The notes beneath the pieces are model-generated. The model worked only from the letters and a program-made list of their open reading frames with translations. It ran no database searches and was not told the origin of the DNA. DNA of 64,000 nucleotides from an uncultured Pelagibacteraceae bacterium (GTDB lineage Bacteria > Pseudomonadota > Alphaproteobacteria > Pelagibacterales > Pelagibacteraceae). Positions 1-64,000 of this stretch are shown here, piece after piece (the first letter of the stretch is position 1; each line of letters opens with the position of its first letter). The stretch lies in NCBI GenBank assembly GCA_902522895.1, contig CABYXD010000001.1, positions 5,223 through 69,222 of the forward strand. Direction: 5' to 3'. A program made the position numbers and the translations under genes.

Positions 1-133
1 CAGATCCAGATGGACCCATTAAGGAATATATTTTTCCTGACTTAAATTTAAAAGAAATCTTTTTTAAAACTTTTACATTTTTTTTGGCAATAAAAGTTTT
101 TGTTAAATTTGATAATTCTATAACTTTATTCAT
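1..133 (-). CDS. lolD: Lipoprotein-releasing ABC transporter ATP-binding subunit, N-terminal part (runs off window)
   Basis: Manual translation MNKVIELSNLTKTF...IYSLMGPSGS (start of Walker A); overlaps the lolE stop. Confidence 0.88.
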   Translation of the reverse strand, partial: MNKVIELSNLTKTFIAKKNVKVLKKISFKFKSGKIYSLMGPSGS

Positions 134-1358
134 ATTTTAATGATTTAATTGGATCTAATTTTGCAGCTTTCATTGCAGGAAAAATTGAAACTAAAATTGT
201 GATAAAAATTGAACAAATTGCTATCAAAAAAATTGAACTAATATTTATTTCAGATGGCATTTTGCTCAAAAAATAAATCTCTTCTGGAAATAAAGTTAAA
301 TTAAAAGTTGTGCTAATAAACTCTCTTATATTTTCAACGTAGATTGAAAAAGTAACACCAAGTAATATTCCAAATAATGTTGCTGATGTTCCAATTATAA
401 CTCCAACTAAAAAAAATATTTTAATGATTGAATTATTTAATACTCCTATTGATTTTAATATTGCGATATCTTTAGTTTTATTTTTTACTAAAATTGTTAG
501 ACCAGAAATAATATTGAAAGCAGCTACAATTATTATCAAAGATAAGATTATAAACATAACATTTCTCTCTACCTTCAATGCTGAAAATAAAGATTTATTC
601 ATATCTGCCCAAGTAAATACGTAATGATTTGGAAAAATGTCTTGAACAATTTTTTTTTGGTTTTCAATTTGTTTTGGGTCTTTAAGATAAATTTCTAAAT
701 TATGGTCTTTTTCATTAAGATTAGAAAATTCTTCAAGTGTTTTTAAATTTAAAAAGATTATATTATTATCAAAATCGGCTAATCCACTGTCAAAAATTGA
801 AGAAACCATAAAAGTTTTTTGTTTAGGAAGGTTTCCTATTATTGTTTCTATTCCTGATGACGACATAATGCTAATGTTGTCTCCTATTTGTAAGTCAAAA
901 TTGAAACTTAGTTCCCTTCCAATGGATATAAAATTTTTTCTAAGTTTTTTATTTTCACCAATAAAATTTGGATTATTAATCAGTTCAAGTTTAGAAAAAT
1001 CTTCTTCTAAATAACCCCTTAAAATAATACCTTTTGAATTTTGATCACTAATAATAATACCTTCACTTGAATTACTTAATATTAAATTATTTGAAATTAA
1101 TTCTAATTTACGATTTTTAATATCTTTTATATCAATTTGTTGTTCATAAGGTTTGACTGTAATATGTGAATTAAAACCTACAATTTTATTAATTAGTTCA
1201 GTCCTAAAACCATTCATCACAGACATCACAATTATTAACACTGCTACACCTAGGCTAATTCCAATAAAAGAAAAGATTGAAATAACATTTAAAAAACCAT
1301 CTTTTTTTCTGGCTCTTAAAAATCTGAACGTTATTTCTTTTTCTAATGTAGAAATCAA
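126..1358 (-). CDS. lolE: Lipoprotein-releasing ABC transporter permease LolC/E
   Basis: 410 aa; SVMNGF motif, FtsX-type C-terminal TMs, FPAxKAAKLDP..LKYE end; followed by lolD. Confidence 0.92.
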   Translation of the reverse strand: MISTLEKEITFRFLRARKKDGFLNVISIFSFIGISLGVAVLIIVMSVMNGFRTELINKIVGFNSHITVKPYEQQIDIKDIKNRKLELISNNLILSNSSEGIIISDQNSKGIILRGYLEEDFSKLELINNPNFIGENKKLRKNFISIGRELSFNFDLQIGDNISIMSSSGIETIIGNLPKQKTFMVSSIFDSGLADFDNNIIFLNLKTLEEFSNLNEKDHNLEIYLKDPKQIENQKKIVQDIFPNHYVFTWADMNKSLFSALKVERNVMFIILSLIIIVAAFNIISGLTILVKNKTKDIAILKSIGVLNNSIIKIFFLVGVIIGTSATLFGILLGVTFSIYVENIREFISTTFNLTLFPEEIYFLSKMPSEINISSIFLIAICSIFITILVSIFPAMKAAKLDPIKSLKYE

Positions 1359-2689
1359 TATTTTGCTTTTTCTTCTTTAATTATTTTAATGATATCTTCT
1401 AATTTTAATTCTAAAGACTCATCACCGGTTCTTTTAAATTCTACTAAATCATCCCCACCTTTTTTACCAATAATAATTTGAAATGGCGCTCCAATTAAGT
1501 TCATTTTTTTTATTTTAGAAGAAAAATTTTCATCAGTATCGTCTATAATTGCTTCAATATTATTTTTATTAAGTTCACTATTAATCTTATTTGCTTTTTC
1601 TAAGGCTGTATTATCATTTTTACTAATCATAGGAATTATTGAAATATCATACGGTGCAACAGAAATTGGCCATTTCATGACTTCATTACTATCATCATAT
1701 TTAGCCTCTATTATTGCACCAACTAATCGTGAAACACCAATTCCATATGAACCCATCTTAACAAAATCTTTTTTTCCACCTGGTAAGTCTACAGATGCAC
1801 CCATTGGTTTAGAATATTTGTCACCAAAATAGAATATATGACCAACTTCAATGCCTTTAGTAGTTAATCTATTTTCTTTTGTGACTTTTTCCTCAAATTC
1901 TTTTTTATTAAATTTTTCATCTGTAACTGCATAAAATTTTTCATATTTTTTTCTTAATTCTTCTAAAGATTTCTTTTCAAGTTTAGTATCATCACTATTA
2001 ACTTTAAATATTCTTTCGTCTGCAAAAATTTTACTTTCGCCAGTATCAGCTAAGATAATAAATTCGTGGGAAAGATTGCCTCCAATCGGTCCTGTGTCGG
2101 CTGCCATTGGTATTGCAGTTAAATCTAAACGCTTAAATGTTCTTAAGTATGATAAAAAAAATTTATTATAAGAAAAAAAGGCCTCCTCATCTGAAACATC
2201 AAATGAATAAGCATCTTTCATATAAAATTCTCTACATCTCATAATTCCAAATCTAGGTCTTACCTCATCTCTAAACTTCCATTGTATATGATAAAGTAAT
2301 TGTGGTAATGATTTATAAGATTTTACTGAAGCTCTAAAAATATCTGTAACAAGTTCTTCATTTGTTGGACCATAAAGCATCTCTCTGTCTTGACGATCTT
2401 TAATTCTAAGCATTTCTTCACCATAATCATCATAACGTCCACTTTCTTTCCAAATTTCACTTGATTGAATGGTTGGCATTAAAATTTCTTGAGCCTCAAT
2501 TCTATTTTGCTCTTCTCTTACAATCTGCTCAATTTTTTTCATCACTTTTAAACCTAAAGGTAGCCATGAATAAATACCCGCCGATGATTGTTTTATCATT
2601 CCAACTCTAAGCATTAGTTGGTGCGATTTTATTTTAGCTTCTGATGGATTATTTTTTAAAATAGGGATAAATGATTGGGTTAAATACAT
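1355..2689 (-). CDS. proS: Proline--tRNA ligase (short form without editing insertion)
   Basis: SHQLMLR, GPTNEE, FRDEVRPRFGIMRCREFYMKDAYSF, GSYGIGVSR motifs. Confidence 0.97.
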   Translation of the reverse strand: MYLTQSFIPILKNNPSEAKIKSHQLMLRVGMIKQSSAGIYSWLPLGLKVMKKIEQIVREEQNRIEAQEILMPTIQSSEIWKESGRYDDYGEEMLRIKDRQDREMLYGPTNEELVTDIFRASVKSYKSLPQLLYHIQWKFRDEVRPRFGIMRCREFYMKDAYSFDVSDEEAFFSYNKFFLSYLRTFKRLDLTAIPMAADTGPIGGNLSHEFIILADTGESKIFADERIFKVNSDDTKLEKKSLEELRKKYEKFYAVTDEKFNKKEFEEKVTKENRLTTKGIEVGHIFYFGDKYSKPMGASVDLPGGKKDFVKMGSYGIGVSRLVGAIIEAKYDDSNEVMKWPISVAPYDISIIPMISKNDNTALEKANKINSELNKNNIEAIIDDTDENFSSKIKKMNLIGAPFQIIIGKKGGDDLVEFKRTGDESLELKLEDIIKIIKEEKAKY

Positions 2690-2690
2690 A

Positions 2691-2936
2691 TTATGTAATT
2701 ATATTTCTTAAGTTTAGGTAATCAAATTTTATTAATAAATAAATTATAATGAAAATAATAGTAGTTATTCCAGTACAATAAATGAATTTTTTAAGCATTT
2801 TTGGATTTTCGGGAGAACCAGGGTCTTCACCTCTAATTTCACCAATTTTTTGCCTATTTACATCAATTGGCAAGATTGCAAAAAAAATAACCCACCAAAT
2901 CATGATGTATATAATTGCTAAACCTGTGAGGCTCAT
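2691..2936 (-). CDS. DUF1467-family small membrane protein
   Basis: 81 aa, WW..FF.ILP and G.DPG.P..P motif; usual alphaproteobacterial position upstream of proS. Confidence 0.8.
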   Translation of the reverse strand: MSLTGLAIIYIMIWWVIFFAILPIDVNRQKIGEIRGEDPGSPENPKMLKKFIYCTGITTIIFIIIYLLIKFDYLNLRNIIT

Positions 2937-2937
2937 A

Positions 2938-4593
2938 TTAAATTTTAACTAAATTAATGTTAGTAACAGGTTTTTTTCCTGTTTTTTCTTTTGAAAATTT
3001 TCTACAAGCTATTTTAAGAGCATCTATCAAATTATGTTCTTGCTTTTTACTCCCTAATTTAAAAGATTTTGTAGTTTCTTCAATCACATCTTCTAAACCA
3101 TAAATGAATTCATCTGTGTCATCAATAGGAATACCTCTAAAAGTTAATAAAGGTGATTTATGAATATTTCCTTTTGGCGTAATTAAAATAGTAGCTTCAA
3201 TATATCCATTTGCACTTAAATTTTTTCTATCTTTAATAGATTGAGAGTCTTCATCTATGCTAATATTTCCGTCTAGATAAAGTCTACCACTAGGAGCTTT
3301 ATCAAAAACATGTGGTTTGCCAGGATATAATTTTACGATATCGCCGTTTTCTACTTGAACTGGATTTGGAACTTTCATTTCATTTGCAAACTTTACGTGC
3401 TCGATCATATGTCTATGTTCACCATGAACAGGAATAGTGCACTGTGGTTTAACCCATTCATACATTTCTTTAAGATCTTCTCTATTGGGATGTCCTGAAA
3501 CATGAACAAATTCATTTTCTTCAGATATAACTTCAATACCCTCTTTGACTAACTGATTGTGCAGTTTATACAATTTTTTTTCATTTCCTGGAATAATTTT
3601 TGATGAAAAAATTACTGCATCATCTTTTTCTATAAAAACATCTGGATGTGTATAATTTGCAATCCTCATCAATGCAGCCATTGGTTCTCCTTGACTACCT
3701 GTGCAAAGATAAACGATTTTTTCTCTAGAAATATTTTTTGCTTCTCTTGCATCAATTGGATCAATTACGTCTTTTAAATATCCACATTGTTTTGCCGCTT
3801 TAAATATTCTGTGCATTGATCTTCCGACTAGAGATATTTGTCTTCCTGTTTTTTCAGCGCAATAAAAAGCAGTTTCAAGTCTCGCAACATTAGAAGCAAA
3901 AGATGCGATTATAATTCTTTTTTTTAAACTACTCATAATATTCAACATACTTTTTCTAACATCTAATTCTGAACCTGCTTTACCAATGCTAAATACATTT
4001 GTTGAATCACAAATCATGGCCAAAACACCTTCACGTCCTATCTCTTGAAGCCGATTAGAATTTATCTTATCACCAATTAAAGGCTCAGGATCAATTTTCC
4101 AATCACCAGTATGTAAAATTACACCAGCTGGTGTTTCAATTCTAAGTCCATTAGGTTCAAGTATCGAATGAGTTAAAGTGATATATTCAATTTTGAATGG
4201 ATCTAAATTTACAGTTCCATTAAGTTGAACTATTTTGAGATATTTTGTGATATCAATATGTTTCTCCTTAAACTTTTCTTTTATTAAGATAGCTGTAAAT
4301 GGTGTTGCGTATATCTGGCATTTTAATTGAGGCCATAAATGAGCTATAGCACCTATATGATCTTCATGTGCATGAGTTAAAATAATACCTAAAAGATTTT
4401 CTTTTTTATCTACAATAAATCCAGGATCAGGATAGATTAAATCAATTCCAGGAAGGGTATCATCTGCAAACGTTACACCTATATCAACCATAATCCATTT
4501 ATGTTCACCTGGTTGACCGTAAGCAAACAAATTCATGTTCATTCCAATCTCACCAGATCCACCTAAAGGACAAAATAATAGTTCATCTTTCAT
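2938..4593 (-). CDS. rnj: Ribonuclease J
   Basis: PLGGSGEIGMN, THAHEDHIGA, GSQGEP, HVSGH, PVHGE motifs. Confidence 0.96.
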   Translation of the reverse strand: MKDELLFCPLGGSGEIGMNMNLFAYGQPGEHKWIMVDIGVTFADDTLPGIDLIYPDPGFIVDKKENLLGIILTHAHEDHIGAIAHLWPQLKCQIYATPFTAILIKEKFKEKHIDITKYLKIVQLNGTVNLDPFKIEYITLTHSILEPNGLRIETPAGVILHTGDWKIDPEPLIGDKINSNRLQEIGREGVLAMICDSTNVFSIGKAGSELDVRKSMLNIMSSLKKRIIIASFASNVARLETAFYCAEKTGRQISLVGRSMHRIFKAAKQCGYLKDVIDPIDAREAKNISREKIVYLCTGSQGEPMAALMRIANYTHPDVFIEKDDAVIFSSKIIPGNEKKLYKLHNQLVKEGIEVISEENEFVHVSGHPNREDLKEMYEWVKPQCTIPVHGEHRHMIEHVKFANEMKVPNPVQVENGDIVKLYPGKPHVFDKAPSGRLYLDGNISIDEDSQSIKDRKNLSANGYIEATILITPKGNIHKSPLLTFRGIPIDDTDEFIYGLEDVIEETTKSFKLGSKKQEHNLIDALKIACRKFSKEKTGKKPVTNINLVKI

Positions 4594-4594
4594 T

Positions 4595-5341
4595 TTATTT
4601 TATTAATTTTGAAATCTTTATTAAGCCTTTAATTGTTATATCTTGGTTATAAATTGCTTTTGTTTTAATTGAATTTTTAAATAAATTTGAAAATCCGCCA
4701 GTAATAATTACTTTAAAAGATTTTCTAGTTTCTTTCTTAATTAAATTAAGAATATTGTCAATTAAACCTGCATAACCCCAAAAAAAGCCTGATCTTACAG
4801 CAGTGATTGTATTATTTCCGATGACTTTATTAATTTTTTTTAAATCAATTTTTGGAATTAATGTGGCTTTGTCAAACAAGGTATTAAGAGACAATCTCAC
4901 ACCAGGTGCAATAATTCCTCCATAATAAGTATTTTTAATTAGAACATCGAAAGTTGTCGCTGTTCCAAAATCTAAGATTATAAAATTATTTTTGTTATTT
5001 ATTAAGCTGATAGCATTCGTAATTCTATCTGAGCCTACTTGTTTATAATCTACTTTGATTTTTATAAGTGATTTTAAGTTTAATTTTTTAACCTCAAAGC
5101 ATTTTAATTTAACTTTTTTTGATAAAAATTTTTTAATTATAGCAAATGTTTTGGGTACAACGCTGCAAAATAATATTTTTTCAATTTTATTTAATTGAAT
5201 TTTATTTTTTCTAAATAAACTATTAAGCTGTTTGTTGTTTACAGATTTTGATAAAAAAATAATTTTTTTTAAAATTTTATTATTTTTAGAAATAATACAT
5301 AATTTTGTTTCCGTATTACCAATATCACCTAGAATATACAT
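4595..5341 (-). CDS. coaX: Type III pantothenate kinase
   Basis: DIGNT, VGSDR, DFGTATTFD, GG.IAPG motifs. Confidence 0.94.
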   Translation of the reverse strand: MYILGDIGNTETKLCIISKNNKILKKIIFLSKSVNNKQLNSLFRKNKIQLNKIEKILFCSVVPKTFAIIKKFLSKKVKLKCFEVKKLNLKSLIKIKVDYKQVGSDRITNAISLINNKNNFIILDFGTATTFDVLIKNTYYGGIIAPGVRLSLNTLFDKATLIPKIDLKKINKVIGNNTITAVRSGFFWGYAGLIDNILNLIKKETRKSFKVIITGGFSNLFKNSIKTKAIYNQDITIKGLIKISKLIK

Positions 5342-5877
5342 TATTTAATTATATACAGTTTAGATAAATTTTTTTCAAAAAGTTGTTTTAGTTTATTTTC
5401 TACACTTATTTTACTAATACTTTTTTTAGTTATCTCTTGCAAGTTTGTAGTAGGATAATTCCTTATAATTGGATTTTTTTTGATATTTATCCCTATACCA
5501 GTAATTAAAAATTTTTTATCTCTTGCAAATATGACTTCTTGTAAAATCCCACTAATTTTTTTTTTATCAATAAGTAAGTCGTTTGGTTTTTTAAATAAAA
5601 TTTTTTTACTTGTAAATGATGAGAGTAATTTTTTAACTAAAAGACAATTGATTTTTGTTATAGTGTTAATCGATAGATTTGTTTGGTTTAGTTCATTGAA
5701 AAAAGAGATAAATAAATTTCCTTTTGCTGATATCCATTTTTTTCCATACTGTCCTCTACCATTTAATTGTTTTTCAGCGACAATCATACCTAAGTTATAT
5801 TTAGTTTCTTTAATAATTCGTATCGCAGTATTGTTTGTACTTTTAACTTTTTTAAATTTAAATTTTTTAAATTTCAT
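5341..5877 (-). CDS. birA: Biotin--protein ligase, minimal catalytic domain
   Basis: STN, Q..GRG..G..W, KPND, KKISGIL, GIGIN; 178 aa with no N-terminal HTH. Confidence 0.9.
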   Translation of the reverse strand: MKFKKFKFKKVKSTNNTAIRIIKETKYNLGMIVAEKQLNGRGQYGKKWISAKGNLFISFFNELNQTNLSINTITKINCLLVKKLLSSFTSKKILFKKPNDLLIDKKKISGILQEVIFARDKKFLITGIGINIKKNPIIRNYPTTNLQEITKKSISKISVENKLKQLFEKNLSKLYIIK

Positions 5878-7295
5878 TAAATAATATTAATTTTTGAAAC
5901 AACTTCTATTAACTGACTTGGGAATAAGAAGTATAAAAGAATTAATATTGTTGAAAATGTAAGTGAAAATTTTAGCCACAAGCTATGATCAGTATCGTAT
6001 TCGTCTTTTTCTTTATCAAAATAAATTATTTTTATAATTCTTAAATAATAAAAAGCAGCAACTACAGTAGATAACAATCCTACTATAGCTAAAAAATACA
6101 TTGATTGTTCTAATACAGCTTTAAAAACATAAAATTTTGCAAAGAAACCAGCTAGAGGCGGGATACCAGCTAAAGAAAATAGTATTACAAGTAAACATAA
6201 AGATAATAGTGGATGGTTTTTTGATAATCCTGAGAGATCATCAATATCCTCATAATATTGATCCTTTCTTCTTAGCATCAATAGACAAGAAAAAAGTGCT
6301 AAATTCATAACAACATAGATTGAAATATAGATTATTGAACTTTGTATTCCTTCATTTGATGCAGTAGCTAGTCCTGCTAATGTATAACCAATATGACTAA
6401 TAGAACTGTAAGCTATTAGTCTTTTAATATTAGTTTGTCCTATTGCAGCAACTGCTCCAAAAATCATCGAAGCAATTGATAAGAAAACAATTATCATTTG
6501 CCATTGATCAATTAAATTTAAAAAAGGAACATACAAAAATCTTATAAATACAGTTAAAGCAGCTATTTTTGGCACCATTGTAAAAAACAATGTTACAGTT
6601 GTTGGAGATCCCTCATAAACATCAGGTGCCCACATATGAAATGGAACTGCAGAAATTTTGAATGCTAAACCAACCAAGATAAACACAATTCCAAATGTTA
6701 AAACATATTCATCAGAATTTAGTTGATTTGATATTATATCAAAATTAGTTGAACCAGAAAAACCATATATCAATGAACATCCATACAACAATAATCCTGA
6801 CGATAATGCGCTTAAAACAAAATATTTTAAACCAGCTTCAGAGGATTTTAATTGATCTCTATTATATGTAGCTAGAACATAAAGAGCTAATGATTGTAAT
6901 TCTAAACCCATATAAAAAACAATTAAATCATTTGAGCTAATCATCACCATCATACCTAGAATAGAACTCAAAATAAGAATTGGGTATTCTATATTATATA
7001 TTTTAAAAGTCTTTAAATAGCTTGATGAAATAATCAAAACTAAAAAACCTCCAACTAAAGTTATAATTTTCATTAGTGAAGACATGCTGTCAATCACAAC
7101 ACTTTCATTAAATAAAGTTTCTCTAGTTATTAAGAAAGTTTCATTTATTGTTATTGTTGTAGTAATTAAAATTGCAAACAAAGACAAATTAAAAGTAATT
7201 TTAGAACCGTCTTTTTTAAACACACCCAAAACAAGTAAAAACATTATTGAAAGTGAGATAAAAATTTCAGGTAATACTAAATTTAAATTTTCCAT
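5877..7295 (-). CDS. nuoN: NADH-quinone oxidoreductase subunit N
   Basis: EAGLKYF, FKISAVPFHMWAPDVYEG; operon order. Confidence 0.97.
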   Translation of the reverse strand: MENLNLVLPEIFISLSIMFLLVLGVFKKDGSKITFNLSLFAILITTTITINETFLITRETLFNESVVIDSMSSLMKIITLVGGFLVLIISSSYLKTFKIYNIEYPILILSSILGMMVMISSNDLIVFYMGLELQSLALYVLATYNRDQLKSSEAGLKYFVLSALSSGLLLYGCSLIYGFSGSTNFDIISNQLNSDEYVLTFGIVFILVGLAFKISAVPFHMWAPDVYEGSPTTVTLFFTMVPKIAALTVFIRFLYVPFLNLIDQWQMIIVFLSIASMIFGAVAAIGQTNIKRLIAYSSISHIGYTLAGLATASNEGIQSSIIYISIYVVMNLALFSCLLMLRRKDQYYEDIDDLSGLSKNHPLLSLCLLVILFSLAGIPPLAGFFAKFYVFKAVLEQSMYFLAIVGLLSTVVAAFYYLRIIKIIYFDKEKDEYDTDHSLWLKFSLTFSTILILLYFLFPSQLIEVVSKINII

Positions 7296-7296
7296 A

Positions 7297-8778
7297 TTAT
7301 TTACTAGCTATATTTGTGTTATGCATATTAATTAAATCAGTAACAGAAACTTCAATAGTGTTGATTAACGGATCAGGATAAAAACCAAAAAACAAGATTG
7401 GTGCAGCTAAACAACTTAAAATGAAATATTCAGATCGATTTAAATCTAAAATTTTTTTAAGATCTTCATTTATTAATTTTCCAAATACCACTCTTTTATA
7501 GAGCCACAACATGTAAGCAGCTCCTAAAATCACCCCAATACTTGCTATAACAGCCACTAAAAAATTATCTTTAAAAGCTCCCATTAATATTAAAAACTCA
7601 CCAATAAAACCACTGGTTCCGGGTAAACCCAGAGATGCCAAAGCAAATAACATGAACAATATTGAATATTTTGGAATTACAGAAACTAGTCCACCATACG
7701 TACTTATCAATCTAGAATGCATTCTGTCATAAACTACACCAACAGTTAAAAATAATGCTGCTGAAACTAATCCGTGGCTAATCATTTGAATTATACTTCC
7801 TTCAATTCCTTGTTGTTGCAAAGTAAATATTCCTAAAGTTACAAAACCCATATGCGCAACTGATGAATAAGCAATTAACTTTTTCATATCTTCCTGCATT
7901 AAAGCTATAAGTGAAGTAAATATGATTGCTATAACACTCAAGGTGTAAATTAATGGTGTAAATACTTCAGATGCGATCGGGAAAAGACCTAAAGAAAATC
8001 TTATAAATCCATATCCAGCCATCTTTAATAATATAGCAGCTAACAAAACAGATCCAGCAGTGGGAGCCTCAACGTGTGCATCGGGTAACCATGTATGAAC
8101 TGGCCACATAGGTGTTTTAACAGCAAATGAACTAAAAAATGCTAACCACAATAGATTTTGATATTTAATATCAATACCAATTTCATATAATTGAACCACG
8201 TCAGTTGTTCCTGTAATCCAATAAATTGAAATTATTGCAACCAACATCAAAACAGATCCTAACAGTGTGTATAAAAAGAATTTGAATGCTGAATAAACTC
8301 TTCTTGAACCTCCCCAAATACCAATAATTAAAAACATTGGGATTAATCCAGCTTCAAAAAATAAATAAAATACTACTAAATCAAGTGCACAAAAAACACC
8401 AATCATGAAGCTTTCCATGATTAGAATTGCAATTAAAAAATCTCTTAATCTATTTTTAACAGAATTATTTACTGATATAATACAAAGTGGAGTTATAAAT
8501 GTGGTTAATATAATAAATAAAATTGAAATACCATCCACTCCAACTTTATAATTTATAAACCCTTCAATCCATGTTCTATCTTCTATAAATTGGAAACTAG
8601 ATGTAGATTGGTCAAAAGAAATCCACAGGTAAATTGAGATTAAAAAATTAACAACTGTTGTAAATAAAGCTACGTATTTAGCAGTTAAATTATTTCCTTC
8701 TTTATCTTTAGTAAAAAATAAAAATAAAGCACCAATTGTTGGCAATAATATTAAAGATGAAAGAATAGGAAAATTCAT
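7297..8778 (-). CDS. nuoM: NADH-quinone oxidoreductase subunit M
   Basis: HTWLPDAHVEAPT, LIAYSSVAHMG. Confidence 0.97.
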   Translation of the reverse strand: MNFPILSSLILLPTIGALFLFFTKDKEGNNLTAKYVALFTTVVNFLISIYLWISFDQSTSSFQFIEDRTWIEGFINYKVGVDGISILFIILTTFITPLCIISVNNSVKNRLRDFLIAILIMESFMIGVFCALDLVVFYLFFEAGLIPMFLIIGIWGGSRRVYSAFKFFLYTLLGSVLMLVAIISIYWITGTTDVVQLYEIGIDIKYQNLLWLAFFSSFAVKTPMWPVHTWLPDAHVEAPTAGSVLLAAILLKMAGYGFIRFSLGLFPIASEVFTPLIYTLSVIAIIFTSLIALMQEDMKKLIAYSSVAHMGFVTLGIFTLQQQGIEGSIIQMISHGLVSAALFLTVGVVYDRMHSRLISTYGGLVSVIPKYSILFMLFALASLGLPGTSGFIGEFLILMGAFKDNFLVAVIASIGVILGAAYMLWLYKRVVFGKLINEDLKKILDLNRSEYFILSCLAAPILFFGFYPDPLINTIEVSVTDLINMHNTNIASK

Positions 8779-10688
8779 TATTTAACTATTAAAAAGGTTA
8801 GTAAAGCAGAAAAACCTAACAACATTACAAATGCATATTGATAAATAAAACCATTTTGAAATTTAGTTGCTTTAATTGAACATTTTTTTATGAAAGAAGA
8901 AATTCCATCAGGACCAAAACCATCGATTATAGTTCCATCACAGAATTTCCATAAAAATAAGCCTAGTTTTTTTGAAGATTTAATAAACAATACATCATAC
9001 AACTCATCGAAGTACCATTTGTTAACTAAAAATTTATATAGGGGTTTATTCATCGATGCTATTGCATTAGGTAGCTCTTTGTTTTTGACAAATAAGTAAT
9101 AAGCAATTGGAATAGATAATAAAACTAAACATGGTGTTAAAAGTAAGAACCATAAAGGAGGATGCTCGGTACTTAAAGGCTCTAAAAACTTGATAGACTC
9201 TGCCCAGAATAAATTATCACCATGACCAATAAATAGACCTTTAAATAGAAAACCAGCAAAAACTGCTCCTAATGAAAGTATAAATAAAGGAAAAAGCATT
9301 ACCAAAGGAGACTCGTGTGTTTCATCTATTTTGATAACTTTATTATTATATTCTCCATGGAAAGTTTTGAAAATTAATCTCCATGAATAAATAGATGTTA
9401 AAAATGCTGTAATTATTCCGATGCCAGCAGCATAATAACCAACAGTATTTCCTCTTAAATACGCAAATTCTATAATTGCATCTTTAGAATAAAATCCTGA
9501 TAAAAAAGGAAAACCTGTTAAAGCAAGTGTTCCTATAATCATTAAAGCATATGTATATGGTAACTTTTTCCATATGCCGCCCATGTTATTTATATTTTGC
9601 TCATCTTTAAATGCGTGGATTACTGAACCAGATCCTAAAAATAATAGAGCTTTGAAAAATGCGTGAGTAAATAAGTGAAACATAGCAACATTGTAAGCAC
9701 CTACTCCAGCTGCAAAAAACATATAACCAAGTTGGCTACACGTAGAATAAGCAATTATTTTTTTTATATCTGTTTGAACTAGAGCCACTGTTGCCGCAAA
9801 GAAAGCAGTAGTCATTCCAACAATAGTTATAAAATTTAATATTAATGGTGAATATTCATAAATTGGAGAACATCTTACCACTAAAAAAACTCCAGCTGTT
9901 ACCATCGTTGCTGCATGAATCAATGCAGAAACTGGTGTCGGACCTTCCATAGCATCAGGTAGCCATGTATGAAGTAATATCTGTGCAGATTTACCCATTG
10001 CTCCAACAAATAAAAGTAAACAAACTAAATCTATTGCTTTAACATTAAAACCTAAAAAGGATAAATTTTTATTTTCAACTGTTGGAATTTGTTGAAATAC
10101 TTCTGAGTAATTAACAGTTCCAAATAAATAAAAAATTAAAAAAATTCCTAAAGCAAAACCAAAGTCACCTACTCTGTTTACAACAAAAGCTTTTATGGCT
10201 GCAGCATTTGCACTTTCTTTTTTAAACCAGAAACCAATCAGAAAATATGAACAAAGACCAACACCCTCCCAACCAAAAAATAATTGAATAAAATTATCTG
10301 AAGTTACAAGCATCAACATTGCAAATGTAAACAAGGATAAATAAGCCATAAATCTCGGCTTATGAGGATCATGAGACATGTAACCAATTGAATAAATGTG
10401 CACTAAAGCAGATACAGAGGTTACAACTACTAACATTACAGCTGATAATGGATCAATTAACATCGACCAGTTTACATCAAGTGATCCCGAGCTTATCCAC
10501 GTAGCTATAACTATATTTTCTTCATATTGATTTACAATTACTTGATAAAGAATATAAATTGATAAAAGTGCTGAAATTGAAACAAGCACACTTGTTAATA
10601 TTTCAGAATTTCTGTCCCCAATAAATTTTCCAAAAAAACCAGATATAATTGAAGCAATAAGTGGAAGAAATATAATTGATAGTTCCAT
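8778..10688 (-). CDS. nuoL: NADH-quinone oxidoreductase subunit L
   Basis: WLPDAMEGPTPVSALIHAATMV, HAFFKALLFL. Confidence 0.97.
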   Translation of the reverse strand: MELSIIFLPLIASIISGFFGKFIGDRNSEILTSVLVSISALLSIYILYQVIVNQYEENIVIATWISSGSLDVNWSMLIDPLSAVMLVVVTSVSALVHIYSIGYMSHDPHKPRFMAYLSLFTFAMLMLVTSDNFIQLFFGWEGVGLCSYFLIGFWFKKESANAAAIKAFVVNRVGDFGFALGIFLIFYLFGTVNYSEVFQQIPTVENKNLSFLGFNVKAIDLVCLLLFVGAMGKSAQILLHTWLPDAMEGPTPVSALIHAATMVTAGVFLVVRCSPIYEYSPLILNFITIVGMTTAFFAATVALVQTDIKKIIAYSTCSQLGYMFFAAGVGAYNVAMFHLFTHAFFKALLFLGSGSVIHAFKDEQNINNMGGIWKKLPYTYALMIIGTLALTGFPFLSGFYSKDAIIEFAYLRGNTVGYYAAGIGIITAFLTSIYSWRLIFKTFHGEYNNKVIKIDETHESPLVMLFPLFILSLGAVFAGFLFKGLFIGHGDNLFWAESIKFLEPLSTEHPPLWFLLLTPCLVLLSIPIAYYLFVKNKELPNAIASMNKPLYKFLVNKWYFDELYDVLFIKSSKKLGLFLWKFCDGTIIDGFGPDGISSFIKKCSIKATKFQNGFIYQYAFVMLLGFSALLTFLIVK

Positions 10689-10690
10689 AA

Positions 10691-11002
10691 TTACCCTTTT
10701 AACTTATTTATTTCTTCAACTCGTATTGTTCCAGAGTTTCTGAAATACACGACTATAATTGCCAAACCTATGGCTGCCTCTGCAGCTGCAACAGTAAGAA
10801 TAAACAAGGTAAAGACTTGTCCCGCCAAATCACCTAAATAAATAGAAAAAGCTACTAAGTTGATGTTTACAGCAAGTAATATCAACTCAATACTCATTAA
10901 TATAACAATAATGTTTTTTCTATTAAGAAAGATACCAATTATTCCAATTGAGAAAATTATAGCACTTAAAGTTAGATAGTGACCTAATCCAATATCAATC
11001 AT
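10691..11002 (-). CDS. nuoK: NADH-quinone oxidoreductase subunit K
   Basis: [19 protein letters not shown]. Confidence 0.97.
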
Positions 11003-11630
11003 CTACACTAACTCCTTTTTTGGTTTCAACATTTAAGACCTCTACGCCTTCTGATCTTTCACGGGAAATTTGCTTGATATAGCTTTGTTTTTTTACTCCT
11101 TCTCTTTGTCTGAAAGTAAGAACAATTGCACCAATCATGGCTACTAGTAAAATCATTCCACTTATTTGAAAGACGTGAATGTAATCTGTATATAGAATTT
11201 GTCCTAGAGAATGAGTATTGCTTACTCCTTCAAATGATGATGTTGAGTCAATATTCTCAAATAACTCAGGTTTATATTTCCAACCACGAATAACAATAAT
11301 TAATTCAAAAAATATAATTGTACTTATAATCAAGCCAATAGGAATATGACGAGAACTTTGTGAAGATAAAAACCACTGATTTTTTTGCTGAGCAACATTT
11401 AACATCATTACTACAAATAAAAATAAAACTGCTACAGCTCCAACATAAACAATTAGCATTATCATTCCTAGAAACTCAGCACCTATCATAATGAACAAAC
11501 ACGAAATACTTATAAAATCTAAAATTAAAAAAAAAACTGAATGAACAGTATTTTTTGAAACCGTTACCATTATTGCTGAAATAATTGCAATTGTTGAAAA
11601 AAAATAAAAAAAAATTGCGTGAGCCATCAT
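10995..11630 (-). CDS. nuoJ: NADH-quinone oxidoreductase subunit J
   Basis: [17 protein letters not shown]. Confidence 0.96.
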
Positions 11631-11633
11631 GGT

Positions 11634-12119
11634 CTATCTATAAGGGTTATCAGCTTTTATATTAGCAGCTAATACATTTTCCCATCTATCTCCATTATCC
11701 AACAATTTTTCCTTAGTGTAATAAAGTTCTTCTCTAGTTTCTGTAGAAAATTCAAAATTTGGACCTTGTACAATAGCATCTACTGGACAAGATTCTTCAC
11801 AAAGACCACAATAAATACATTTCATCATGTCTATATCGTACCTTGTTGTTTTTCGACTTCCATCACTTCTCTCAGTGGACTCTATGGTAATAGCTTGGGC
11901 AGGACAAACTGCTTCACACAATTTACAAGCTATACATCTTTCTTCGCCATTTGGATATCTACGTAAGGCATGCTCGCCTCTATATCTTGGACTTATTTTG
12001 CCTTTTTCAAAAGGATAATTGATAGTTTTTTTTGATTTGAATAGTTCTTTAATAGCAATAATTAAACCTCCTATAAAATCTGTCATTAGGATAGTTTTAA
12101 AAAATCTAGTAATTTTCAT
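11634..12119 (-). CDS. nuoI: NADH-quinone oxidoreductase subunit I
   Basis: Two 4Fe-4S motifs [12 protein letters not shown] and [12 protein letters not shown]. Confidence 0.97.
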
Positions 12120-13118
12120 TTAGATTGTGGGTAAAAGGTTAAAATAAAAAAGATAGCTTGCAGTTAAGACAACATAAATTAAGGACAATGGTAAAAAAAT
12201 TTTCCAACCAAGCCTCATTAATTGATCATATCTATATCTTGGGACTATCGCTTTAACTAGAGCAAAAAGAGTAAATAATAATAAAATCTTAAAAATAAAC
12301 CAAATAGCACCAGGTATTAAATTAAATGGATATAAATCTATTGGAGATAGCCATCCACCTAAAAATAAAATAGACCCTAAAGCACACATTAATAAAATAT
12401 TTGCATATTCACCTAACCAAAACATGGCATACATCATTCCTGAATATTCTGTTTGGTATCCAGCCACTAATTCAGCTTCTGCTTCTGGTAAATCAAAAGG
12501 AGGTCTATTAGTTTCAGCTAGAGCTGAAATAAAAAATATTACAAACATTGGAAATAACGGAATTATAAACCATATGTTTTTTTGAGCTATGACAATATCA
12601 TTTAAATTTAATGAACCTACACAAAGTAAAACATTAATTATAATAATTCCTATTGAAACCTCATATGAAACCATTTGTGCAGCAGATCTTATTGCTCCTA
12701 AAAAAGGATATTTTGAATTCGATGCCCAGCCTCCCATAATAATTCCATAAACTCCTAGAGATGAAACTGCAAAAATATATAAAATCCCAACATTAATATT
12801 TGCTAGAACTTGACTTTCACTAAATGGTATAACAGCCCAAGCAATTAATGCTAAAGTCATCGTTATTATTGGTGCAAGAATAAAAATTATTTTATTTGAA
12901 CTAGCAGGAATAATTATTTCTTTAAATATATATTTTAATGCATCAGCTAATGATTGAAGCAGTCCAAATGGACCAACAACATTAGGACCTTGTCTTTTTT
13001 GAACAAATGCCCAAACTCTTCTATCTAACCATACAATCATAGCTACAGAAACTAAAACAGGAACAAGCAAAAATAAAATCTTATAAACTTCTTGAAAAAT
13101 AATGTTAATATAATCCAT
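12120..13118 (-). CDS. nuoH: NADH-quinone oxidoreductase subunit H
   Basis: [32 protein letters not shown]. Confidence 0.97.
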
Positions 13119-13121
13119 TAA

Positions 13122-15155
13122 TTAACCTTCTGTACCTGTTCGTTTGATATCAAGCTTTGAATTATAACAATCTAGCATTGTTTTAGATGAACGAGCTATA
13201 ACGTTAGAAAAATAGTAATTTTTAGATCCAATTTTTAAATCTTCATTTTCAAAATTATTTTGATTAATTTTTTGAATAGAAGAAGGTTTTTGTTTTTCTT
13301 TTTTAAGATTCAAAAAATTAAACATGCTGCTCACAAGTTCATCCTTATCATTAAAAAGTTTTCTATTATTCATCATTTCAGCTAATTCATTGATTATTTG
13401 CCAATCTTCTTTTGCTTCGCCGGGTGGGTATGACGCTTTGAAAGCTTTTTGAATTTTTCCCTCCAAATTTGTAAAATGTGCTGATTGTTCTGTATATGCC
13501 GCTCCTGGAAGAATTATATCAGCAACTTCAGCACCTCTATCTCCATGACTTCCTTGATAAATTACAAATTCATTTTTTTTATTAAAATCTAAATTATCTT
13601 GTCCAAGAAGATAAATTAATTCAAATTTATTTTCATTTAATTCTTTTATTAAATCTTCATCTTTATAAATAATGTCTAAATCATAGTTACCAACAGTTGC
13701 GGCATCTATAGATAATATATTTAGAGGGTTCCAATCATCAGAAAATTTATTATTTGTTAATAAAAAATTTTTAAAAGAGTAAAATAAATAATTTGCTGAC
13801 TTTGTATTTAAAAACGACTCTCCTAAAATAATCATAGGTTTTTTCGAGTCTATAATCTTTTTAGATACTTCATTTTTATTTTCTGTAATATCTTTAATAG
13901 TCTGTGTCTTTCCGTCTAAAAATTTATATGGATAGGTTAAATCTCCAACATCATTTAAAGAAATTATCTTAACATTATTATTTAAATAAGCTTTCCTAAT
14001 TCTGGCATTAACCATCGTTGCTTCGAATCTTGGATTAGTACCAATTAATAAAATTAAGTCAGCCTCTTCTACTCCATTAATAGTTGAGTTAAATAAATAA
14101 TTTTCTCTTACAGAATTATCTATAAAAATTTTAGAAGATCTAGACTCATATTTATTTGTATCTATTGTTCTTTCAAAAAATTCTTTAAAAATAAAACTAG
14201 TTTCCATATTGGTAAGATCACCTACAAAACCAGCTATCTTATTTTTATCTGTATCTTTTATTTTTGATTTAATAATTTTATAAACTTCGTCCCATGAAGC
14301 TTTTTCAAATTTATTGTTATATTTTATATAAGGAGCATCTAGTCTTTGATTTAACAAACCATCACATGCATATCTTGTCTTATCAGAAATCCATTCTTCA
14401 TTAATATCCTCATTAATAATTGGTAAAACTCTTTTTACTTCCCAGTCGTAAGTATCAACTCTAATATTAGAGCCAACAGCATCCATGACGTCAATTGTTT
14501 CAGTTTTTTTTAATTCCCAAGGTCTCGCTTCAAAAACATAAGGTTTTGATGTCAATGCTCCAACTGGACAAAGGTCTATTACATTTCCAGAAAGTTCTGA
14601 TTGAATAGATTGTTCTAAGTAGGTTGTAATTTGCATATCTTCACCTCTTCCTATGGCTCCTAATTCAGGAACTCCAGCAACCTCAGTAGCGAATCTCACA
14701 CATCTTGTGCAGTGAATACATCTAGTCATCTGAGTTTTAATAAGTGGACCCATATTTTTATCTGGTACAAATCTTTTGTTTTCTTTAAATCGTGATTTAT
14801 CTATTCCATAATACATTGATTGATCCTGAAGATCACATTCACCACCTTGATCACAAACAGGGCAATCTAAAGGATGATTGGCTAATAAAAATTCCATTAC
14901 ACCTTTTCTTGATTGTTCTATTTTTGGAGTATTAGTTTTAATAACCATTCCATCAGCAGCAGGCATTGCGCATGACGCTATTGGTTTAGGTGATTTTTCC
15001 ATTTCTACTAAACACATTCTACAATTTCCAGCTATAGATAATTTTTCATGGTAACAGAATCTTGGAATTTCAACTCCAGCTTTTTCACAGGCTTGAAGAA
15101 CTGTTAATCCCTCTTCAACTTCAACTTCAGTATCATTTACTTTTAATTTAAGCAT
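13122..15155 (-). CDS. nuoG: NADH-quinone oxidoreductase subunit G
   Basis: [34 protein letters not shown]. Confidence 0.97.
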
Positions 15156-16476
15156 TTTTATCTAATAAGTGTTGATCAACTAAGTAAGGAATATTTTTAT
15201 TTTCTTTTACTATTGGATCAAATTTATTCCTTTTTTTAATTTCATCTTTAAAATGTCTTAATAAACCTTGAACTGGCCAAGATGATCCTTCTCCAAAAGC
15301 ACAAATAGTATGACCCTCAATTTGTTTTGTTACTTCACCAAGCATATCTACTTCATCTTTTGAAGCTTCTCCTTTAGCCATTCTTTCAAGCATTCTCCAC
15401 ATCCAACCAGATCCTTCTCTACATGGAGTACACTGACCGCAACTTTCATGTTTATAGAATCTTGCTATTCTTGCCATGCATTTGATAATGTCTTGATCCT
15501 TATTAATTACAACTATACCAGCTGTACCTAATCCACTTTTCTCTGCCATTAAAGAGTCAAAATCCATTGTTAACGTTTCACATTTTTCCTTAGGAATTAG
15601 TGGCATAGATGAACCACCAGGAATTACTGCCTGTAAATTATCCCAACCACCAATTACACCACCGGCATGAACTTCAATAAGCTCCTTTAAAGATATATTC
15701 ATTTCCTCTTCAACGTTACAAGGATTATTTACATTTCCAGATATGCAAAAAATCTTAGTTCCTGTATTTTTTTCTCTACCTAAAGAGGCAAACCATTTAC
15801 CACCTCTTCTAAGAATTGTTGGAACTACAGCTATAGTTTCAACATTATTTATTATTGTTGGACATCCGTAAAGTCCTATCAATGCAGGAAAAGGTGGTTT
15901 TAATCTTGGCTGCCCTTTTTTACCTTCTATACTTTCTAGTAAGGCTGTTTCCTCGCCGCAAATATAAGCTCCAGCACCATAATGAATATAAATATCCAAA
16001 TCCCAACCGGTCCCAGCTGCATTTTTACCAATTAAATTTTTTTTATAAGCTTCGTCAATTGCAGCCTGTAGTTTTTGTCCATCAATAAAATATTCTCCTC
16101 TTATATAAATATAACAAATATGAGCTTGAACCGCATATGAAGCTAATAAACATCCCTCAATTAATTTATGAGGTTCAAATCTTAATATATCTCTATCTTT
16201 ACAAGTGCCCGGTTCCGACTCATCACCATTAATAACCAAATAATGAGGCCTTGATCCAACCTCTTTGGGTGCAAAAGACCATTTTAGTCCTGTTGGAAAA
16301 CCAGCACCTCCTCTACCTCTTAATTGAGAGTCTTTAATTTCATTAATTATCCAATCTCTTCCTTTATCCGTAAGATCTTTTGTATTAACCCAATCACCTC
16401 TTTTTTGGGATGAGATAATATCTGATCCTAAATCATTATATAAATTTTGAAAAATTCTATCTTGATCTTTAAGCAT
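15148..16476 (-). CDS. nuoF: NADH-quinone oxidoreductase subunit F
   Basis: [35 protein letters not shown]. Confidence 0.97.
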
Positions 16477-17077
16477 TTTTTAATTCCATAAGTGTTTTTC
16501 TATTATTTTCAGGTTCATTATTTACACGACCTCTATATGATCCTGGTTTAGGAGTTTCGCCCTTTAAAATTTGATCTAATATTTTTAAAGTTTTTTCTTT
16601 ATCAAGATCTTCGAAATAATCATCATTGATTTGCATCATAGGGGCATTGACACAAGCACCTAAACATTCAACTTCCATCCAAGAACAACTTTTATCACTT
16701 GAAAGTTCAGACTCATTTTCAGCAATTTTTTCTTTACATGCTTCAACTAATTTGTTTGCACCTCTAATCATACATGGTGTTGTTGTGCAAACTTGAACAA
16801 AAAATTTACCTACAGGTGATAAATTAAACATGGAATAAAAAGTAGCCACTTCATAAACTTTTATATAAGGCATATCTAAAAATTTTGCGATGTGCTTCAT
16901 TGCAGCCAAAGGTATCCAATTATTATTTTGTTTTTGAGCAATATAAAGTAATGCCATTACTGCGCTTTGTTGTTTGCCCTCTGGATATTTTGCAACCATA
17001 GCTTTTGCTGCTTCTAGTGATGAGGAATTAAACTCAAAATTTTCTGGTTGATCTTTAGCAGGTCTTTTTAAACTCAT
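16469..17077 (-). CDS. nuoE: NADH-quinone oxidoreductase subunit E
   Basis: CTTTPC and [10 protein letters not shown] 2Fe-2S motifs. Confidence 0.97.
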
Positions 17078-18249
17078 CTATCAACCTCTCCAAAAACTAT
17101 ATCTAATGAACCTAATACAGCTGGAACATCTGCTAACATATGTCCTTTTATTAAATAATCCATTGACTGCAAGTGTGAAAAACCTGGGGCTCTAATTTTA
17201 CATTTGTACGGCTTGCTTGATCCATCAGATATCAAGTATACACCAAACTCTCCTTTAGGTGCTTCTACTGAAGTGTAAATTTCATCTTTTGGAACTCGGT
17301 AACCTTCAGTGAATAATTTAAAGTGATGAATTAATGCTTCCATAGATTGTTTTAACTCTTTTTTAGGAGGAGGACTTATTTTTCCATCCTGTGATTTGAT
17401 TGGTCCTTTTTCCATTTTAGATAAACATTGTTTAATAATTGAAACACTTTCTTTCATTTCTTCTATTCTACATAAATATCGATCATAACAATCTCCATTT
17501 TTACCAACTGGAATTTTAAAATCTAATTGATCATAACACTCATAAGGTTGTGATTTTCTTAAATCCCACGGAACACCTGAGCCTCTAATCATGACACCAG
17601 TAAAGGAGTAGTCTAATGCATCTTCTTTAGTAACAACACCTATATCAACATTTCTTTGTTTAAAAATTCTATTATCAGTTAATAGATTTTCAAGATCATT
17701 AAGTATTTTTGGAAAAGTTTCACAAAATTTTTCTATATCTTCCTCAAGTCCAGCAGGTAAATCTTGATGAACACCTCCAGCTCTAAAATAATTTGCGTGT
17801 AGTCTTGATCCTGAGGCTCTTTCATAAAAAGTCATCAATGTTTCTCTTTCCTCAAATCCCCAAAGTGAAGGTGTAAGAGCTCCCACATCAAGGGCTTGTG
17901 TAGTGACATTTAAAATATGACTTAATATTCTTCCTATTTCACAAAATATAACTCTGATGTATTGAGCTCTGATTGGAACATCTATCTTCAAAATCTTTTC
18001 TATAGCTAGTGCAAAAGCATGTTCTTGATTCATTGGTGCAACATAATCTAACCTATCAAAATAAGGTACTGCTTGCATATAAGTTTTGTTTTCAATTAAT
18101 TTTTCTGTTCCTCGATGCAGTAAACCTATATGTGGATCTGCTTTTTCTACAACTTCACCATCTAACTCAAGAATTAGTCTTAAAACTCCGTGAGCGGCAG
18201 GATGTTGTGGACCAAAATTCAAATTTAGATTTTTAATTTTTTTTGTCAT
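17074..18249 (-). CDS. nuoD: NADH-quinone oxidoreductase subunit D (start moved to MTKKIKNL)
   Basis: [31 protein letters not shown]; the ORF-track extension to 18327 lies inside nuoC. Confidence 0.96.
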
Positions 18250-18838
18250 TATTTTCCGTTTGATCTTGAATATATTTGGTACCTTTCCACGGGCTTTCAT
18301 AATCAAAATTTCTATAATTTTGTTCAAGTTTTACTGGTTCGTTAATAACTTTTTTTTCATCTTCGCTATATCTAACTTCTGTGTGACCAGTTAATGGAAA
18401 ATCTTTTCTTAATGGGTGACCTTCAAAGCCATAATCAGTTAAAATTCTTCTTAAATCTGGGTGATCTTTAAAATTTATACCATACATATCAAAAACTTCT
18501 CTTTCCATCCAATTAGCAGCTGGAAAAATTGATGTTAGAGTATTTATTACCTCGTTTTCATTTACAAAATAACTCAAGACTATTCTTTGATTAAATTCAT
18601 GGCTTAAAAATAAATAAATCATCTTAAATCTTTGAGTTTGTTCAGGATAATCAACAGCTGTAATATCTATTAATTGTCTAAACTTTGCATCTTTATTTGT
18701 TTTTAAAAATAGAATTACATTTAATAAGTCTTCCTTATCAATCTCAATATATAATTGATTATATTTAATTTCAGATTTATTTATCTTAGTTGTTAATTCT
18801 GAATTAATTTTTTTTTCAAGATCAGTTAAGTTATTCAT
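18233..18838 (-). CDS. nuoC: NADH-quinone oxidoreductase subunit C
   Basis: [34 protein letters not shown]. Confidence 0.97.
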
Positions 18839-18840
18839 TT

Positions 18841-19356
18841 TTATCGGTTTATCGAACCTTTGTTTCTAATTTTTTTTTGTAATTGAAGAATTCCATATAA
18901 TAAAGCTTCAGCTGATGGTGGGCATCCAGGAACATAAACATCTACAGGAACTATTCGATCACAACCTCTAACTACTGAGTACGAGTAATGATAATAGCCT
19001 CCCCCATTTGCACAACTACCCATAGATATTACGTATCTTGGCTCAGGCATTTGATCATAAACTTTTCTTAAAGCTGGTGCCATTTTATTAGTTAAAGTTC
19101 CAGCAACTATCATAACATCAGATTGACGTGGTGAGCCTCTAGGAGCTGCACCAAATCTTTCCAAGTCATATCTGGGCATTGCTGTCTGCATCATTTCAAC
19201 TGCACAACATGCAAGACCAAAGGTCATCCAATGCAAAGAACCAGCTCTAGACCAATTAATTAAATTATCTAAAGACGTAGTAATGAAACCGTTCTTACTA
19301 AAATCTTCAGCTAATTTTTTAAATTCATCTGGTATTTGATCGAGTTTATTATTCAT
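18841..19356 (-). CDS. nuoB: NADH-quinone oxidoreductase subunit B
   Basis: [23 protein letters not shown]. Confidence 0.97.
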
Positions 19357-19366
19357 GAAATTTATT

Positions 19367-19735
19367 CTATTCCCAGTCTAATGCACCTTTTTTCCATTCA
19401 TAAATAAAACCAATGGTCAAAATAAATAAAAAAATCATCATTGATACAAAACCTAATAATCCAATATTTCCCAAAGAGATTGCCCAAGGAAAAAGGAAAG
19501 CTATTTCTAAGTCAAAAATTATAAAAAGTATTGCTACTAAATAAAATCTAACATCAAACTCCATTCTTGAATCTTCAAAAGGTTCAAAACCACATTCATA
19601 AGCTGATAATTTTTCTGGGTCAGGATTTCTTGGAGCAAGTAAAAAGTTTATTAAAACAAAAGCTACGCTTAAACCCAACGCAATAATTAAAAACAATATT
19701 ATCGGAAGATAATCTTTTATAAATTCAGGAAACAT
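19367..19735 (-). CDS. nuoA: NADH-quinone oxidoreductase subunit A
   Basis: [22 protein letters not shown]. Confidence 0.97.
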
Positions 19736-19832
19736 GTGAGTCTATATAACAACTTTTACATCATCTTGTAGTGGAGAAAAGTCACATTTTTACTGTTAAC
19801 TGATAGTAATTATCAACAGTTTATTAGAAAAG

Positions 19833-19909
19833 TGGCGGGAGTGAAGGGACTCGAACCCTCGACCTATCGCGTGACAGGCGATCGCTCTAACCAACTGAGC
19901 TACACCCCC
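19833..19909 (-). tRNA. tRNA-Asp (GTC)
   Basis: Reverse complement GGGGGTGTAGCTCAGTTGGTTAGAGCGATCGCCTGTCACGCGAT...GGTTCGAGTCCC..CCGCCA; cloverleaf with encoded CCA. Confidence 0.97.
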
Positions 19910-19923
19910 ACTTTTGTTTATTT

Positions 19924-19999
19924 TGGTGGGCAGTAAAGGACTCGAACCTTTGACCCCCTCGGTGTAAACGAGATGCTCTACCAACTGAGCTAACCGCCC
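19924..19999 (-). tRNA. tRNA-Val (TAC)
   Basis: Reverse complement GGGCGGTTAGCTCAGTTGGTAGAGCATCTCGTTTACACCGAG...GGTTCGAGTCC..CCCACCA. Confidence 0.97.
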
Positions 20000-20048
20000 C
20001 AAAATATCGGTACTAATACATTAAGGTAAGTGTAATGTAAATTAATTA

Positions 20049-22427
20049 TTATTGAATACTAGCTTGAGATTTTTCGTCATTTTTACTTAAATCAACCTCA
20101 GCCCATTCCGTTCTTTTGAGCTCTTTAGTTAACGCTATCTTCAAAACTTGATCAGCGTATTCTACTGGAGTAATTTTTATTTCATCAACAATTTTTTTTG
20201 GCATATCAACTAAATCTTTTTCATTTTCTTTAGGAATTATTACTTCCTTAATGCCAGCTCTATGGGCGGCTAATAATTTTTCCTTTAAACCTCCGATTGG
20301 TAAAACTTGTCCAGTAATTGTTACTTCTCCAGTCATTGCAACATCTCTTCTCACTGGAATATTTGTTAATGAAGAAACAATCGAAGTAACCATTCCTATA
20401 CCGGCCGATGGGCCATCTTTTGGAGTGGCACCCTCTGGAACGTGAATATGAAAATCTTTTTTTTCAAATAATGGTGGAATAATTCCGTATTCCAAACATT
20501 TTGATCTAACAAAAGATTTTGCTGCTTTAACTGACTCTTGCATCACATCACCTAATTTTCCTGTAATTTGCATTCTTCCTTTTCCAGGCATTGTAACAGT
20601 TTCTATTTTTAATATTTCTCCACCATACTCAGTCCAGGCTAAACCAGTAACAATCCCTATTTTATTATCAGCCTCAAGTTCACCAAACTTATATTTAGCA
20701 ACTCCTAAGAAATCAGAAAGATTTTTGTTATCAATTTCGACTTCTTTTTGTTCTCCTGCAACAATCTTTTTTACAACTTTTCTTGCAAGCTTTGAAATTT
20801 CTCTTTCTAGATTTCTTACACCAGACTCTTTAGTATAGCTTCTAATTACTTCTTGAATAATATCTTTTCCAAGTTTCATTTCTTTTTCTTTAACACCATT
20901 ATCTTTAATTTGTTTTGGTAGTAAAAATTTATTAGCAATATTAATTTTTTCATCCTCTGTATAACCGGCTAATCTTATTACTTCCATTCTATCTAAAAGT
21001 GGAGGGAGAATATTTAAAGTATTAGCAGTAGTTACAAACATTACATCAGATAAATCATAATCTACTTCTAAGTAATGATCATTAAAACTAGTATTTTGCT
21101 CAGGATCCAAAGCTTCTAATAAAGCCGACGAAGGATCACCACGATAATCATTTCCTATTTTGTCTATTTCATCTAATAAAATTAATGGATTTTTTGTTCC
21201 AGCTTTTTTCATCATTTGAATAATTTTTCCCGGGAGAGAACCTATGTAAGTTCTTCTGTGACCTCTGATTTCCGCTTCATCTCTCATACCGCCAACAGAC
21301 ATTCTTACAAATTCTCTGTTTGTAGCTTTGGCAATTGATTTTCCTAAAGATGTTTTTCCAACACCAGGAGGACCAACTAAACAAAGAATTGGACCTTTGA
21401 TTTTATCCATTCTTTTTTGAACAGCTAAAAATTCAATAATTCTCTCTTTAACTTTTTCTAAACCAAAATGATCTTTATCAAGAACATTTAATGCTTTTGT
21501 TAAATCTATAGCAACTTCAGTTTTTTTATGCCAAGGTAAATCTATCATCCAGTCAAGATAATTTCTTACAACTGTAGCTTCAGCTGACATAGGACTCATA
21601 TTTTTTAATTTTTTTAGTTCTTGCAGACATTTCTTTTCAACTTCTTTAGGCATCTTGGCTTTTAAAATTGATTTATTAAGACTTGTGTTTTCGTCTTTAC
21701 CCTCCTCAATTTCTCCTAACTCTTTTTGAATAGCTTTAAGTTGTTCATTCAAGTAATACTCTCTTTGAGTTTTTTCCATTTGTGTTTTAACCCTACCTCT
21801 AATTCTTTTTTCAACACCAATTATACTTGTTTCATTTTCCATTATTTTTATAATGATATTTAATCTTTTCTTAACATCAGATGTTTCAAATATTTGTTGC
21901 TTTTCTGATATTGTCGCTGTTATATGAGAGGCTATATTATCAGCAATCTGAGATGGTTCCTTCAATTGTTTAATTGTATTAATGGTTTCATTAGATATTT
22001 TTTTATTGATTGAAACTAATTTCTCTAATCTTCTAACAGCTGTTGTTGCTAACGGAAATAAATCTTCATCTTTATTAAATACATCATTATAAGATGTATA
22101 TTCGCATGTGATAAATTTTTCATTGTCTATAAAGTCTAGAACTTTTACCCTTTTAATACCCTCTACCAAAACTTTAACTGTGCCATCTGGTAATTTTAAA
22201 AGTTGTAAAATATTAGCCTCACAACCGTACATAAATACATCTGTTTTCTTAGGATCATCTATTTCAGAATTTTTTTGCGTTATTAAAATAATCTTCTTAT
22301 CTTTTTTCATAACTTCATTTAAAGCTGAGATTGATTTATCCCTTCCTACAAACAAAGGAATAACCATACTTGGGAAGACAACAATGTCTCTTAGAGGCAA
22401 TAAAGGTAACGTGATTTTTACATCCAT
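20049..22427 (-). CDS. lon: ATP-dependent protease La
   Basis: LPLRD N-terminus, GPPGVGKT, PKDGPSAG catalytic Ser motif. Confidence 0.98.
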   Translation of the reverse strand: MDVKITLPLLPLRDIVVFPSMVIPLFVGRDKSISALNEVMKKDKKIILITQKNSEIDDPKKTDVFMYGCEANILQLLKLPDGTVKVLVEGIKRVKVLDFIDNEKFITCEYTSYNDVFNKDEDLFPLATTAVRRLEKLVSINKKISNETINTIKQLKEPSQIADNIASHITATISEKQQIFETSDVKKRLNIIIKIMENETSIIGVEKRIRGRVKTQMEKTQREYYLNEQLKAIQKELGEIEEGKDENTSLNKSILKAKMPKEVEKKCLQELKKLKNMSPMSAEATVVRNYLDWMIDLPWHKKTEVAIDLTKALNVLDKDHFGLEKVKERIIEFLAVQKRMDKIKGPILCLVGPPGVGKTSLGKSIAKATNREFVRMSVGGMRDEAEIRGHRRTYIGSLPGKIIQMMKKAGTKNPLILLDEIDKIGNDYRGDPSSALLEALDPEQNTSFNDHYLEVDYDLSDVMFVTTANTLNILPPLLDRMEVIRLAGYTEDEKINIANKFLLPKQIKDNGVKEKEMKLGKDIIQEVIRSYTKESGVRNLEREISKLARKVVKKIVAGEQKEVEIDNKNLSDFLGVAKYKFGELEADNKIGIVTGLAWTEYGGEILKIETVTMPGKGRMQITGKLGDVMQESVKAAKSFVRSKCLEYGIIPPLFEKKDFHIHVPEGATPKDGPSAGIGMVTSIVSSLTNIPVRRDVAMTGEVTITGQVLPIGGLKEKLLAAHRAGIKEVIIPKENEKDLVDMPKKIVDEIKITPVEYADQVLKIALTKELKRTEWAEVDLSKNDEKSQASIQ

Positions 22428-22433
22428 AAGGAG

Positions 22434-22462
22434 AATATGGATATTAAATCTGATATTGCAAT
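22434..22462 (-). promoter_or_regulatory. Possible sigma-32 (RpoH)-type promoter of lon
   Basis: Minus strand ATTGCA-N14-ATCCATAT resembles CTTGAA-N13/17-CCCCATNT; lon is a common RpoH target; ends about 7 nt before the ATG. Confidence 0.35.
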
Positions 22463-22478
22463 AGATTTTTAGTAGTTA

Positions 22479-23744
22479 TTAAGCCGCTGATGTTTTGCTA
22501 GTTTTTGATTTATTGTTTTTGGAATGAACCAAAATTGGTTGAGTTTGACCCTTTACTGAAGAAGCGTCAACTATGACCTCTTCTATATTGTCTTGACTTG
22601 GCAAATCATACATTGTTTTTAATAAAATATTCTCTAAAATTGATCTTAATCCTCTAGCTCCAGTTTTTTTATTTATAGCCTTTTGAGCTATCTCTTTTAA
22701 CGCATTGTCTTTAAAAATTAGTTTTGCACCATCAAGTTTAAACAATTCTTGATATTGCTTTGTTAAAGAATTTTTTGGGTCCTGTAAAATTTTAATTAAA
22801 GATTTTTCATCTAAATCATCTAATGTTGCAATCATTGGTAATCTCCCAATAAATTCTGGAATTAAACCATATTTTAATAAATCTTCTGGCTCTAAATTTT
22901 TCATCCACTCACCTGTTTTTTTATCTTGAGTATTTTTTACATCTGCTCCAAATCCTATTGAAGTGCCTTTATCTCTTTGAGAAATAATCTTATCTAGCCC
23001 AGCAAACGCTCCACCACAAATAAATAAAATATTTGTTGTATCAACTTGTAAAAACTCTTGTTGTGGATGTTTTCTTCCACCTTGAGGAGGAACACTCGCA
23101 ATAGTACCCTCCATAATCTTTAACAAAGCTTGTTGCACTCCTTCACCTGATACATCTCTTGTTATCGAAGGGTTTTCAGATTTTCTGCTTATTTTATCTA
23201 CTTCATCAATATAAACGATTCCTCTTTGGGCTTTTTCAACATTATAATCTGCTGCTTGAAGTAATTTTAGAATTATATTTTCAACATCTTCTCCAACATA
23301 TCCTGCTTCGGTTAAAGTTGTAGCGTCTGCCATAGTAAAAGGAACATCTAAAATTCTTGCAAGTGTTTGTGCTAATAACGTTTTTCCACAACCAGTGGGA
23401 CCTACTAATAATATATTAGATTTTGCTAATTCAACATTCTTACTTGTTTTATTTTCATAATTTAATCTTTTGTAATGATTGTGTACCGCAACTGATAATA
23501 CTTTTTTTGCATGAGACTGCCCTATTACATAATCATCTAAGACTGTGCAAATTTCTTTAGGGGACGGAAGCCCATCTTGATGTTTAACAATTGTATCTTT
23601 GTTTTCCTCTTTTATGATGTCCATACATAATTCAACACATTCATCACATATGAACACTGTTGGACCTGCAATTAGTTTTCGCACTTCATGTTGGCTTTTT
23701 CCACAAAATGAGCAGTAAAGAATATTTTTGTTATTTGTAGTCAT
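22479..23744 (-). CDS. clpX: ATP-dependent Clp protease ATP-binding subunit ClpX
   Basis: CSFCGK zinc finger, [11 protein letters not shown] loop, GARGLR. Confidence 0.98.
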
Positions 23745-23834
23745 ATTTTTTTAAAACGAATCAGTTTATATACTTTATTATATGAGACTCATTGTTTTCA
23801 AGTTACAAATTTACAGTAATCAATATGTAGTGGA

Positions 23835-24443
23835 TTATTTTCTTTTTTCTACCACTTCATCTATTAAACCAAAAGATTTAGCCATTTCACCAGTCATAAA
23901 GTTATCTCTTTCAAGAGCACTTTTAATTTCATCTTCAGATTTACCTGTGTGCTTAGAATAAATTTCATTTAATCTTTTTTTTAATGCAAGCACCTCTTTA
24001 GCATGTATTTCTATATCAGTAGCTTGACCTTGAAAACCCGCTGATGGTTGATGAACCATTATTCTAGAGTTAGGTAAAGAAAACCTTTTTCCTTTTGCTC
24101 CCGCAGCAAGTAAGAATGATCCCATTGAGGCAGCTTGACCTATACATAAAGTAGAAATTTCGGGTTTAACATATTGCATTGTATCATAGATACCAAGACC
24201 GGCTGTTACTAATCCCCCTGGACTATTAATATATAAATAAATTTCTTTTTTTGGATCTTCAGCTTCTAAGAACAAAAGTTGTGCAGTAACTAAAGAAGCG
24301 ACATTATCATTAATTTGACCAGTTAAAAAAATTATTCTTTCTTTTAAAAGTCTAGAATAAATATCATAAGCTCGCTCACCTTTATTTGATTGTTCTACAA
24401 CCATTGGTACTAAATTATTCATATGCTCTGGAATTTTATTCAT
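23835..24443 (-). CDS. clpP: ATP-dependent Clp protease proteolytic subunit
   Basis: [25 protein letters not shown]. Confidence 0.98.
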
Positions 24444-24477
24444 AAAATTTGATTCGAATTATTTATACAACTTCAGA

Positions 24478-25899
24478 TTACTTTTTGCTAACTTTTTTTG
24501 TTGAAGGCTTGGTCTTTGAAGATTTTTTAGGATTATTGCTTACAGATGATTTAGATTTTGATGAAGATTTAGTTTCTTTTATATCTTTAGGATTCATATC
24601 AGTTTCTTGATTTTGAGATGATTTTAAAATTTTTTCTGCTTCATTTTTAGAAATTTCTTTTTTATTTGGTTTGGCCTTTTCTTTAATTAAATTAATTATT
24701 TTTTCTTCATAAACAGTGCCTCTTAAGCTAGCAACAGCTGAAGGGTTTTTTTGATAAAAATCCATTACGATTTTTTCTTGCCCAGGCATCATTCTTAATT
24801 GTTTTTGTATTTCAGCTTGGAGTTCTTGTTCAGTTACTTTTATTTGACTTTGTTCACCAAATTCATTTAAAATCAAACCTGTTTTAATTCTTTTTTTTGC
24901 AACCTCTTCAAAATTTTTTCTGCTTTTTTTTGCATCCTCCTCTGACATACCTTGAGATAAAATTTTTACTTCTTCTTCAATTAAATTATCAGGTATTTCA
25001 TCTACTTTAAATTTTTCTATTTCTTTCAAAATCTGATTTTTAGACAATCTATCTAAAGAATTTTTATATTCCTCATTTATTTGATTAGAAATTAATTTTT
25101 TTAAATCTTCTAGATCTTTAGCACCTAAATTTTTTGCAAAGTCATCATTAATTTTTACTTCTTCTGGTTTTTTTACAGAAATAATTTTACAAGTGAATTT
25201 TGATTTTTTGTTTGATAATTCTTTTTCTGGAAAATTTTCAGGTAATGAAACCTCAACTATTTTTGTATCATCTTTTTTAACGCCGATTAACTGTTTATCA
25301 AAACCTTTTAAAAATAAATCTTTTCCTAGTGTTAATTGAGTATTTTTACCCTCACTACCTTTAAATGGTTTTTCATCTACAGTTGCATTATAATCCAAAA
25401 CAACTAAGTCTCCCTCACTTGCTTTAGTGTCAGCAGTTGCCTCTTTAAAGCTTGGTTGATTTTTTGCTATTTCTTTTATTCTTTTATCTGTTTCAGAAGA
25501 ATCTATTTTAACTGTGTATTGATCAAATTTTATATCTTTAATTGATTTTATATCAATTTTAGGAAGCTCTGTAACAGACATAACATATTCTAATTCTTTA
25601 TCTTCTCCATATGTTTTTAAATCAAGCTTTGGTTGTCCAGCAGGTTTAATTTTATTATCAGCTAATGCTTTTGTTGATGTGTCTTTTAAAACTTTATCTA
25701 GAACCTCGCTAAATAATGCTTTTCCAAATTGTCTTTTCAAAACTTCTTTGGGTACTTTGCCTGGTCTAAAACCTTTTAAATTTACTGTACTTTTTATTTC
25801 CTCATATTTTTCTTCCATATGAGACTCCATAGTTTTTTTATCTATGAAAACTTTAATATCTTTATTTAAACCTTTTTTATTTTCTACAGTAACTTTCAT
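24478..25899 (-). CDS. tig: Trigger factor (Lys/Ser-rich C-terminal tail)
   Basis: GFRPGKVP signature, FKBP-like domain, position upstream of clpP. Confidence 0.96.
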   Translation of the reverse strand: MKVTVENKKGLNKDIKVFIDKKTMESHMEEKYEEIKSTVNLKGFRPGKVPKEVLKRQFGKALFSEVLDKVLKDTSTKALADNKIKPAGQPKLDLKTYGEDKELEYVMSVTELPKIDIKSIKDIKFDQYTVKIDSSETDKRIKEIAKNQPSFKEATADTKASEGDLVVLDYNATVDEKPFKGSEGKNTQLTLGKDLFLKGFDKQLIGVKKDDTKIVEVSLPENFPEKELSNKKSKFTCKIISVKKPEEVKINDDFAKNLGAKDLEDLKKLISNQINEEYKNSLDRLSKNQILKEIEKFKVDEIPDNLIEEEVKILSQGMSEEDAKKSRKNFEEVAKKRIKTGLILNEFGEQSQIKVTEQELQAEIQKQLRMMPGQEKIVMDFYQKNPSAVASLRGTVYEEKIINLIKEKAKPNKKEISKNEAEKILKSSQNQETDMNPKDIKETKSSSKSKSSVSNNPKKSSKTKPSTKKVSKK

Positions 25900-25910
25900 A
25901 ATTTAAATTA

Positions 25911-25995
25911 TGGTAGGGCGAAAAGGACTCGAACCTTCACATCCGAAAATATTGGTTCCTAAGACCAACGCGTCTACCAATTCCGCCATCGCCCC
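25911..25995 (-). tRNA. tRNA-Leu (TAG)
   Basis: Reverse complement GGGGCGATGGCGGAATTGGTAGACGCGTTGGTCTTAGGAACCAA...GGTTCGAGTCC..CCCTACCA; long variable arm, 85 nt. Confidence 0.96.
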
Positions 25996-26091
25996 ACAAA
26001 TTAAGGCGTTTTATATATTATTGAATTTATTTGTCCAACGACAAATATTGTAAATTTTATTAAAATTCCTTTATAATCATTGCAGTAAACA

Positions 26092-26343
26092 ATGATTATT
26101 TCACCTTGTATTAGTATTTGTAGAACAGATCCAAAAACAGGTTACTGTTATGGATGTGGAAGAAATAATGAAGAAAAAAAAATTTGGAAGCTTGAAGATA
26201 CAACAGATGATTGGAAAAAAAACAACCTAGAAGATATTAAAAAAAGATTAGCAGGTTGGCAGTTAAAAAGTTTTGAAGAGTCCTATACATATAAAATTGA
26301 AAATGGTATTTCTTTATTTAAAAAAAATTTAAAAAATGAATAA
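26092..26343 (+). CDS. DUF1289-family Cys-rich protein
   Basis: SPCISIC...GYCYGCGR..EE...W motif. Confidence 0.85.
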   Translation: MIISPCISICRTDPKTGYCYGCGRNNEEKKIWKLEDTTDDWKKNNLEDIKKRLAGWQLKSFEESYTYKIENGISLFKKNLKNE

Positions 26344-26509
26344 AACTACAATTATAATTATTATATATATTATAGGACTTATTTTTGGAGCTTTAGTGCT
26401 TGATATATGGGGCGCTGAAACAAGTGTTTTTAAAGGTCTTTTGGGTTTGGCTTGGACAGCTTTACTTTTAATAGGTTTATTTTTTGCTGAAAAAGATGAA
26501 AATAATTAA
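26336..26509 (+). CDS. Small membrane protein, 57 aa (not in ORF track)
   Basis: Manual translation MNKTTIIIIIYIIGLIFGALVLDIWGAETSVFKGLLGLAWTALLLIGLFFAEKDENN; two hydrophobic segments; overlaps both neighbours. Confidence 0.72.
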   Translation: MNKTTIIIIIYIIGLIFGALVLDIWGAETSVFKGLLGLAWTALLLIGLFFAEKDENN

Positions 26510-26915
26510 GTTAATTTATTTAACTTTTGGATTATTAATCGCATCAGATTCATTAGCAGAAAAAATTATTTTAAGCTCATGTGATAACGAAAAAGATACT
26601 TTTTTAAAAAATGAATACATTTTGGATTTAAATCAATCGGTAATGACAAGAAACTATATTTATGACGAAAAAACCTATAAAAAATATAAGATTAACGATT
26701 TATCAGTCAAAAAAAAAAATAGAATAGAAAGATCTATTTATAAAGATGGTAAAAAAATATTTACTGAAAAGTTAGGCTACCCGCAGTTTTTTACTCAATT
26801 AGTTTTTGAAATTGATAATCCTGTAATAAAGATTAAAACAGTAATCAATAATGAAGAAGGGATTGATTTACTTTCAGCTTGTAAAAAGATAGAAAGATTT
26901 AAAGAAGAAAGTTAA
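26496..26915 (+). CDS. Hypothetical exported protein
   Basis: ATG at 26496 gives signal-peptide-like MKIIKLIYLTFGLLIASDSLA; two Cys near the termini. Confidence 0.7.
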   Translation: MKIIKLIYLTFGLLIASDSLAEKIILSSCDNEKDTFLKNEYILDLNQSVMTRNYIYDEKTYKKYKINDLSVKKKNRIERSIYKDGKKIFTEKLGYPQFFTQLVFEIDNPVIKIKTVINNEEGIDLLSACKKIERFKEES

Positions 26916-27037
26916 TTTTTTTTTTTATTTTTTATAAAAAATTTTTTTTTTATTTCAAATTTCTTGTTAGAGATATTACTTCTATGTTTAGCAAAAGCTT
27001 GTTTTTGTGCCTGTTTCATTGCTTTTTTTGAAGACAT
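26912..27037 (-). CDS. Small Lys-rich protein, 41 aa (not in ORF track)
   Basis: Manual translation MSSKKAMKQAQKQAFAKHRSNISNKKFEIKKKFFIKNKKKN; starts 5 nt after the upstream gene's stop and fills the gap. Confidence 0.5.
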   Translation of the reverse strand: MSSKKAMKQAQKQAFAKHRSNISNKKFEIKKKFFIKNKKKN

Positions 27038-27042
27038 GATAA

Positions 27043-27600
27043 TTAAAAATTAATTTCTACACTTCCTATTTTGTTAAAATTTTTATCAGATATAACTATT
27101 TCACCTGATGAAGGAGCATAACCTAAAACTTCTGATATTAAAACATAATGAGTTATTAAAATTAAATTTTTTTTACTATCAAATTTTTTAATATAATCTC
27201 TCAATTCTTTTACTTGTTTATTCTTATTTTTTGCAAATTTTAAACTATAAAAAGAATTTAAGAAATTTTTAGTTGAAAATTTATTAAATGCTATTTTTGC
27301 TGTATCTTTACATCTACACCACTCACTTGATAAAACTTTATCTATTTTAATTTTATTTTTTTTAAAAAATTTACCAATATTCTGAGCTTGTTTTCTTCCT
27401 TTATCATTCAAATTTCTTTGAGTTGAACAATCGTTGAGATTGAAATTATATGGATCACCACTTCCAGGTGCATATGCATGTCTTATAAATATTAATTTTC
27501 CTCCGATCTCGAGTTGATTTATTAGTTTTTTATTTAAATCTGCTTTAACAGATGTTGTTAAAGATATAAATATTATAAATAAATAATTAAAAAATTTCAT
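27043..27600 (-). CDS. Histidine phosphatase superfamily protein, exported
   Basis: IRHA motif, QRNL..G, SS..CRC..TA, LITH; N-terminal signal peptide. Confidence 0.85.
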   Translation of the reverse strand: MKFFNYLFIIFISLTTSVKADLNKKLINQLEIGGKLIFIRHAYAPGSGDPYNFNLNDCSTQRNLNDKGRKQAQNIGKFFKKNKIKIDKVLSSEWCRCKDTAKIAFNKFSTKNFLNSFYSLKFAKNKNKQVKELRDYIKKFDSKKNLILITHYVLISEVLGYAPSSGEIVISDKNFNKIGSVEINF

Positions 27601-27603
27601 TTT

Positions 27604-28284
27604 ATGGATATTAGATTAAACGATTTAAACAAAACAATAGTAAATTGTAAAAAATGTCCTCGATTAGTAAAATTTATTAATAAAGTAAGTACTAATAAAA
27701 GAAAACAAAACATGGATGAAATTTATTGGGGCAAACCTGTTCCTGGTTTTGGAAATTCAGACTCAAAATTAGCTATTATTGGTTTAGCTCCAGCTGCACA
27801 TGGTGGTACTAGAACTGGAAGAGCTTTTACTGGAGATAAATCAGGAGATTTTTTATTTAAGTGCTTACATGAAGTTGGAATATCAAATACCCCTTTTTCA
27901 ATAAATTTAAATGATAACTTAAAATTAAAATCAACTTATATAACGAATATACTTAAATGTGTACCTCCTGAAGATAAACCTCTTAGTAATGAAATTTCTA
28001 ACTGTTCTAACTTTTTTGATGAAGAAATTTTATCTTTAAAAAAACTTAAAGTTATTGTTACATTAGGTAAAGTAGCTTTTGACAACTGTATGAAATTATA
28101 TAAACAAAAATTTAAAATAAAAAAAAAATTTATTTTTAAACACGGTAAAATACAATATTTACCAAATGGTTTAATAATACTATCTAGTTATCATCCAAGC
28201 CCAAGAAATGTTAATACAAAATTAATTTCTCACAAGATGATGATAAATTTATTTAAAAAAGCAAAAAAATTAGCTAACTTTTAA
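27604..28284 (+). CDS. Uracil-DNA glycosylase, family 5 (UdgB-like, Fe-S)
   Basis: CKKCPRL, GLAPAAHGGTRTGRAFTGDKSG, SYHPSPRN. Confidence 0.88.
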   Translation: MDIRLNDLNKTIVNCKKCPRLVKFINKVSTNKRKQNMDEIYWGKPVPGFGNSDSKLAIIGLAPAAHGGTRTGRAFTGDKSGDFLFKCLHEVGISNTPFSINLNDNLKLKSTYITNILKCVPPEDKPLSNEISNCSNFFDEEILSLKKLKVIVTLGKVAFDNCMKLYKQKFKIKKKFIFKHGKIQYLPNGLIILSSYHPSPRNVNTKLISHKMMINLFKKAKKLANF

Positions 28285-28696
28285 TGCTGTCACAAAAATA
28301 AGGGACAAATTTCGAGTAAATTTCATCTGGTATTTTTATAGGCTTACCTTCCTCATTAACAAAAACCAAATGAACTTGCGCTTCTACAATCAGTTCTTCT
28401 TTTTTTGTGATAATTTGATTCATAAAAAAAGAAGTCTTGGTAATTGATTTCACAAATGATCTTACTGTTAATTCATCCTCTAAATAAGCCGATTTTTTAT
28501 ATTCAATATTGCAAGACTTAACAATTATTAAAGAATTAAATTGTTCTTTAATTTTGCTATTACTAAATCCAATTGAAAATAAAGCCTCTGTTCTAGCTCT
28601 TTCAAGAAATTTTAAATAATTTGCATAATATACTACTCCACCAGAATCTGTGTCTTCATAATAGATTTTTAATTTATGAAAAAAATTTTCATGCAT
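28274..28696 (-). CDS. ybgC: YbgC/FadM-family acyl-CoA thioesterase
   Basis: YYEDTDSGGVVYYANYLKFLERARTE. Confidence 0.85.
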   Translation of the reverse strand: MHENFFHKLKIYYEDTDSGGVVYYANYLKFLERARTEALFSIGFSNSKIKEQFNSLIIVKSCNIEYKKSAYLEDELTVRSFVKSITKTSFFMNQIITKKEELIVEAQVHLVFVNEEGKPIKIPDEIYSKFVPYFCDSIKS

Positions 28697-28753
28697 TAAA
28701 TAATTATATCAAATAAATAACTATTTTACAGAAAGTAGGATATAAGTAATTAT

Positions 28754-28894
28754 ATGAATATTTTTGTAATATGGCTGGTGATGGTTATAGCTTGGAACTT
28801 TGGTTACCCTCAAGCAAGTCCTCTTGAAGACGTTATTGTAGCTGTAATTCTATCAATATTTAGCACTTTTTTGAAAAAAAACCTTAAAATTTAA
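28754..28894 (+). CDS. Small membrane protein, 46 aa (not in ORF track)
   Basis: Manual translation MNIFVIWLVMVIAWNFGYPQASPLEDVIVAVILSIFSTFLKKNLKI; helical-hairpin pattern; stop abuts the convergent gene. Confidence 0.65.
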   Translation: MNIFVIWLVMVIAWNFGYPQASPLEDVIVAVILSIFSTFLKKNLKI

Positions 28895-29545
28895 TTACTT
28901 AGCAGAAAAATATATATTTTGAAAATATGCAATTGCTTTCATTTTTGAATTATCAGTATCTGACATAATCGCTAAACCATCTAATTCATTTACGTTTAAA
29001 TCATGAAATTTTTTGAAATCTTCTTTAACATTAGCTTTAACTGTAATCCATTCATTAAAATTATTTTTTGTAGTTGCCAAAACATTATCTATAGATTTTT
29101 TTGTATAAGGACTAGGTGAATTAAAACCAACTTTATTATTACTAGAGAATACGTAATTTATTGCTCTGTTTGACAGAGGTGTAGCACCTGTCTTTTTTAC
29201 TGCAAATACTCTTGCTGCAAAATCGTGTCCTTTTTTTGTATTCTCTTTAATACCAGGCAAATCTTTCTCAATTTTCCAGGTAATATTGATAAAAGGAGTT
29301 TTATTAAGATCAATTTTTATCTCTTTTCCTAAACCTGAAGCAGCATTATCAGCCACTGCTTTTAAAAAATTACCATTTTCATTTGATCCTATAGTATAAA
29401 TTGTCTTGTTATCTGCTCCTCTCACCTTTCTTACATCTAATTGAGAAAGTTCTGTCTCTGAAAAGTCAAATACTTTTATTTCATTGGCAAAACCAGTCGA
29501 AATAAATATGAGAAAAGTAATAAAAGCTTTAATTAAAAAATTCAT
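28895..29545 (-). CDS. DUF3047-family exported protein
   Basis: Signal peptide; ASGL, TP.I..TWK, D.AARV, AINYV, AIMSDTDN motifs. Confidence 0.82.
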   Translation of the reverse strand: MNFLIKAFITFLIFISTGFANEIKVFDFSETELSQLDVRKVRGADNKTIYTIGSNENGNFLKAVADNAASGLGKEIKIDLNKTPFINITWKIEKDLPGIKENTKKGHDFAARVFAVKKTGATPLSNRAINYVFSSNNKVGFNSPSPYTKKSIDNVLATTKNNFNEWITVKANVKEDFKKFHDLNVNELDGLAIMSDTDNSKMKAIAYFQNIYFSAK

Positions 29546-29629
29546 AAATTTTTTTCAAAAAATTGTTAATACATTATTTTGACAAGATTTAAACATTCAA
29601 AAATCAACATTGATCTCTATAACATAATT

Positions 29630-29767
29630 ATGAAAACAATTTCTATATTTATACTCTTAATTTACTGGTCAATCATGATTTTTGCACCTGTAATGTCTAA
29701 AGATGTTAAGATGAGTAGAGCTAAAATAAACAATATCAAGACAATAGAACAAAAACCTAGAAGTTAA
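29630..29767 (+). CDS. Small hypothetical protein, 45 aa, single hydrophobic segment
   Basis: ATG at 29630 within track ORF 29579..29767; MKTISIFILLIYWSIMIFAPVMS... Confidence 0.45.
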   Translation: MKTISIFILLIYWSIMIFAPVMSKDVKMSRAKINNIKTIEQKPRS

Positions 29768-30516
29768 TAAGTAGATCGACCACCACTAATATCAAAAACA
29801 GCAGCTGTAGAGAAAGTATTCTCCTCAGATGAAAGCCAACAAACCAGTGAGGTAAACTCTTCAACCTCTAAAAACCTTCCTCTTGGTACTTTTGATAACA
29901 TTCTCTGAACATGTTCTTTTGTCATTTGGTCTAAAATTCGAGTTTTAGCTCCAGCTGGAGTTACTGCATTTACTGCTATATTTTTATCCGCAAGCTCTTT
30001 CCCTAGTGATTTAGTAAGCCCTATTGCTCCCGCTTTACCAGCGCTATATGCGCTTGCATTAGAATTACCATCTTTTCCTGCTACTGATGCAACATTTACA
30101 ATTCTACCATAGTTGTTTTTTATCATATTTGGGACAATTGCCTTGCAACAATTAAAAGTACCCACTAGATTTATATCTACAATTTTCTTCCACATTTCAA
30201 CATCGTATTCCCATAAAGGCGAAGTAGGACCAGTTATACCTGCATTATTGATTAGAATATCAATATTGGAATCTTTTGTAATTTCATTAACACAACCCTC
30301 AACTTCGTTATAGTTTGATACGTCAACAAGATTTGAACTTAAATTTGAATTATTTATATCTTTAAGAGATTTTTCAAGCATTTTGGGATCTATGTCCCAA
30401 ATTATTACTTTTGCACCTGAATTCAAAAATCTTTTAGCAATATCCAGGCCAAAACCTTGAGCACCTCCAGTAATAACTGCAGTTTTATTATCAAAATTAA
30501 AAGTGATTTTTTTCAT
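29764..30516 (-). CDS. Short-chain dehydrogenase/reductase (C-terminal DISGGRSTY subtype)
   Basis: TGGAQGFG, NNAG, YSAGK catalytic motif. Confidence 0.9.
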   Translation of the reverse strand: MKKITFNFDNKTAVITGGAQGFGLDIAKRFLNSGAKVIIWDIDPKMLEKSLKDINNSNLSSNLVDVSNYNEVEGCVNEITKDSNIDILINNAGITGPTSPLWEYDVEMWKKIVDINLVGTFNCCKAIVPNMIKNNYGRIVNVASVAGKDGNSNASAYSAGKAGAIGLTKSLGKELADKNIAVNAVTPAGAKTRILDQMTKEHVQRMLSKVPRGRFLEVEEFTSLVCWLSSEENTFSTAAVFDISGGRSTY

Positions 30517-30520
30517 TCAA

Positions 30521-31978
30521 TTATCTTTTATCAAGTAGATAATATACAAATCCAGCAACTAATGCGCCAATTATCCAAGCATAAGATTGTAAAAACATTA
30601 AATTATAATTCCATATTGTTGATGATGAAAAAATAAAACCTATAGCAACTGAATAAACTGCTTTAATATGCCAACCTTTTGAATAATTTAATGAGCTTTC
30701 TACTGAGAATTTATGTATATCCTTAATCTCAATTTTTGAATTATTAATTAAGTAATAATTTATAATCATTACTCCAGTTATTGGACCAAAAAAAGACCCA
30801 AAAGTATCTATAAAAGAAAGAATTCCAATTTGACTTAATAAAGTTGGCCAGAGAATTCCGATAATAAGCCCAAAAAAACCAATTGTATAACTAACTTTTT
30901 TTAAATTAAGTTTATCAGGGAGATAATTAATTAAAGAATATTGTGATGGTATAAAATTAGCTACTAAATTTGTTGAAGCTGAAGCTATAATAATAAATAG
31001 AAGTGTAATTACTGTTATTTGTAAGTTGTCAAATTTGCCAATTATATCTGTTGGGTTTGTAAATACCCGGTTAATATCCTCAAAATTTTGATTTAAGAAA
31101 ATATCTGCGCCAGCAACAATAAAAACTGCAAAAAAAGAAAAAAATATCATATTAAGTAAAATGGTTAAATTGCCAATTTTTAACTGTCGCTCATCTTTAA
31201 CATAACGAGAAAAGTCACCAAAGCTAATTATAATTATAGAAAAATATGCAAAAATTGTACCAGCTACACTAACTAATGGAGTTAGATTATTATAATCTAA
31301 AAAATTATCAAAATTTAATATTTCTTTAAAAGCTTTAGTTGTTAACTTTACATCAGTTAATAGAATTAAAATAAAAAAAGATACCATCCCAAAATAAACT
31401 GCAATTGCTGATAAATTAATAATTTTTCTATTACTAACCATTCCTTGGCTAAAAATATATATTTGAAATACCATACATAAAATTAATGATGACCAATCAA
31501 TAATATTCATACCCATCAAAAATAACATAAAGATATCTTGATCTAAAATATCATTATCGATAGTGAAAAATAAAATTCTAATTAGATAACTTAAGGCTTT
31601 TGATAAAAAATATGTTTGTATACCAAACATAAAAATTCCAACTACACTTCTTAAAAAACTAAAATATTTAGCACCATTAAATCCCATAGAGGCTCTTAAT
31701 AAAGTACCGAAAGGAAGTCCGTATTTCTGTGAAGGTTTTCCTATTAAGTTAGAAAAAAAATAAACCAAAATAGATCCTATAATGGTTCCAAAAAAAACTA
31801 CAAACAAATTTAAATTATATATTACATATAAAGATGCTATCAAAGAAAAACCAATTATACTTTGAATATTGACTCCCCAAAAACAAAATATATCTTTCCA
31901 ATTCCAATTTTTTGAGTTTGGATTTACTGAAACAAGCTCCCAATTAATAATATTTTCACTGATTTTATTCTGACTCAC
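30521..31978 (-). CDS. NCS1-family (cytosine/purine/allantoin-type) permease
   Basis: About 12 TMs; G.P...YG.PF...LRAS.G, DFSRY, TN..AN motifs. Confidence 0.85.
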   Translation of the reverse strand: MSQNKISENIINWELVSVNPNSKNWNWKDIFCFWGVNIQSIIGFSLIASLYVIYNLNLFVVFFGTIIGSILVYFFSNLIGKPSQKYGLPFGTLLRASMGFNGAKYFSFLRSVVGIFMFGIQTYFLSKALSYLIRILFFTIDNDILDQDIFMLFLMGMNIIDWSSLILCMVFQIYIFSQGMVSNRKIINLSAIAVYFGMVSFFILILLTDVKLTTKAFKEILNFDNFLDYNNLTPLVSVAGTIFAYFSIIIISFGDFSRYVKDERQLKIGNLTILLNMIFFSFFAVFIVAGADIFLNQNFEDINRVFTNPTDIIGKFDNLQITVITLLFIIIASASTNLVANFIPSQYSLINYLPDKLNLKKVSYTIGFFGLIIGILWPTLLSQIGILSFIDTFGSFFGPITGVMIINYYLINNSKIEIKDIHKFSVESSLNYSKGWHIKAVYSVAIGFIFSSSTIWNYNLMFLQSYAWIIGALVAGFVYYLLDKR

Positions 31979-32003
31979 AATTTAGATACTAAACTAATAT
32001 TTT

Positions 32004-33338
32004 TTACTGTCCATATAGAACCGATGGCAACCATAATGCTATTTTTGGAAAAACAATAATTAGAACTAAACCAATTACCTGAATTACCATAAATTGCATC
32101 ATTCCATAATAAATATCCTTCAGATCCCATTCAGGAACAACACCTTTTAGAAAATATGCTGACAAAGCTACTGGTGGAGAAAGCCAGGCAGTTTGCAAAT
32201 TAACCGCCACCAATATTGCAAACCAAGTTAAATTGAATCCTAATGCTTCAATTAAAGGTAAGATTATTGGAACTATGATCATTACTATTGGCACCCACTC
32301 TAAAGGCCATCCTAGTAAAAAAATCATGGCCATTACCATTGCTAAAATCAAATATCTATTCATTTCTAAGTTTAATAAAAAATCAGTTAGTAACATAGGT
32401 GTACCTAGTCTTGAAAAGACAGCTCCAAAAAAGTTTGAAGCTGCAACTAGTACCATTATTAAGGCTGAAATTTCTAAAGTTTTGACTAATGCATCTTGTA
32501 ATTTTTTGAATGTCAATTTTTTATAAGCTACTGCTAAAACTAAAGAACCCATTGCTCCACATCCTGCTGCTTCTGTTGGAGTTGCAAATCCAAAAAGTAT
32601 ACTTCCAAGCGCCGCAAAAACTAATGCTGCTGGTGGAACTAAACCTAAAAAAAATTCAATCCATACATCTTTCATGCTGGTCGCTCTTAACTCGGGAGGT
32701 AAAACAGGTCCTAAACTTGGATTAATCCAACATCTAATTGTAGTATATGCTGCATACAAAGTAGCTAGCAAAACTCCTGGAATAATAGCTGCTGCAAATA
32801 AATCAGTGACAGGAATTTCCATTATTGGTCCCATTACAACAAGCATAATACTTGGAGGAATTAAAATACCTAAAGTTCCGCCAGCAGTAATTGTTCCAGC
32901 TGCCAATCTAACATTATAACCAGATTTATTCATAGATTTTGCTGCCATAATTCCTAAAATTGTAACTGATGCACCAACAATTCCCGTAGCTGCTGCAAAG
33001 ACAACAGACACAAATAATACAGCGTAATACAAAGATCCTCTAACCTTAGCTAGCATTAGTTGAAAAGCTGAAAATAATCTTTCCATTAATCCTGCTTGCT
33101 CCATCATAATACCCATAAAGACAAAGAGTGGGACGGCGGCCAATGTTTGTTCTGTCATGACCATTGAGAATTGTAAGGTCATTAAATAAAATACTAATTT
33201 TCCAAAACCTAAGTAACCAAATACAAAACCCAAAAAAATTAATGTAAATGAAATTGGAAACCCAACAAATATAGAAAAAAGCATCACCCCAATTAGAATA
33301 AAACCTAATATAGCTGGGTCTATAAATTCGGCTAACAT
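32004..33338 (-). CDS. dctM: TRAP transporter large permease
   Basis: AVPLFVFMG, GTLGILIPPS, TPTEAA, NLQTAWLSPP. Confidence 0.94.
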   Translation of the reverse strand: MLAEFIDPAILGFILIGVMLFSIFVGFPISFTLIFLGFVFGYLGFGKLVFYLMTLQFSMVMTEQTLAAVPLFVFMGIMMEQAGLMERLFSAFQLMLAKVRGSLYYAVLFVSVVFAAATGIVGASVTILGIMAAKSMNKSGYNVRLAAGTITAGGTLGILIPPSIMLVVMGPIMEIPVTDLFAAAIIPGVLLATLYAAYTTIRCWINPSLGPVLPPELRATSMKDVWIEFFLGLVPPAALVFAALGSILFGFATPTEAAGCGAMGSLVLAVAYKKLTFKKLQDALVKTLEISALIMVLVAASNFFGAVFSRLGTPMLLTDFLLNLEMNRYLILAMVMAMIFLLGWPLEWVPIVMIIVPIILPLIEALGFNLTWFAILVAVNLQTAWLSPPVALSAYFLKGVVPEWDLKDIYYGMMQFMVIQVIGLVLIIVFPKIALWLPSVLYGQ

Positions 33339-33953
33339 TTAATCTTCTGCTCCTGGCCATTTACCCTTAGTTGCAGCCCAATAACTTTTAAATAATTCTG
33401 AAATCCCCTGTATAAGTAAAAAGACAATACCAAACCATAAAGAAGCTTTAATAGGCCACATTAAAGGCATCCAAGCAGTATCCATTCCTCTTTCACCTCT
33501 CATAATTGACTCTTGAACAAATCCAGTTGTCATATAAAGAAAAACAATTAGACCAGGAAAGTAAAACAAAAGATATAACCAAAAATCTATTTTACCTTGA
33601 GTTTTAGTTTTAAAATTTCGATATAAAAAATCTGCTCTTATATGCACACCTTTTGATAAAGCGTAACCCGCTCCAAGCATAAATAAAGCACCATACATGA
33701 ATCTACTCATGTCATAAGCCCACATTGTTGGAGCTGTGAAAAGTTTTCTAGCTAAAACTTCATAAACCATTGCTAATATTAATGGAATGGTAATCCAACA
33801 AACTATATTTCCTATCCATTTACTGAATGAGTCTATTCTAGTAATTGTTAATGCCATCCATTTTGGCATATCACTTGGCATTGGTCCTGAACCACCTCGC
33901 CTCTCAGCGATCATTTCATCAGTAATATCTAATCTAGTTGGTTTATCGGACAT
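33339..33953 (-). CDS. dctQ: TRAP transporter small permease
   Basis: YEV.AR..F..PT.W, HIRAD; four TMs; lies between dctP and dctM. Confidence 0.92.
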   Translation of the reverse strand: MSDKPTRLDITDEMIAERRGGSGPMPSDMPKWMALTITRIDSFSKWIGNIVCWITIPLILAMVYEVLARKLFTAPTMWAYDMSRFMYGALFMLGAGYALSKGVHIRADFLYRNFKTKTQGKIDFWLYLLFYFPGLIVFLYMTTGFVQESIMRGERGMDTAWMPLMWPIKASLWFGIVFLLIQGISELFKSYWAATKGKWPGAED

Positions 33954-33963
33954 AAATTTCTTT

Positions 33964-34002
33964 AAAAAAAAACTAAAGCGGACTGTTATGTCCGCTTCAG
34001 TT
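33964..34002 (-). terminator. Intrinsic terminator-like hairpin between dctP and dctQ
   Basis: Minus strand AACTGAAGCGGAC-ATAACA-GTCCGCTTTAGTT followed by a T run; 13-bp stem with one G-U pair. Confidence 0.8.
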
Positions 34003-34023
34003 ATAATTATTTTTATCTAAATA

Positions 34024-35121
34024 CTACTTTAAAGTAGCAGCGTGAGCCATTCCTAGCTTCGCATTAGACATTTGAGATCCAGACCAGAAAGGAACTGCAA
34101 TATCAGCAAATGCTTTTTGAGAATCCCATACTTTTTTGAAGAATGCATTCTTAGCGGCATTTGTTTCTAAACTTTTCTTAGCAGCAGCCATATATGCTGG
34201 AAAATAGTCCGCTGGAGTATCTTGTAAGATTACACCATGCTTAGTAGTTAGCTCAGCAAGAGCTTTTCCATTTTCATATATTCTGTAACTCATTGATTTT
34301 GATAAAGAAGCGTTTGCAGCAACTTCTAAAGCTTTCTTCTCGATTGCAGACATTTTTTTATATTTGCTACCAGTCATATAGAAGTCAGCATTTACTACTA
34401 CTTGGTGAAGACCTTGTAGGTAGTAATTTTTTAGAACTTTATGTAAACCAAAAACCATGTCAGGCTTTGGACAACACCATTCTGCTGCATCAATTGTTCC
34501 TGCTTCAAGAGCTGGTAGAATATCTCCACCACCCATTGCAACAGAAGCTACACCAATATCTTTATAAGTTTGTCCTGGAATTCCCGGAGGAGTTCTGAAC
34601 TTGTACTTTCTAAAATCAGCCATGCTATTAATTGGTTCTTTAAACCAGCCTAAAGCTTCAGGGCCTACAGGTTGTAACATAAATCCTTTGATGTCTCTTC
34701 CCATCTCAGTCCATAATTGATCATAAAGTTCTTTACCACCACCATATTGGAACCAAGATAAAAAAGCGATATTGTCTATACCAACACCTGCACCTGCTAC
34801 TGGCGAACCGAATAACATAGCTGCTGGGTGATCACCTGACCAATAGTGAGTCCAAGCGAAACCACAATCGATTAGACCTTTGTCAACTGCATCTAAAGTT
34901 TCTTTAACCCCAACTACTGCGCCTGCTGGCATAATTTCGAACTTAAGTGAACCCTGTGTTAATTCAGTTACTGTGTCAGTGAAATCTTTTAACATTTTCA
35001 CTTCATCAGCTTTTGCACTAATTACAGTTTGACACTTAAGAGTTTGTGCGGAATTTGCTCCTGTAACTGTCATAACAGTTAAAAGAAGAGTTCCTACAAC
35101 TAATGATATGATTTTTTTCAT
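34024..35121 (-). CDS. dctP: TRAP transporter substrate-binding protein (TakP/FcbT1-like subgroup)
   Basis: Signal peptide; DAV..G..D, GWFKEPINS..D, KFRTP, LE.GTIDAAEW. Confidence 0.92.
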   Translation of the reverse strand: MKKIISLVVGTLLLTVMTVTGANSAQTLKCQTVISAKADEVKMLKDFTDTVTELTQGSLKFEIMPAGAVVGVKETLDAVDKGLIDCGFAWTHYWSGDHPAAMLFGSPVAGAGVGIDNIAFLSWFQYGGGKELYDQLWTEMGRDIKGFMLQPVGPEALGWFKEPINSMADFRKYKFRTPPGIPGQTYKDIGVASVAMGGGDILPALEAGTIDAAEWCCPKPDMVFGLHKVLKNYYLQGLHQVVVNADFYMTGSKYKKMSAIEKKALEVAANASLSKSMSYRIYENGKALAELTTKHGVILQDTPADYFPAYMAAAKKSLETNAAKNAFFKKVWDSQKAFADIAVPFWSGSQMSNAKLGMAHAATLK

Positions 35122-35244
35122 TATTTTTCCTCTAGTTAGTTAAATTTAACGTCAGCATACAATCAGAAAAATATAGCTGACACAAGTGACAATTGAGTAA
35201 TATATGTATAAATAACAATAAACAAAAAAACTATTCAACTATAA

Positions 35245-36840
35245 ATGGAAATATTTGATTTTATTATTATTGGTGCAGGATCTGCGGGATGTGTTTTAGC
35301 AAATAGACTTTCAGAAAATTCAAACAACAAAGTAGCTTTAATCGAGGCCGGAGGTAAAGATAATTATCCATGGATACATATTCCAGTTGGATATTTTAAA
35401 ACTATGCATAACCCATCTGTTGATTGGTGTTACAAAACTGAGCCTGATGAAACAATGAATGGTAGATCAATTCGTTACCCTAGAGGAAAAACATTGGGAG
35501 GTAGCTCTTCTATAAATGGTCTTCTTTATATAAGAGGGCAAAATAGAGATTACGATGTTTGGCGACAAATGGGTAATTCTGGGTGGGGTTGGAATGATGT
35601 TCTTCCATATTTTATTAAATCTGAAAACCAGGAGAGAGGTAAAGATGAATTTCATGGTGTAGGTGGACCTTTATCTGTTTCAGATCAGAGAATTCAATTA
35701 CCTTTATTAAACGAATTTCAAAATGCTGCTGAAGAATTTGGTATTCCTAAAACTAAAGATTTTAATACTGGAGACAATCATGGTTGTGGATATTTTCAGG
35801 TAACTGAAAAAGATGGTTTTAGATGTAGCACAGCAGTTGGCTACTTAAATCCTATTAAAAAAAGAAAAAATTTGAAAATTATTACTAATGCTCATGTTAA
35901 AAAAATAAATTTTGAAAATAAAATTGCAAAAGAAGTTGAATATTGGCAGCAAAATGAATTAAAGAAAATATCAGCAAATAAAGAAATAATTTTATCTTCT
36001 GGAGCTATTGGTTCTCCCCAAATTCTTCAAACATCTGGAATAGGAAATTCAAAAAAATTAAAAAAGATAGGTGTTGAGATGGTTCATGAGTTAAATGGTG
36101 TTGGAGAAAATTTACAAGATCATTTGATGTTTAGACCAATTTATAAAGTTCATGGCTTAAAATCTCTTAACAAAAAAATAAATAGTTTGTTTGGAAATCT
36201 AATGATTGGTTTAGAATATATTTTTAATAGAAGCGGTCCAATGACTATGGGTGCTAGTCAAATGTGTATGTTTGCAAAAAGTGATCCATCCTTGGAATTA
36301 CCTGATTTACAGTGGCATGTTCAACCAATGAGTATGGACACTTTAGGTGCAACAAAAAATCATGATTTTCATGCTTTTACTCCTACTGTTTCTAATATCA
36401 GGCCAACAAGTAGGGGTCATGTCAGTATAGTTGATAAAGACTCAAGAACTTATGCAAAAGTTAAATTAAACTATCTTTCAACTGATCATGATAGAATAGT
36501 AGCAGCCAAAGGATTGAAACTAACAAGAAAAATTGTAATGGAATCTAAAACTTTTAAAAAATATAAACCTGAAGAATATAGACCAGGAATAAATATTAAT
36601 AACGATGAAGAGCTTGTTAAAGCAGGTTCGGATTATACTCAAACAATATTTCATCCTGTTGGGACTTGTAAAATGGGTCAGGACGATATGGCTGTAGTAG
36701 ATGAAAAATTAAAAGTAAGAGGAATTAAAAATTTAAGAGTTATTGATGCTTCTATAATGCCTAATATTACTTCTGGAAATACTAATGCACCAACGATAAT
36801 GATTGCAGAGAAAGGTGCAGATATGATACTTAAAAACTAA
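35245..36840 (+). CDS. GMC-family FAD oxidoreductase (isethionate or 3-hydroxypropionate dehydrogenase-like)
   Basis: GAGSAGCVLANRLS, WIHIPVGY, GGSSSING, NLQDH, FHPVGTCKMG, GNTNAPT. Confidence 0.9.
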   Translation: MEIFDFIIIGAGSAGCVLANRLSENSNNKVALIEAGGKDNYPWIHIPVGYFKTMHNPSVDWCYKTEPDETMNGRSIRYPRGKTLGGSSSINGLLYIRGQNRDYDVWRQMGNSGWGWNDVLPYFIKSENQERGKDEFHGVGGPLSVSDQRIQLPLLNEFQNAAEEFGIPKTKDFNTGDNHGCGYFQVTEKDGFRCSTAVGYLNPIKKRKNLKIITNAHVKKINFENKIAKEVEYWQQNELKKISANKEIILSSGAIGSPQILQTSGIGNSKKLKKIGVEMVHELNGVGENLQDHLMFRPIYKVHGLKSLNKKINSLFGNLMIGLEYIFNRSGPMTMGASQMCMFAKSDPSLELPDLQWHVQPMSMDTLGATKNHDFHAFTPTVSNIRPTSRGHVSIVDKDSRTYAKVKLNYLSTDHDRIVAAKGLKLTRKIVMESKTFKKYKPEEYRPGININNDEELVKAGSDYTQTIFHPVGTCKMGQDDMAVVDEKLKVRGIKNLRVIDASIMPNITSGNTNAPTIMIAEKGADMILKN

Positions 36841-37433
36841 TGTTCGTTGATTTAATTTCCCCAGACCAATTAACTATTTTAACTCAAATTATTTTAATTG
36901 ATCTTGTTTTGGCAGGTGATAACGCAATTATAATTGGAATGATTGCATCAAAATTTCCATTAGAACAAAGAAAGAAGATAATTTTTTGGGGAATTGGTGG
37001 AGCTGTAATATTAAGAATTATTTTAACTCTACTAACTGCTTATTTATTACAAATTACTGGATTAAGATTAATAGGTGGACTACTTCTACTTTATATAGTC
37101 TACAAACTATATAAGGATGTTATTAAAGGATCTAATCATGAAGATAATATTAATGTAGATAATTCCAATTTCTTTAAAGCAATTTGGACAATTTTATTAG
37201 CTGATTTTACAATGAGTTTAGACAATGTTTTAGGTGTTGCTGGAGCAGCTGGCGATCATTATACTCTTTTAGTTTTTGGTCTAGTATTATCAATTATATT
37301 AATGGCTACTGCCGCAACTTTAATATCTAATTGGATTAAAAAATATAAATGGATAGCTTGGGCAGGCTTATTGGCAATTCTAATTGTCGCTATTGAGTTG
37401 ATTTACACTGATATTAAAATATTATTTTTATAA
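36840..37433 (+). CDS. TerC-family (YjbE-type) membrane protein
   Basis: DLVLAGDNA and ADFTMSLDNVLGVAGAA motifs. Confidence 0.9.
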   Translation: MFVDLISPDQLTILTQIILIDLVLAGDNAIIIGMIASKFPLEQRKKIIFWGIGGAVILRIILTLLTAYLLQITGLRLIGGLLLLYIVYKLYKDVIKGSNHEDNINVDNSNFFKAIWTILLADFTMSLDNVLGVAGAAGDHYTLLVFGLVLSIILMATAATLISNWIKKYKWIAWAGLLAILIVAIELIYTDIKILFL

Positions 37434-38200
37434 TGTTCTTAAAAAAATATAACCTTAAAAGCAAAACAGCAGTTGTTACTGGTGCTGGAAAAGGTCTTGG
37501 GAGAGCTTGTGCAATAGCGCTTGCAGAAGCAGGGGCTAATCTAATTATAATTAGCAGAACTAAAAAAGATTTAGAAGAAGTTTCAAGAAAAATTAAAAAA
37601 CTTAGAGTTAAGTGTAAATCTTACGTTTGTGATGTTACTGAATATAATGAAATTAAGAATATCATAAATAAACAAGCTAAAATAGATATTTTAATAAATA
37701 ACGCTGGAAATAATATTCCTGAACATTTTACAAAAGTAAAAACAAAAAATATGGAATATCTCGTTAAGATAAATACAGTTTCAACATTTAATATTGCACA
37801 ATTGTGTGCACTTAAAATGATAAAATCCAAAAATAGAAAAAAAATTGGTGGGTCAATAGTAAATATGTCCTCTCAAATGGGTCATGTAGGTGGTCCAATT
37901 AGAAGTGTTTATAATATGAATAAATGGGGGCTTGAAGGTTTAACAAAAGGAATGTCTTTAGACTTAGCCAAATATAATATTAGAGTAAATACTGTTTGTC
38001 CTACATTTGTAGTAACTCCTATGACAAAAAAATTTTTAAAAAATAAAAAATTTAAAAAAGAAACATTAAATAATATTCCCCTTGGAAGGTTTGCTGAATT
38101 ATCTGAAATAGCATCATCTGTAGTTTTTTTAGTTTCCGATGCTGCTTCTATGATTACTGGAACTTCATTACTGGTTGATGGTGGATGGACTGCAAAATAA
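37433..38200 (+). CDS. SDR oxidoreductase, HpsO-like (candidate DHPS dehydrogenase)
   Basis: TGAGKGLG, NNAG, SSQMGHVGG..RSVY...K, NTVCPTF, VDGGWTA; SDR family secure, HpsO likeness from recalled motifs. Confidence 0.7.
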   Translation: MFLKKYNLKSKTAVVTGAGKGLGRACAIALAEAGANLIIISRTKKDLEEVSRKIKKLRVKCKSYVCDVTEYNEIKNIINKQAKIDILINNAGNNIPEHFTKVKTKNMEYLVKINTVSTFNIAQLCALKMIKSKNRKKIGGSIVNMSSQMGHVGGPIRSVYNMNKWGLEGLTKGMSLDLAKYNIRVNTVCPTFVVTPMTKKFLKNKKFKKETLNNIPLGRFAELSEIASSVVFLVSDAASMITGTSLLVDGGWTAK

Positions 38201-38985
38201 TATTAAGAGTAATTGTAATAATCTTTATTATCACAACTCCTTTAAAAGCGATTGAGTTTAAGGGTAAGTTTTTACAAGGTCATTTTATAATTGGAATTAC
38301 TGATCCATCAGCACAGATCATTATTGGTAAGAAAGAGGTTAAAGTCTCAAAAGATGGATATTTTGTATTTGGAATTGATCGAGATAGAAAATTTGATTTA
38401 ACAATAACTAAAATTAAAGATGGTAAAAAAGAAAAAATAATAAAAAAAGTTTTGAAAAGAAAATATAACATTCAAAGAATTGATGGTTTAGAAGAAAGTA
38501 AAGTAACGCCGCCTGAGTCTGTATATAAAAGAATTAAAGAGGAAAATAATAAGATTGGAGAAGCAAGAGCAATAAATTCCAATTTACCTTTTTTTAAAAA
38601 TCAATTTATAATGCCGGTTAAAGGAATTATTAGTGGAGTTTATGGAAGCCAAAGAATTTTAAATGGTAAACCAAAATGGCCTCATTACGGAATAGACATA
38701 GCTGCAAAACAAGGCACCATGATTAAATCCTCTGGTACAGGAATTGTCACGATGGCTGAAGAAGATCTTTATTACACTGGTGGTACAATTATAATGGATC
38801 ACGGTCATGGTATATCCACTATATATTCACATCTTGAGACAATTATAGTTTCTGTTGGTGATAAGATTAATCAGGGAGATATTATAGGAACTGTTGGATC
38901 CACTGGTAGATCAACTGGTCCCCATTTAGATTTTAGAGTAAATTGGTTTCAGACTAGACTCGATCCAATGTCAGTAATAAACTAA
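38185..38985 (+). CDS. M23-family metallopeptidase
   Basis: Signal peptide; HYGID, DHGHG..T.YSHL, GSTGRSTGPHLD. Confidence 0.9.
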   Translation: MDCKIILRVIVIIFIITTPLKAIEFKGKFLQGHFIIGITDPSAQIIIGKKEVKVSKDGYFVFGIDRDRKFDLTITKIKDGKKEKIIKKVLKRKYNIQRIDGLEESKVTPPESVYKRIKEENNKIGEARAINSNLPFFKNQFIMPVKGIISGVYGSQRILNGKPKWPHYGIDIAAKQGTMIKSSGTGIVTMAEEDLYYTGGTIIMDHGHGISTIYSHLETIIVSVGDKINQGDIIGTVGSTGRSTGPHLDFRVNWFQTRLDPMSVIN

Positions 38986-38989
38986 GACT

Positions 38990-39763
38990 ATGAAATCTCT
39001 TATAGAAAAAACATCCGATAAGCTCGTAAATGCATTTTTAAAAAATAAGATAATTTCACCGATCCCATCTAAATTCACAAAAAAACTTAAAGAGGCACAA
39101 AAATTAAGAGTATTATGTGAAAGTAAAATAAAACATACTGTGATTGGCTTTAAAGCTGCTGGTACAGGTATTCCCTTAATTAAAAAATTTAAAGAAAAAG
39201 AACCCTTTTACGCATCAGTTTATAAAAGAAACTTTTTAAAAAGTGGTAGAAGCGTAAAAATAAATAAAGCTACTTTGGGTATTGAACTTGAAGTTTGTTA
39301 TAAAATTAAAAAATCTTTTTTTTCATTTAAAGGGTTAATTACTATGAAAAATATATCTAAATATATTTCTAATATGGCGCCCTGTATTGAAGTAGTTGGT
39401 TATAGACAAAGGAAAAAAGGAATTACCTCTTTTGGTGATTTGTGTAGTGATTTTGGAGCAAACGTAAAATTTTTAGTAGGATCAGCAAAAAAATATAAAA
39501 GAATTAATATTGGTAATTTAAAAACTAATATTGCAAACAAAAAAATAAGTCAAAGTGTAACGGGAAATACAAATACAGTTTACATAAACCCATTAAACTC
39601 ACTAAGATTTGTATTAAATAAAATCAAAAAAGACAAAATTAATCTAGATAAAGATTTTTGGGTTTTTACTGGATCATCAGTTGGAGTTGTTCCAATTAAA
39701 GGAAAAGGTCTTTACGTAGGAAAAATTGACGAGTTGGGATCTGTAAAAGCTATAATCACATAA
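38990..39763 (+). CDS. Fumarylacetoacetate-hydrolase superfamily protein, 2-keto-4-pentenoate hydratase-like
   Basis: IGFK, EPFY, IELEV, PCIEVV..R, SDFGAN, VFTGS. Confidence 0.72.
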   Translation: MKSLIEKTSDKLVNAFLKNKIISPIPSKFTKKLKEAQKLRVLCESKIKHTVIGFKAAGTGIPLIKKFKEKEPFYASVYKRNFLKSGRSVKINKATLGIELEVCYKIKKSFFSFKGLITMKNISKYISNMAPCIEVVGYRQRKKGITSFGDLCSDFGANVKFLVGSAKKYKRINIGNLKTNIANKKISQSVTGNTNTVYINPLNSLRFVLNKIKKDKINLDKDFWVFTGSSVGVVPIKGKGLYVGKIDELGSVKAIIT

Positions 39764-40914
39764 TGGCTCTTCATTTTAGCAAAGAAGAATTTTTAAAAAG
39801 AAAAAAAGATGTTCTAAAGTCAATGAAAGAACAAAATTTAGATGCTCTTTTGATGTTTAGACAAGAGTCAATGTATTGGCTAACTGGATACGATACTTTT
39901 GGATACGTATTTTTTCAATCTCTTGTATTGGATCAAAAAGGAAATATTGTTTTATTAACTCGAGCGCCTGACTTAAGACAAGCACAAAATACATCAAATA
40001 TTGAAGATATTAGAATTTGGATTGATAAAGATGGGATAAATCCAACTGATGATCTTAAACAAATATTAAATGAACTTAATTTAAAAAACAAAAATATTGG
40101 GGTGGAGTATGAGGCTTATGGAATGACAGGCCGTAATGCTTTAAAATTAAATAAATCTTTAGAAAATTATTGTAAATTTGAAGATCATTCAGAATTAATT
40201 ACAAAACTAAGGGTAATAAAATCCAATGAAGAATTAGTTTATGTTAGAAAAGCTGCCGAGCTTGCTGATAAAGCACTTGATGAAGCTTGGAAATATTCAA
40301 AAGCTGGGGCAAGTGAAGCAAAAATTTTAGCTGAGATGCAAAGAGTTGTTCTAGAAGGTGGAGGTGATTATCCAGCTAATGAATATATTATTGGATCTGG
40401 ACCCAATGCATTGCTGTGTAGGTATCAAGCAGAAAAAAGAAATTTGTCAAATACAGATCAACTAAGTTTAGAGTGGGCTGGAACTTTTAAACATTACCAT
40501 TCGGCGATGTTTAGAACTATCCCTATAGGAAAAGCTAATCTAAAACATATCAAAATGCATGAAGCTTGTGTTGAAGCTTTAAAAAATTGTGCAAAAACAT
40601 TAATTCCAGGAAATACTGCGGGACAAGTCTTTGATATTCATGCAAAAATTTTTGATGATCTGGGTTTTAATAAAGCAAGAATGAATGCTTGCGGTTATTC
40701 TCTTGGTTCAACTTTTGCACCTAATTGGATGGATTGGCCAATGTTATACAACGGCAATCCATACGTGATTCAACCTGGTAATGTTTTTTTCATGCATATG
40801 ATCTTAATGGACTCAGAAAATAAAGTTGCTATGAATTTAGGTGAAACATATGTTGTGAATGACAAAGGTAATGAAAGATTGGGCAAAAAAAAACTTGATT
40901 TAGTAGTTTGTTAA
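39763..40914 (+). CDS. M24/creatinase-fold hydrolase (DoeA/EutD-like, canonical metal ligands altered)
   Basis: Creatinase-type N-domain (YWLTGYD), RVIKS.EE, LEWAG...YHSAMFRT, GYSLG. Confidence 0.82.
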   Translation: MALHFSKEEFLKRKKDVLKSMKEQNLDALLMFRQESMYWLTGYDTFGYVFFQSLVLDQKGNIVLLTRAPDLRQAQNTSNIEDIRIWIDKDGINPTDDLKQILNELNLKNKNIGVEYEAYGMTGRNALKLNKSLENYCKFEDHSELITKLRVIKSNEELVYVRKAAELADKALDEAWKYSKAGASEAKILAEMQRVVLEGGGDYPANEYIIGSGPNALLCRYQAEKRNLSNTDQLSLEWAGTFKHYHSAMFRTIPIGKANLKHIKMHEACVEALKNCAKTLIPGNTAGQVFDIHAKIFDDLGFNKARMNACGYSLGSTFAPNWMDWPMLYNGNPYVIQPGNVFFMHMILMDSENKVAMNLGETYVVNDKGNERLGKKKLDLVVC

Positions 40915-42215
40915 ATTTCTGATCTGGCTCTAAAACGTTCATAAAATAACCTCGTCTTAATACCAAAGTTTAGAAAAGGCTGTGGAGGTAACCATGTGGG
41001 TTTATTTCGTTTCTCAATTATTTCAATCTCTTTTGTTTGTTCATTACTAGCTTTAATAGCTATTTGCTCACCAAATAAAGTTGCAACACCAATTCCTGAG
41101 CCATTATAGCAACCAGCAACAAAAATATTTTCATCAATTTTTTCAAAAATTTGAGAACTATTTCTTGTTCTTGAGACTATGCCAGACCAAGAAGACTGAA
41201 TTAAATTATCTGGTAACTGTGGAAACCTTTTTTTTATTCCAATTTTATGTCTTATAGACCTTTTTTCTAGATCTGTTTGAGACATTTTAAAAGGATTATA
41301 AACTTCTGCAGTATTTCTAATTAAAATTCTTCTATCTTTTGTCATTCTAATTGTAGCACCCATTGGTTTAACAGGTAAAACACCCCACTCTTTTGGTTCT
41401 CCAATTAATTTGTATTCTTTATCCGTAAGCGATCTTGTCATACTTGCTGTTAAAGTTATCGGAAAATTATAATTAGTTTTAATTCCTAATGATTTCAAAA
41501 ATCCATTGGTAGCAAAAATAATTTTTTTGGTCTTAATAGATCCATATTTAAAATCACAATTTATTAAACCATTTACCTTTTTCCAGTTTATTAAAGATGA
41601 ATTTTCATATAAATTTACATTTTTAGGAAGTGTATCAATCATCGCTCTTACTAGTTTACCCGGATGTAATAACACTCCTCCTTTTGTATGAAGGGCAATG
41701 TTATAAAAATTAGTTCCTAATTTTTTTGTTAGATCATTGTTAAAGAGTAGAGTGTGATCAAATTTCAATTTAGTTAGAGTTTTAGAAAAATTTTCTAATA
41801 CTCTTTTATCTTCTATATTTGATGATGCAAAATATTTTCCACACTCATTCCACTCACAATCTACCTGGTGTTCTTTGATAAATCTTTTAACTGCATCTAT
41901 TCCTAATTTATAAATGTCTGCTTTTTTCTTATAACTTTCTAACTCTTTATTAGAGGTAAAACCATCATTAAGCGTTGTATCGACCAAATAACCAGAATTT
42001 CTTGAGCTAGCTCCTTCTCCAGCTAACTGGGAGTCCACCAATAATATTTTTTGTTTTGGATAAAGTTGTCCTAATTTTCTAGCAGCAGATAAACCAGTAT
42101 ATCCAGCTCCTATAATCAACCATTCACAATTTAAGTTTGAGGAAAGAGTTAAAATGTTTGTTCGAGGATTTAGATCATTGATCCAGCTACAATAATTATC
42201 ATTTACAACTTCCAT
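40911..42215 (-). CDS. FAD-dependent oxidoreductase, DAO/PuuB-like family
   Basis: IIGAGYTGLSAA, GASSRNSG, WSG, GCYNGSG. Confidence 0.88.
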   Translation of the reverse strand: MEVVNDNYCSWINDLNPRTNILTLSSNLNCEWLIIGAGYTGLSAARKLGQLYPKQKILLVDSQLAGEGASSRNSGYLVDTTLNDGFTSNKELESYKKKADIYKLGIDAVKRFIKEHQVDCEWNECGKYFASSNIEDKRVLENFSKTLTKLKFDHTLLFNNDLTKKLGTNFYNIALHTKGGVLLHPGKLVRAMIDTLPKNVNLYENSSLINWKKVNGLINCDFKYGSIKTKKIIFATNGFLKSLGIKTNYNFPITLTASMTRSLTDKEYKLIGEPKEWGVLPVKPMGATIRMTKDRRILIRNTAEVYNPFKMSQTDLEKRSIRHKIGIKKRFPQLPDNLIQSSWSGIVSRTRNSSQIFEKIDENIFVAGCYNGSGIGVATLFGEQIAIKASNEQTKEIEIIEKRNKPTWLPPQPFLNFGIKTRLFYERFRARSEI

Positions 42216-42254
42216 AGTTGAAGATTACGATAAATGTTTACTTTTTAAAAGATG

Positions 42255-44039
42255 TTAAGATACTAAAGATGGTTGCTTCTTCATGTCCTCTTTTTTAATA
42301 CCGGCTACCTTAACTGGTTTTTTCATTGCATCCCTTCTAAAAGGTTCACCAAGCTCTTGATTAAGAATTACTTCTATAAATGTTGTAATTCCTTTCTTTT
42401 GATCTTCACATGATTGTTTAATTGCAGCAGTTGTTTCTTCCATAGTTCTAACTGTAACTCCTTTTAGACCGCAAGCATCAGCTACTTTTGCATAACTTAA
42501 TTCAGGATCAAGTTCTGTGCCAACAAAATTATCGTCAAACCATAAAGTCGTATTTCTTTTTTCTGCTCCCCATTGATAATTTCTGAAAATTACCATTGAA
42601 ATTGCGGGCCATTCCTCTCTAGCACATGAACTCATTTCATTCATACTAATTCCGAAAGCTCCATCACCTGCAAATCCTATAACTGGTGTATCAGGACATC
42701 CGATTTTTGCACCAAGAATTGATGGAAATCCATAACCACATGGACCAAATAATCCAGGTGCTAAATATTTTCTACCTTTTTCGAAAGTTGGATAAGCGTT
42801 TCCTATAGCACAGTTATTTCCTATGTCGCTTGAAATGATTACATCATCAGGCATTCCAGATTGAATTGCTCTCCATGCTTGTCTTGGCGACATTCTATCA
42901 GCATCTCTTTTTCTAGCTTCTTGATTCCAAACTGTACCTTTGTCATCATCTTCATGATCAAGACTTGATAATTTTTGAAGCCAAGCAGATTTAGTTTGAT
43001 GAATAATATCTTTTCTTTTTTGTCTATCAGTGTCACCTGCTGTTGATGAAAGCTGAGACAAGAGTTGTTGTGCAACTAATTTTGCATCACCACAAATACC
43101 AACTGTAACTTTTTTAGTTAAACCAATTCTATCTGAATTCATATCTACTTGAATAATGTTTGCATCTTTTGGCCAATAATCCATTCCATATCCTGGAAGA
43201 GTTGAAAAAGGATTTAACCTTGTGCCTAAAGCTAAAACAACATCTGCTTTTTGAATTAATTCCATTCCAGCTTTTGAACCATTATAACCAAGTGGTCCTG
43301 CTGCCAATGGATGACTTCCTGGAAAACTATCATTATGCTGATAACCAGAACAAACTGGTGCATCTAATTTTTCAGCTAGTTTTTTACAATCTTCGATAGC
43401 GCCGCCAATTACAACACCTGCTCCAGATAGTATTACTGGAAATTTTGCTTTTGATAATAAGTCAGCAGCTTTTTTAATTGCATCAACACCGCCTGCTTGT
43501 CTTTCTAATCTAACAATTGGAGGTAAATCTATATCAATAACCTGTGTCCAATAATCTCTAGGGACATTTATTTGCGCAGGTGCGGATCCTCTAATTGCTT
43601 TTTCAATAACTCTATTTAAAACTTCAGCCATTCTAGATGGATCTCTTACTTCTTCTTGATAACAAACCATATCTTTAAATAAGTTCATTTGTTCAACTTC
43701 TTGAAAACCACCTTGTCCCATTGTTTTGTTTGCAGCTTGGGGTGTAACTAATAAAAGTGGTGTATGATTCCAATAAGCTGTTTTAATTGGAGTGACTAAT
43801 CCAGTTATCCCAGGTCCATTTTGAGCAATGACCATTGACATTTTTCCTGTAGCTCTTGTGTAACCATCTGCAATTAAACCACCGTTTGTTTCATGAGCAA
43901 CATCCCAAAAAGTAATGCCAGCATCTGGAAAAATATCTGATATAGGCATAAATGCAGAACCAATAATTCCAAATGCATGTTCTATCCCGTGCATTTGTAA
44001 AACTTTTACAAAAGCTTCCTCTGTTGTCATTTTTGTCAT
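42255..44039 (-). CDS. xsc: Sulfoacetaldehyde acetyltransferase (ThDP-dependent); start moved to MTKMTTEE
   Basis: MTTEEAFVKVLQMHGIEHAFGIIGSA, SDIGNNCAIGNAY, GDGAFG, QWGAEKRN, GEPFRRDAM; GGAGAGG RBS upstream of 44039. Confidence 0.95.
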   Translation of the reverse strand: MTKMTTEEAFVKVLQMHGIEHAFGIIGSAFMPISDIFPDAGITFWDVAHETNGGLIADGYTRATGKMSMVIAQNGPGITGLVTPIKTAYWNHTPLLLVTPQAANKTMGQGGFQEVEQMNLFKDMVCYQEEVRDPSRMAEVLNRVIEKAIRGSAPAQINVPRDYWTQVIDIDLPPIVRLERQAGGVDAIKKAADLLSKAKFPVILSGAGVVIGGAIEDCKKLAEKLDAPVCSGYQHNDSFPGSHPLAAGPLGYNGSKAGMELIQKADVVLALGTRLNPFSTLPGYGMDYWPKDANIIQVDMNSDRIGLTKKVTVGICGDAKLVAQQLLSQLSSTAGDTDRQKRKDIIHQTKSAWLQKLSSLDHEDDDKGTVWNQEARKRDADRMSPRQAWRAIQSGMPDDVIISSDIGNNCAIGNAYPTFEKGRKYLAPGLFGPCGYGFPSILGAKIGCPDTPVIGFAGDGAFGISMNEMSSCAREEWPAISMVIFRNYQWGAEKRNTTLWFDDNFVGTELDPELSYAKVADACGLKGVTVRTMEETTAAIKQSCEDQKKGITTFIEVILNQELGEPFRRDAMKKPVKVAGIKKEDMKKQPSLVS

Positions 44040-44149
44040 AAAACTAGAGCCTCTCCAATGTATATAATTTATTAAAATTCGTTTGTTAATTTTTGCGATT
44101 AATATATAAGATTTTACGAATTTCAAACAAACAATTCGACACAAGAAAT

Positions 44150-44434
44150 ATGGCTACTGACATTATAATTCATGATAAAAAAGACAATGTTGGCGTAGTT
44201 GTTATTGAAAAAATCATACCTAAACAAGACTGTTCTTGTTGGATAATGGAAGATGATAGTTCGGCTAAAATTCAATCTTTAGATGAAATACCTTTGGGAC
44301 ACAAAATTGCAATGACTGACCTTAAAGAAGGTGACACTATTCTTAAATATGGTCATGACATAGGAAAAGTAGTTAAATCTATTAAAAAAGGTCAACATGT
44401 ACATGTTCACAATGTAAAAACAAAGAAATGGTAA
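44150..44434 (+). CDS. suyA: (2R)-sulfolactate sulfo-lyase alpha subunit (SAF domain); start moved to MATD
   Basis: [34 protein letters not shown]; directly upstream of suyB. Confidence 0.85.
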
Positions 44435-44438
44435 AAAT

Positions 44439-45605
44439 ATGGAAATTCCAAAAAGTTTTTTAGGTTATAAAAGAGAAAATGGCAGAGCTGGTACAAGAAA
44501 TCATGTAATCATTCTTCCAGTTGACGATATTTCTAACGCTTGTGCTGAAGCAGTCGCAAACAATATTAAAGGAACAATAGCACTTCCCCACTCATATGGA
44601 AGACTTCAATTTGGAGCAGATCTAGAACTTCATTTCAGAACCATGATTGGAACAGGGAGTAACCCTAATGTAGCGGCTGTAATTGTAATTGGTATTGAGC
44701 CTAAGTGGACAAAAAAAATTGTTGATGGAATAGCTAAAACTGGAAAGCCTGTTGAAGGTTTTCATATAGAAAGAACCGGAGATATTGGAACAGTCATGAA
44801 AGCTTCTAAAAAAGCTCAAGAGTTTGTGATGTGGGCCTCTGAAAAACAAAGAGAGGAATGTCCGATGAGTGATCTTTGGATATCGGTTAAATGTGGAGAA
44901 TCAGATACTACATCAGGCTTAGCTGCAAACCCAACAGTTGGAAATTTAATGGATAAATTAGAACCTATGGGTGTCCATTTATGTTTTGGAGAGACATCAG
45001 AATTAACAGGTGCTGAAAAAGTTTGTGCAACAAGAGGAGCAACAAAAGAAGCTTCAGATAAATTTATGAAAACTTGGAGTGCTTACAATGATTTTATATT
45101 AAAAGAAGCAACAGATGACCTGTCTGAAAGTCAACCAACAGCAGGAAATATTGCTGGAGGTTTAACAACTATTGAAGAAAAAGCTTTTGGTAATTTCCAA
45201 AAAATTGGTAATTGTAAATTTGTTGATGTTTTAGAGCCAGCAGAAGAGCCAACAAAAGGAAAAGGTTTATACTTTATGGATACGTCTTCAGCAGCAGCTG
45301 AATGTGTAACACTCCAAGCAGCAGCAGGTTTTAACATACATTTATTTCCAACAGGTCAAGGTAATATTGTTGGAAACCCAATCGAACCTGTTATAAAATT
45401 AACTGCTAATCCTCTAACTGTTAAAGGAATGGGTGAACATATTGATTGTGATGTTTCAAAAATTCTTTCAAGAGAAATGAATATGTCTCAAGCAGGGGAT
45501 GAGTTAATCAAAACAACAATGCGAGTAGCAAACGGACGATTGACTTGTGCCGAAGCTTTAGGTCATAAAGAATTTGTAATGACCAAACTTTACAGAAGTG
45601 CATAA
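44439..45605 (+). CDS. suyB: (2R)-sulfolactate sulfo-lyase beta subunit (UxaA family)
   Basis: [58 protein letters not shown] end; next to xsc. Confidence 0.88.
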
Positions 45606-45620
45606 TCAATAAATCCTTAA

Positions 45621-46694
45621 ATGTATTTAAAAAAAAACTTGGTTTTTATACCAGGAATAGTTCTTGCATTTGTTCTTTATACTCTCTCTCAAGGTTTTAA
45701 TAACATAATTGGTATCGAAATTTTAGGGTATGATAAAAGTCCCATTTCTACTGCAATGATTGCAATTCTTCTGGGTATTTTTTTTGGAAATGTATTTAAA
45801 GTTCGGGATGGTTTTCAGAAAGGTTTAGATTTTACAAGAGAGTATATCTTAAAACTTGGTATTATTTGTCTTGGTATTCAACTAAAACCATTTGAATTTT
45901 TAGACTTTGGCAAGATTGCAATTCCATTAATTATAGTATCTATGATAAGCGTTTTAATTGTTATTAAACTTTTAATAAAAAAACTAAAAATTCCAACCAG
46001 AATGGCTTATTTAATATCAATTGGGAGTACTGTTTGTGGAACTACAGCAATCGTAGCAACAGCACCAGTTATTAAAGCAAGTAAAAATGAAACTTCTTAT
46101 GCAATAGCAAACATTACTTTATTTGGAATATTGTCTATGCTTATTTATCCTTATTTTGCCAATTTTTATTTTGATGGTGAATCATTACTTGTAGGTCTTT
46201 TTTTAGGGACTTCTATTCATGAAACCTCACAAGTTGCTGCTGCAGGATTAATTTATGATCAGCAATTCAATAGTCCAGAAACTTTAAATATAGCTACAGT
46301 AACTAAGCTTATCAGAAATACCTTTTTAGTAATTATGATCCCTTTATTTGCTTTTCTTTATAATAGAGGTAAAGTTAAAGAAAAAAATTATTCTATACTG
46401 AATATTTTTCCTTATTTTGTTTTGGGTTTTGTTGGAATGATTATTTTAAGAAATATAGGTGACCAATTCTTTGTTATTAACAGTGAAAATAATTGGATCA
46501 AAACAATTGATTTTGTCAAATCGTCATCTAAAGTTTTTTTAACAATGGCCATGGCTGCTATTGGTCTATCAACTAATATAAAAGATATTAGAAAAATGGG
46601 ATATAAACCTTTCTTGGTTGGTTTTATAGCTATGTTAACTGTAGGGATTGTTTGTATTCTAACAATTGAGATCTATTTAAAATTATTTATTTAG
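45621..46694 (+). CDS. YeiH/UPF0324 (TauZ/SuyZ-type) putative sulfate/sulfite exporter
   Basis: GSTVCGTTAIVA, GTSIHETSQV, TKLIR, AMAAIGL; follows suyB by 15 nt. Confidence 0.85.
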   Translation: MYLKKNLVFIPGIVLAFVLYTLSQGFNNIIGIEILGYDKSPISTAMIAILLGIFFGNVFKVRDGFQKGLDFTREYILKLGIICLGIQLKPFEFLDFGKIAIPLIIVSMISVLIVIKLLIKKLKIPTRMAYLISIGSTVCGTTAIVATAPVIKASKNETSYAIANITLFGILSMLIYPYFANFYFDGESLLVGLFLGTSIHETSQVAAAGLIYDQQFNSPETLNIATVTKLIRNTFLVIMIPLFAFLYNRGKVKEKNYSILNIFPYFVLGFVGMIILRNIGDQFFVINSENNWIKTIDFVKSSSKVFLTMAMAAIGLSTNIKDIRKMGYKPFLVGFIAMLTVGIVCILTIEIYLKLFI

Positions 46695-47781
46695 TTTGTT
46701 TTACAGGCTTATTAAAATACTTTTTTCTAAAATTTGAAATTGATCTTCTAATAAATGCTGCCCCTATTCCCAAAAGAATTGCAAACATAATTGAAAACAA
46801 TCCATAAAAGAATGGCATATCTTTAGAAAATTCTAAAATAAATTTTGAGAAAAAGTTTAAATCTGATGCTGCTACATTAAAAGTTTCTTTTTCGATTTCT
46901 GCTGCAAAAAAAGTGTCGTAAGCAATAGCTATACCAACAATTAATAATAAAATTGCTAACAATGCTTTAAGCCCTGAGCTATCAATATTTTCACCAATTT
47001 TTTGACCAACTTGAACTCCTATTATGGATCCCACAACTAACATTACAACTAACATTAGATCAATTGATCCATAATTAAACGAATGTAGAAAGGTAACAAT
47101 TACACTCACAAAAATAGTTACAAATAAAGAAGTTCCAGGAACTAATCGTGTTGGCATTTTTATTATATAAATCATTGCAGGAACAAGAATAAAAGCGCCA
47201 CCTATTCCCATTATTGCAGCTATGAAACCAACAGCTAATCCTATTATAATTGGGGTAAATATACTTTCATATAATTTAGACTTTGGAAATCTCATTCTAA
47301 ATGGAAGACCGTGTATCCAATAGTGAACATGTAATTTTTTTTTTTCTATTACATTTTTTTTTGCCTTATCAATTTCACCAAGACTCTCTACCAACATTAG
47401 TGTACCAATTATTGCAAGAATATACATGTAGGCTAAGGAGATTACAGTGTCAATTTTTCCAATGCCTTTGAAATAACTAAAAATATAGATACCTAAAGCA
47501 GTTCCTATTGATCCACCAATTACAATCATAAAACCCATTTTATAATCCAAGGTGTTTTTTAAATAATGGGTAGTAGATCCAGATACAGAAGTTGCTAAAA
47601 TATTATTTGCTTCATTTGCAACAGCATAAGCAGGAGGAACACCTAAAAAAATTAAAAAAGGAGTCATTAAAAAACCTCCTCCAACACCAAATAAACCAGA
47701 TAATACTCCTACAATAGCACTTAATAATAATATCTCGATAGGATTAACAAAAACTTGAGCTATTGGTAAAAATACATCCAT
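46687..47781 (-). CDS. TauE/SafE-family (TSUP) sulfite exporter-like protein
   Basis: GLFGVGGGFLMTP and MGIGGAFILVP repeats, GTSL. Confidence 0.88.
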   Translation of the reverse strand: MDVFLPIAQVFVNPIEILLLSAIVGVLSGLFGVGGGFLMTPFLIFLGVPPAYAVANEANNILATSVSGSTTHYLKNTLDYKMGFMIVIGGSIGTALGIYIFSYFKGIGKIDTVISLAYMYILAIIGTLMLVESLGEIDKAKKNVIEKKKLHVHYWIHGLPFRMRFPKSKLYESIFTPIIIGLAVGFIAAIMGIGGAFILVPAMIYIIKMPTRLVPGTSLFVTIFVSVIVTFLHSFNYGSIDLMLVVMLVVGSIIGVQVGQKIGENIDSSGLKALLAILLLIVGIAIAYDTFFAAEIEKETFNVAASDLNFFSKFILEFSKDMPFFYGLFSIMFAILLGIGAAFIRRSISNFRKKYFNKPVKQTK

Positions 47782-47860
47782 AAAAATATATTCTATCTTG
47801 ATTATTACTCATATATATAACTGTCAATAGAGATATTAATAACCTGCTCAAAATTTAAAA

Positions 47861-48841
47861 ATGAATAAATTTGATAATATACTAATTACTGGTGGCGCTG
47901 GATATATAGGAAGCCATATAGTTGAAAAACTAGTAAAAACTAATACTAAAATTTTTATATTAGATAATCTTGTTACTGGACACAAAAAATTAATTAATAA
48001 AAAAGCCAAATTTATTAAAGGAGATATTAAAGACTTAACTAAAGTAAGAAATATCATTATTAAAAATGATATTAAAAGCATAATTCACTTAGCTGCTCAT
48101 TTAAATGTTAAGGAAGCTGAAAAAAATAAAAAAAAATATACTTTAAACAATATTAAAGGAACATTTAAGCTAATTAAAGCTTGTAAAAATCTAAAGATAA
48201 AAAATATAATTTTTTCTTCTTCTTGCTCAATATATGGAAGTGTTAATGGTTCTGTTAGTGAAAAAAGAAAACCGAATCCACAAGGATACTACGCTTATAC
48301 GAAATACAAGGGTGAACAATTAATCAAGAAGTATTCAAAAAAATATAAGTATAAATATGCAATCTTAAGATATTTTAATGTAGCCGGTGCCAGTGATTCA
48401 AATAAAATAGGTGAAATACAAAAATCTTATGGTCATTTATTTAAAAACTTAGCAATACAATCTCTTAAAAAAAAACCAAAAATCTCTATTTATGGAAGAG
48501 ACTACGATACAAAGGATGGGACTTGTATAAGAGATTATATTCATATCTCAGATTTAGTTGATGCTCATATCAAATCTTTAAAATATATAGATACTAAGTC
48601 AAAATCAGTAATACTTAATTGTGGATATGGTAAAGGATATTCGGTTATGGATATTGTTAATATTTTTAGAAAAATTAACAAAAAAATAATTATTAATTTC
48701 ACAAAAAAAAGACCTGGGGATGTTGCTAATGTTTATGCTGATGTCAAAAAGATAAAAAAAATTTTAAAGTGGAAGCCTAAAAATAATAACTTAGTAAAAA
48801 TTTTAAAAAGTGCTTTAAAATGGGAGAAGACTATTAATTAA
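47861..48841 (+). CDS. galE: UDP-glucose 4-epimerase
   Basis: TGGAGYIGSH, LRYFNVAGA, DGTCIRDYIH, NCGYGKG. Confidence 0.88.
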   Translation: MNKFDNILITGGAGYIGSHIVEKLVKTNTKIFILDNLVTGHKKLINKKAKFIKGDIKDLTKVRNIIIKNDIKSIIHLAAHLNVKEAEKNKKKYTLNNIKGTFKLIKACKNLKIKNIIFSSSCSIYGSVNGSVSEKRKPNPQGYYAYTKYKGEQLIKKYSKKYKYKYAILRYFNVAGASDSNKIGEIQKSYGHLFKNLAIQSLKKKPKISIYGRDYDTKDGTCIRDYIHISDLVDAHIKSLKYIDTKSKSVILNCGYGKGYSVMDIVNIFRKINKKIIINFTKKRPGDVANVYADVKKIKKILKWKPKNNNLVKILKSALKWEKTIN

Positions 48842-48842
48842 A

Positions 48843-49862
48843 TTAATAAAAATTTTTTCTTTTTTTATAATAACTTAAATACCATTTTAAAAAATTTTTA
48901 ATTCCTGTTTTAAAATTTGTTCTTGAGTTATATCCAGTTAATTTTTTTAACAGTGTTGTACTAGATAATGTAGCTTTTACATCTCCTTTTTGGATTGGCA
49001 TAAAATTTTTAAAAGCTTTAAGTCCAAGTTCTTTCTCTAAAATTTTAATAAATTCTAAAAGATAAACCTTCTTAGTATTACCAATATTTATCGTTCTAAA
49101 CGGTGCTGCATAAGTAAGACTATCATCTTTAATTTTTCCCAATTGTTTCAAACTAGGAGCTTTGTTTATAAGCATTGTAATAGCGTCTACAACATCATCA
49201 ATATAGGTAAAATCACGATACATTTTCCCATGATTGTAAATATCTATCTTTTTTTTATTAATTATTCCTTTGGTAAATTTAAATAAAGCCATATCTGGTC
49301 TGCCCCAAGGACCATAAACAGTAAATAATCTTAACATTGTAATTGGTATTTTCCATAAACTTGAATATGAATGTGCTATGCTTTCAGTCGATTTCTTCGT
49401 AGCTGCGTATATACTTAATTGTGTTTCAGTTTTATCAACCTCTTTAAAAGGTAGTTTACTATTAGCGCCATAAACAGATGAACTTGAGGCAATTAACAAA
49501 TGTTTAACATTAACCTTTTTTGCTAGCTCTATAATATTGTGTGTCCCTGTAATATTTGAGTCTAAATATACTTTTGGCTTTTTAATGCTATATCGAACTC
49601 CTGCTTGAGCCGCTAAATGAATTATAACTTTAGGTTTAAATCTTAAAATCGCATTGCTTAATTTCTTATGATTTTCAAGCTTTCCTTTTGTGAAAAAAAA
49701 TTTTTCATATTTTTTTAAAATTCTATATCTGGCATTTTTTAATTTTATATCATAATAATTATTCATTGAATCAAACCCATGAATACTATGACCATTGTCT
49801 AAAAGTTTTTTTGAAAGATGAAAACCGATAAATCCTGAAGATCCAGTTACAAATATTTTCAT
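48843..49862 (-). CDS. UDP-glucuronate 4-epimerase-like NDP-sugar epimerase
   Basis: GFIGFH, HLAAQAGVRYS, YAATKK, FTVYGPWGRPDMA. Confidence 0.88.
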   Translation of the reverse strand: MKIFVTGSSGFIGFHLSKKLLDNGHSIHGFDSMNNYYDIKLKNARYRILKKYEKFFFTKGKLENHKKLSNAILRFKPKVIIHLAAQAGVRYSIKKPKVYLDSNITGTHNIIELAKKVNVKHLLIASSSSVYGANSKLPFKEVDKTETQLSIYAATKKSTESIAHSYSSLWKIPITMLRLFTVYGPWGRPDMALFKFTKGIINKKKIDIYNHGKMYRDFTYIDDVVDAITMLINKAPSLKQLGKIKDDSLTYAAPFRTINIGNTKKVYLLEFIKILEKELGLKAFKNFMPIQKGDVKATLSSTTLLKKLTGYNSRTNFKTGIKNFLKWYLSYYKKRKNFY

Positions 49863-49960
49863 ATTTTTTGTAATAAATTTTTAAAATAAATTAAATAATG
49901 AAAAAACATTAGATTAATATGTATACATCTTATGTGCTAATATCAATATTAGAACTACTG

Positions 49961-51022
49961 CTATTTATATTTTTTACTTAATTCAAATTTAATCATCTGT
50001 TCTAGAGACTCCTTTAATGATATTTGAATTTTCCAGTTTGGAAAATCTTTCTTAAATTTAGAATTATTCGAAATCCACCAAATATGATCCCCTATACGAT
50101 TCTTTTTTAATATTTCATACCTACTCTTTTTGTTACTAATTTTTTCTATTAGTTCAATCGCCTCTAGTATTGAACAACTATTTTCTCTTCCACCTCCTAA
50201 ATTATAAACGTTTGCACCTCTTTTTGGTTTTTTTATAAATTGATCAAAAGCTCTTACAACATCCAAGCTATGTATATTATCTCTTACTTGTTTTCCTTTG
50301 TATCCAAATACAAAATATTTTTTATTATTAATTATTGATTTAACTAAAAAAGATAAAAACCCATGTAATTCTGCTCCTGTATGATTTTCGCCAGTAAGAC
50401 AGCCCCCTCTGAAGCACGCAGTTTTTAAGTTGAAGTATTTACCATATTCTTGAACTAAAATATCTGCTGAAGTTTTCGAAGCTCCAAATAGTGAATGTTT
50501 TGTATGATCTATTGACATTTTTTCATCAATACCCTTCTTATAATATTGATGATTTTTATTGATTTCATATCTTAATTTTTTTTCGTTTAGTGGCAAAAAA
50601 TTTGGTGTATCACCATAAACTTTATTTGTTGAAGTAAATACAAAAGATGCATTTGGGCAGTATTTTTTAAAAGCTTCTAATAAATTTAAAGTTCCAGTAG
50701 CATTAACATGAAAATCTGTAAAAGGTTCCTTTACAGCCCAATCATGTGATGGTTGAGCAGCAGTATGAATTACAGCTTTAATTTTTTTTGAAAATTTTTT
50801 AAAAATTTCAAATATAGCTGATTTATTTCTTATATCAGTTCTGTAATGTTTATATAATTTATTCTTTTTTAGTTTTTTTTCTTTCCACAAGTTTGAAGCA
50901 GTTTTTCCGAAGAAATATGATCTTAAATTATTATCAATTCCGATTACTTTATGTTTTTTTTTTAAAAAATATTCTGAGGTAGATGAACCAATTAACCCTG
51001 TTGAACCGGTTATAATTATCAT
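49961..51022 (-). CDS. CDP-paratose 2-epimerase (RfbE)-like NDP-sugar epimerase
   Basis: HTAAQPSHDWA, STNKVYGD, FGASK, GKQVRDN, NLGGG. Confidence 0.82.
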   Translation of the reverse strand: MIIITGSTGLIGSSTSEYFLKKKHKVIGIDNNLRSYFFGKTASNLWKEKKLKKNKLYKHYRTDIRNKSAIFEIFKKFSKKIKAVIHTAAQPSHDWAVKEPFTDFHVNATGTLNLLEAFKKYCPNASFVFTSTNKVYGDTPNFLPLNEKKLRYEINKNHQYYKKGIDEKMSIDHTKHSLFGASKTSADILVQEYGKYFNLKTACFRGGCLTGENHTGAELHGFLSFLVKSIINNKKYFVFGYKGKQVRDNIHSLDVVRAFDQFIKKPKRGANVYNLGGGRENSCSILEAIELIEKISNKKSRYEILKKNRIGDHIWWISNNSKFKKDFPNWKIQISLKESLEQMIKFELSKKYK

Positions 51023-51027
51023 TTGTT

Positions 51028-51153
51028 TTAATTAAAGTTAACTAAAGTACCAATAATAATTACCCCCCAATAAGCTGAAAGTGCAACTGCAATACCTGTT
51101 TTTAATTTGTTCTTTTTTATTTCTAATGGAAGTTTTTTAATTATTTCTGGCAT
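51028..51153 (-). CDS. Small single-TM protein, 41 aa (not in ORF track)
   Basis: Manual translation MPEIIKKLPLEIKKNKLKTGIAVALSAYWGVIIIGTLVNFN; TTGACA-N16-TATTCA upstream (51162-51189). Confidence 0.6.
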   Translation of the reverse strand: MPEIIKKLPLEIKKNKLKTGIAVALSAYWGVIIIGTLVNFN

Positions 51154-51219
51154 GTAAATCGTGAATACACCCAGTAAAAAAAATGTCAAACTTTAATTGA
51201 TTAAAACTAATTTTTTTAA

Positions 51220-51570
51220 TCAGTAAATTGTTGCTCCAAATACTTTGACCACCCCATCCTCTACTCCCAAGACTAATCTACCTAAGAATTCTCCTGGTAT
51301 TTCTTTATTGGTTACTTTAATTAGAACCGTTATATGTTCTCCTCTTCTCAAGGTCCCAAAAGGAACGTAAATTTCCTTCAAATTAGTAATTAACTTATTA
51401 TTGGCCCACTGTTTTCCTAGTTCTACTTCATTAGCTCCAAAAAGCATTTGAGTAGAAAAGTCTCTTGTAAATCCACCATAATCTTTAAGATTAGACGATC
51501 TAACCAAATTTTCCCAAAATGGTTTTCCAATCTCAAATATTTCCTTGTCTGATTTAGATAACAAATCCAT
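51220..51570 (-). CDS. Hypothetical protein downstream of aprA (possibly DUF3887/NTF2-like)
   Basis: 116-aa ORF 28 nt after the aprA stop; helix-then-beta-sheet pattern ending VKVFG. Confidence 0.72.
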   Translation of the reverse strand: MDLLSKSDKEIFEIGKPFWENLVRSSNLKDYGGFTRDFSTQMLFGANEVELGKQWANNKLITNLKEIYVPFGTLRRGEHITVLIKVTNKEIPGEFLGRLVLGVEDGVVKVFGATIY

Positions 51571-51598
51571 AGATGTTTATTACTCTTATTTGATTTGG

Positions 51599-53458
51599 TT
51601 AAGAAGCTTTTTTCTTCTCTTTTTCATCAACGATATGATAAACGGGCACTTTTTCCATTGTAAACTTACCGGTCTTAGGATCTCTTCTTGAAACTGTTAA
51701 GCAATGCCAATTATCATCATCTAGTTTCATAAAGTCACCTCTATAATAATATCCAGGCCACCTTGTTTCTTCTCTAAACATAGTGTGTTCCGTTACACAT
51801 TGAGAAGTAAGAGCCCTATGTTTAAGTTCCCAAGCTCTCATAAGTTGGTGATAATCCTCAGCACCAACGTTTTCAAGATCTTCCTCTAGCCATGCTAAAA
51901 GTTCTAAACCACGTTTTAGCATATTAGCATTAGTCATGTAATTATTTGCTATTCCACCAACATATTCATCCATAATTCTCTGCAATCTTTGTAGACCTTG
52001 AATTGGAGAAATATAACTGGGTGAAACGGTTCCTCCAGTTATTTCGTTTTGAGCAACTGTGTAGTTCTCAAGTGGTTTGTAGATTTTTGTTTTAAAATCT
52101 TCACATTGTTTATCCGTTATATTAATTCCATCTGCTTTTTGGTCTTCAATATATTTAACAGCAGCTTTTGCTGCTAATCTACCTTCAGTAAATGAACCAG
52201 AGGAAAATTTGTGTGCACTTCCACCCACTGTATCACCTGCTCCAAATAATCCGTCAATTGTAAGCATTCTATTGTATCCCCAAAAATATTCTGGTGGAGA
52301 TAAATCTTCTGGACCGCTTACCCAAGCTCCTGAACATGTTGCATGAGAGCCCATTACGTAGGGTTCAGATGTTGTTAATTCTGGATTTGTATATTTTGGA
52401 TCTATGTTTTGAGATGCCCAAACAACTGCTTGACCTACAGTCATTCCTAAAAAATTTTCCCAACCAACAGTTTCTAAATGTGGATCTTGGAAAGCTTCTG
52501 TTGTGACCATATGGATTGGTCCGCCACCAGCCATAGTTTCTTGAATAAAAGCATGATTTCTTAAACAAGTTGGAGTTGGGTGATGATCAATATATTCACC
52601 AACTAATTCTTTGGTTTGATCATACCATTTCTTCTCGTAGTTTTCACCATTTGCGTTTTGAGTATAAGTTTTTAGATGTAAGAAATAAGCACCGACTGGC
52701 CCATATCCATCTTTAAATCTACATAACACAATTCTATTTTCCATTTGTGTCATCTTTGCTCCAGCAGCAATGGGTAAAGCGTAAGCAGAACCATTACTCC
52801 AAGGCGCATACCAAGTTCTTCCCATTCCTTCACCAACGGCTCTTGGTTTAAATATATGTGAAGCACCCCCTGCTGCAACAATTACAGCTTTAGCTCTAAA
52901 TACATGAAAATCTCCTGTTCTCATGTTAAACCCAACAGCACCACCTACTCTATTTTCTTTAGCTTCATCCATTAAAAGATGAGTAATCATAATTCTATTG
53001 TAAATCTTATCTGCAGATTTTTTCGCAGCTTCAGCAACTATCGGCTTATAACTTTCGCCATGAATCATTATTTGCCATTTGCCTTCTCTTAAGTATCTGC
53101 CAGTTTCTTCATTTTTCATCATTGGAAGACCCCATTCATCAAACATATGAACTGTTGAGTCTACATGACGAGCCATGTCATAACCTAAATCCTCTCTAAC
53201 CATTCCCATTAAATCATTTCTTGCATATCTAACATGGTCTTCTGGTTGATTTTCACCCCATTGCATTCCCATGTAACAGTTTATTGCATAAAGGCCTTGT
53301 GCAACTGCTCCACTTCTATCAATATTGGCTTTTTCAACACAAATAATTTTCATGTCTCTTCCCCAGTGTCTAGCTTCAAAGGTAGCACCAGTGCCAGCCA
53401 TACCACCACCAACTACTAAAACATCACAATCTTCATAATGAGTTTTATGTTTTGCCAT
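51599..53458 (-). CDS. aprA: Adenylylsulfate (APS) reductase alpha subunit
   Basis: RSGAVAQGL.AIN, GKWQIMIHGESYK, GR.WYAPW, RFKDGYGPVGA, GHKFSSGS-like SAHKFSSGS, REETRWPG. Confidence 0.97.
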   Translation of the reverse strand: MAKHKTHYEDCDVLVVGGGMAGTGATFEARHWGRDMKIICVEKANIDRSGAVAQGLYAINCYMGMQWGENQPEDHVRYARNDLMGMVREDLGYDMARHVDSTVHMFDEWGLPMMKNEETGRYLREGKWQIMIHGESYKPIVAEAAKKSADKIYNRIMITHLLMDEAKENRVGGAVGFNMRTGDFHVFRAKAVIVAAGGASHIFKPRAVGEGMGRTWYAPWSNGSAYALPIAAGAKMTQMENRIVLCRFKDGYGPVGAYFLHLKTYTQNANGENYEKKWYDQTKELVGEYIDHHPTPTCLRNHAFIQETMAGGGPIHMVTTEAFQDPHLETVGWENFLGMTVGQAVVWASQNIDPKYTNPELTTSEPYVMGSHATCSGAWVSGPEDLSPPEYFWGYNRMLTIDGLFGAGDTVGGSAHKFSSGSFTEGRLAAKAAVKYIEDQKADGINITDKQCEDFKTKIYKPLENYTVAQNEITGGTVSPSYISPIQGLQRLQRIMDEYVGGIANNYMTNANMLKRGLELLAWLEEDLENVGAEDYHQLMRAWELKHRALTSQCVTEHTMFREETRWPGYYYRGDFMKLDDDNWHCLTVSRRDPKTGKFTMEKVPVYHIVDEKEKKKAS

Positions 53459-53928
53459 TAATAATAAACCCCTTTTTTAAATGAATTTTTTGGTACTGAC
53501 GGAAGTTCACCATCTATATTTAAACCTTCAGGCTCTAGGTATAATCTTTGTGAGCTTAGCTCACCTTGTTTAATTTTTTCACCATCAGCTAATTTAGGAA
53601 TAAATTTTCCCCATGGTTTAGTTGTAATTGGAGAAACAAAATCTTTAGTAGTTCCATTTCTAAATTTTATTTTCCATGAGATTGTCCCTTTTTCTTCTTC
53701 TCTTCTTACTCTCACGCTATGACCCATTGGAGCAAAATCGGCATAACCTCTAACATCAATTGCATGATTTGGACAAGCTTTGACACACGAGTAACACTCC
53801 CAACAAAAATTAGGTTCAATATTTTTTGCTCGTCTAATATTTTCATCTATGTGCATAATATCTGATGGACAAATATCAACACAATGGCCGCAACCATCAC
53901 ATCTAGTCATGTATACAAAAGTTGACAT
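53458..53928 (-). CDS. aprB: Adenylylsulfate reductase beta subunit
   Basis: CDGCGHCVDICP and CWECYSCVKACP; RGYADF; W.IKFRNG. Confidence 0.97.
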   Translation of the reverse strand: MSTFVYMTRCDGCGHCVDICPSDIMHIDENIRRAKNIEPNFCWECYSCVKACPNHAIDVRGYADFAPMGHSVRVRREEEKGTISWKIKFRNGTTKDFVSPITTKPWGKFIPKLADGEKIKQGELSSQRLYLEPEGLNIDGELPSVPKNSFKKGVYY

Positions 53929-53959
53929 AATTTAATTATTTCCTTTTCTAGTTAACATA

Positions 53960-54754
53960 TTAATAGTGTTTTGGCTCTTCTCTTTTTATACCTAGGCCAA
54001 ATTGCTCAGGTGCATCCGCTGGTGGAGGAAGATTATCTCTCGATCCATCAGCTTCAGCTAAATTTTTTTGTATTGCTGCTCCAGGTTTATAAAACATATG
54101 AGCAAATTTAGACCAATAAACACCACCAAATAAAATTAGATTTGAAGCCACAAATAAAGTTAAAAATAAAAATGAAAGACCAGATTGTCCGTTAAACTGC
54201 GTGTAAGACCATGCTAACCCAAAAGTTGAACATGCTAATAAGGCTAAAACAAATAAGTCTGCTTTAATAATTCTATACCAAGGATGAGCTTCTGCTGAAA
54301 CATCAACTCTTAAGAAAAACCAAAACCAATACCCACCAATACATGTTAAAATTGCACCAACATGCCATAGCATTGACCACATTGATGATGAAGATTTATC
54401 AGAACCAGTATAGCAAAATACTAAAACAGCAGATGACAACCAAAATATAATTGTTCCATACATTCCAAGTACATGCGAAAGTCTTCTTTTTCCAAATCCG
54501 AGCTCTGAAGTAGTACCAATATCAACAACTGTTGTTTTAGCTATTATAGAAACTTTCTCTGTAACACCTATTTCTCTTGTCGCTTGGAGTTTAGCTTTCT
54601 TAGCATTATTAAAAAAATACGTAATATTTTTGTGATGTATCATTTGAATAATTGTTCCAAGTGCAATCAATACAATCATAGCAATTATAAAGCTCTGCAT
54701 TGCAAATGGTGGAACCGTTTCAGCTAATAAAGAAAATGGATTATTATTTAACAT
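53960..54754 (-). CDS. aprM: AprM membrane anchor of APS reductase
   Basis: Multi-TM protein directly upstream of aprB; RR..H..GMYG, GGYWFWFF.RVDV, WSKFAHMFYKP. Confidence 0.9.
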   Translation of the reverse strand: MLNNNPFSLLAETVPPFAMQSFIIAMIVLIALGTIIQMIHHKNITYFFNNAKKAKLQATREIGVTEKVSIIAKTTVVDIGTTSELGFGKRRLSHVLGMYGTIIFWLSSAVLVFCYTGSDKSSSSMWSMLWHVGAILTCIGGYWFWFFLRVDVSAEAHPWYRIIKADLFVLALLACSTFGLAWSYTQFNGQSGLSFLFLTLFVASNLILFGGVYWSKFAHMFYKPGAAIQKNLAEADGSRDNLPPPADAPEQFGLGIKREEPKHY

Positions 54755-54811
54755 TCTACCCTTAAGTTAAATTATATTGAATTAATTTTATTGTTTTCTA
54801 ATCTAGTTATT

Positions 54812-54840
54812 TTCATAATTCAACCTTATCAATTAGTCAA
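54812..54840 (-). promoter_or_regulatory. Candidate sigma-70 promoter of aprMBA
   Basis: Minus strand TTGACT-N17-TATGAA, 57 nt upstream of the aprM start. Confidence 0.45.
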
Positions 54841-54871
54841 TATGACCTTAATAACAACCACTGATTTACAT

Positions 54872-55264
54872 TTAACGTTTATAATGCTGATTTTGAGGGA
54901 TTACAGACCTAACACCACCTTGGGGATTCTCAACGTCTCCTTCTCTACGAGGAATCAAATGAAAATGGCAATGCAAAATAGACTGACCAGATATTTTACC
55001 AATATTTGTACCTAAATTAAAACCTTTTACTTTTTTATCTTTATCAATAATTTCATTCTTAATTATTTTAATAAGTTTATTACATGCAATTAATTCCTCA
55101 TTTGATAAATCAAAATAATCTTTGATATGTCTTTTAGGAATTATTAGACAATGATATTTTGATACAGGATAAGAGTCATAACTTGCATAGGCAAGATCAT
55201 TTTCATAAACACTTCCACTTTGTTTGATGTTACAAAATAAACATGGGTTATTTGGATTATTCAT
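54872..55264 (-). CDS. HIT-family nucleotidyl hydrolase/transferase
   Basis: CLFC, YPVS..H.LIIPKRH, GQSILHCHFHLIPR histidine triad. Confidence 0.93.
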   Translation of the reverse strand: MNNPNNPCLFCNIKQSGSVYENDLAYASYDSYPVSKYHCLIIPKRHIKDYFDLSNEELIACNKLIKIIKNEIIDKDKKVKGFNLGTNIGKISGQSILHCHFHLIPRREGDVENPQGGVRSVIPQNQHYKR

Positions 55265-55268
55265 ATTG

Positions 55269-56042
55269 TTAAAATCTATGATGATTACATTTGATAATTG
55301 CTGAACGATAATATTTTGAAAATATTTGATATTGATTCAATTTTTTTCTTTTCCAACCAATTTCTTTTATAGTTTTTACCGTTACAACTCCCTTGCCAGA
55401 ACCAATTAATAAGATTTCATCATAATTATGTAATTCTTTAAGTAAAATATCTTTTTTAAATATTTTTTTAAATTTTGAATTAAAAAATTTATAAGTATTT
55501 CCTTCATAATAATCTTTTTTTGGTGAATATACTTTTTTATTTTTAATAAATAAAAGATTAGAGGTCCCAGTCTCTAAAACTTTTTTGTTACTAATAAGAG
55601 CAATATCTGATTTAGAATTATCCATTTTTTTTAAATGTGATAAAATTTTTTTATATTTTAAATTTTTATGTTGAGGTTTTTCACGTTTTAAATTTACAAG
55701 TTTTAAATTAAAATCTAATTTTGGACGTATTCTTTTTCTGAATGATATAGAAATAATTTTTTTGTTTACAGCAATTCTGAGTAAATGGTTATATTTTTTT
55801 TTTGTGGTTAGATTTTTATTAATAATTTCAAGTATATTTTTTTTAAGAAATCTTTTTTTAATTCCAAATATTTGAAGTGACTTAATTAAATTTTTAATAT
55901 GACTATCAAAAAATAAAATCTTTGGTGGTTTACCAAAAATCCACATTGTTGTGAAAATGCCATGGTTTTCCCATAAATCATTAAAATCTATTTCTTCTAA
56001 ATCTTTAAGTCGATAAGATCTTTTTAATAAGTAAGTTACCAT
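55269..56042 (-). CDS. pabC: Aminotransferase class IV, aminodeoxychorismate lyase-like
   Basis: GIFTTM, HKNL Lys, LETGTSNLLF; follows pabA and pabB. Confidence 0.7.
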   Translation of the reverse strand: MVTYLLKRSYRLKDLEEIDFNDLWENHGIFTTMWIFGKPPKILFFDSHIKNLIKSLQIFGIKKRFLKKNILEIINKNLTTKKKYNHLLRIAVNKKIISISFRKRIRPKLDFNLKLVNLKREKPQHKNLKYKKILSHLKKMDNSKSDIALISNKKVLETGTSNLLFIKNKKVYSPKKDYYEGNTYKFFNSKFKKIFKKDILLKELHNYDEILLIGSGKGVVTVKTIKEIGWKRKKLNQYQIFSKYYRSAIIKCNHHRF

Positions 56043-56562
56043 TGTTAGTTAAAAATGACTCTGGGTGAAATTGAAATCCATAAATTTTATCTTTGTTGTT
56101 TTCAAAAGCCATTGCCACTTTTGATTCTAAACATCTCATAGTTATCTCAAAATCTTTAATTTTAAAAGGTTCTTTTAATTTTAAAGAATGGTAACGACCT
56201 ACTTTGAATTTTTTACCTTTTTTAAATAAAGACTTATTATTTATAACTTTAATATTTGATTGAAACCCATGATAAATTTTTTTTTGCTCAACTATTTTAG
56301 CTCCTTCACAAAATAAAATTTGCTGAAAACCTAAACAAATACCAATAATCTTCTTTTTTCCTTTAAAATTTTTATAAATTTTTGATGTTAACGGATAATT
56401 TTTTGGGTTTCCTGGTCCAGGAGAAAAGATAATTGTAGAGGCTTTTTCAAGTTTATTTCTATTTACTTCGTTATAATTATCACACTCAACTTTATCATAT
56501 AGTGAGAGTTGATGTACAACATTATGAGTGAATGAGTCGTTATGGTCAATTATGTAAATCAT
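56005..56562 (-). CDS. pabA: Aminodeoxychorismate/anthranilate synthase component II (glutamine amidotransferase)
   Basis: IDHNDSFT, SPGPG, GICLG.Q, RYHSL, QFHPES. Confidence 0.85.
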   Translation of the reverse strand: MIYIIDHNDSFTHNVVHQLSLYDKVECDNYNEVNRNKLEKASTIIFSPGPGNPKNYPLTSKIYKNFKGKKKIIGICLGFQQILFCEGAKIVEQKKIYHGFQSNIKVINNKSLFKKGKKFKVGRYHSLKLKEPFKIKDFEITMRCLESKVAMAFENNKDKIYGFQFHPESFLTNNGNLLIKKILST

Positions 56563-57713
56563 TTAAAAAGGTCAATTAATGCTTTTGCTTTGATATAATT
56601 TTCATTAAATTCATGTTTGGCGTTACTATCAACAACTACACCTGAAGCTACTGAAATTTCTGAAATATTTTTAAAATTTAAAATTGATCTAATAATAATA
56701 TTAAATCTCATGTCTCCATTAAATTTTATGTATCCAAAACTACCTGTATAAATATTTCTATTTTCTTTTTCCTGCTTATTTAAAAGATTGAGAGTATTAA
56801 TTTTTGGACATCCAATTACAGATCCTCCTGGCATCATAGCTTTAATAATATCAATATTATTAATATTTTTCTTAAGTTTACCTTTAATCAAGCTTACATA
56901 ATGAAAAAGATCTTTATACTCTTCAACAACTTTAGTTTTTGATAATTTAACCGATCCAACCTTACATATTCGAGATAAATCATTTCTTTCCATATCAACA
57001 ATCATGTTGTGCTCTTTTGTTTCCTTTAGGTTTTTTCTAAAATAATTTAGAGCTTTTACTTTATTCATACTTCTTATTTTTTTTACTGTTCCAGCTATAG
57101 GTTTTGAAGTTATTACAGAACCTTTTTTAGTTATCAGATTTTCTGGAGAACAGCTAATAACAGAGTAATTTTTATCTCTAATCATAAAAGCTTCTGGTGC
57201 TAAGTTTGTCTTAGATAATCTGCAAAAGAAATCTAAAGGATTAATTTTTGATCTTGTTTTATACTTAGTGCAAATCTTAATTTGATATGTTTCACCACGT
57301 TTAATTCTTTTTTGAAAGCTAGCAAAAATTTTTGCATAAGCGTTTTTATTGATATTAATCTTAAAATTACTTTTTTTATAACTATTTTTTTTTTGATACT
57401 CAAGTTTATTACTAAGCTCAATTATTTTTTCAGGTTTATAAAAAATACCTTTAGGAAAATTAATATTTTTTTGCTTAGGTATTTTAATGTTAATCAAATT
57501 ATTTAATATCTCATAACCTAAGAAGCCAATAAATAAATCAGTTTTTTTTGATTTTCCTTTATATTTTTTACTCAGAAAATTTTTAACATTTCTATTATTC
57601 AAGATAATTTTTTTTGAAAAATTTGTATAAAGATTAAATCCCTTTTGAGATTTATAAATAATATAAGGCTTACCTGAATGATGAAGGTCCGCTAATTGAT
57701 TTTGTTTACTCAA
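56559..57713 (-). CDS. pabB: Aminodeoxychorismate synthase component I (chorismate-binding, short N-terminus)
   Basis: GETYQ, SPE, PIAGT, EHNMIVDMERNDL, PGGSVIGCPK, NIIIR. Confidence 0.85.
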   Translation of the reverse strand: MSKQNQLADLHHSGKPYIIYKSQKGFNLYTNFSKKIILNNRNVKNFLSKKYKGKSKKTDLFIGFLGYEILNNLINIKIPKQKNINFPKGIFYKPEKIIELSNKLEYQKKNSYKKSNFKININKNAYAKIFASFQKRIKRGETYQIKICTKYKTRSKINPLDFFCRLSKTNLAPEAFMIRDKNYSVISCSPENLITKKGSVITSKPIAGTVKKIRSMNKVKALNYFRKNLKETKEHNMIVDMERNDLSRICKVGSVKLSKTKVVEEYKDLFHYVSLIKGKLKKNINNIDIIKAMMPGGSVIGCPKINTLNLLNKQEKENRNIYTGSFGYIKFNGDMRFNIIIRSILNFKNISEISVASGVVVDSNAKHEFNENYIKAKALIDLFK

Positions 57714-57714
57714 T

Positions 57715-58935
57715 TTATTCTGTTTTAAGTCTTAAAACTGGTTCTTCCTTAATTGGTAAGTGTATTATTGCTGCGAATACAGATAAAGCAATTGCTAAAT
57801 ACCACGCATAATCATACGACCCGTAAAGATCGTGAAACAGGCCTCCTAGATATGCGCCAAAAAATGATCCTATTTGATGACTTAGAAAAACAATTCCATA
57901 TAAAAGACCTAAATATTTTGTTCCGAATAAATGTGCTACAATTCCGCTTGTAGCCGGTACTGTTGAAAGCCATAAAAAACCGAAACTTGCTCCAAATATA
58001 AATGCACTCAAATTACTTGCTGGTGTGAATATAAATAAAATTATTGATATACCTCTTAAAAAGTAAATTGCACTGAGGATAATTTTCTTACTCATTTTAA
58101 CTGAGAGATATCCACTCAATAATGAACCAAATATATTAAATAAACCAATTAATGATAATATTGCAGCTGCAGTCCAATCCTCAAGGCCTCTATCTATCAC
58201 GTATTTTGGAACATGTGTTCCAACCAAAGTAATATGAAAACCACATACAAAAAAACCAGACACTAATAATATATAGCTTTTAGTTTTAAATGCTTCAGAA
58301 AGAGCTTCTTTAAATGTTTGTTTTGATATTTGTTCTACGCTCTCAGCTTTAGATGGTGATCTAACAAAATATGCTGCAAACAAGCCTGTGAATAAAAATA
58401 GTAAAAAAATGAATAAGGTATAATTCCAACCAAATTGAGATAGTGAATAATTTGTAAAAATCGGAGAGAGAAAATATCCAAAAGATCCAACAGCTGTTAC
58501 AAAACTCATTGCAATTGTTCTTGTTGATAGTGGAAAATGCTTTCCAACAACTGACATGGGAATACTTATGGCTGTGCCACCTAACCCAATGCCTATTAAT
58601 AAACCCATATGGATTTGAAAAAAAATACCAGTATTCGGGCCAGTATAAAGAAAATAGATACCAAGAGTATAAAATATAAATGCAGAAATTATTGCAACAT
58701 GGCCACCATATCGATCTGCAACTGCTCCAAAAATTGGACCTGTAATGCCCCACATTAACATTTGAATACCTATAGCAAAACCAAATGCAGTATTACTAAT
58801 ATTCAAACTTTCATTAAAATCTATAAAAAATAATCCAAAAACTTGTCTTACTCCAAGTGAAATTAAAACAACAAAGCATGCAGCAAACAAAGTTACTATT
58901 GCAGTTTTGGATTTAAAAAAATTTTCTGAGGTCAT
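57715..58935 (-). CDS. MFS transporter
   Basis: About 12 TMs; GAVADRYG, FFVCGFH, HQIGSFFG. Confidence 0.9.
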   Translation of the reverse strand: MTSENFFKSKTAIVTLFAACFVVLISLGVRQVFGLFFIDFNESLNISNTAFGFAIGIQMLMWGITGPIFGAVADRYGGHVAIISAFIFYTLGIYFLYTGPNTGIFFQIHMGLLIGIGLGGTAISIPMSVVGKHFPLSTRTIAMSFVTAVGSFGYFLSPIFTNYSLSQFGWNYTLFIFLLFLFTGLFAAYFVRSPSKAESVEQISKQTFKEALSEAFKTKSYILLVSGFFVCGFHITLVGTHVPKYVIDRGLEDWTAAAILSLIGLFNIFGSLLSGYLSVKMSKKIILSAIYFLRGISIILFIFTPASNLSAFIFGASFGFLWLSTVPATSGIVAHLFGTKYLGLLYGIVFLSHQIGSFFGAYLGGLFHDLYGSYDYAWYLAIALSVFAAIIHLPIKEEPVLRLKTE

Positions 58936-60107
58936 TTTAAATGTCTTATTGCTTGTCTTATATCTGCAATTAAGTCATTTGGGTCCTCAAGACCTATATG
59001 TAATCTGACAAGATGTTCATCCTTTGCTAAATCTAAATATTTTCTGCTTCCTGTTTCTCTAAATTCTTGGTGTAATGCTAAACTTTCAAACCCTCCCCAG
59101 CTATAACCATATCCAAAAAGATTAAGTGAATTAACAAATTTTCTAACAGAATTAATGTTTTTTGATTTTATTTTTAAACCCATTAAACCTGAAGCACCTG
59201 AGTAATATTTTTTCCACATTCTAAAATTTTCAGAATTCTTTTTAAAAGGATATAACAATTTAAATTTCTTATTTTTTGATAAAAAAGTAGCAACTTTTTT
59301 TGCATTTTCTCTATGACGATCTAACCTAACGTCAAGAGTTCGTAATCCACGTGTAATTAAATAAGCATCATCAGGTCCTAATCTTAAACCTGTAATTCTC
59401 TCAGCATTATAAACTTTTTGAAAAACTCTTTTACTAACTGCTAAACTTCCACCCATAACATCTGAATGACCAGAATAATATTTGGTTGCTGACACAATAG
59501 ACATGTCAAAGCCTAGTTTTATTGGTTTTAAAAAGTATGGAGTTCCCCATGTATTATCGATTGCAGTAAAAATTTTATTTTTCTTTGCAATAGAAAGAAT
59601 TTTCCCAAGATCTTGAAAATCAAATGTATTGCTTCCAGGGTTTTCAACAAATATTAATTTTGTTTTTTTTGTAATATTTTTTCTTAACGTTTCTAAATCT
59701 CTTGGATTATAAAAAATTGTTTTTATATCAAATTCTTTTAAAAATTTTTCTGTTAACAATCTTGTTGGGCTATAGACTGGATCTGCAACTATGATTTCAT
59801 CCCCTGGACGTGTGACACTAAATATTGCTAAAAAAACAGCACCAAAACCAGTGGGTGTTGTAAAAACATGATAACTTTCTTCAAGCTTAGTAAGTATTTT
59901 TTGCAATATGTAAGTTGTTGAAGTTCCTTGTCTTCCATAATCATAATGCCCGCCTATTGGATTTTTTTGAGCTTTCTTTTGAGTCTTTCTTATATCATGC
60001 ATTGACTTAAAAATAATAGTTGATGCCCTAACAACTGGAGGATTAACAGACTGATTATGAAAGTCTTTTGCTGTATGTTTTAAAAATGTTTTAAAAGATT
60101 TTGACAT
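58932..60107 (-). CDS. metC: Cystathionine beta-lyase (start moved to MSKSFKT)
   Basis: VNPPV.RAST, YGRQGT, DNTW, SATKYYSGHSD PLP Lys, GYSWGGFESL, RLHIGLED. Confidence 0.9.
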   Translation of the reverse strand: MSKSFKTFLKHTAKDFHNQSVNPPVVRASTIIFKSMHDIRKTQKKAQKNPIGGHYDYGRQGTSTTYILQKILTKLEESYHVFTTPTGFGAVFLAIFSVTRPGDEIIVADPVYSPTRLLTEKFLKEFDIKTIFYNPRDLETLRKNITKKTKLIFVENPGSNTFDFQDLGKILSIAKKNKIFTAIDNTWGTPYFLKPIKLGFDMSIVSATKYYSGHSDVMGGSLAVSKRVFQKVYNAERITGLRLGPDDAYLITRGLRTLDVRLDRHRENAKKVATFLSKNKKFKLLYPFKKNSENFRMWKKYYSGASGLMGLKIKSKNINSVRKFVNSLNLFGYGYSWGGFESLALHQEFRETGSRKYLDLAKDEHLVRLHIGLEDPNDLIADIRQAIRHLK

Positions 60108-60182
60108 AAAAAAATTGATAACTTTAAAAGACAATGCTATATCCAAGCCATAATTTCAATTAAATTATAACTAAAGGATAAG

Positions 60183-60266
60183 ATGGGTTACCCAAAAAAA
60201 CATAGAGGCCGAAGAAAACAGGGCTCTAAAAAAAGAAGAGCAAAAAGAAAAAATAAGAAGAAATAA
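60183..60266 (+). CDS. 27-aa highly basic peptide (not in ORF track)
   Basis: Manual translation MGYPKKHRGRRKQGSKKRRAKRKNKKK; AAGGA RBS just upstream; stop 7 nt before the next ATG. Confidence 0.7.
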   Translation: MGYPKKHRGRRKQGSKKRRAKRKNKKK

Positions 60267-60273
60267 CTTTTAA

Positions 60274-60981
60274 ATGGACGAAATCAATAAGGTTAAATCC
60301 ATTAGTATATGGATTTTTATCGTGCCGTTTATTGCGGTTAACACATGCCTAATATTAATTACACAATTTCAAGGGCTTTTTCCAAATCAAGAAGATATTA
60401 TTCATAATACAATTCCATATTTTGATGGTGGAGCTTCTATCAGTAGAACGGCGAGACCCTATCCATCATGGCTAGTATTTAAGCCTGCTATGTTTCTAAC
60501 ATCATTTCTTTTAATTAAATATTGGTTGTATAATAAAAGTATAATTTTATTTTTTGATAAAAATCATAAAAATATTAATAAAATATTATATTTCGGAATT
60601 GCCTCAGCTATTGCTTTAACAATCCATTCAATTTTTTTAGGAATTAAATTTGATAATGATTTTTACAAACTATTTAGAAGAATAATCATGTTAATGTTTA
60701 TAGTGTTTGAAATTGTTGCTCAAGCATATCTTGTTAGCACATTGTATTCGTTTAGAGATAAAATTTCTAAATATATAAATAAAAGATATTTAATTTTAAA
60801 AGTTTATTTAGTGAGTATTTTGATTTTAGTAGCAGTTTTAAGTATTCCAATTATAAGTCTTCCAGGAAATGATTTTTTTGGTTTTAACCTTAAATTTTTT
60901 AAACATGCTTTAGAATGGGATTACTTTGTAGGTGTAATTTCATTTTATTTACTTACATTTTTAATGTGGAAGAAAAATTAA
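60274..60981 (+). CDS. Hypothetical multi-pass membrane protein
   Basis: 235 aa, about 6 TMs, PYFDG..SISRTAR and EW motifs (Frag1/DRAM-like pattern, tentative). Confidence 0.75.
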   Translation: MDEINKVKSISIWIFIVPFIAVNTCLILITQFQGLFPNQEDIIHNTIPYFDGGASISRTARPYPSWLVFKPAMFLTSFLLIKYWLYNKSIILFFDKNHKNINKILYFGIASAIALTIHSIFLGIKFDNDFYKLFRRIIMLMFIVFEIVAQAYLVSTLYSFRDKISKYINKRYLILKVYLVSILILVAVLSIPIISLPGNDFFGFNLKFFKHALEWDYFVGVISFYLLTFLMWKKN

Positions 60982-61036
60982 TAAAAAATTTTTATTAATT
61001 ATATGAAATATAATAAATATCATTATAAATACTAGT

Positions 61037-61237
61037 ATGAAAAGTTTAATTTTAGTTTTTTATATTTATTTTATATTCTTGGTAAATAATGCTCACGCAT
61101 ATTTAGATCCAGGTACTGGAAGTATAATTTTACAAGCACTTTTAGGAGCAATAGCGGCAACTGCTTCCTATATTATTTTTTATTGGAATAAAGTTAAAAC
61201 TTTTTTAAAAAAAATATTCAACAAAAAAAAGACGTAG
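61037..61237 (+). CDS. Small membrane protein with AHAYLDPGTGS motif
   Basis: 66 aa: signal peptide ending AHA, YLDPGTGS, one TM, basic tail. Confidence 0.8.
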   Translation: MKSLILVFYIYFIFLVNNAHAYLDPGTGSIILQALLGAIAATASYIIFYWNKVKTFLKKIFNKKKT

Positions 61238-61286
61238 TGGATTTTATTAAAAGTATAGATTCATTTCATAATTTTTTTAAAAAATA

Positions 61287-62720
61287 ATGACAAATTTGTT
61301 AAGAATTAATTTTTTATTATTTTGTAGTTTTTTTCCTGTTTTTGCTTTGAGATCAAATTTTAGTTTTAATGAAATTTTATTATCAATATTAATTTTTCTT
61401 TTACCATTAATGATAATAATTAATTTTTATTATCATTTATTTAAAAAAAATGAAATTTTGATAAATTTTAGCATTGCTTTAATTTTATTGTTGGGTATCG
61501 ATAATAATTTAGGTTTATGGAGTGGACTAATTGAACCAAACAGTACGATCATTTTTTCCTATTTTAAAAAGATTTATTTTCCAGTTTTAATTTTTTTAAT
61601 AATTATATTTTTAATTATTTTATTAATAATTCAATCAAGCAAAGGTAAAATTAAAAATATTTTTTTAGTATTTTTGATAACAATTTTTATTTTTAATATT
61701 TTTGATAAAACTAAATCTCATAAAAATATTATACAATTCGAAAAAAATTTAAATTCACAATATCTTGATGCTGATCTTATTATTATTTTTGATGAAATGT
61801 CAGGTTTTAATAGTTTGTCAAGCACTACAAAAGATGGTCAAAATTTTAATCAGAATTTTAGAGAATTACTAAAACAATATAATTTTGTATTTTATAGTGA
61901 TATAAAATCTTTTTCTAAGGAAACGCGTACCTCAATTCCTAATTTATTAAATTTTTCTAAAGATAAGGATATTAGGCATAAATATGTAAAAAATTCTAAA
62001 AGTTATTTTACTAAATTTGAATTAAGTAAAAATCTATTTTTTAAAAAGTACAAACAAATAAGTGTCTTTCAAAATATGTATTTAGATTATTGCAAATCTA
62101 CATCAGTTTATAAGTGTCAATCATATAATCCATTTAATAAATCGAAATACATTGAAGGTTATAAAAATAACTTTTTGAATAAAATTGTATCTATTTGGAA
62201 ATTAAATGGTTCAATTTTATCTACGTTTACTTGGAGAGCTTTGAGAGAGCTGAGAATAATAGACAGTATATTGGATCCTGAGGGTGAAAAAATAAAAATT
62301 AATAACCTTTTTGAAGATATAAAGAACGATATTTATTCTAATAATTTTGATTTAATTTTTGTACACACCCTTATTCCACATAAACCTTATGGATTTAACA
62401 AAAGTTGTAATTACGATGGAAAATTATCCTTAAATAACCATCGTTATTCACAAGACATGCATATTGCACAACATAATATTGAAAGAAATTGTGTAATATT
62501 TTTTTTAGAAAAATTTTTATTTGATTTACAAAAAAATCAATATTTAGATAAAATAGATTTAACAATATTGTCTGATCACGGCTCTAGAATTAACTCTAAT
62601 GAAAATAGTGCATTATCATCAATTTATGCATCAAGATCCAAAAATTCAAATTATAAGGAGATAAGTGATCCTTCTATAATTCATGATGTGTTTTCAGATA
62701 ATTTTAAAAACAAAAATTAA
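61287..62720 (+). CDS. Membrane-anchored sulfatase/alkaline-phosphatase-superfamily protein
   Basis: N-terminal TMs, then IIFDE, T..S, VH..IPH.PY, ILSDHG metal-site motifs. Confidence 0.75.
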
Positions 62721-63835
62721 TTATATATCCATCCACCACCCAAAACCTTATAGCCCTTTTGATCTAGATCATAAAACACACAGGCTTGGCCTGGAGAAAT
62801 TCCATCTTCAGGTTCTTTTAAATTAACTTCAGCTGAGTTATTTACCTTTAAATTTATTCTAGCATTAAGTAATTTTCCTGTGGATCTTACTTTAACCAAA
62901 ATATCTTTATTTAAATCTTTTTCATCTACTAATAAATTAAGTTTATTTATATTTATATTTTTTCTACCAAGATTTTCTCTAGGGCCTACTATAATTTCAT
63001 TTTTATCAGAATTAATTTTGAGAACATACAATGGATCTATATCTGAAACTTTAATTCCTTTTCTTTGACCTATTGTAAAATTTATTATTCCATCATGAAC
63101 ACCAATAACTTTTCCTTCTAAATCTTTTATATTTCCTTTTTGGAATGAATCTGGCTTAAATTTTCTAATAACTGAAGCATAGTCTCCATTTGGTACAAAA
63201 CATATATCCTGACTGTCAGGTTTATCTGCTACATTTAAATCTAATTTCTTTGCTATAGATCTTGTTTCATCTTTAAGCATTCCTCCTAATGGAAATCTTA
63301 AATAATTTAATTGTTCTCTTGTTGTATTAAATAAAAAATAACTCTGATCACGATTTTCATCAATTGCTCTATACATGTTGGTTTCCAGACCAGATGTAAT
63401 ACTTTTTACGTAATGTCCTGTAATTAAAGCATCTGCCTTAAGTTCTTTAGACACTTCAAATAAATCTTTAAATTTTACAGTTTGATTGCACTGTATACAA
63501 GGTATTGGAGTTTCTCCTTTAAGATAACTATCTACAAAATTATCAATTACACCTTGTTTAAATTTATCTTGGTAATATAAAATTTTATGTTTAATTCCAA
63601 GTTTATGAGCAACTCTTTTTGCATCCATAATATCTTGCCCAGAACAACATTGTTTTGAAGTAGCAACTTCTTTCCCATCATTATAAAGTTTTAAAGTAAT
63701 TCCAATCACATTATATCCATCTTTTTTCATCATACCTGCGACAGTTGAAGAATCTACACCTCCAGACATTGCAACAACAACAGTTGTCTCAGATGGTTTT
63801 TTGGGTAACCCTATAGAATTTAAGTCTTTGTTCAT
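62717..63835 (-). CDS. mnmA: tRNA-specific 2-thiouridylase
   Basis: [38 protein letters not shown]. Confidence 0.97.
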
Positions 63836-63875
63836 TAACTGGTATTTATACTTATTTCTATTATAAGTTAAATAA

Positions 63876-64000
63876 ATGATATTAGATTTTGAGCCTGGTG
63901 ATAAAGTTTATAATCCATCAAATAAAGATTGGGGTATTGGACAAGTTCAATCAATAATTAAAGAAAAAATCACAGTTAATTTTGAGAATGCTGGCAAAAA
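63876..64000 (+). CDS. DUF3553-like small protein, N-terminal part (runs off window)
   Basis: Manual translation [41 protein letters not shown]. Confidence 0.72.

What the first reader, a model, noticed from the sequence alone, without database searches (positions are those of the whole stretch)
32004..55264. Putative sulfonate-to-energy supercluster: uptake, two desulfonation routes, sulfite export and Apr-based sulfite oxidation within 23 kb
Seen: TRAP dctPQM, GMC dehydrogenase, HpsO-like SDR, xsc, suyAB, YeiH- and TauE-type exporters and aprMBA all lie in one region. Established: Xsc cleaves sulfoacetaldehyde (C2 route from taurine/isethionate), SuyAB cleaves (R)-sulfolactate (C3 route from DHPS/cysteate), both release sulfite, and AprM-anchored AprAB runs oxidatively (sulfite + AMP to APS) in sulfur oxidisers. 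Inferred: this heterotroph funnels C2 and C3 sulfonates to acetyl-phosphate and pyruvate, then detoxifies the sulfite or harvests electrons from it via Apr. The individual genes are known in SAR11-type genomes; their clustering as one functional unit is the notable point.
Basis: partly seen in the sequence, partly recalled or inferred. Interest (0 to 1): 0.75.

Follow-up and report, generated by a model that had tools for sequence, protein, structure and literature searches.

The report
Pelagibacter sulfonate-cleavage and sulfite-disposal locus
In this marine Pelagibacter (SAR11) genome, genes for two enzymes that release sulfite from algal sulfonates lie beside predicted exporters and an APS reductase that likely disposes of that sulfite; the arrangement is ordinary for the genus and its role is already published, leaving open which enzyme would finish the pathway, because no standard ATP sulfurylase was found.

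Summary
The genes are real and intact, but this is not one 23-kb unit: 13 of 23 ORFs fit the story, in seven strand blocks. The conserved core is HIT-aprMBA-hyp116-tauE-(yeiH)-suyBA-xsc: suyAB, tauE and xsc follow apr in 70 of 70 close loci. Here three sugar-epimerase genes interrupt it. The TRAP-GMC-SDR block lies 2-32 kb from xsc in relatives. Its binding protein is a different subtype from the tested isethionate/DHPS binder, and the SDR lacks the HpsO specificity residue. hpsN, pta and tauABC lie about 85 kb away in a complete relative. Apr removing sulfite from Xsc/SuyAB is already published for SAR11. The energy half is open: no canonical Sat in 61 genomes. Candidate APS sinks are a small nucleotidyltransferase paired with an APS-kinase-like gene (beside apr in the sister family, elsewhere in this genus, not found in this 53%-complete genome) and the adjacent HIT protein. 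The scan found that pair and hyp116 before on other DNA.

The parts
32004..33338 (-). dctM, TRAP large permease
   Evidence: TIGR00786 over cut-off
33339..33953 (-). dctQ, TRAP small permease
   Evidence: PF04290
34024..35121 (-). dctP, TRAP binding protein of the SmoM/TakP-like class; homologue of the sulfonate binder SAR11_0864 but a different subtype; ligand untested
   Evidence: PF03480; best PDB match 2hzk; two subtypes at this slot; supplement comparison by eye
35245..36840 (+). GMC flavoprotein dehydrogenase, candidate isethionate dehydrogenase (IseJ-like; inferred from position opposite the TRAP genes)
   Evidence: NF002550 599/605 bits, BetA equivalog 502/732
36840..37433 (+). TerC/YjbE membrane protein (travels with GMC and SDR)
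   Evidence: TIGR03717 over cut-off; synteny
37433..38200 (+). SDR dehydrogenase, substrate unknown; not shown to be HpsO
   Evidence: 27-29% to HpsO-position proteins, Gln column is Met
38185..42215 (.). intervening genes: M23 peptidase (38185-38985 +), FAH-like (38990-39763 +), M24/DoeA-like (39763-40914 +), DAO oxidoreductase (40911-42215 -); variable among relatives
42255..44039 (-). xsc, sulfoacetaldehyde acetyltransferase (594 aa from the ATG shared with relatives)
   Evidence: TIGR03457 963/676 bits
44150..44434 (+). suyA, sulfolactate sulfo-lyase small subunit
   Evidence: SAF domain; 49% to the C. pinatubonensis gene
44439..45605 (+). suyB, sulfolactate sulfo-lyase large subunit
   Evidence: PF04295 and PF20629; 65% to the C. 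pinatubonensis gene; source names
45621..46694 (+). YeiH-family membrane protein, putative sulfate/sulfite exporter; optional (45 of 70 loci)
   Evidence: PF03601
46687..47781 (-). TauE/SafE-family putative sulfite exporter; core (70 of 70 loci)
   Evidence: PF01925
47861..51022 (.). insertion of three low-GC NDP-sugar epimerase/dehydratase genes (galE 47861-48841 +; 48843-49862 -; 49961-51022 -), unrelated to sulfonates
   Evidence: GC 24-27%; an epimerase at this site in 2 of 70 relatives
51220..51570 (-). hyp116, conserved 116-aa NTF2-like protein directly after aprA; function untested
   Evidence: no Pfam/NCBIfam hit; 80 of 80 loci, median gap 22 bp; model pLDDT 94.6; best Z 10.8, rmsd 3.0, 105 aligned
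51599..53458 (-). aprA, APS reductase flavoprotein subunit
   Evidence: TIGR02061 991/642; PDB 2fja E 3e-198
53458..53928 (-). aprB, two-[4Fe-4S] subunit with lineage I cysteine spacing
   Evidence: TIGR02060 183/136; Cys 10, 13, 16, 20, 42, 45, 48, 52 against Table 2 of PMC2211403
53960..54754 (-). aprM, membrane anchor
   Evidence: hydropathy; 42-53% to aprM-position genes of other Alphaproteobacteria
54872..55264 (-). HIT-family nucleotide hydrolase with intact triad; last gene of the pabBAC run, 117 bp before aprM; candidate APS hydrolase or phosphorylase (untested)
   Evidence: PF01230; 66 of 67 loci; gaps and motif

Best explanation
This is the standard Pelagibacter core locus in which xsc and suyAB lie next to tauE and aprMBA, and it likely works as a sulfite-handling module: Xsc and SuyAB would release sulfite from sulfoacetaldehyde and (R)-sulfolactate, and AprMBA would oxidise it with AMP to APS, passing two electrons to the membrane. 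Shown here: gene identities, intact frames, conserved order, lineage I Apr features, and no canonical Sat in the genomes searched. Inferred from known families: the reactions and the oxidative direction. TauE and YeiH probably export surplus sulfite or sulfate. APS must then be broken down by a non-canonical enzyme to give back the adenylate; the likeliest candidate is the small CysC-paired HxGH nucleotidyltransferase encoded elsewhere in the genus, and the second is the adjacent HIT protein. The TRAP-GMC-TerC-SDR block is a separate, loosely linked uptake and oxidation unit, probably for isethionate or a related sulfonate. Taurine uptake, HpsN and Pta are encoded in another locus.
For: Order conserved: tauE, suyB, suyA and xsc follow hyp116 in 70 of 70 loci with at least 5.9 kb downstream; aprMBA precede it in 67 of 67 (these are the best 80 of 577 matches, so close kin). 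aprA-xsc gap median 3.5 kb in 25 of 28 same-genus genomes. In the sister family xsc is still 13-20 kb from aprA in 10 of 17. All 16 aprA genomes among the 20 at least 90% complete hold xsc. Two complete genomes of another genus of the family lack aprA, xsc and suyB together. AprB cysteine positions and aprM match oxidative lineage I. Published: Apr likely removes sulfite from organosulfur degradation, naming suyAB and xsc as core genes, with aprAB under strong purifying selection (PMC12636525); the same hypothesis with apr transcript data (PMC5069961); SAR11 Tpa, Xsc and AprAB peptides in Antarctic water, cited in PMC10356861.
Against: Co-occurrence is not strict: G038 (99% complete) and G044 (92%) have xsc but no aprA. 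The sister family has aprA without suyB (0 of 24). In 14 other Alphaproteobacteria whose apr loci I fetched, neither xsc nor suyAB lay near apr. Synteny in close kin may be inherited without selection. PMC10356861 states that cultured SAR11 has not been shown to excrete sulfate from taurine. The APS-consuming step is unidentified, and 2 of the 16 high-completeness aprA genomes (G008, G010, both 92%) gave no HxGH match.
Confidence: 0.72

Rival explanations
1. One reading: the whole 23 kb is one co-regulated unit from uptake to energy gain.
For: dctP shares a contig with xsc in 15 of 23 genomes, median gap 6.4 kb. In G010 and G018 only two to four genes separate the GMC-TerC-SDR block from xsc. 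The DctP family includes a tested isethionate/DHPS binder.
Against: Gap range 2-32 kb, and 8 of 23 on different contigs. Ten other ORFs and seven strand blocks. hpsN, pta, tauABC, tpa-like and ald about 85 kb away in G013. HpsP is in relatives but was not found in this genome, where another SDR fills its slot. PMC11131964 says SAR11 hpsO, hpsP and hpsN are not in one operon.
Confidence: 0.12
2. Apr is only a detoxification valve: APS is hydrolysed to AMP and sulfate (for example by the HIT protein) with no substrate-level ATP, and most sulfite leaves through TauE.
For: HIT precedes aprM in 66 of 67 loci with an intact triad in 72 of 73 matches. HIT proteins hydrolyse APS, and some phosphorolyse it to ADP (PMC4613722, Table 1 and a cited title). 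No Sat. TauE is core.
Against: HIT is coupled to pabC (median gap 3 bp) and about 100 bp from aprM. It was not found in the sister family that has apr (0 of 24), nor near apr in 14 other Alphaproteobacteria. It is fused to an HNH domain in G020. The genomes lacking it also lack the pab genes, so its partner cannot be told.
Confidence: 0.3
3. The pathway is completed with ATP gain by a miniature, non-canonical ATP sulfurylase (123-131 aa HxGH protein) encoded with a CysC-like gene outside this window.
For: In the sister family the pair abuts hyp116-aprABM, and the HxGH gene is found in exactly the 17 of 24 genomes with aprA (same locus, so not independent). It is found in 25 of 36 same-genus genomes. 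Complementary to Sat: other Alphaproteobacteria with aprA have Sat in 14 of 15 and this protein in 0 of 15. In one island the order is cysC-HxGH-pyruvate-kinase-like, in another cysC-sat-pyruvate-kinase-like. A CysC-like gene lies beside it in 68 of 80 viral loci.
Against: Sequence and fold are closer to NMN and phosphopantetheine adenylyltransferases (Z 10.7 and 10.1) than to ATP sulfurylase (best Z 7.9, rmsd 3.6, 116 aligned). Profile comparison with a canonical Sat is not significant (probability 0.4%). No sulfotransferase among 48 viral neighbour families scanned. In this genus the pair lies among methyl-group and acyl-CoA genes far from apr. Not found in this genome (53% complete). The phyletic contrast rests on one or two lineage events.
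Confidence: 0.33
4. Apr runs reductively to supply sulfite for assimilation.
For: AprAB is reversible (PMC5069961).
Against: No Sat or CysD to make APS. No sulfite reductase reported in marine SAR11 (PMC5029164). apr transcripts fall under sulfur limitation. Lineage I features.
Confidence: 0.03

Closest known systems
aprMBA, xsc and suyAB of Pelagibacteraceae (PMC12636525; PMC5069961; PMC2211403)
   Same: Same genes, same genus, same proposed role of Apr in removing sulfite from organosulfur degradation; no Sat.
   Different: The passages I read list the genes but do not describe their fixed order with tauE, hyp116 and HIT. This copy carries a three-gene epimerase insertion.
sat-aprMBA of lineage I sulfur oxidisers (Allochromatium vinosum type; PMC2211403)
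   Same: aprM-aprB-aprA order, AprB cysteine spacing, hyp116 after aprA in 3 of 14 other Alphaproteobacteria examined.
   Different: No sat; sulfite comes from sulfonates, not from sulfide or sulfur oxidation.
Taurine-to-sulfate pathway of 'Ca. Taurinisymbion ianthellae' (tauABC, tpa, xsc, aprAB, sat, qmo; PMC10356861)
   Same: Xsc-derived sulfite oxidised through APS in a heterotroph.
   Different: It has Sat and Qmo rather than AprM, and sulfate release was tested there; here suyAB is added and Sat is missing.
hpsRNOUP-suyAB cluster of Cupriavidus pinatubonensis and hpsKLMNOP of roseobacters
   Same: SuyA and SuyB orthologues (49% and 65%); a TRAP system and an SDR nearby.
   Different: No hpsN or hpsP here; DctP gave no blastp hit to two HpsK proteins at E 1e-5; the SDR lacks the HpsO Gln.
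iseJ-iseKLM isethionate cluster (Weinitschke et al. 2010; described second-hand in PMC6453916; the paper itself was not held)
   Same: Flavin-dependent dehydrogenase beside a TRAP transporter, feeding Xsc.
   Different: Orthology of this GMC to IseJ was not tested for want of a reference sequence.

Membership tests
Xsc (sulfoacetaldehyde acetyltransferase) | TIGR03457 equivalog score over cut-off | tested here: met
   963 vs 676 bits
SuyAB (sulfolactate sulfo-lyase) | split UxaA-family pair (SAF subunit plus large subunit), orthologous to the pair in a DHPS cluster | tested here: met
   49% and 65% to C. pinatubonensis versus about 30% to other UxaA-family proteins
Lineage I (AprM-type) APS reductase | aprA and aprB over curated cut-offs; membrane gene aprM directly upstream | tested here: met
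Lineage I (AprM-type) APS reductase | AprB cluster I cysteines at 20, 42, 45, 48 | tested here: met
   against PMC2211403 Table 2
Lineage I (AprM-type) APS reductase | oxidative activity, sulfite + AMP to APS, in vivo | not testable with these tools
   needs enzyme assay or culture
Complete Sat-Apr sulfite oxidation pathway | canonical ATP sulfurylase (Sat or CysDN) in the genome | tested here: not met
   TIGR00339 over cut-off in 0 of 61, including 20 genomes at least 90% complete; none in G429; CysD 0 of 5. This genome alone is 53% complete.
HpsO (DHPS dehydrogenase, SDR) | Ser-x-Gln with Tyr-xxx-Lys (Gln147 of RpHpsO sets specificity; PMC11131964) | tested here: not met
   Ser, Tyr and Lys present, Gln column is Met
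HpsO (DHPS dehydrogenase, SDR) | orthology to the tested SAR11 HpsO homologue | tested here: inconclusive
SAR11_0864-type sulfonate-binding protein | close orthology to SAR11_0864 | tested here: inconclusive
   C-terminal ~118 residues about 46% identical, read by eye from a cut supplement cell; that stretch matches the 59-60% subtype of G004, G006, G026 and G033 much better
IseJ (isethionate dehydrogenase) | GMC flavoprotein orthologous to IseJ, next to iseKLM | tested here: inconclusive
   GMC and TRAP adjacency met; no reference IseJ sequence
ATP sulfurylase (for the HxGH protein outside the window) | Sat catalytic-domain sequence and fold | tested here: inconclusive
   same superfamily fold, but NMNAT and PPAT rank above Sat; hhalign not significant
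APS-cleaving HIT proteins | intact histidine triad; activity on APS | tested here: inconclusive
   triad intact; activity not testable here

The most novel reading that the evidence does not exclude
Pelagibacter completes sulfonate-derived sulfite oxidation without Sat: AprMBA (with hyp116 as an unrecognised accessory) makes APS, and a miniature HxGH nucleotidyltransferase, or the adjacent HIT protein, converts APS to sulfate plus ATP or ADP. The most abundant marine heterotroph would then gain substrate-level phosphorylation and electrons from every sulfonate sulfur through an undescribed enzyme that marine phages also carry.
Probability: 0.35. Interest if true: 0.75.

Novelty: already known. 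Interest (0 to 1): 0.33.

Why it matters
The cluster itself is a routine copy of a genus-wide locus, and its proposed role is in print. Its value is that it sharpens an acknowledged gap. Most SAR11 lack ATP sulfurylase and have not been shown to excrete sulfate (PMC10356861), yet aprAB is among their most conserved genes (PMC12636525). An Apr that makes APS without an APS sink would drain AMP. Three small soluble proteins (the HxGH nucleotidyltransferase with its CysC-like partner, HIT, hyp116) can each be expressed and assayed. The result would say whether SAR11 gains ATP from sulfonate sulfur or only detoxifies it, which bears on marine sulfur flux and SAR11 energetics.

Tried and rejected
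HpsO label: rejected. BetA label for the GMC: under the equivalog cut-off. Promoter and terminator scan of 42-56 kb: 65 promoter-like sites against 75 expected, 6 terminators against 5, so uninformative, although the best-scoring site lies just before aprM. Another sulfite oxidase: the PF00174 hit in this genome (C34) looks like MsrP followed by a membrane partner (label recalled), not SorA; SoeABC was not searched. Complex prediction of hyp116 with AprAB: no answer, score 0.00, not evidence either way. ESM Atlas look-up of hyp116: not answered. Genome-collection scan for hyp116 returned only close kin (79 Pelagibacteraceae titles and one short contig titled Flavobacteriales), so breadth came from a 400-genome class draw. 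HIT had no confirmed viral relative. Metatranscriptomes: holders shared at most 0.14 of the words. Contigs from 4 of 24 listed runs, laid at 80% likeness on 42000-57800, cover xsc, suyAB and aprMBA, but they are relatives' contigs, may hold DNA and cannot rank genes or show co-transcription. Plasmid searches with the GMC, SDR and DctP gave only distant hits under 60%. Weinitschke 2010 was not held. No paper describing the fixed order xsc-suyAB-tauE-aprMBA, or naming an APS sink for SAR11, turned up in searches; the library lacks most subscription papers. The conserved-operon table of bioRxiv 10.64898/2026.04.03.716430 (supplement, not read) and file 1 of the PMC11485210 supplement (not searchable) may bear on this.
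Full report
Organism and observation. The window is about 30% GC from a 557-kb, 53%-complete assembly. Source names of near-identical proteins and titles of the closest loci are Pelagibacter or Pelagibacteraceae. SuyA and SuyB are 49% and 65% identical to the UxaA-family pair that follows hpsN-hpsO in Cupriavidus pinatubonensis.

The conserved core. In the 80 closest loci (best of 577 matches to hyp116), all 70 with enough downstream DNA carry tauE, suyB, suyA and xsc; yeiH is in 45 and an epimerase in 2. All 67 with enough upstream DNA carry aprA, aprB and aprM, and 66 carry HIT. In a separate draw of 61 genomes, aprA is over cut-off in 49, xsc in 45, and suyB is found in 32 of 36 same-genus and 0 of 24 sister-family genomes. 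aprA and xsc share a contig in 25 of 28 same-genus genomes holding both, median gap 3.5 kb; this window has the longest gap, 7.6 kb. In the sister family they are 13-20 kb apart in 10 of 17. Of 20 genomes at least 90% complete, 16 have aprA and all 16 have xsc; two have xsc without aprA (tallied). Two complete genomes of another genus lack aprA, xsc and suyB together. In 14 other Alphaproteobacteria whose apr loci I fetched (14 of 15 found in a 400-genome draw), xsc and suyAB were not near apr. The linkage is thus a Pelagibacter trait, inherited rather than repeatedly assembled.

The uptake block is separate. dctP shares a contig with xsc in 15 of 23 genomes, 2-32 kb away. Two DctP subtypes occupy the slot. 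The tested binder SAR11_0864 (isethionate Kd 0.48 uM in supplement file 3; also DHPS according to PMC13335735, section 12) matches the 59-60% subtype, judged by eye from a cut supplement cell. That subtype brings its own cassette. The window's DctP is the other subtype, so its ligand is likely but not shown to be a sulfonate. The GMC opposite it fits IseJ by position (PMC6453916 passages), but no reference sequence was available. The SDR is 27-29% identical to three HpsO-position proteins and has Met where RpHpsO has its specificity Gln (PMC11131964, section 22 part 1). An HpsP orthologue sits behind the NCS1 permease in G013, G004, G006, G020 and G033 but was not found in this genome. HpsN (E 1e-156 to 8v35), Pta, a ComC-like dehydrogenase, tauABC, an omega-aminotransferase and Ald form a second locus about 85 kb from apr in the complete genome G013. 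No orthologue of these was found in this half-complete genome. The C3 route and the taurine route are therefore not contained in the span.

How it works. By known enzymology, Xsc gives acetyl phosphate and sulfite, and SuyAB gives pyruvate and sulfite. aprM and the AprB cysteine positions place the Apr in oxidative lineage I (PMC2211403 passages). The inferred flow is sulfite + AMP to APS with electrons to the membrane, and TauE or YeiH as overflow exporters. This reading is published: PMC12636525 (one passage) names aprAB, suyAB and xsc together; PMC5069961 (passages) gives the detoxification hypothesis and the absence of sat; PMC10356861 (passages) lists SAR11 among taurine degraders with the APS route, notes that most lack ATP sulfurylase, and says sulfate excretion has not been shown in culture. 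bioRxiv 10.64898/2026.04.03.716430 (passages) lists the apr pair as a conserved adjacency, and bioRxiv 10.1101/2024.12.10.627767 (passages) reports SAR11 suyAB expression in a bloom.

The open step. Canonical Sat passed its cut-off in 0 of 61 genomes and CysD in 0 of 5, whereas 14 of 15 other Alphaproteobacteria with aprA have Sat. Candidate 1 is a 123-131-aa HxGH nucleotidyltransferase paired with a short CysC-like gene. It abuts hyp116-aprABM in the sister family (17 of 24, the same 17 that have aprA), lies elsewhere in 25 of 36 same-genus genomes, and was found in 0 of the 15 other Alphaproteobacteria. One island has it where another island has a sat-like gene, between cysC and a pyruvate-kinase-like gene. 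A CysC-like gene is beside it in 68 of 80 viral loci (best of 445). Against: its model (pLDDT 91.6) is closer to NMN and phosphopantetheine adenylyltransferases than to Sat, profile comparison with Sat is not significant, no sulfotransferase appeared among 48 of 70 viral neighbour families scanned, and it was not found in this genome, G008 or G010. Candidate 2 is the HIT gene in the window. HIT proteins can cleave APS (PMC4613722 passages), and the triad is intact, but the gene is coupled to pabC, lies about 100 bp from aprM and was not found in the sister family. G364 (99% complete) has aprMBA with neither Sat nor the HxGH protein found, so other solutions, or none, exist. hyp116 follows aprA in 80 of 80 close loci, in the 4 sister-family loci read and in 3 of 14 other Alphaproteobacteria; it folds as an NTF2-like domain, which gives no function.

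Earlier findings. I reached the HxGH pair and hyp116 leads before looking (notes). The scan had noted both on other DNA (e1-3569003, e1-698015, e1-957686). These are AI notes and are not counted as support. A word search for this cluster found nothing.

Verdict. Observation partly confirmed; interpretation partly supported. The pathway logic is already known for this genus. The fixed gene order did not turn up in my ten searches but is a modest addition. The interest lies in the testable missing APS step, whose best candidate is outside this window.

Noticed in passing
window 47861-51022: Three NDP-sugar epimerase/dehydratase genes (GC 24-27%) inserted between tauE and hyp116; the site takes inserts in a few relatives (L111, L127, L140).
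   Followed up: partly
window 29764-30516 versus L003:4201-5205: The slot after the NCS1 permease holds an SDR here and in several relatives, but an HpsP orthologue in G013, G004, G006, G020 and G033: a gene swap that may change S-DHPS use.
   Followed up: partly
L204:4728-12864: The SAR11_0864-like DctP subtype comes with a cassette: 3-hydroxyacid dehydrogenase, aldehyde dehydrogenase, SDR, FKBP-rhodanese fusion, flavin monooxygenase, PhyH.
   Followed up: partly
L027:4575-7204 and L028:6543-11118: Two polysaccharide-island cassettes, cysC-HxGH-pyruvate-kinase-like and cysC-sat-pyruvate-kinase-like-sulfotransferase, each with a 243-aa membrane gene. The role of the pyruvate-kinase-like gene is unexplained.
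   Followed up: partly
L012:10459-11454: In G020 the HIT gene before aprM is fused to an HNH endonuclease domain, 331 aa.
   Followed up: no
L223:6935-10057: G364 (99% complete, not SAR11-type) has an isolated aprMBA with no Sat, HxGH protein, HIT or hyp116 found.
   Followed up: partly
L228 and L229: G066 and G198 carry two tandem aprA-like genes after aprB.
   Followed up: no
window 55269-60146: metC-MFS-pabB-pabA-pabC run directly upstream of HIT-aprMBA, conserved in the genus.
   Followed up: partly
window 19367-25899: NADH dehydrogenase genes (5877-19735), tRNA-Asp and tRNA-Val, lon, clpX, clpP, trigger factor and tRNA-Leu: ordinary housekeeping region (names from sequence recall).
   Followed up: no
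L163: A 2.4-kb contig titled Flavobacteriales carries aprA-hyp116-tauE with hyp116 87% identical to this genome's; probably a mis-binned Pelagibacter fragment.
   Followed up: no
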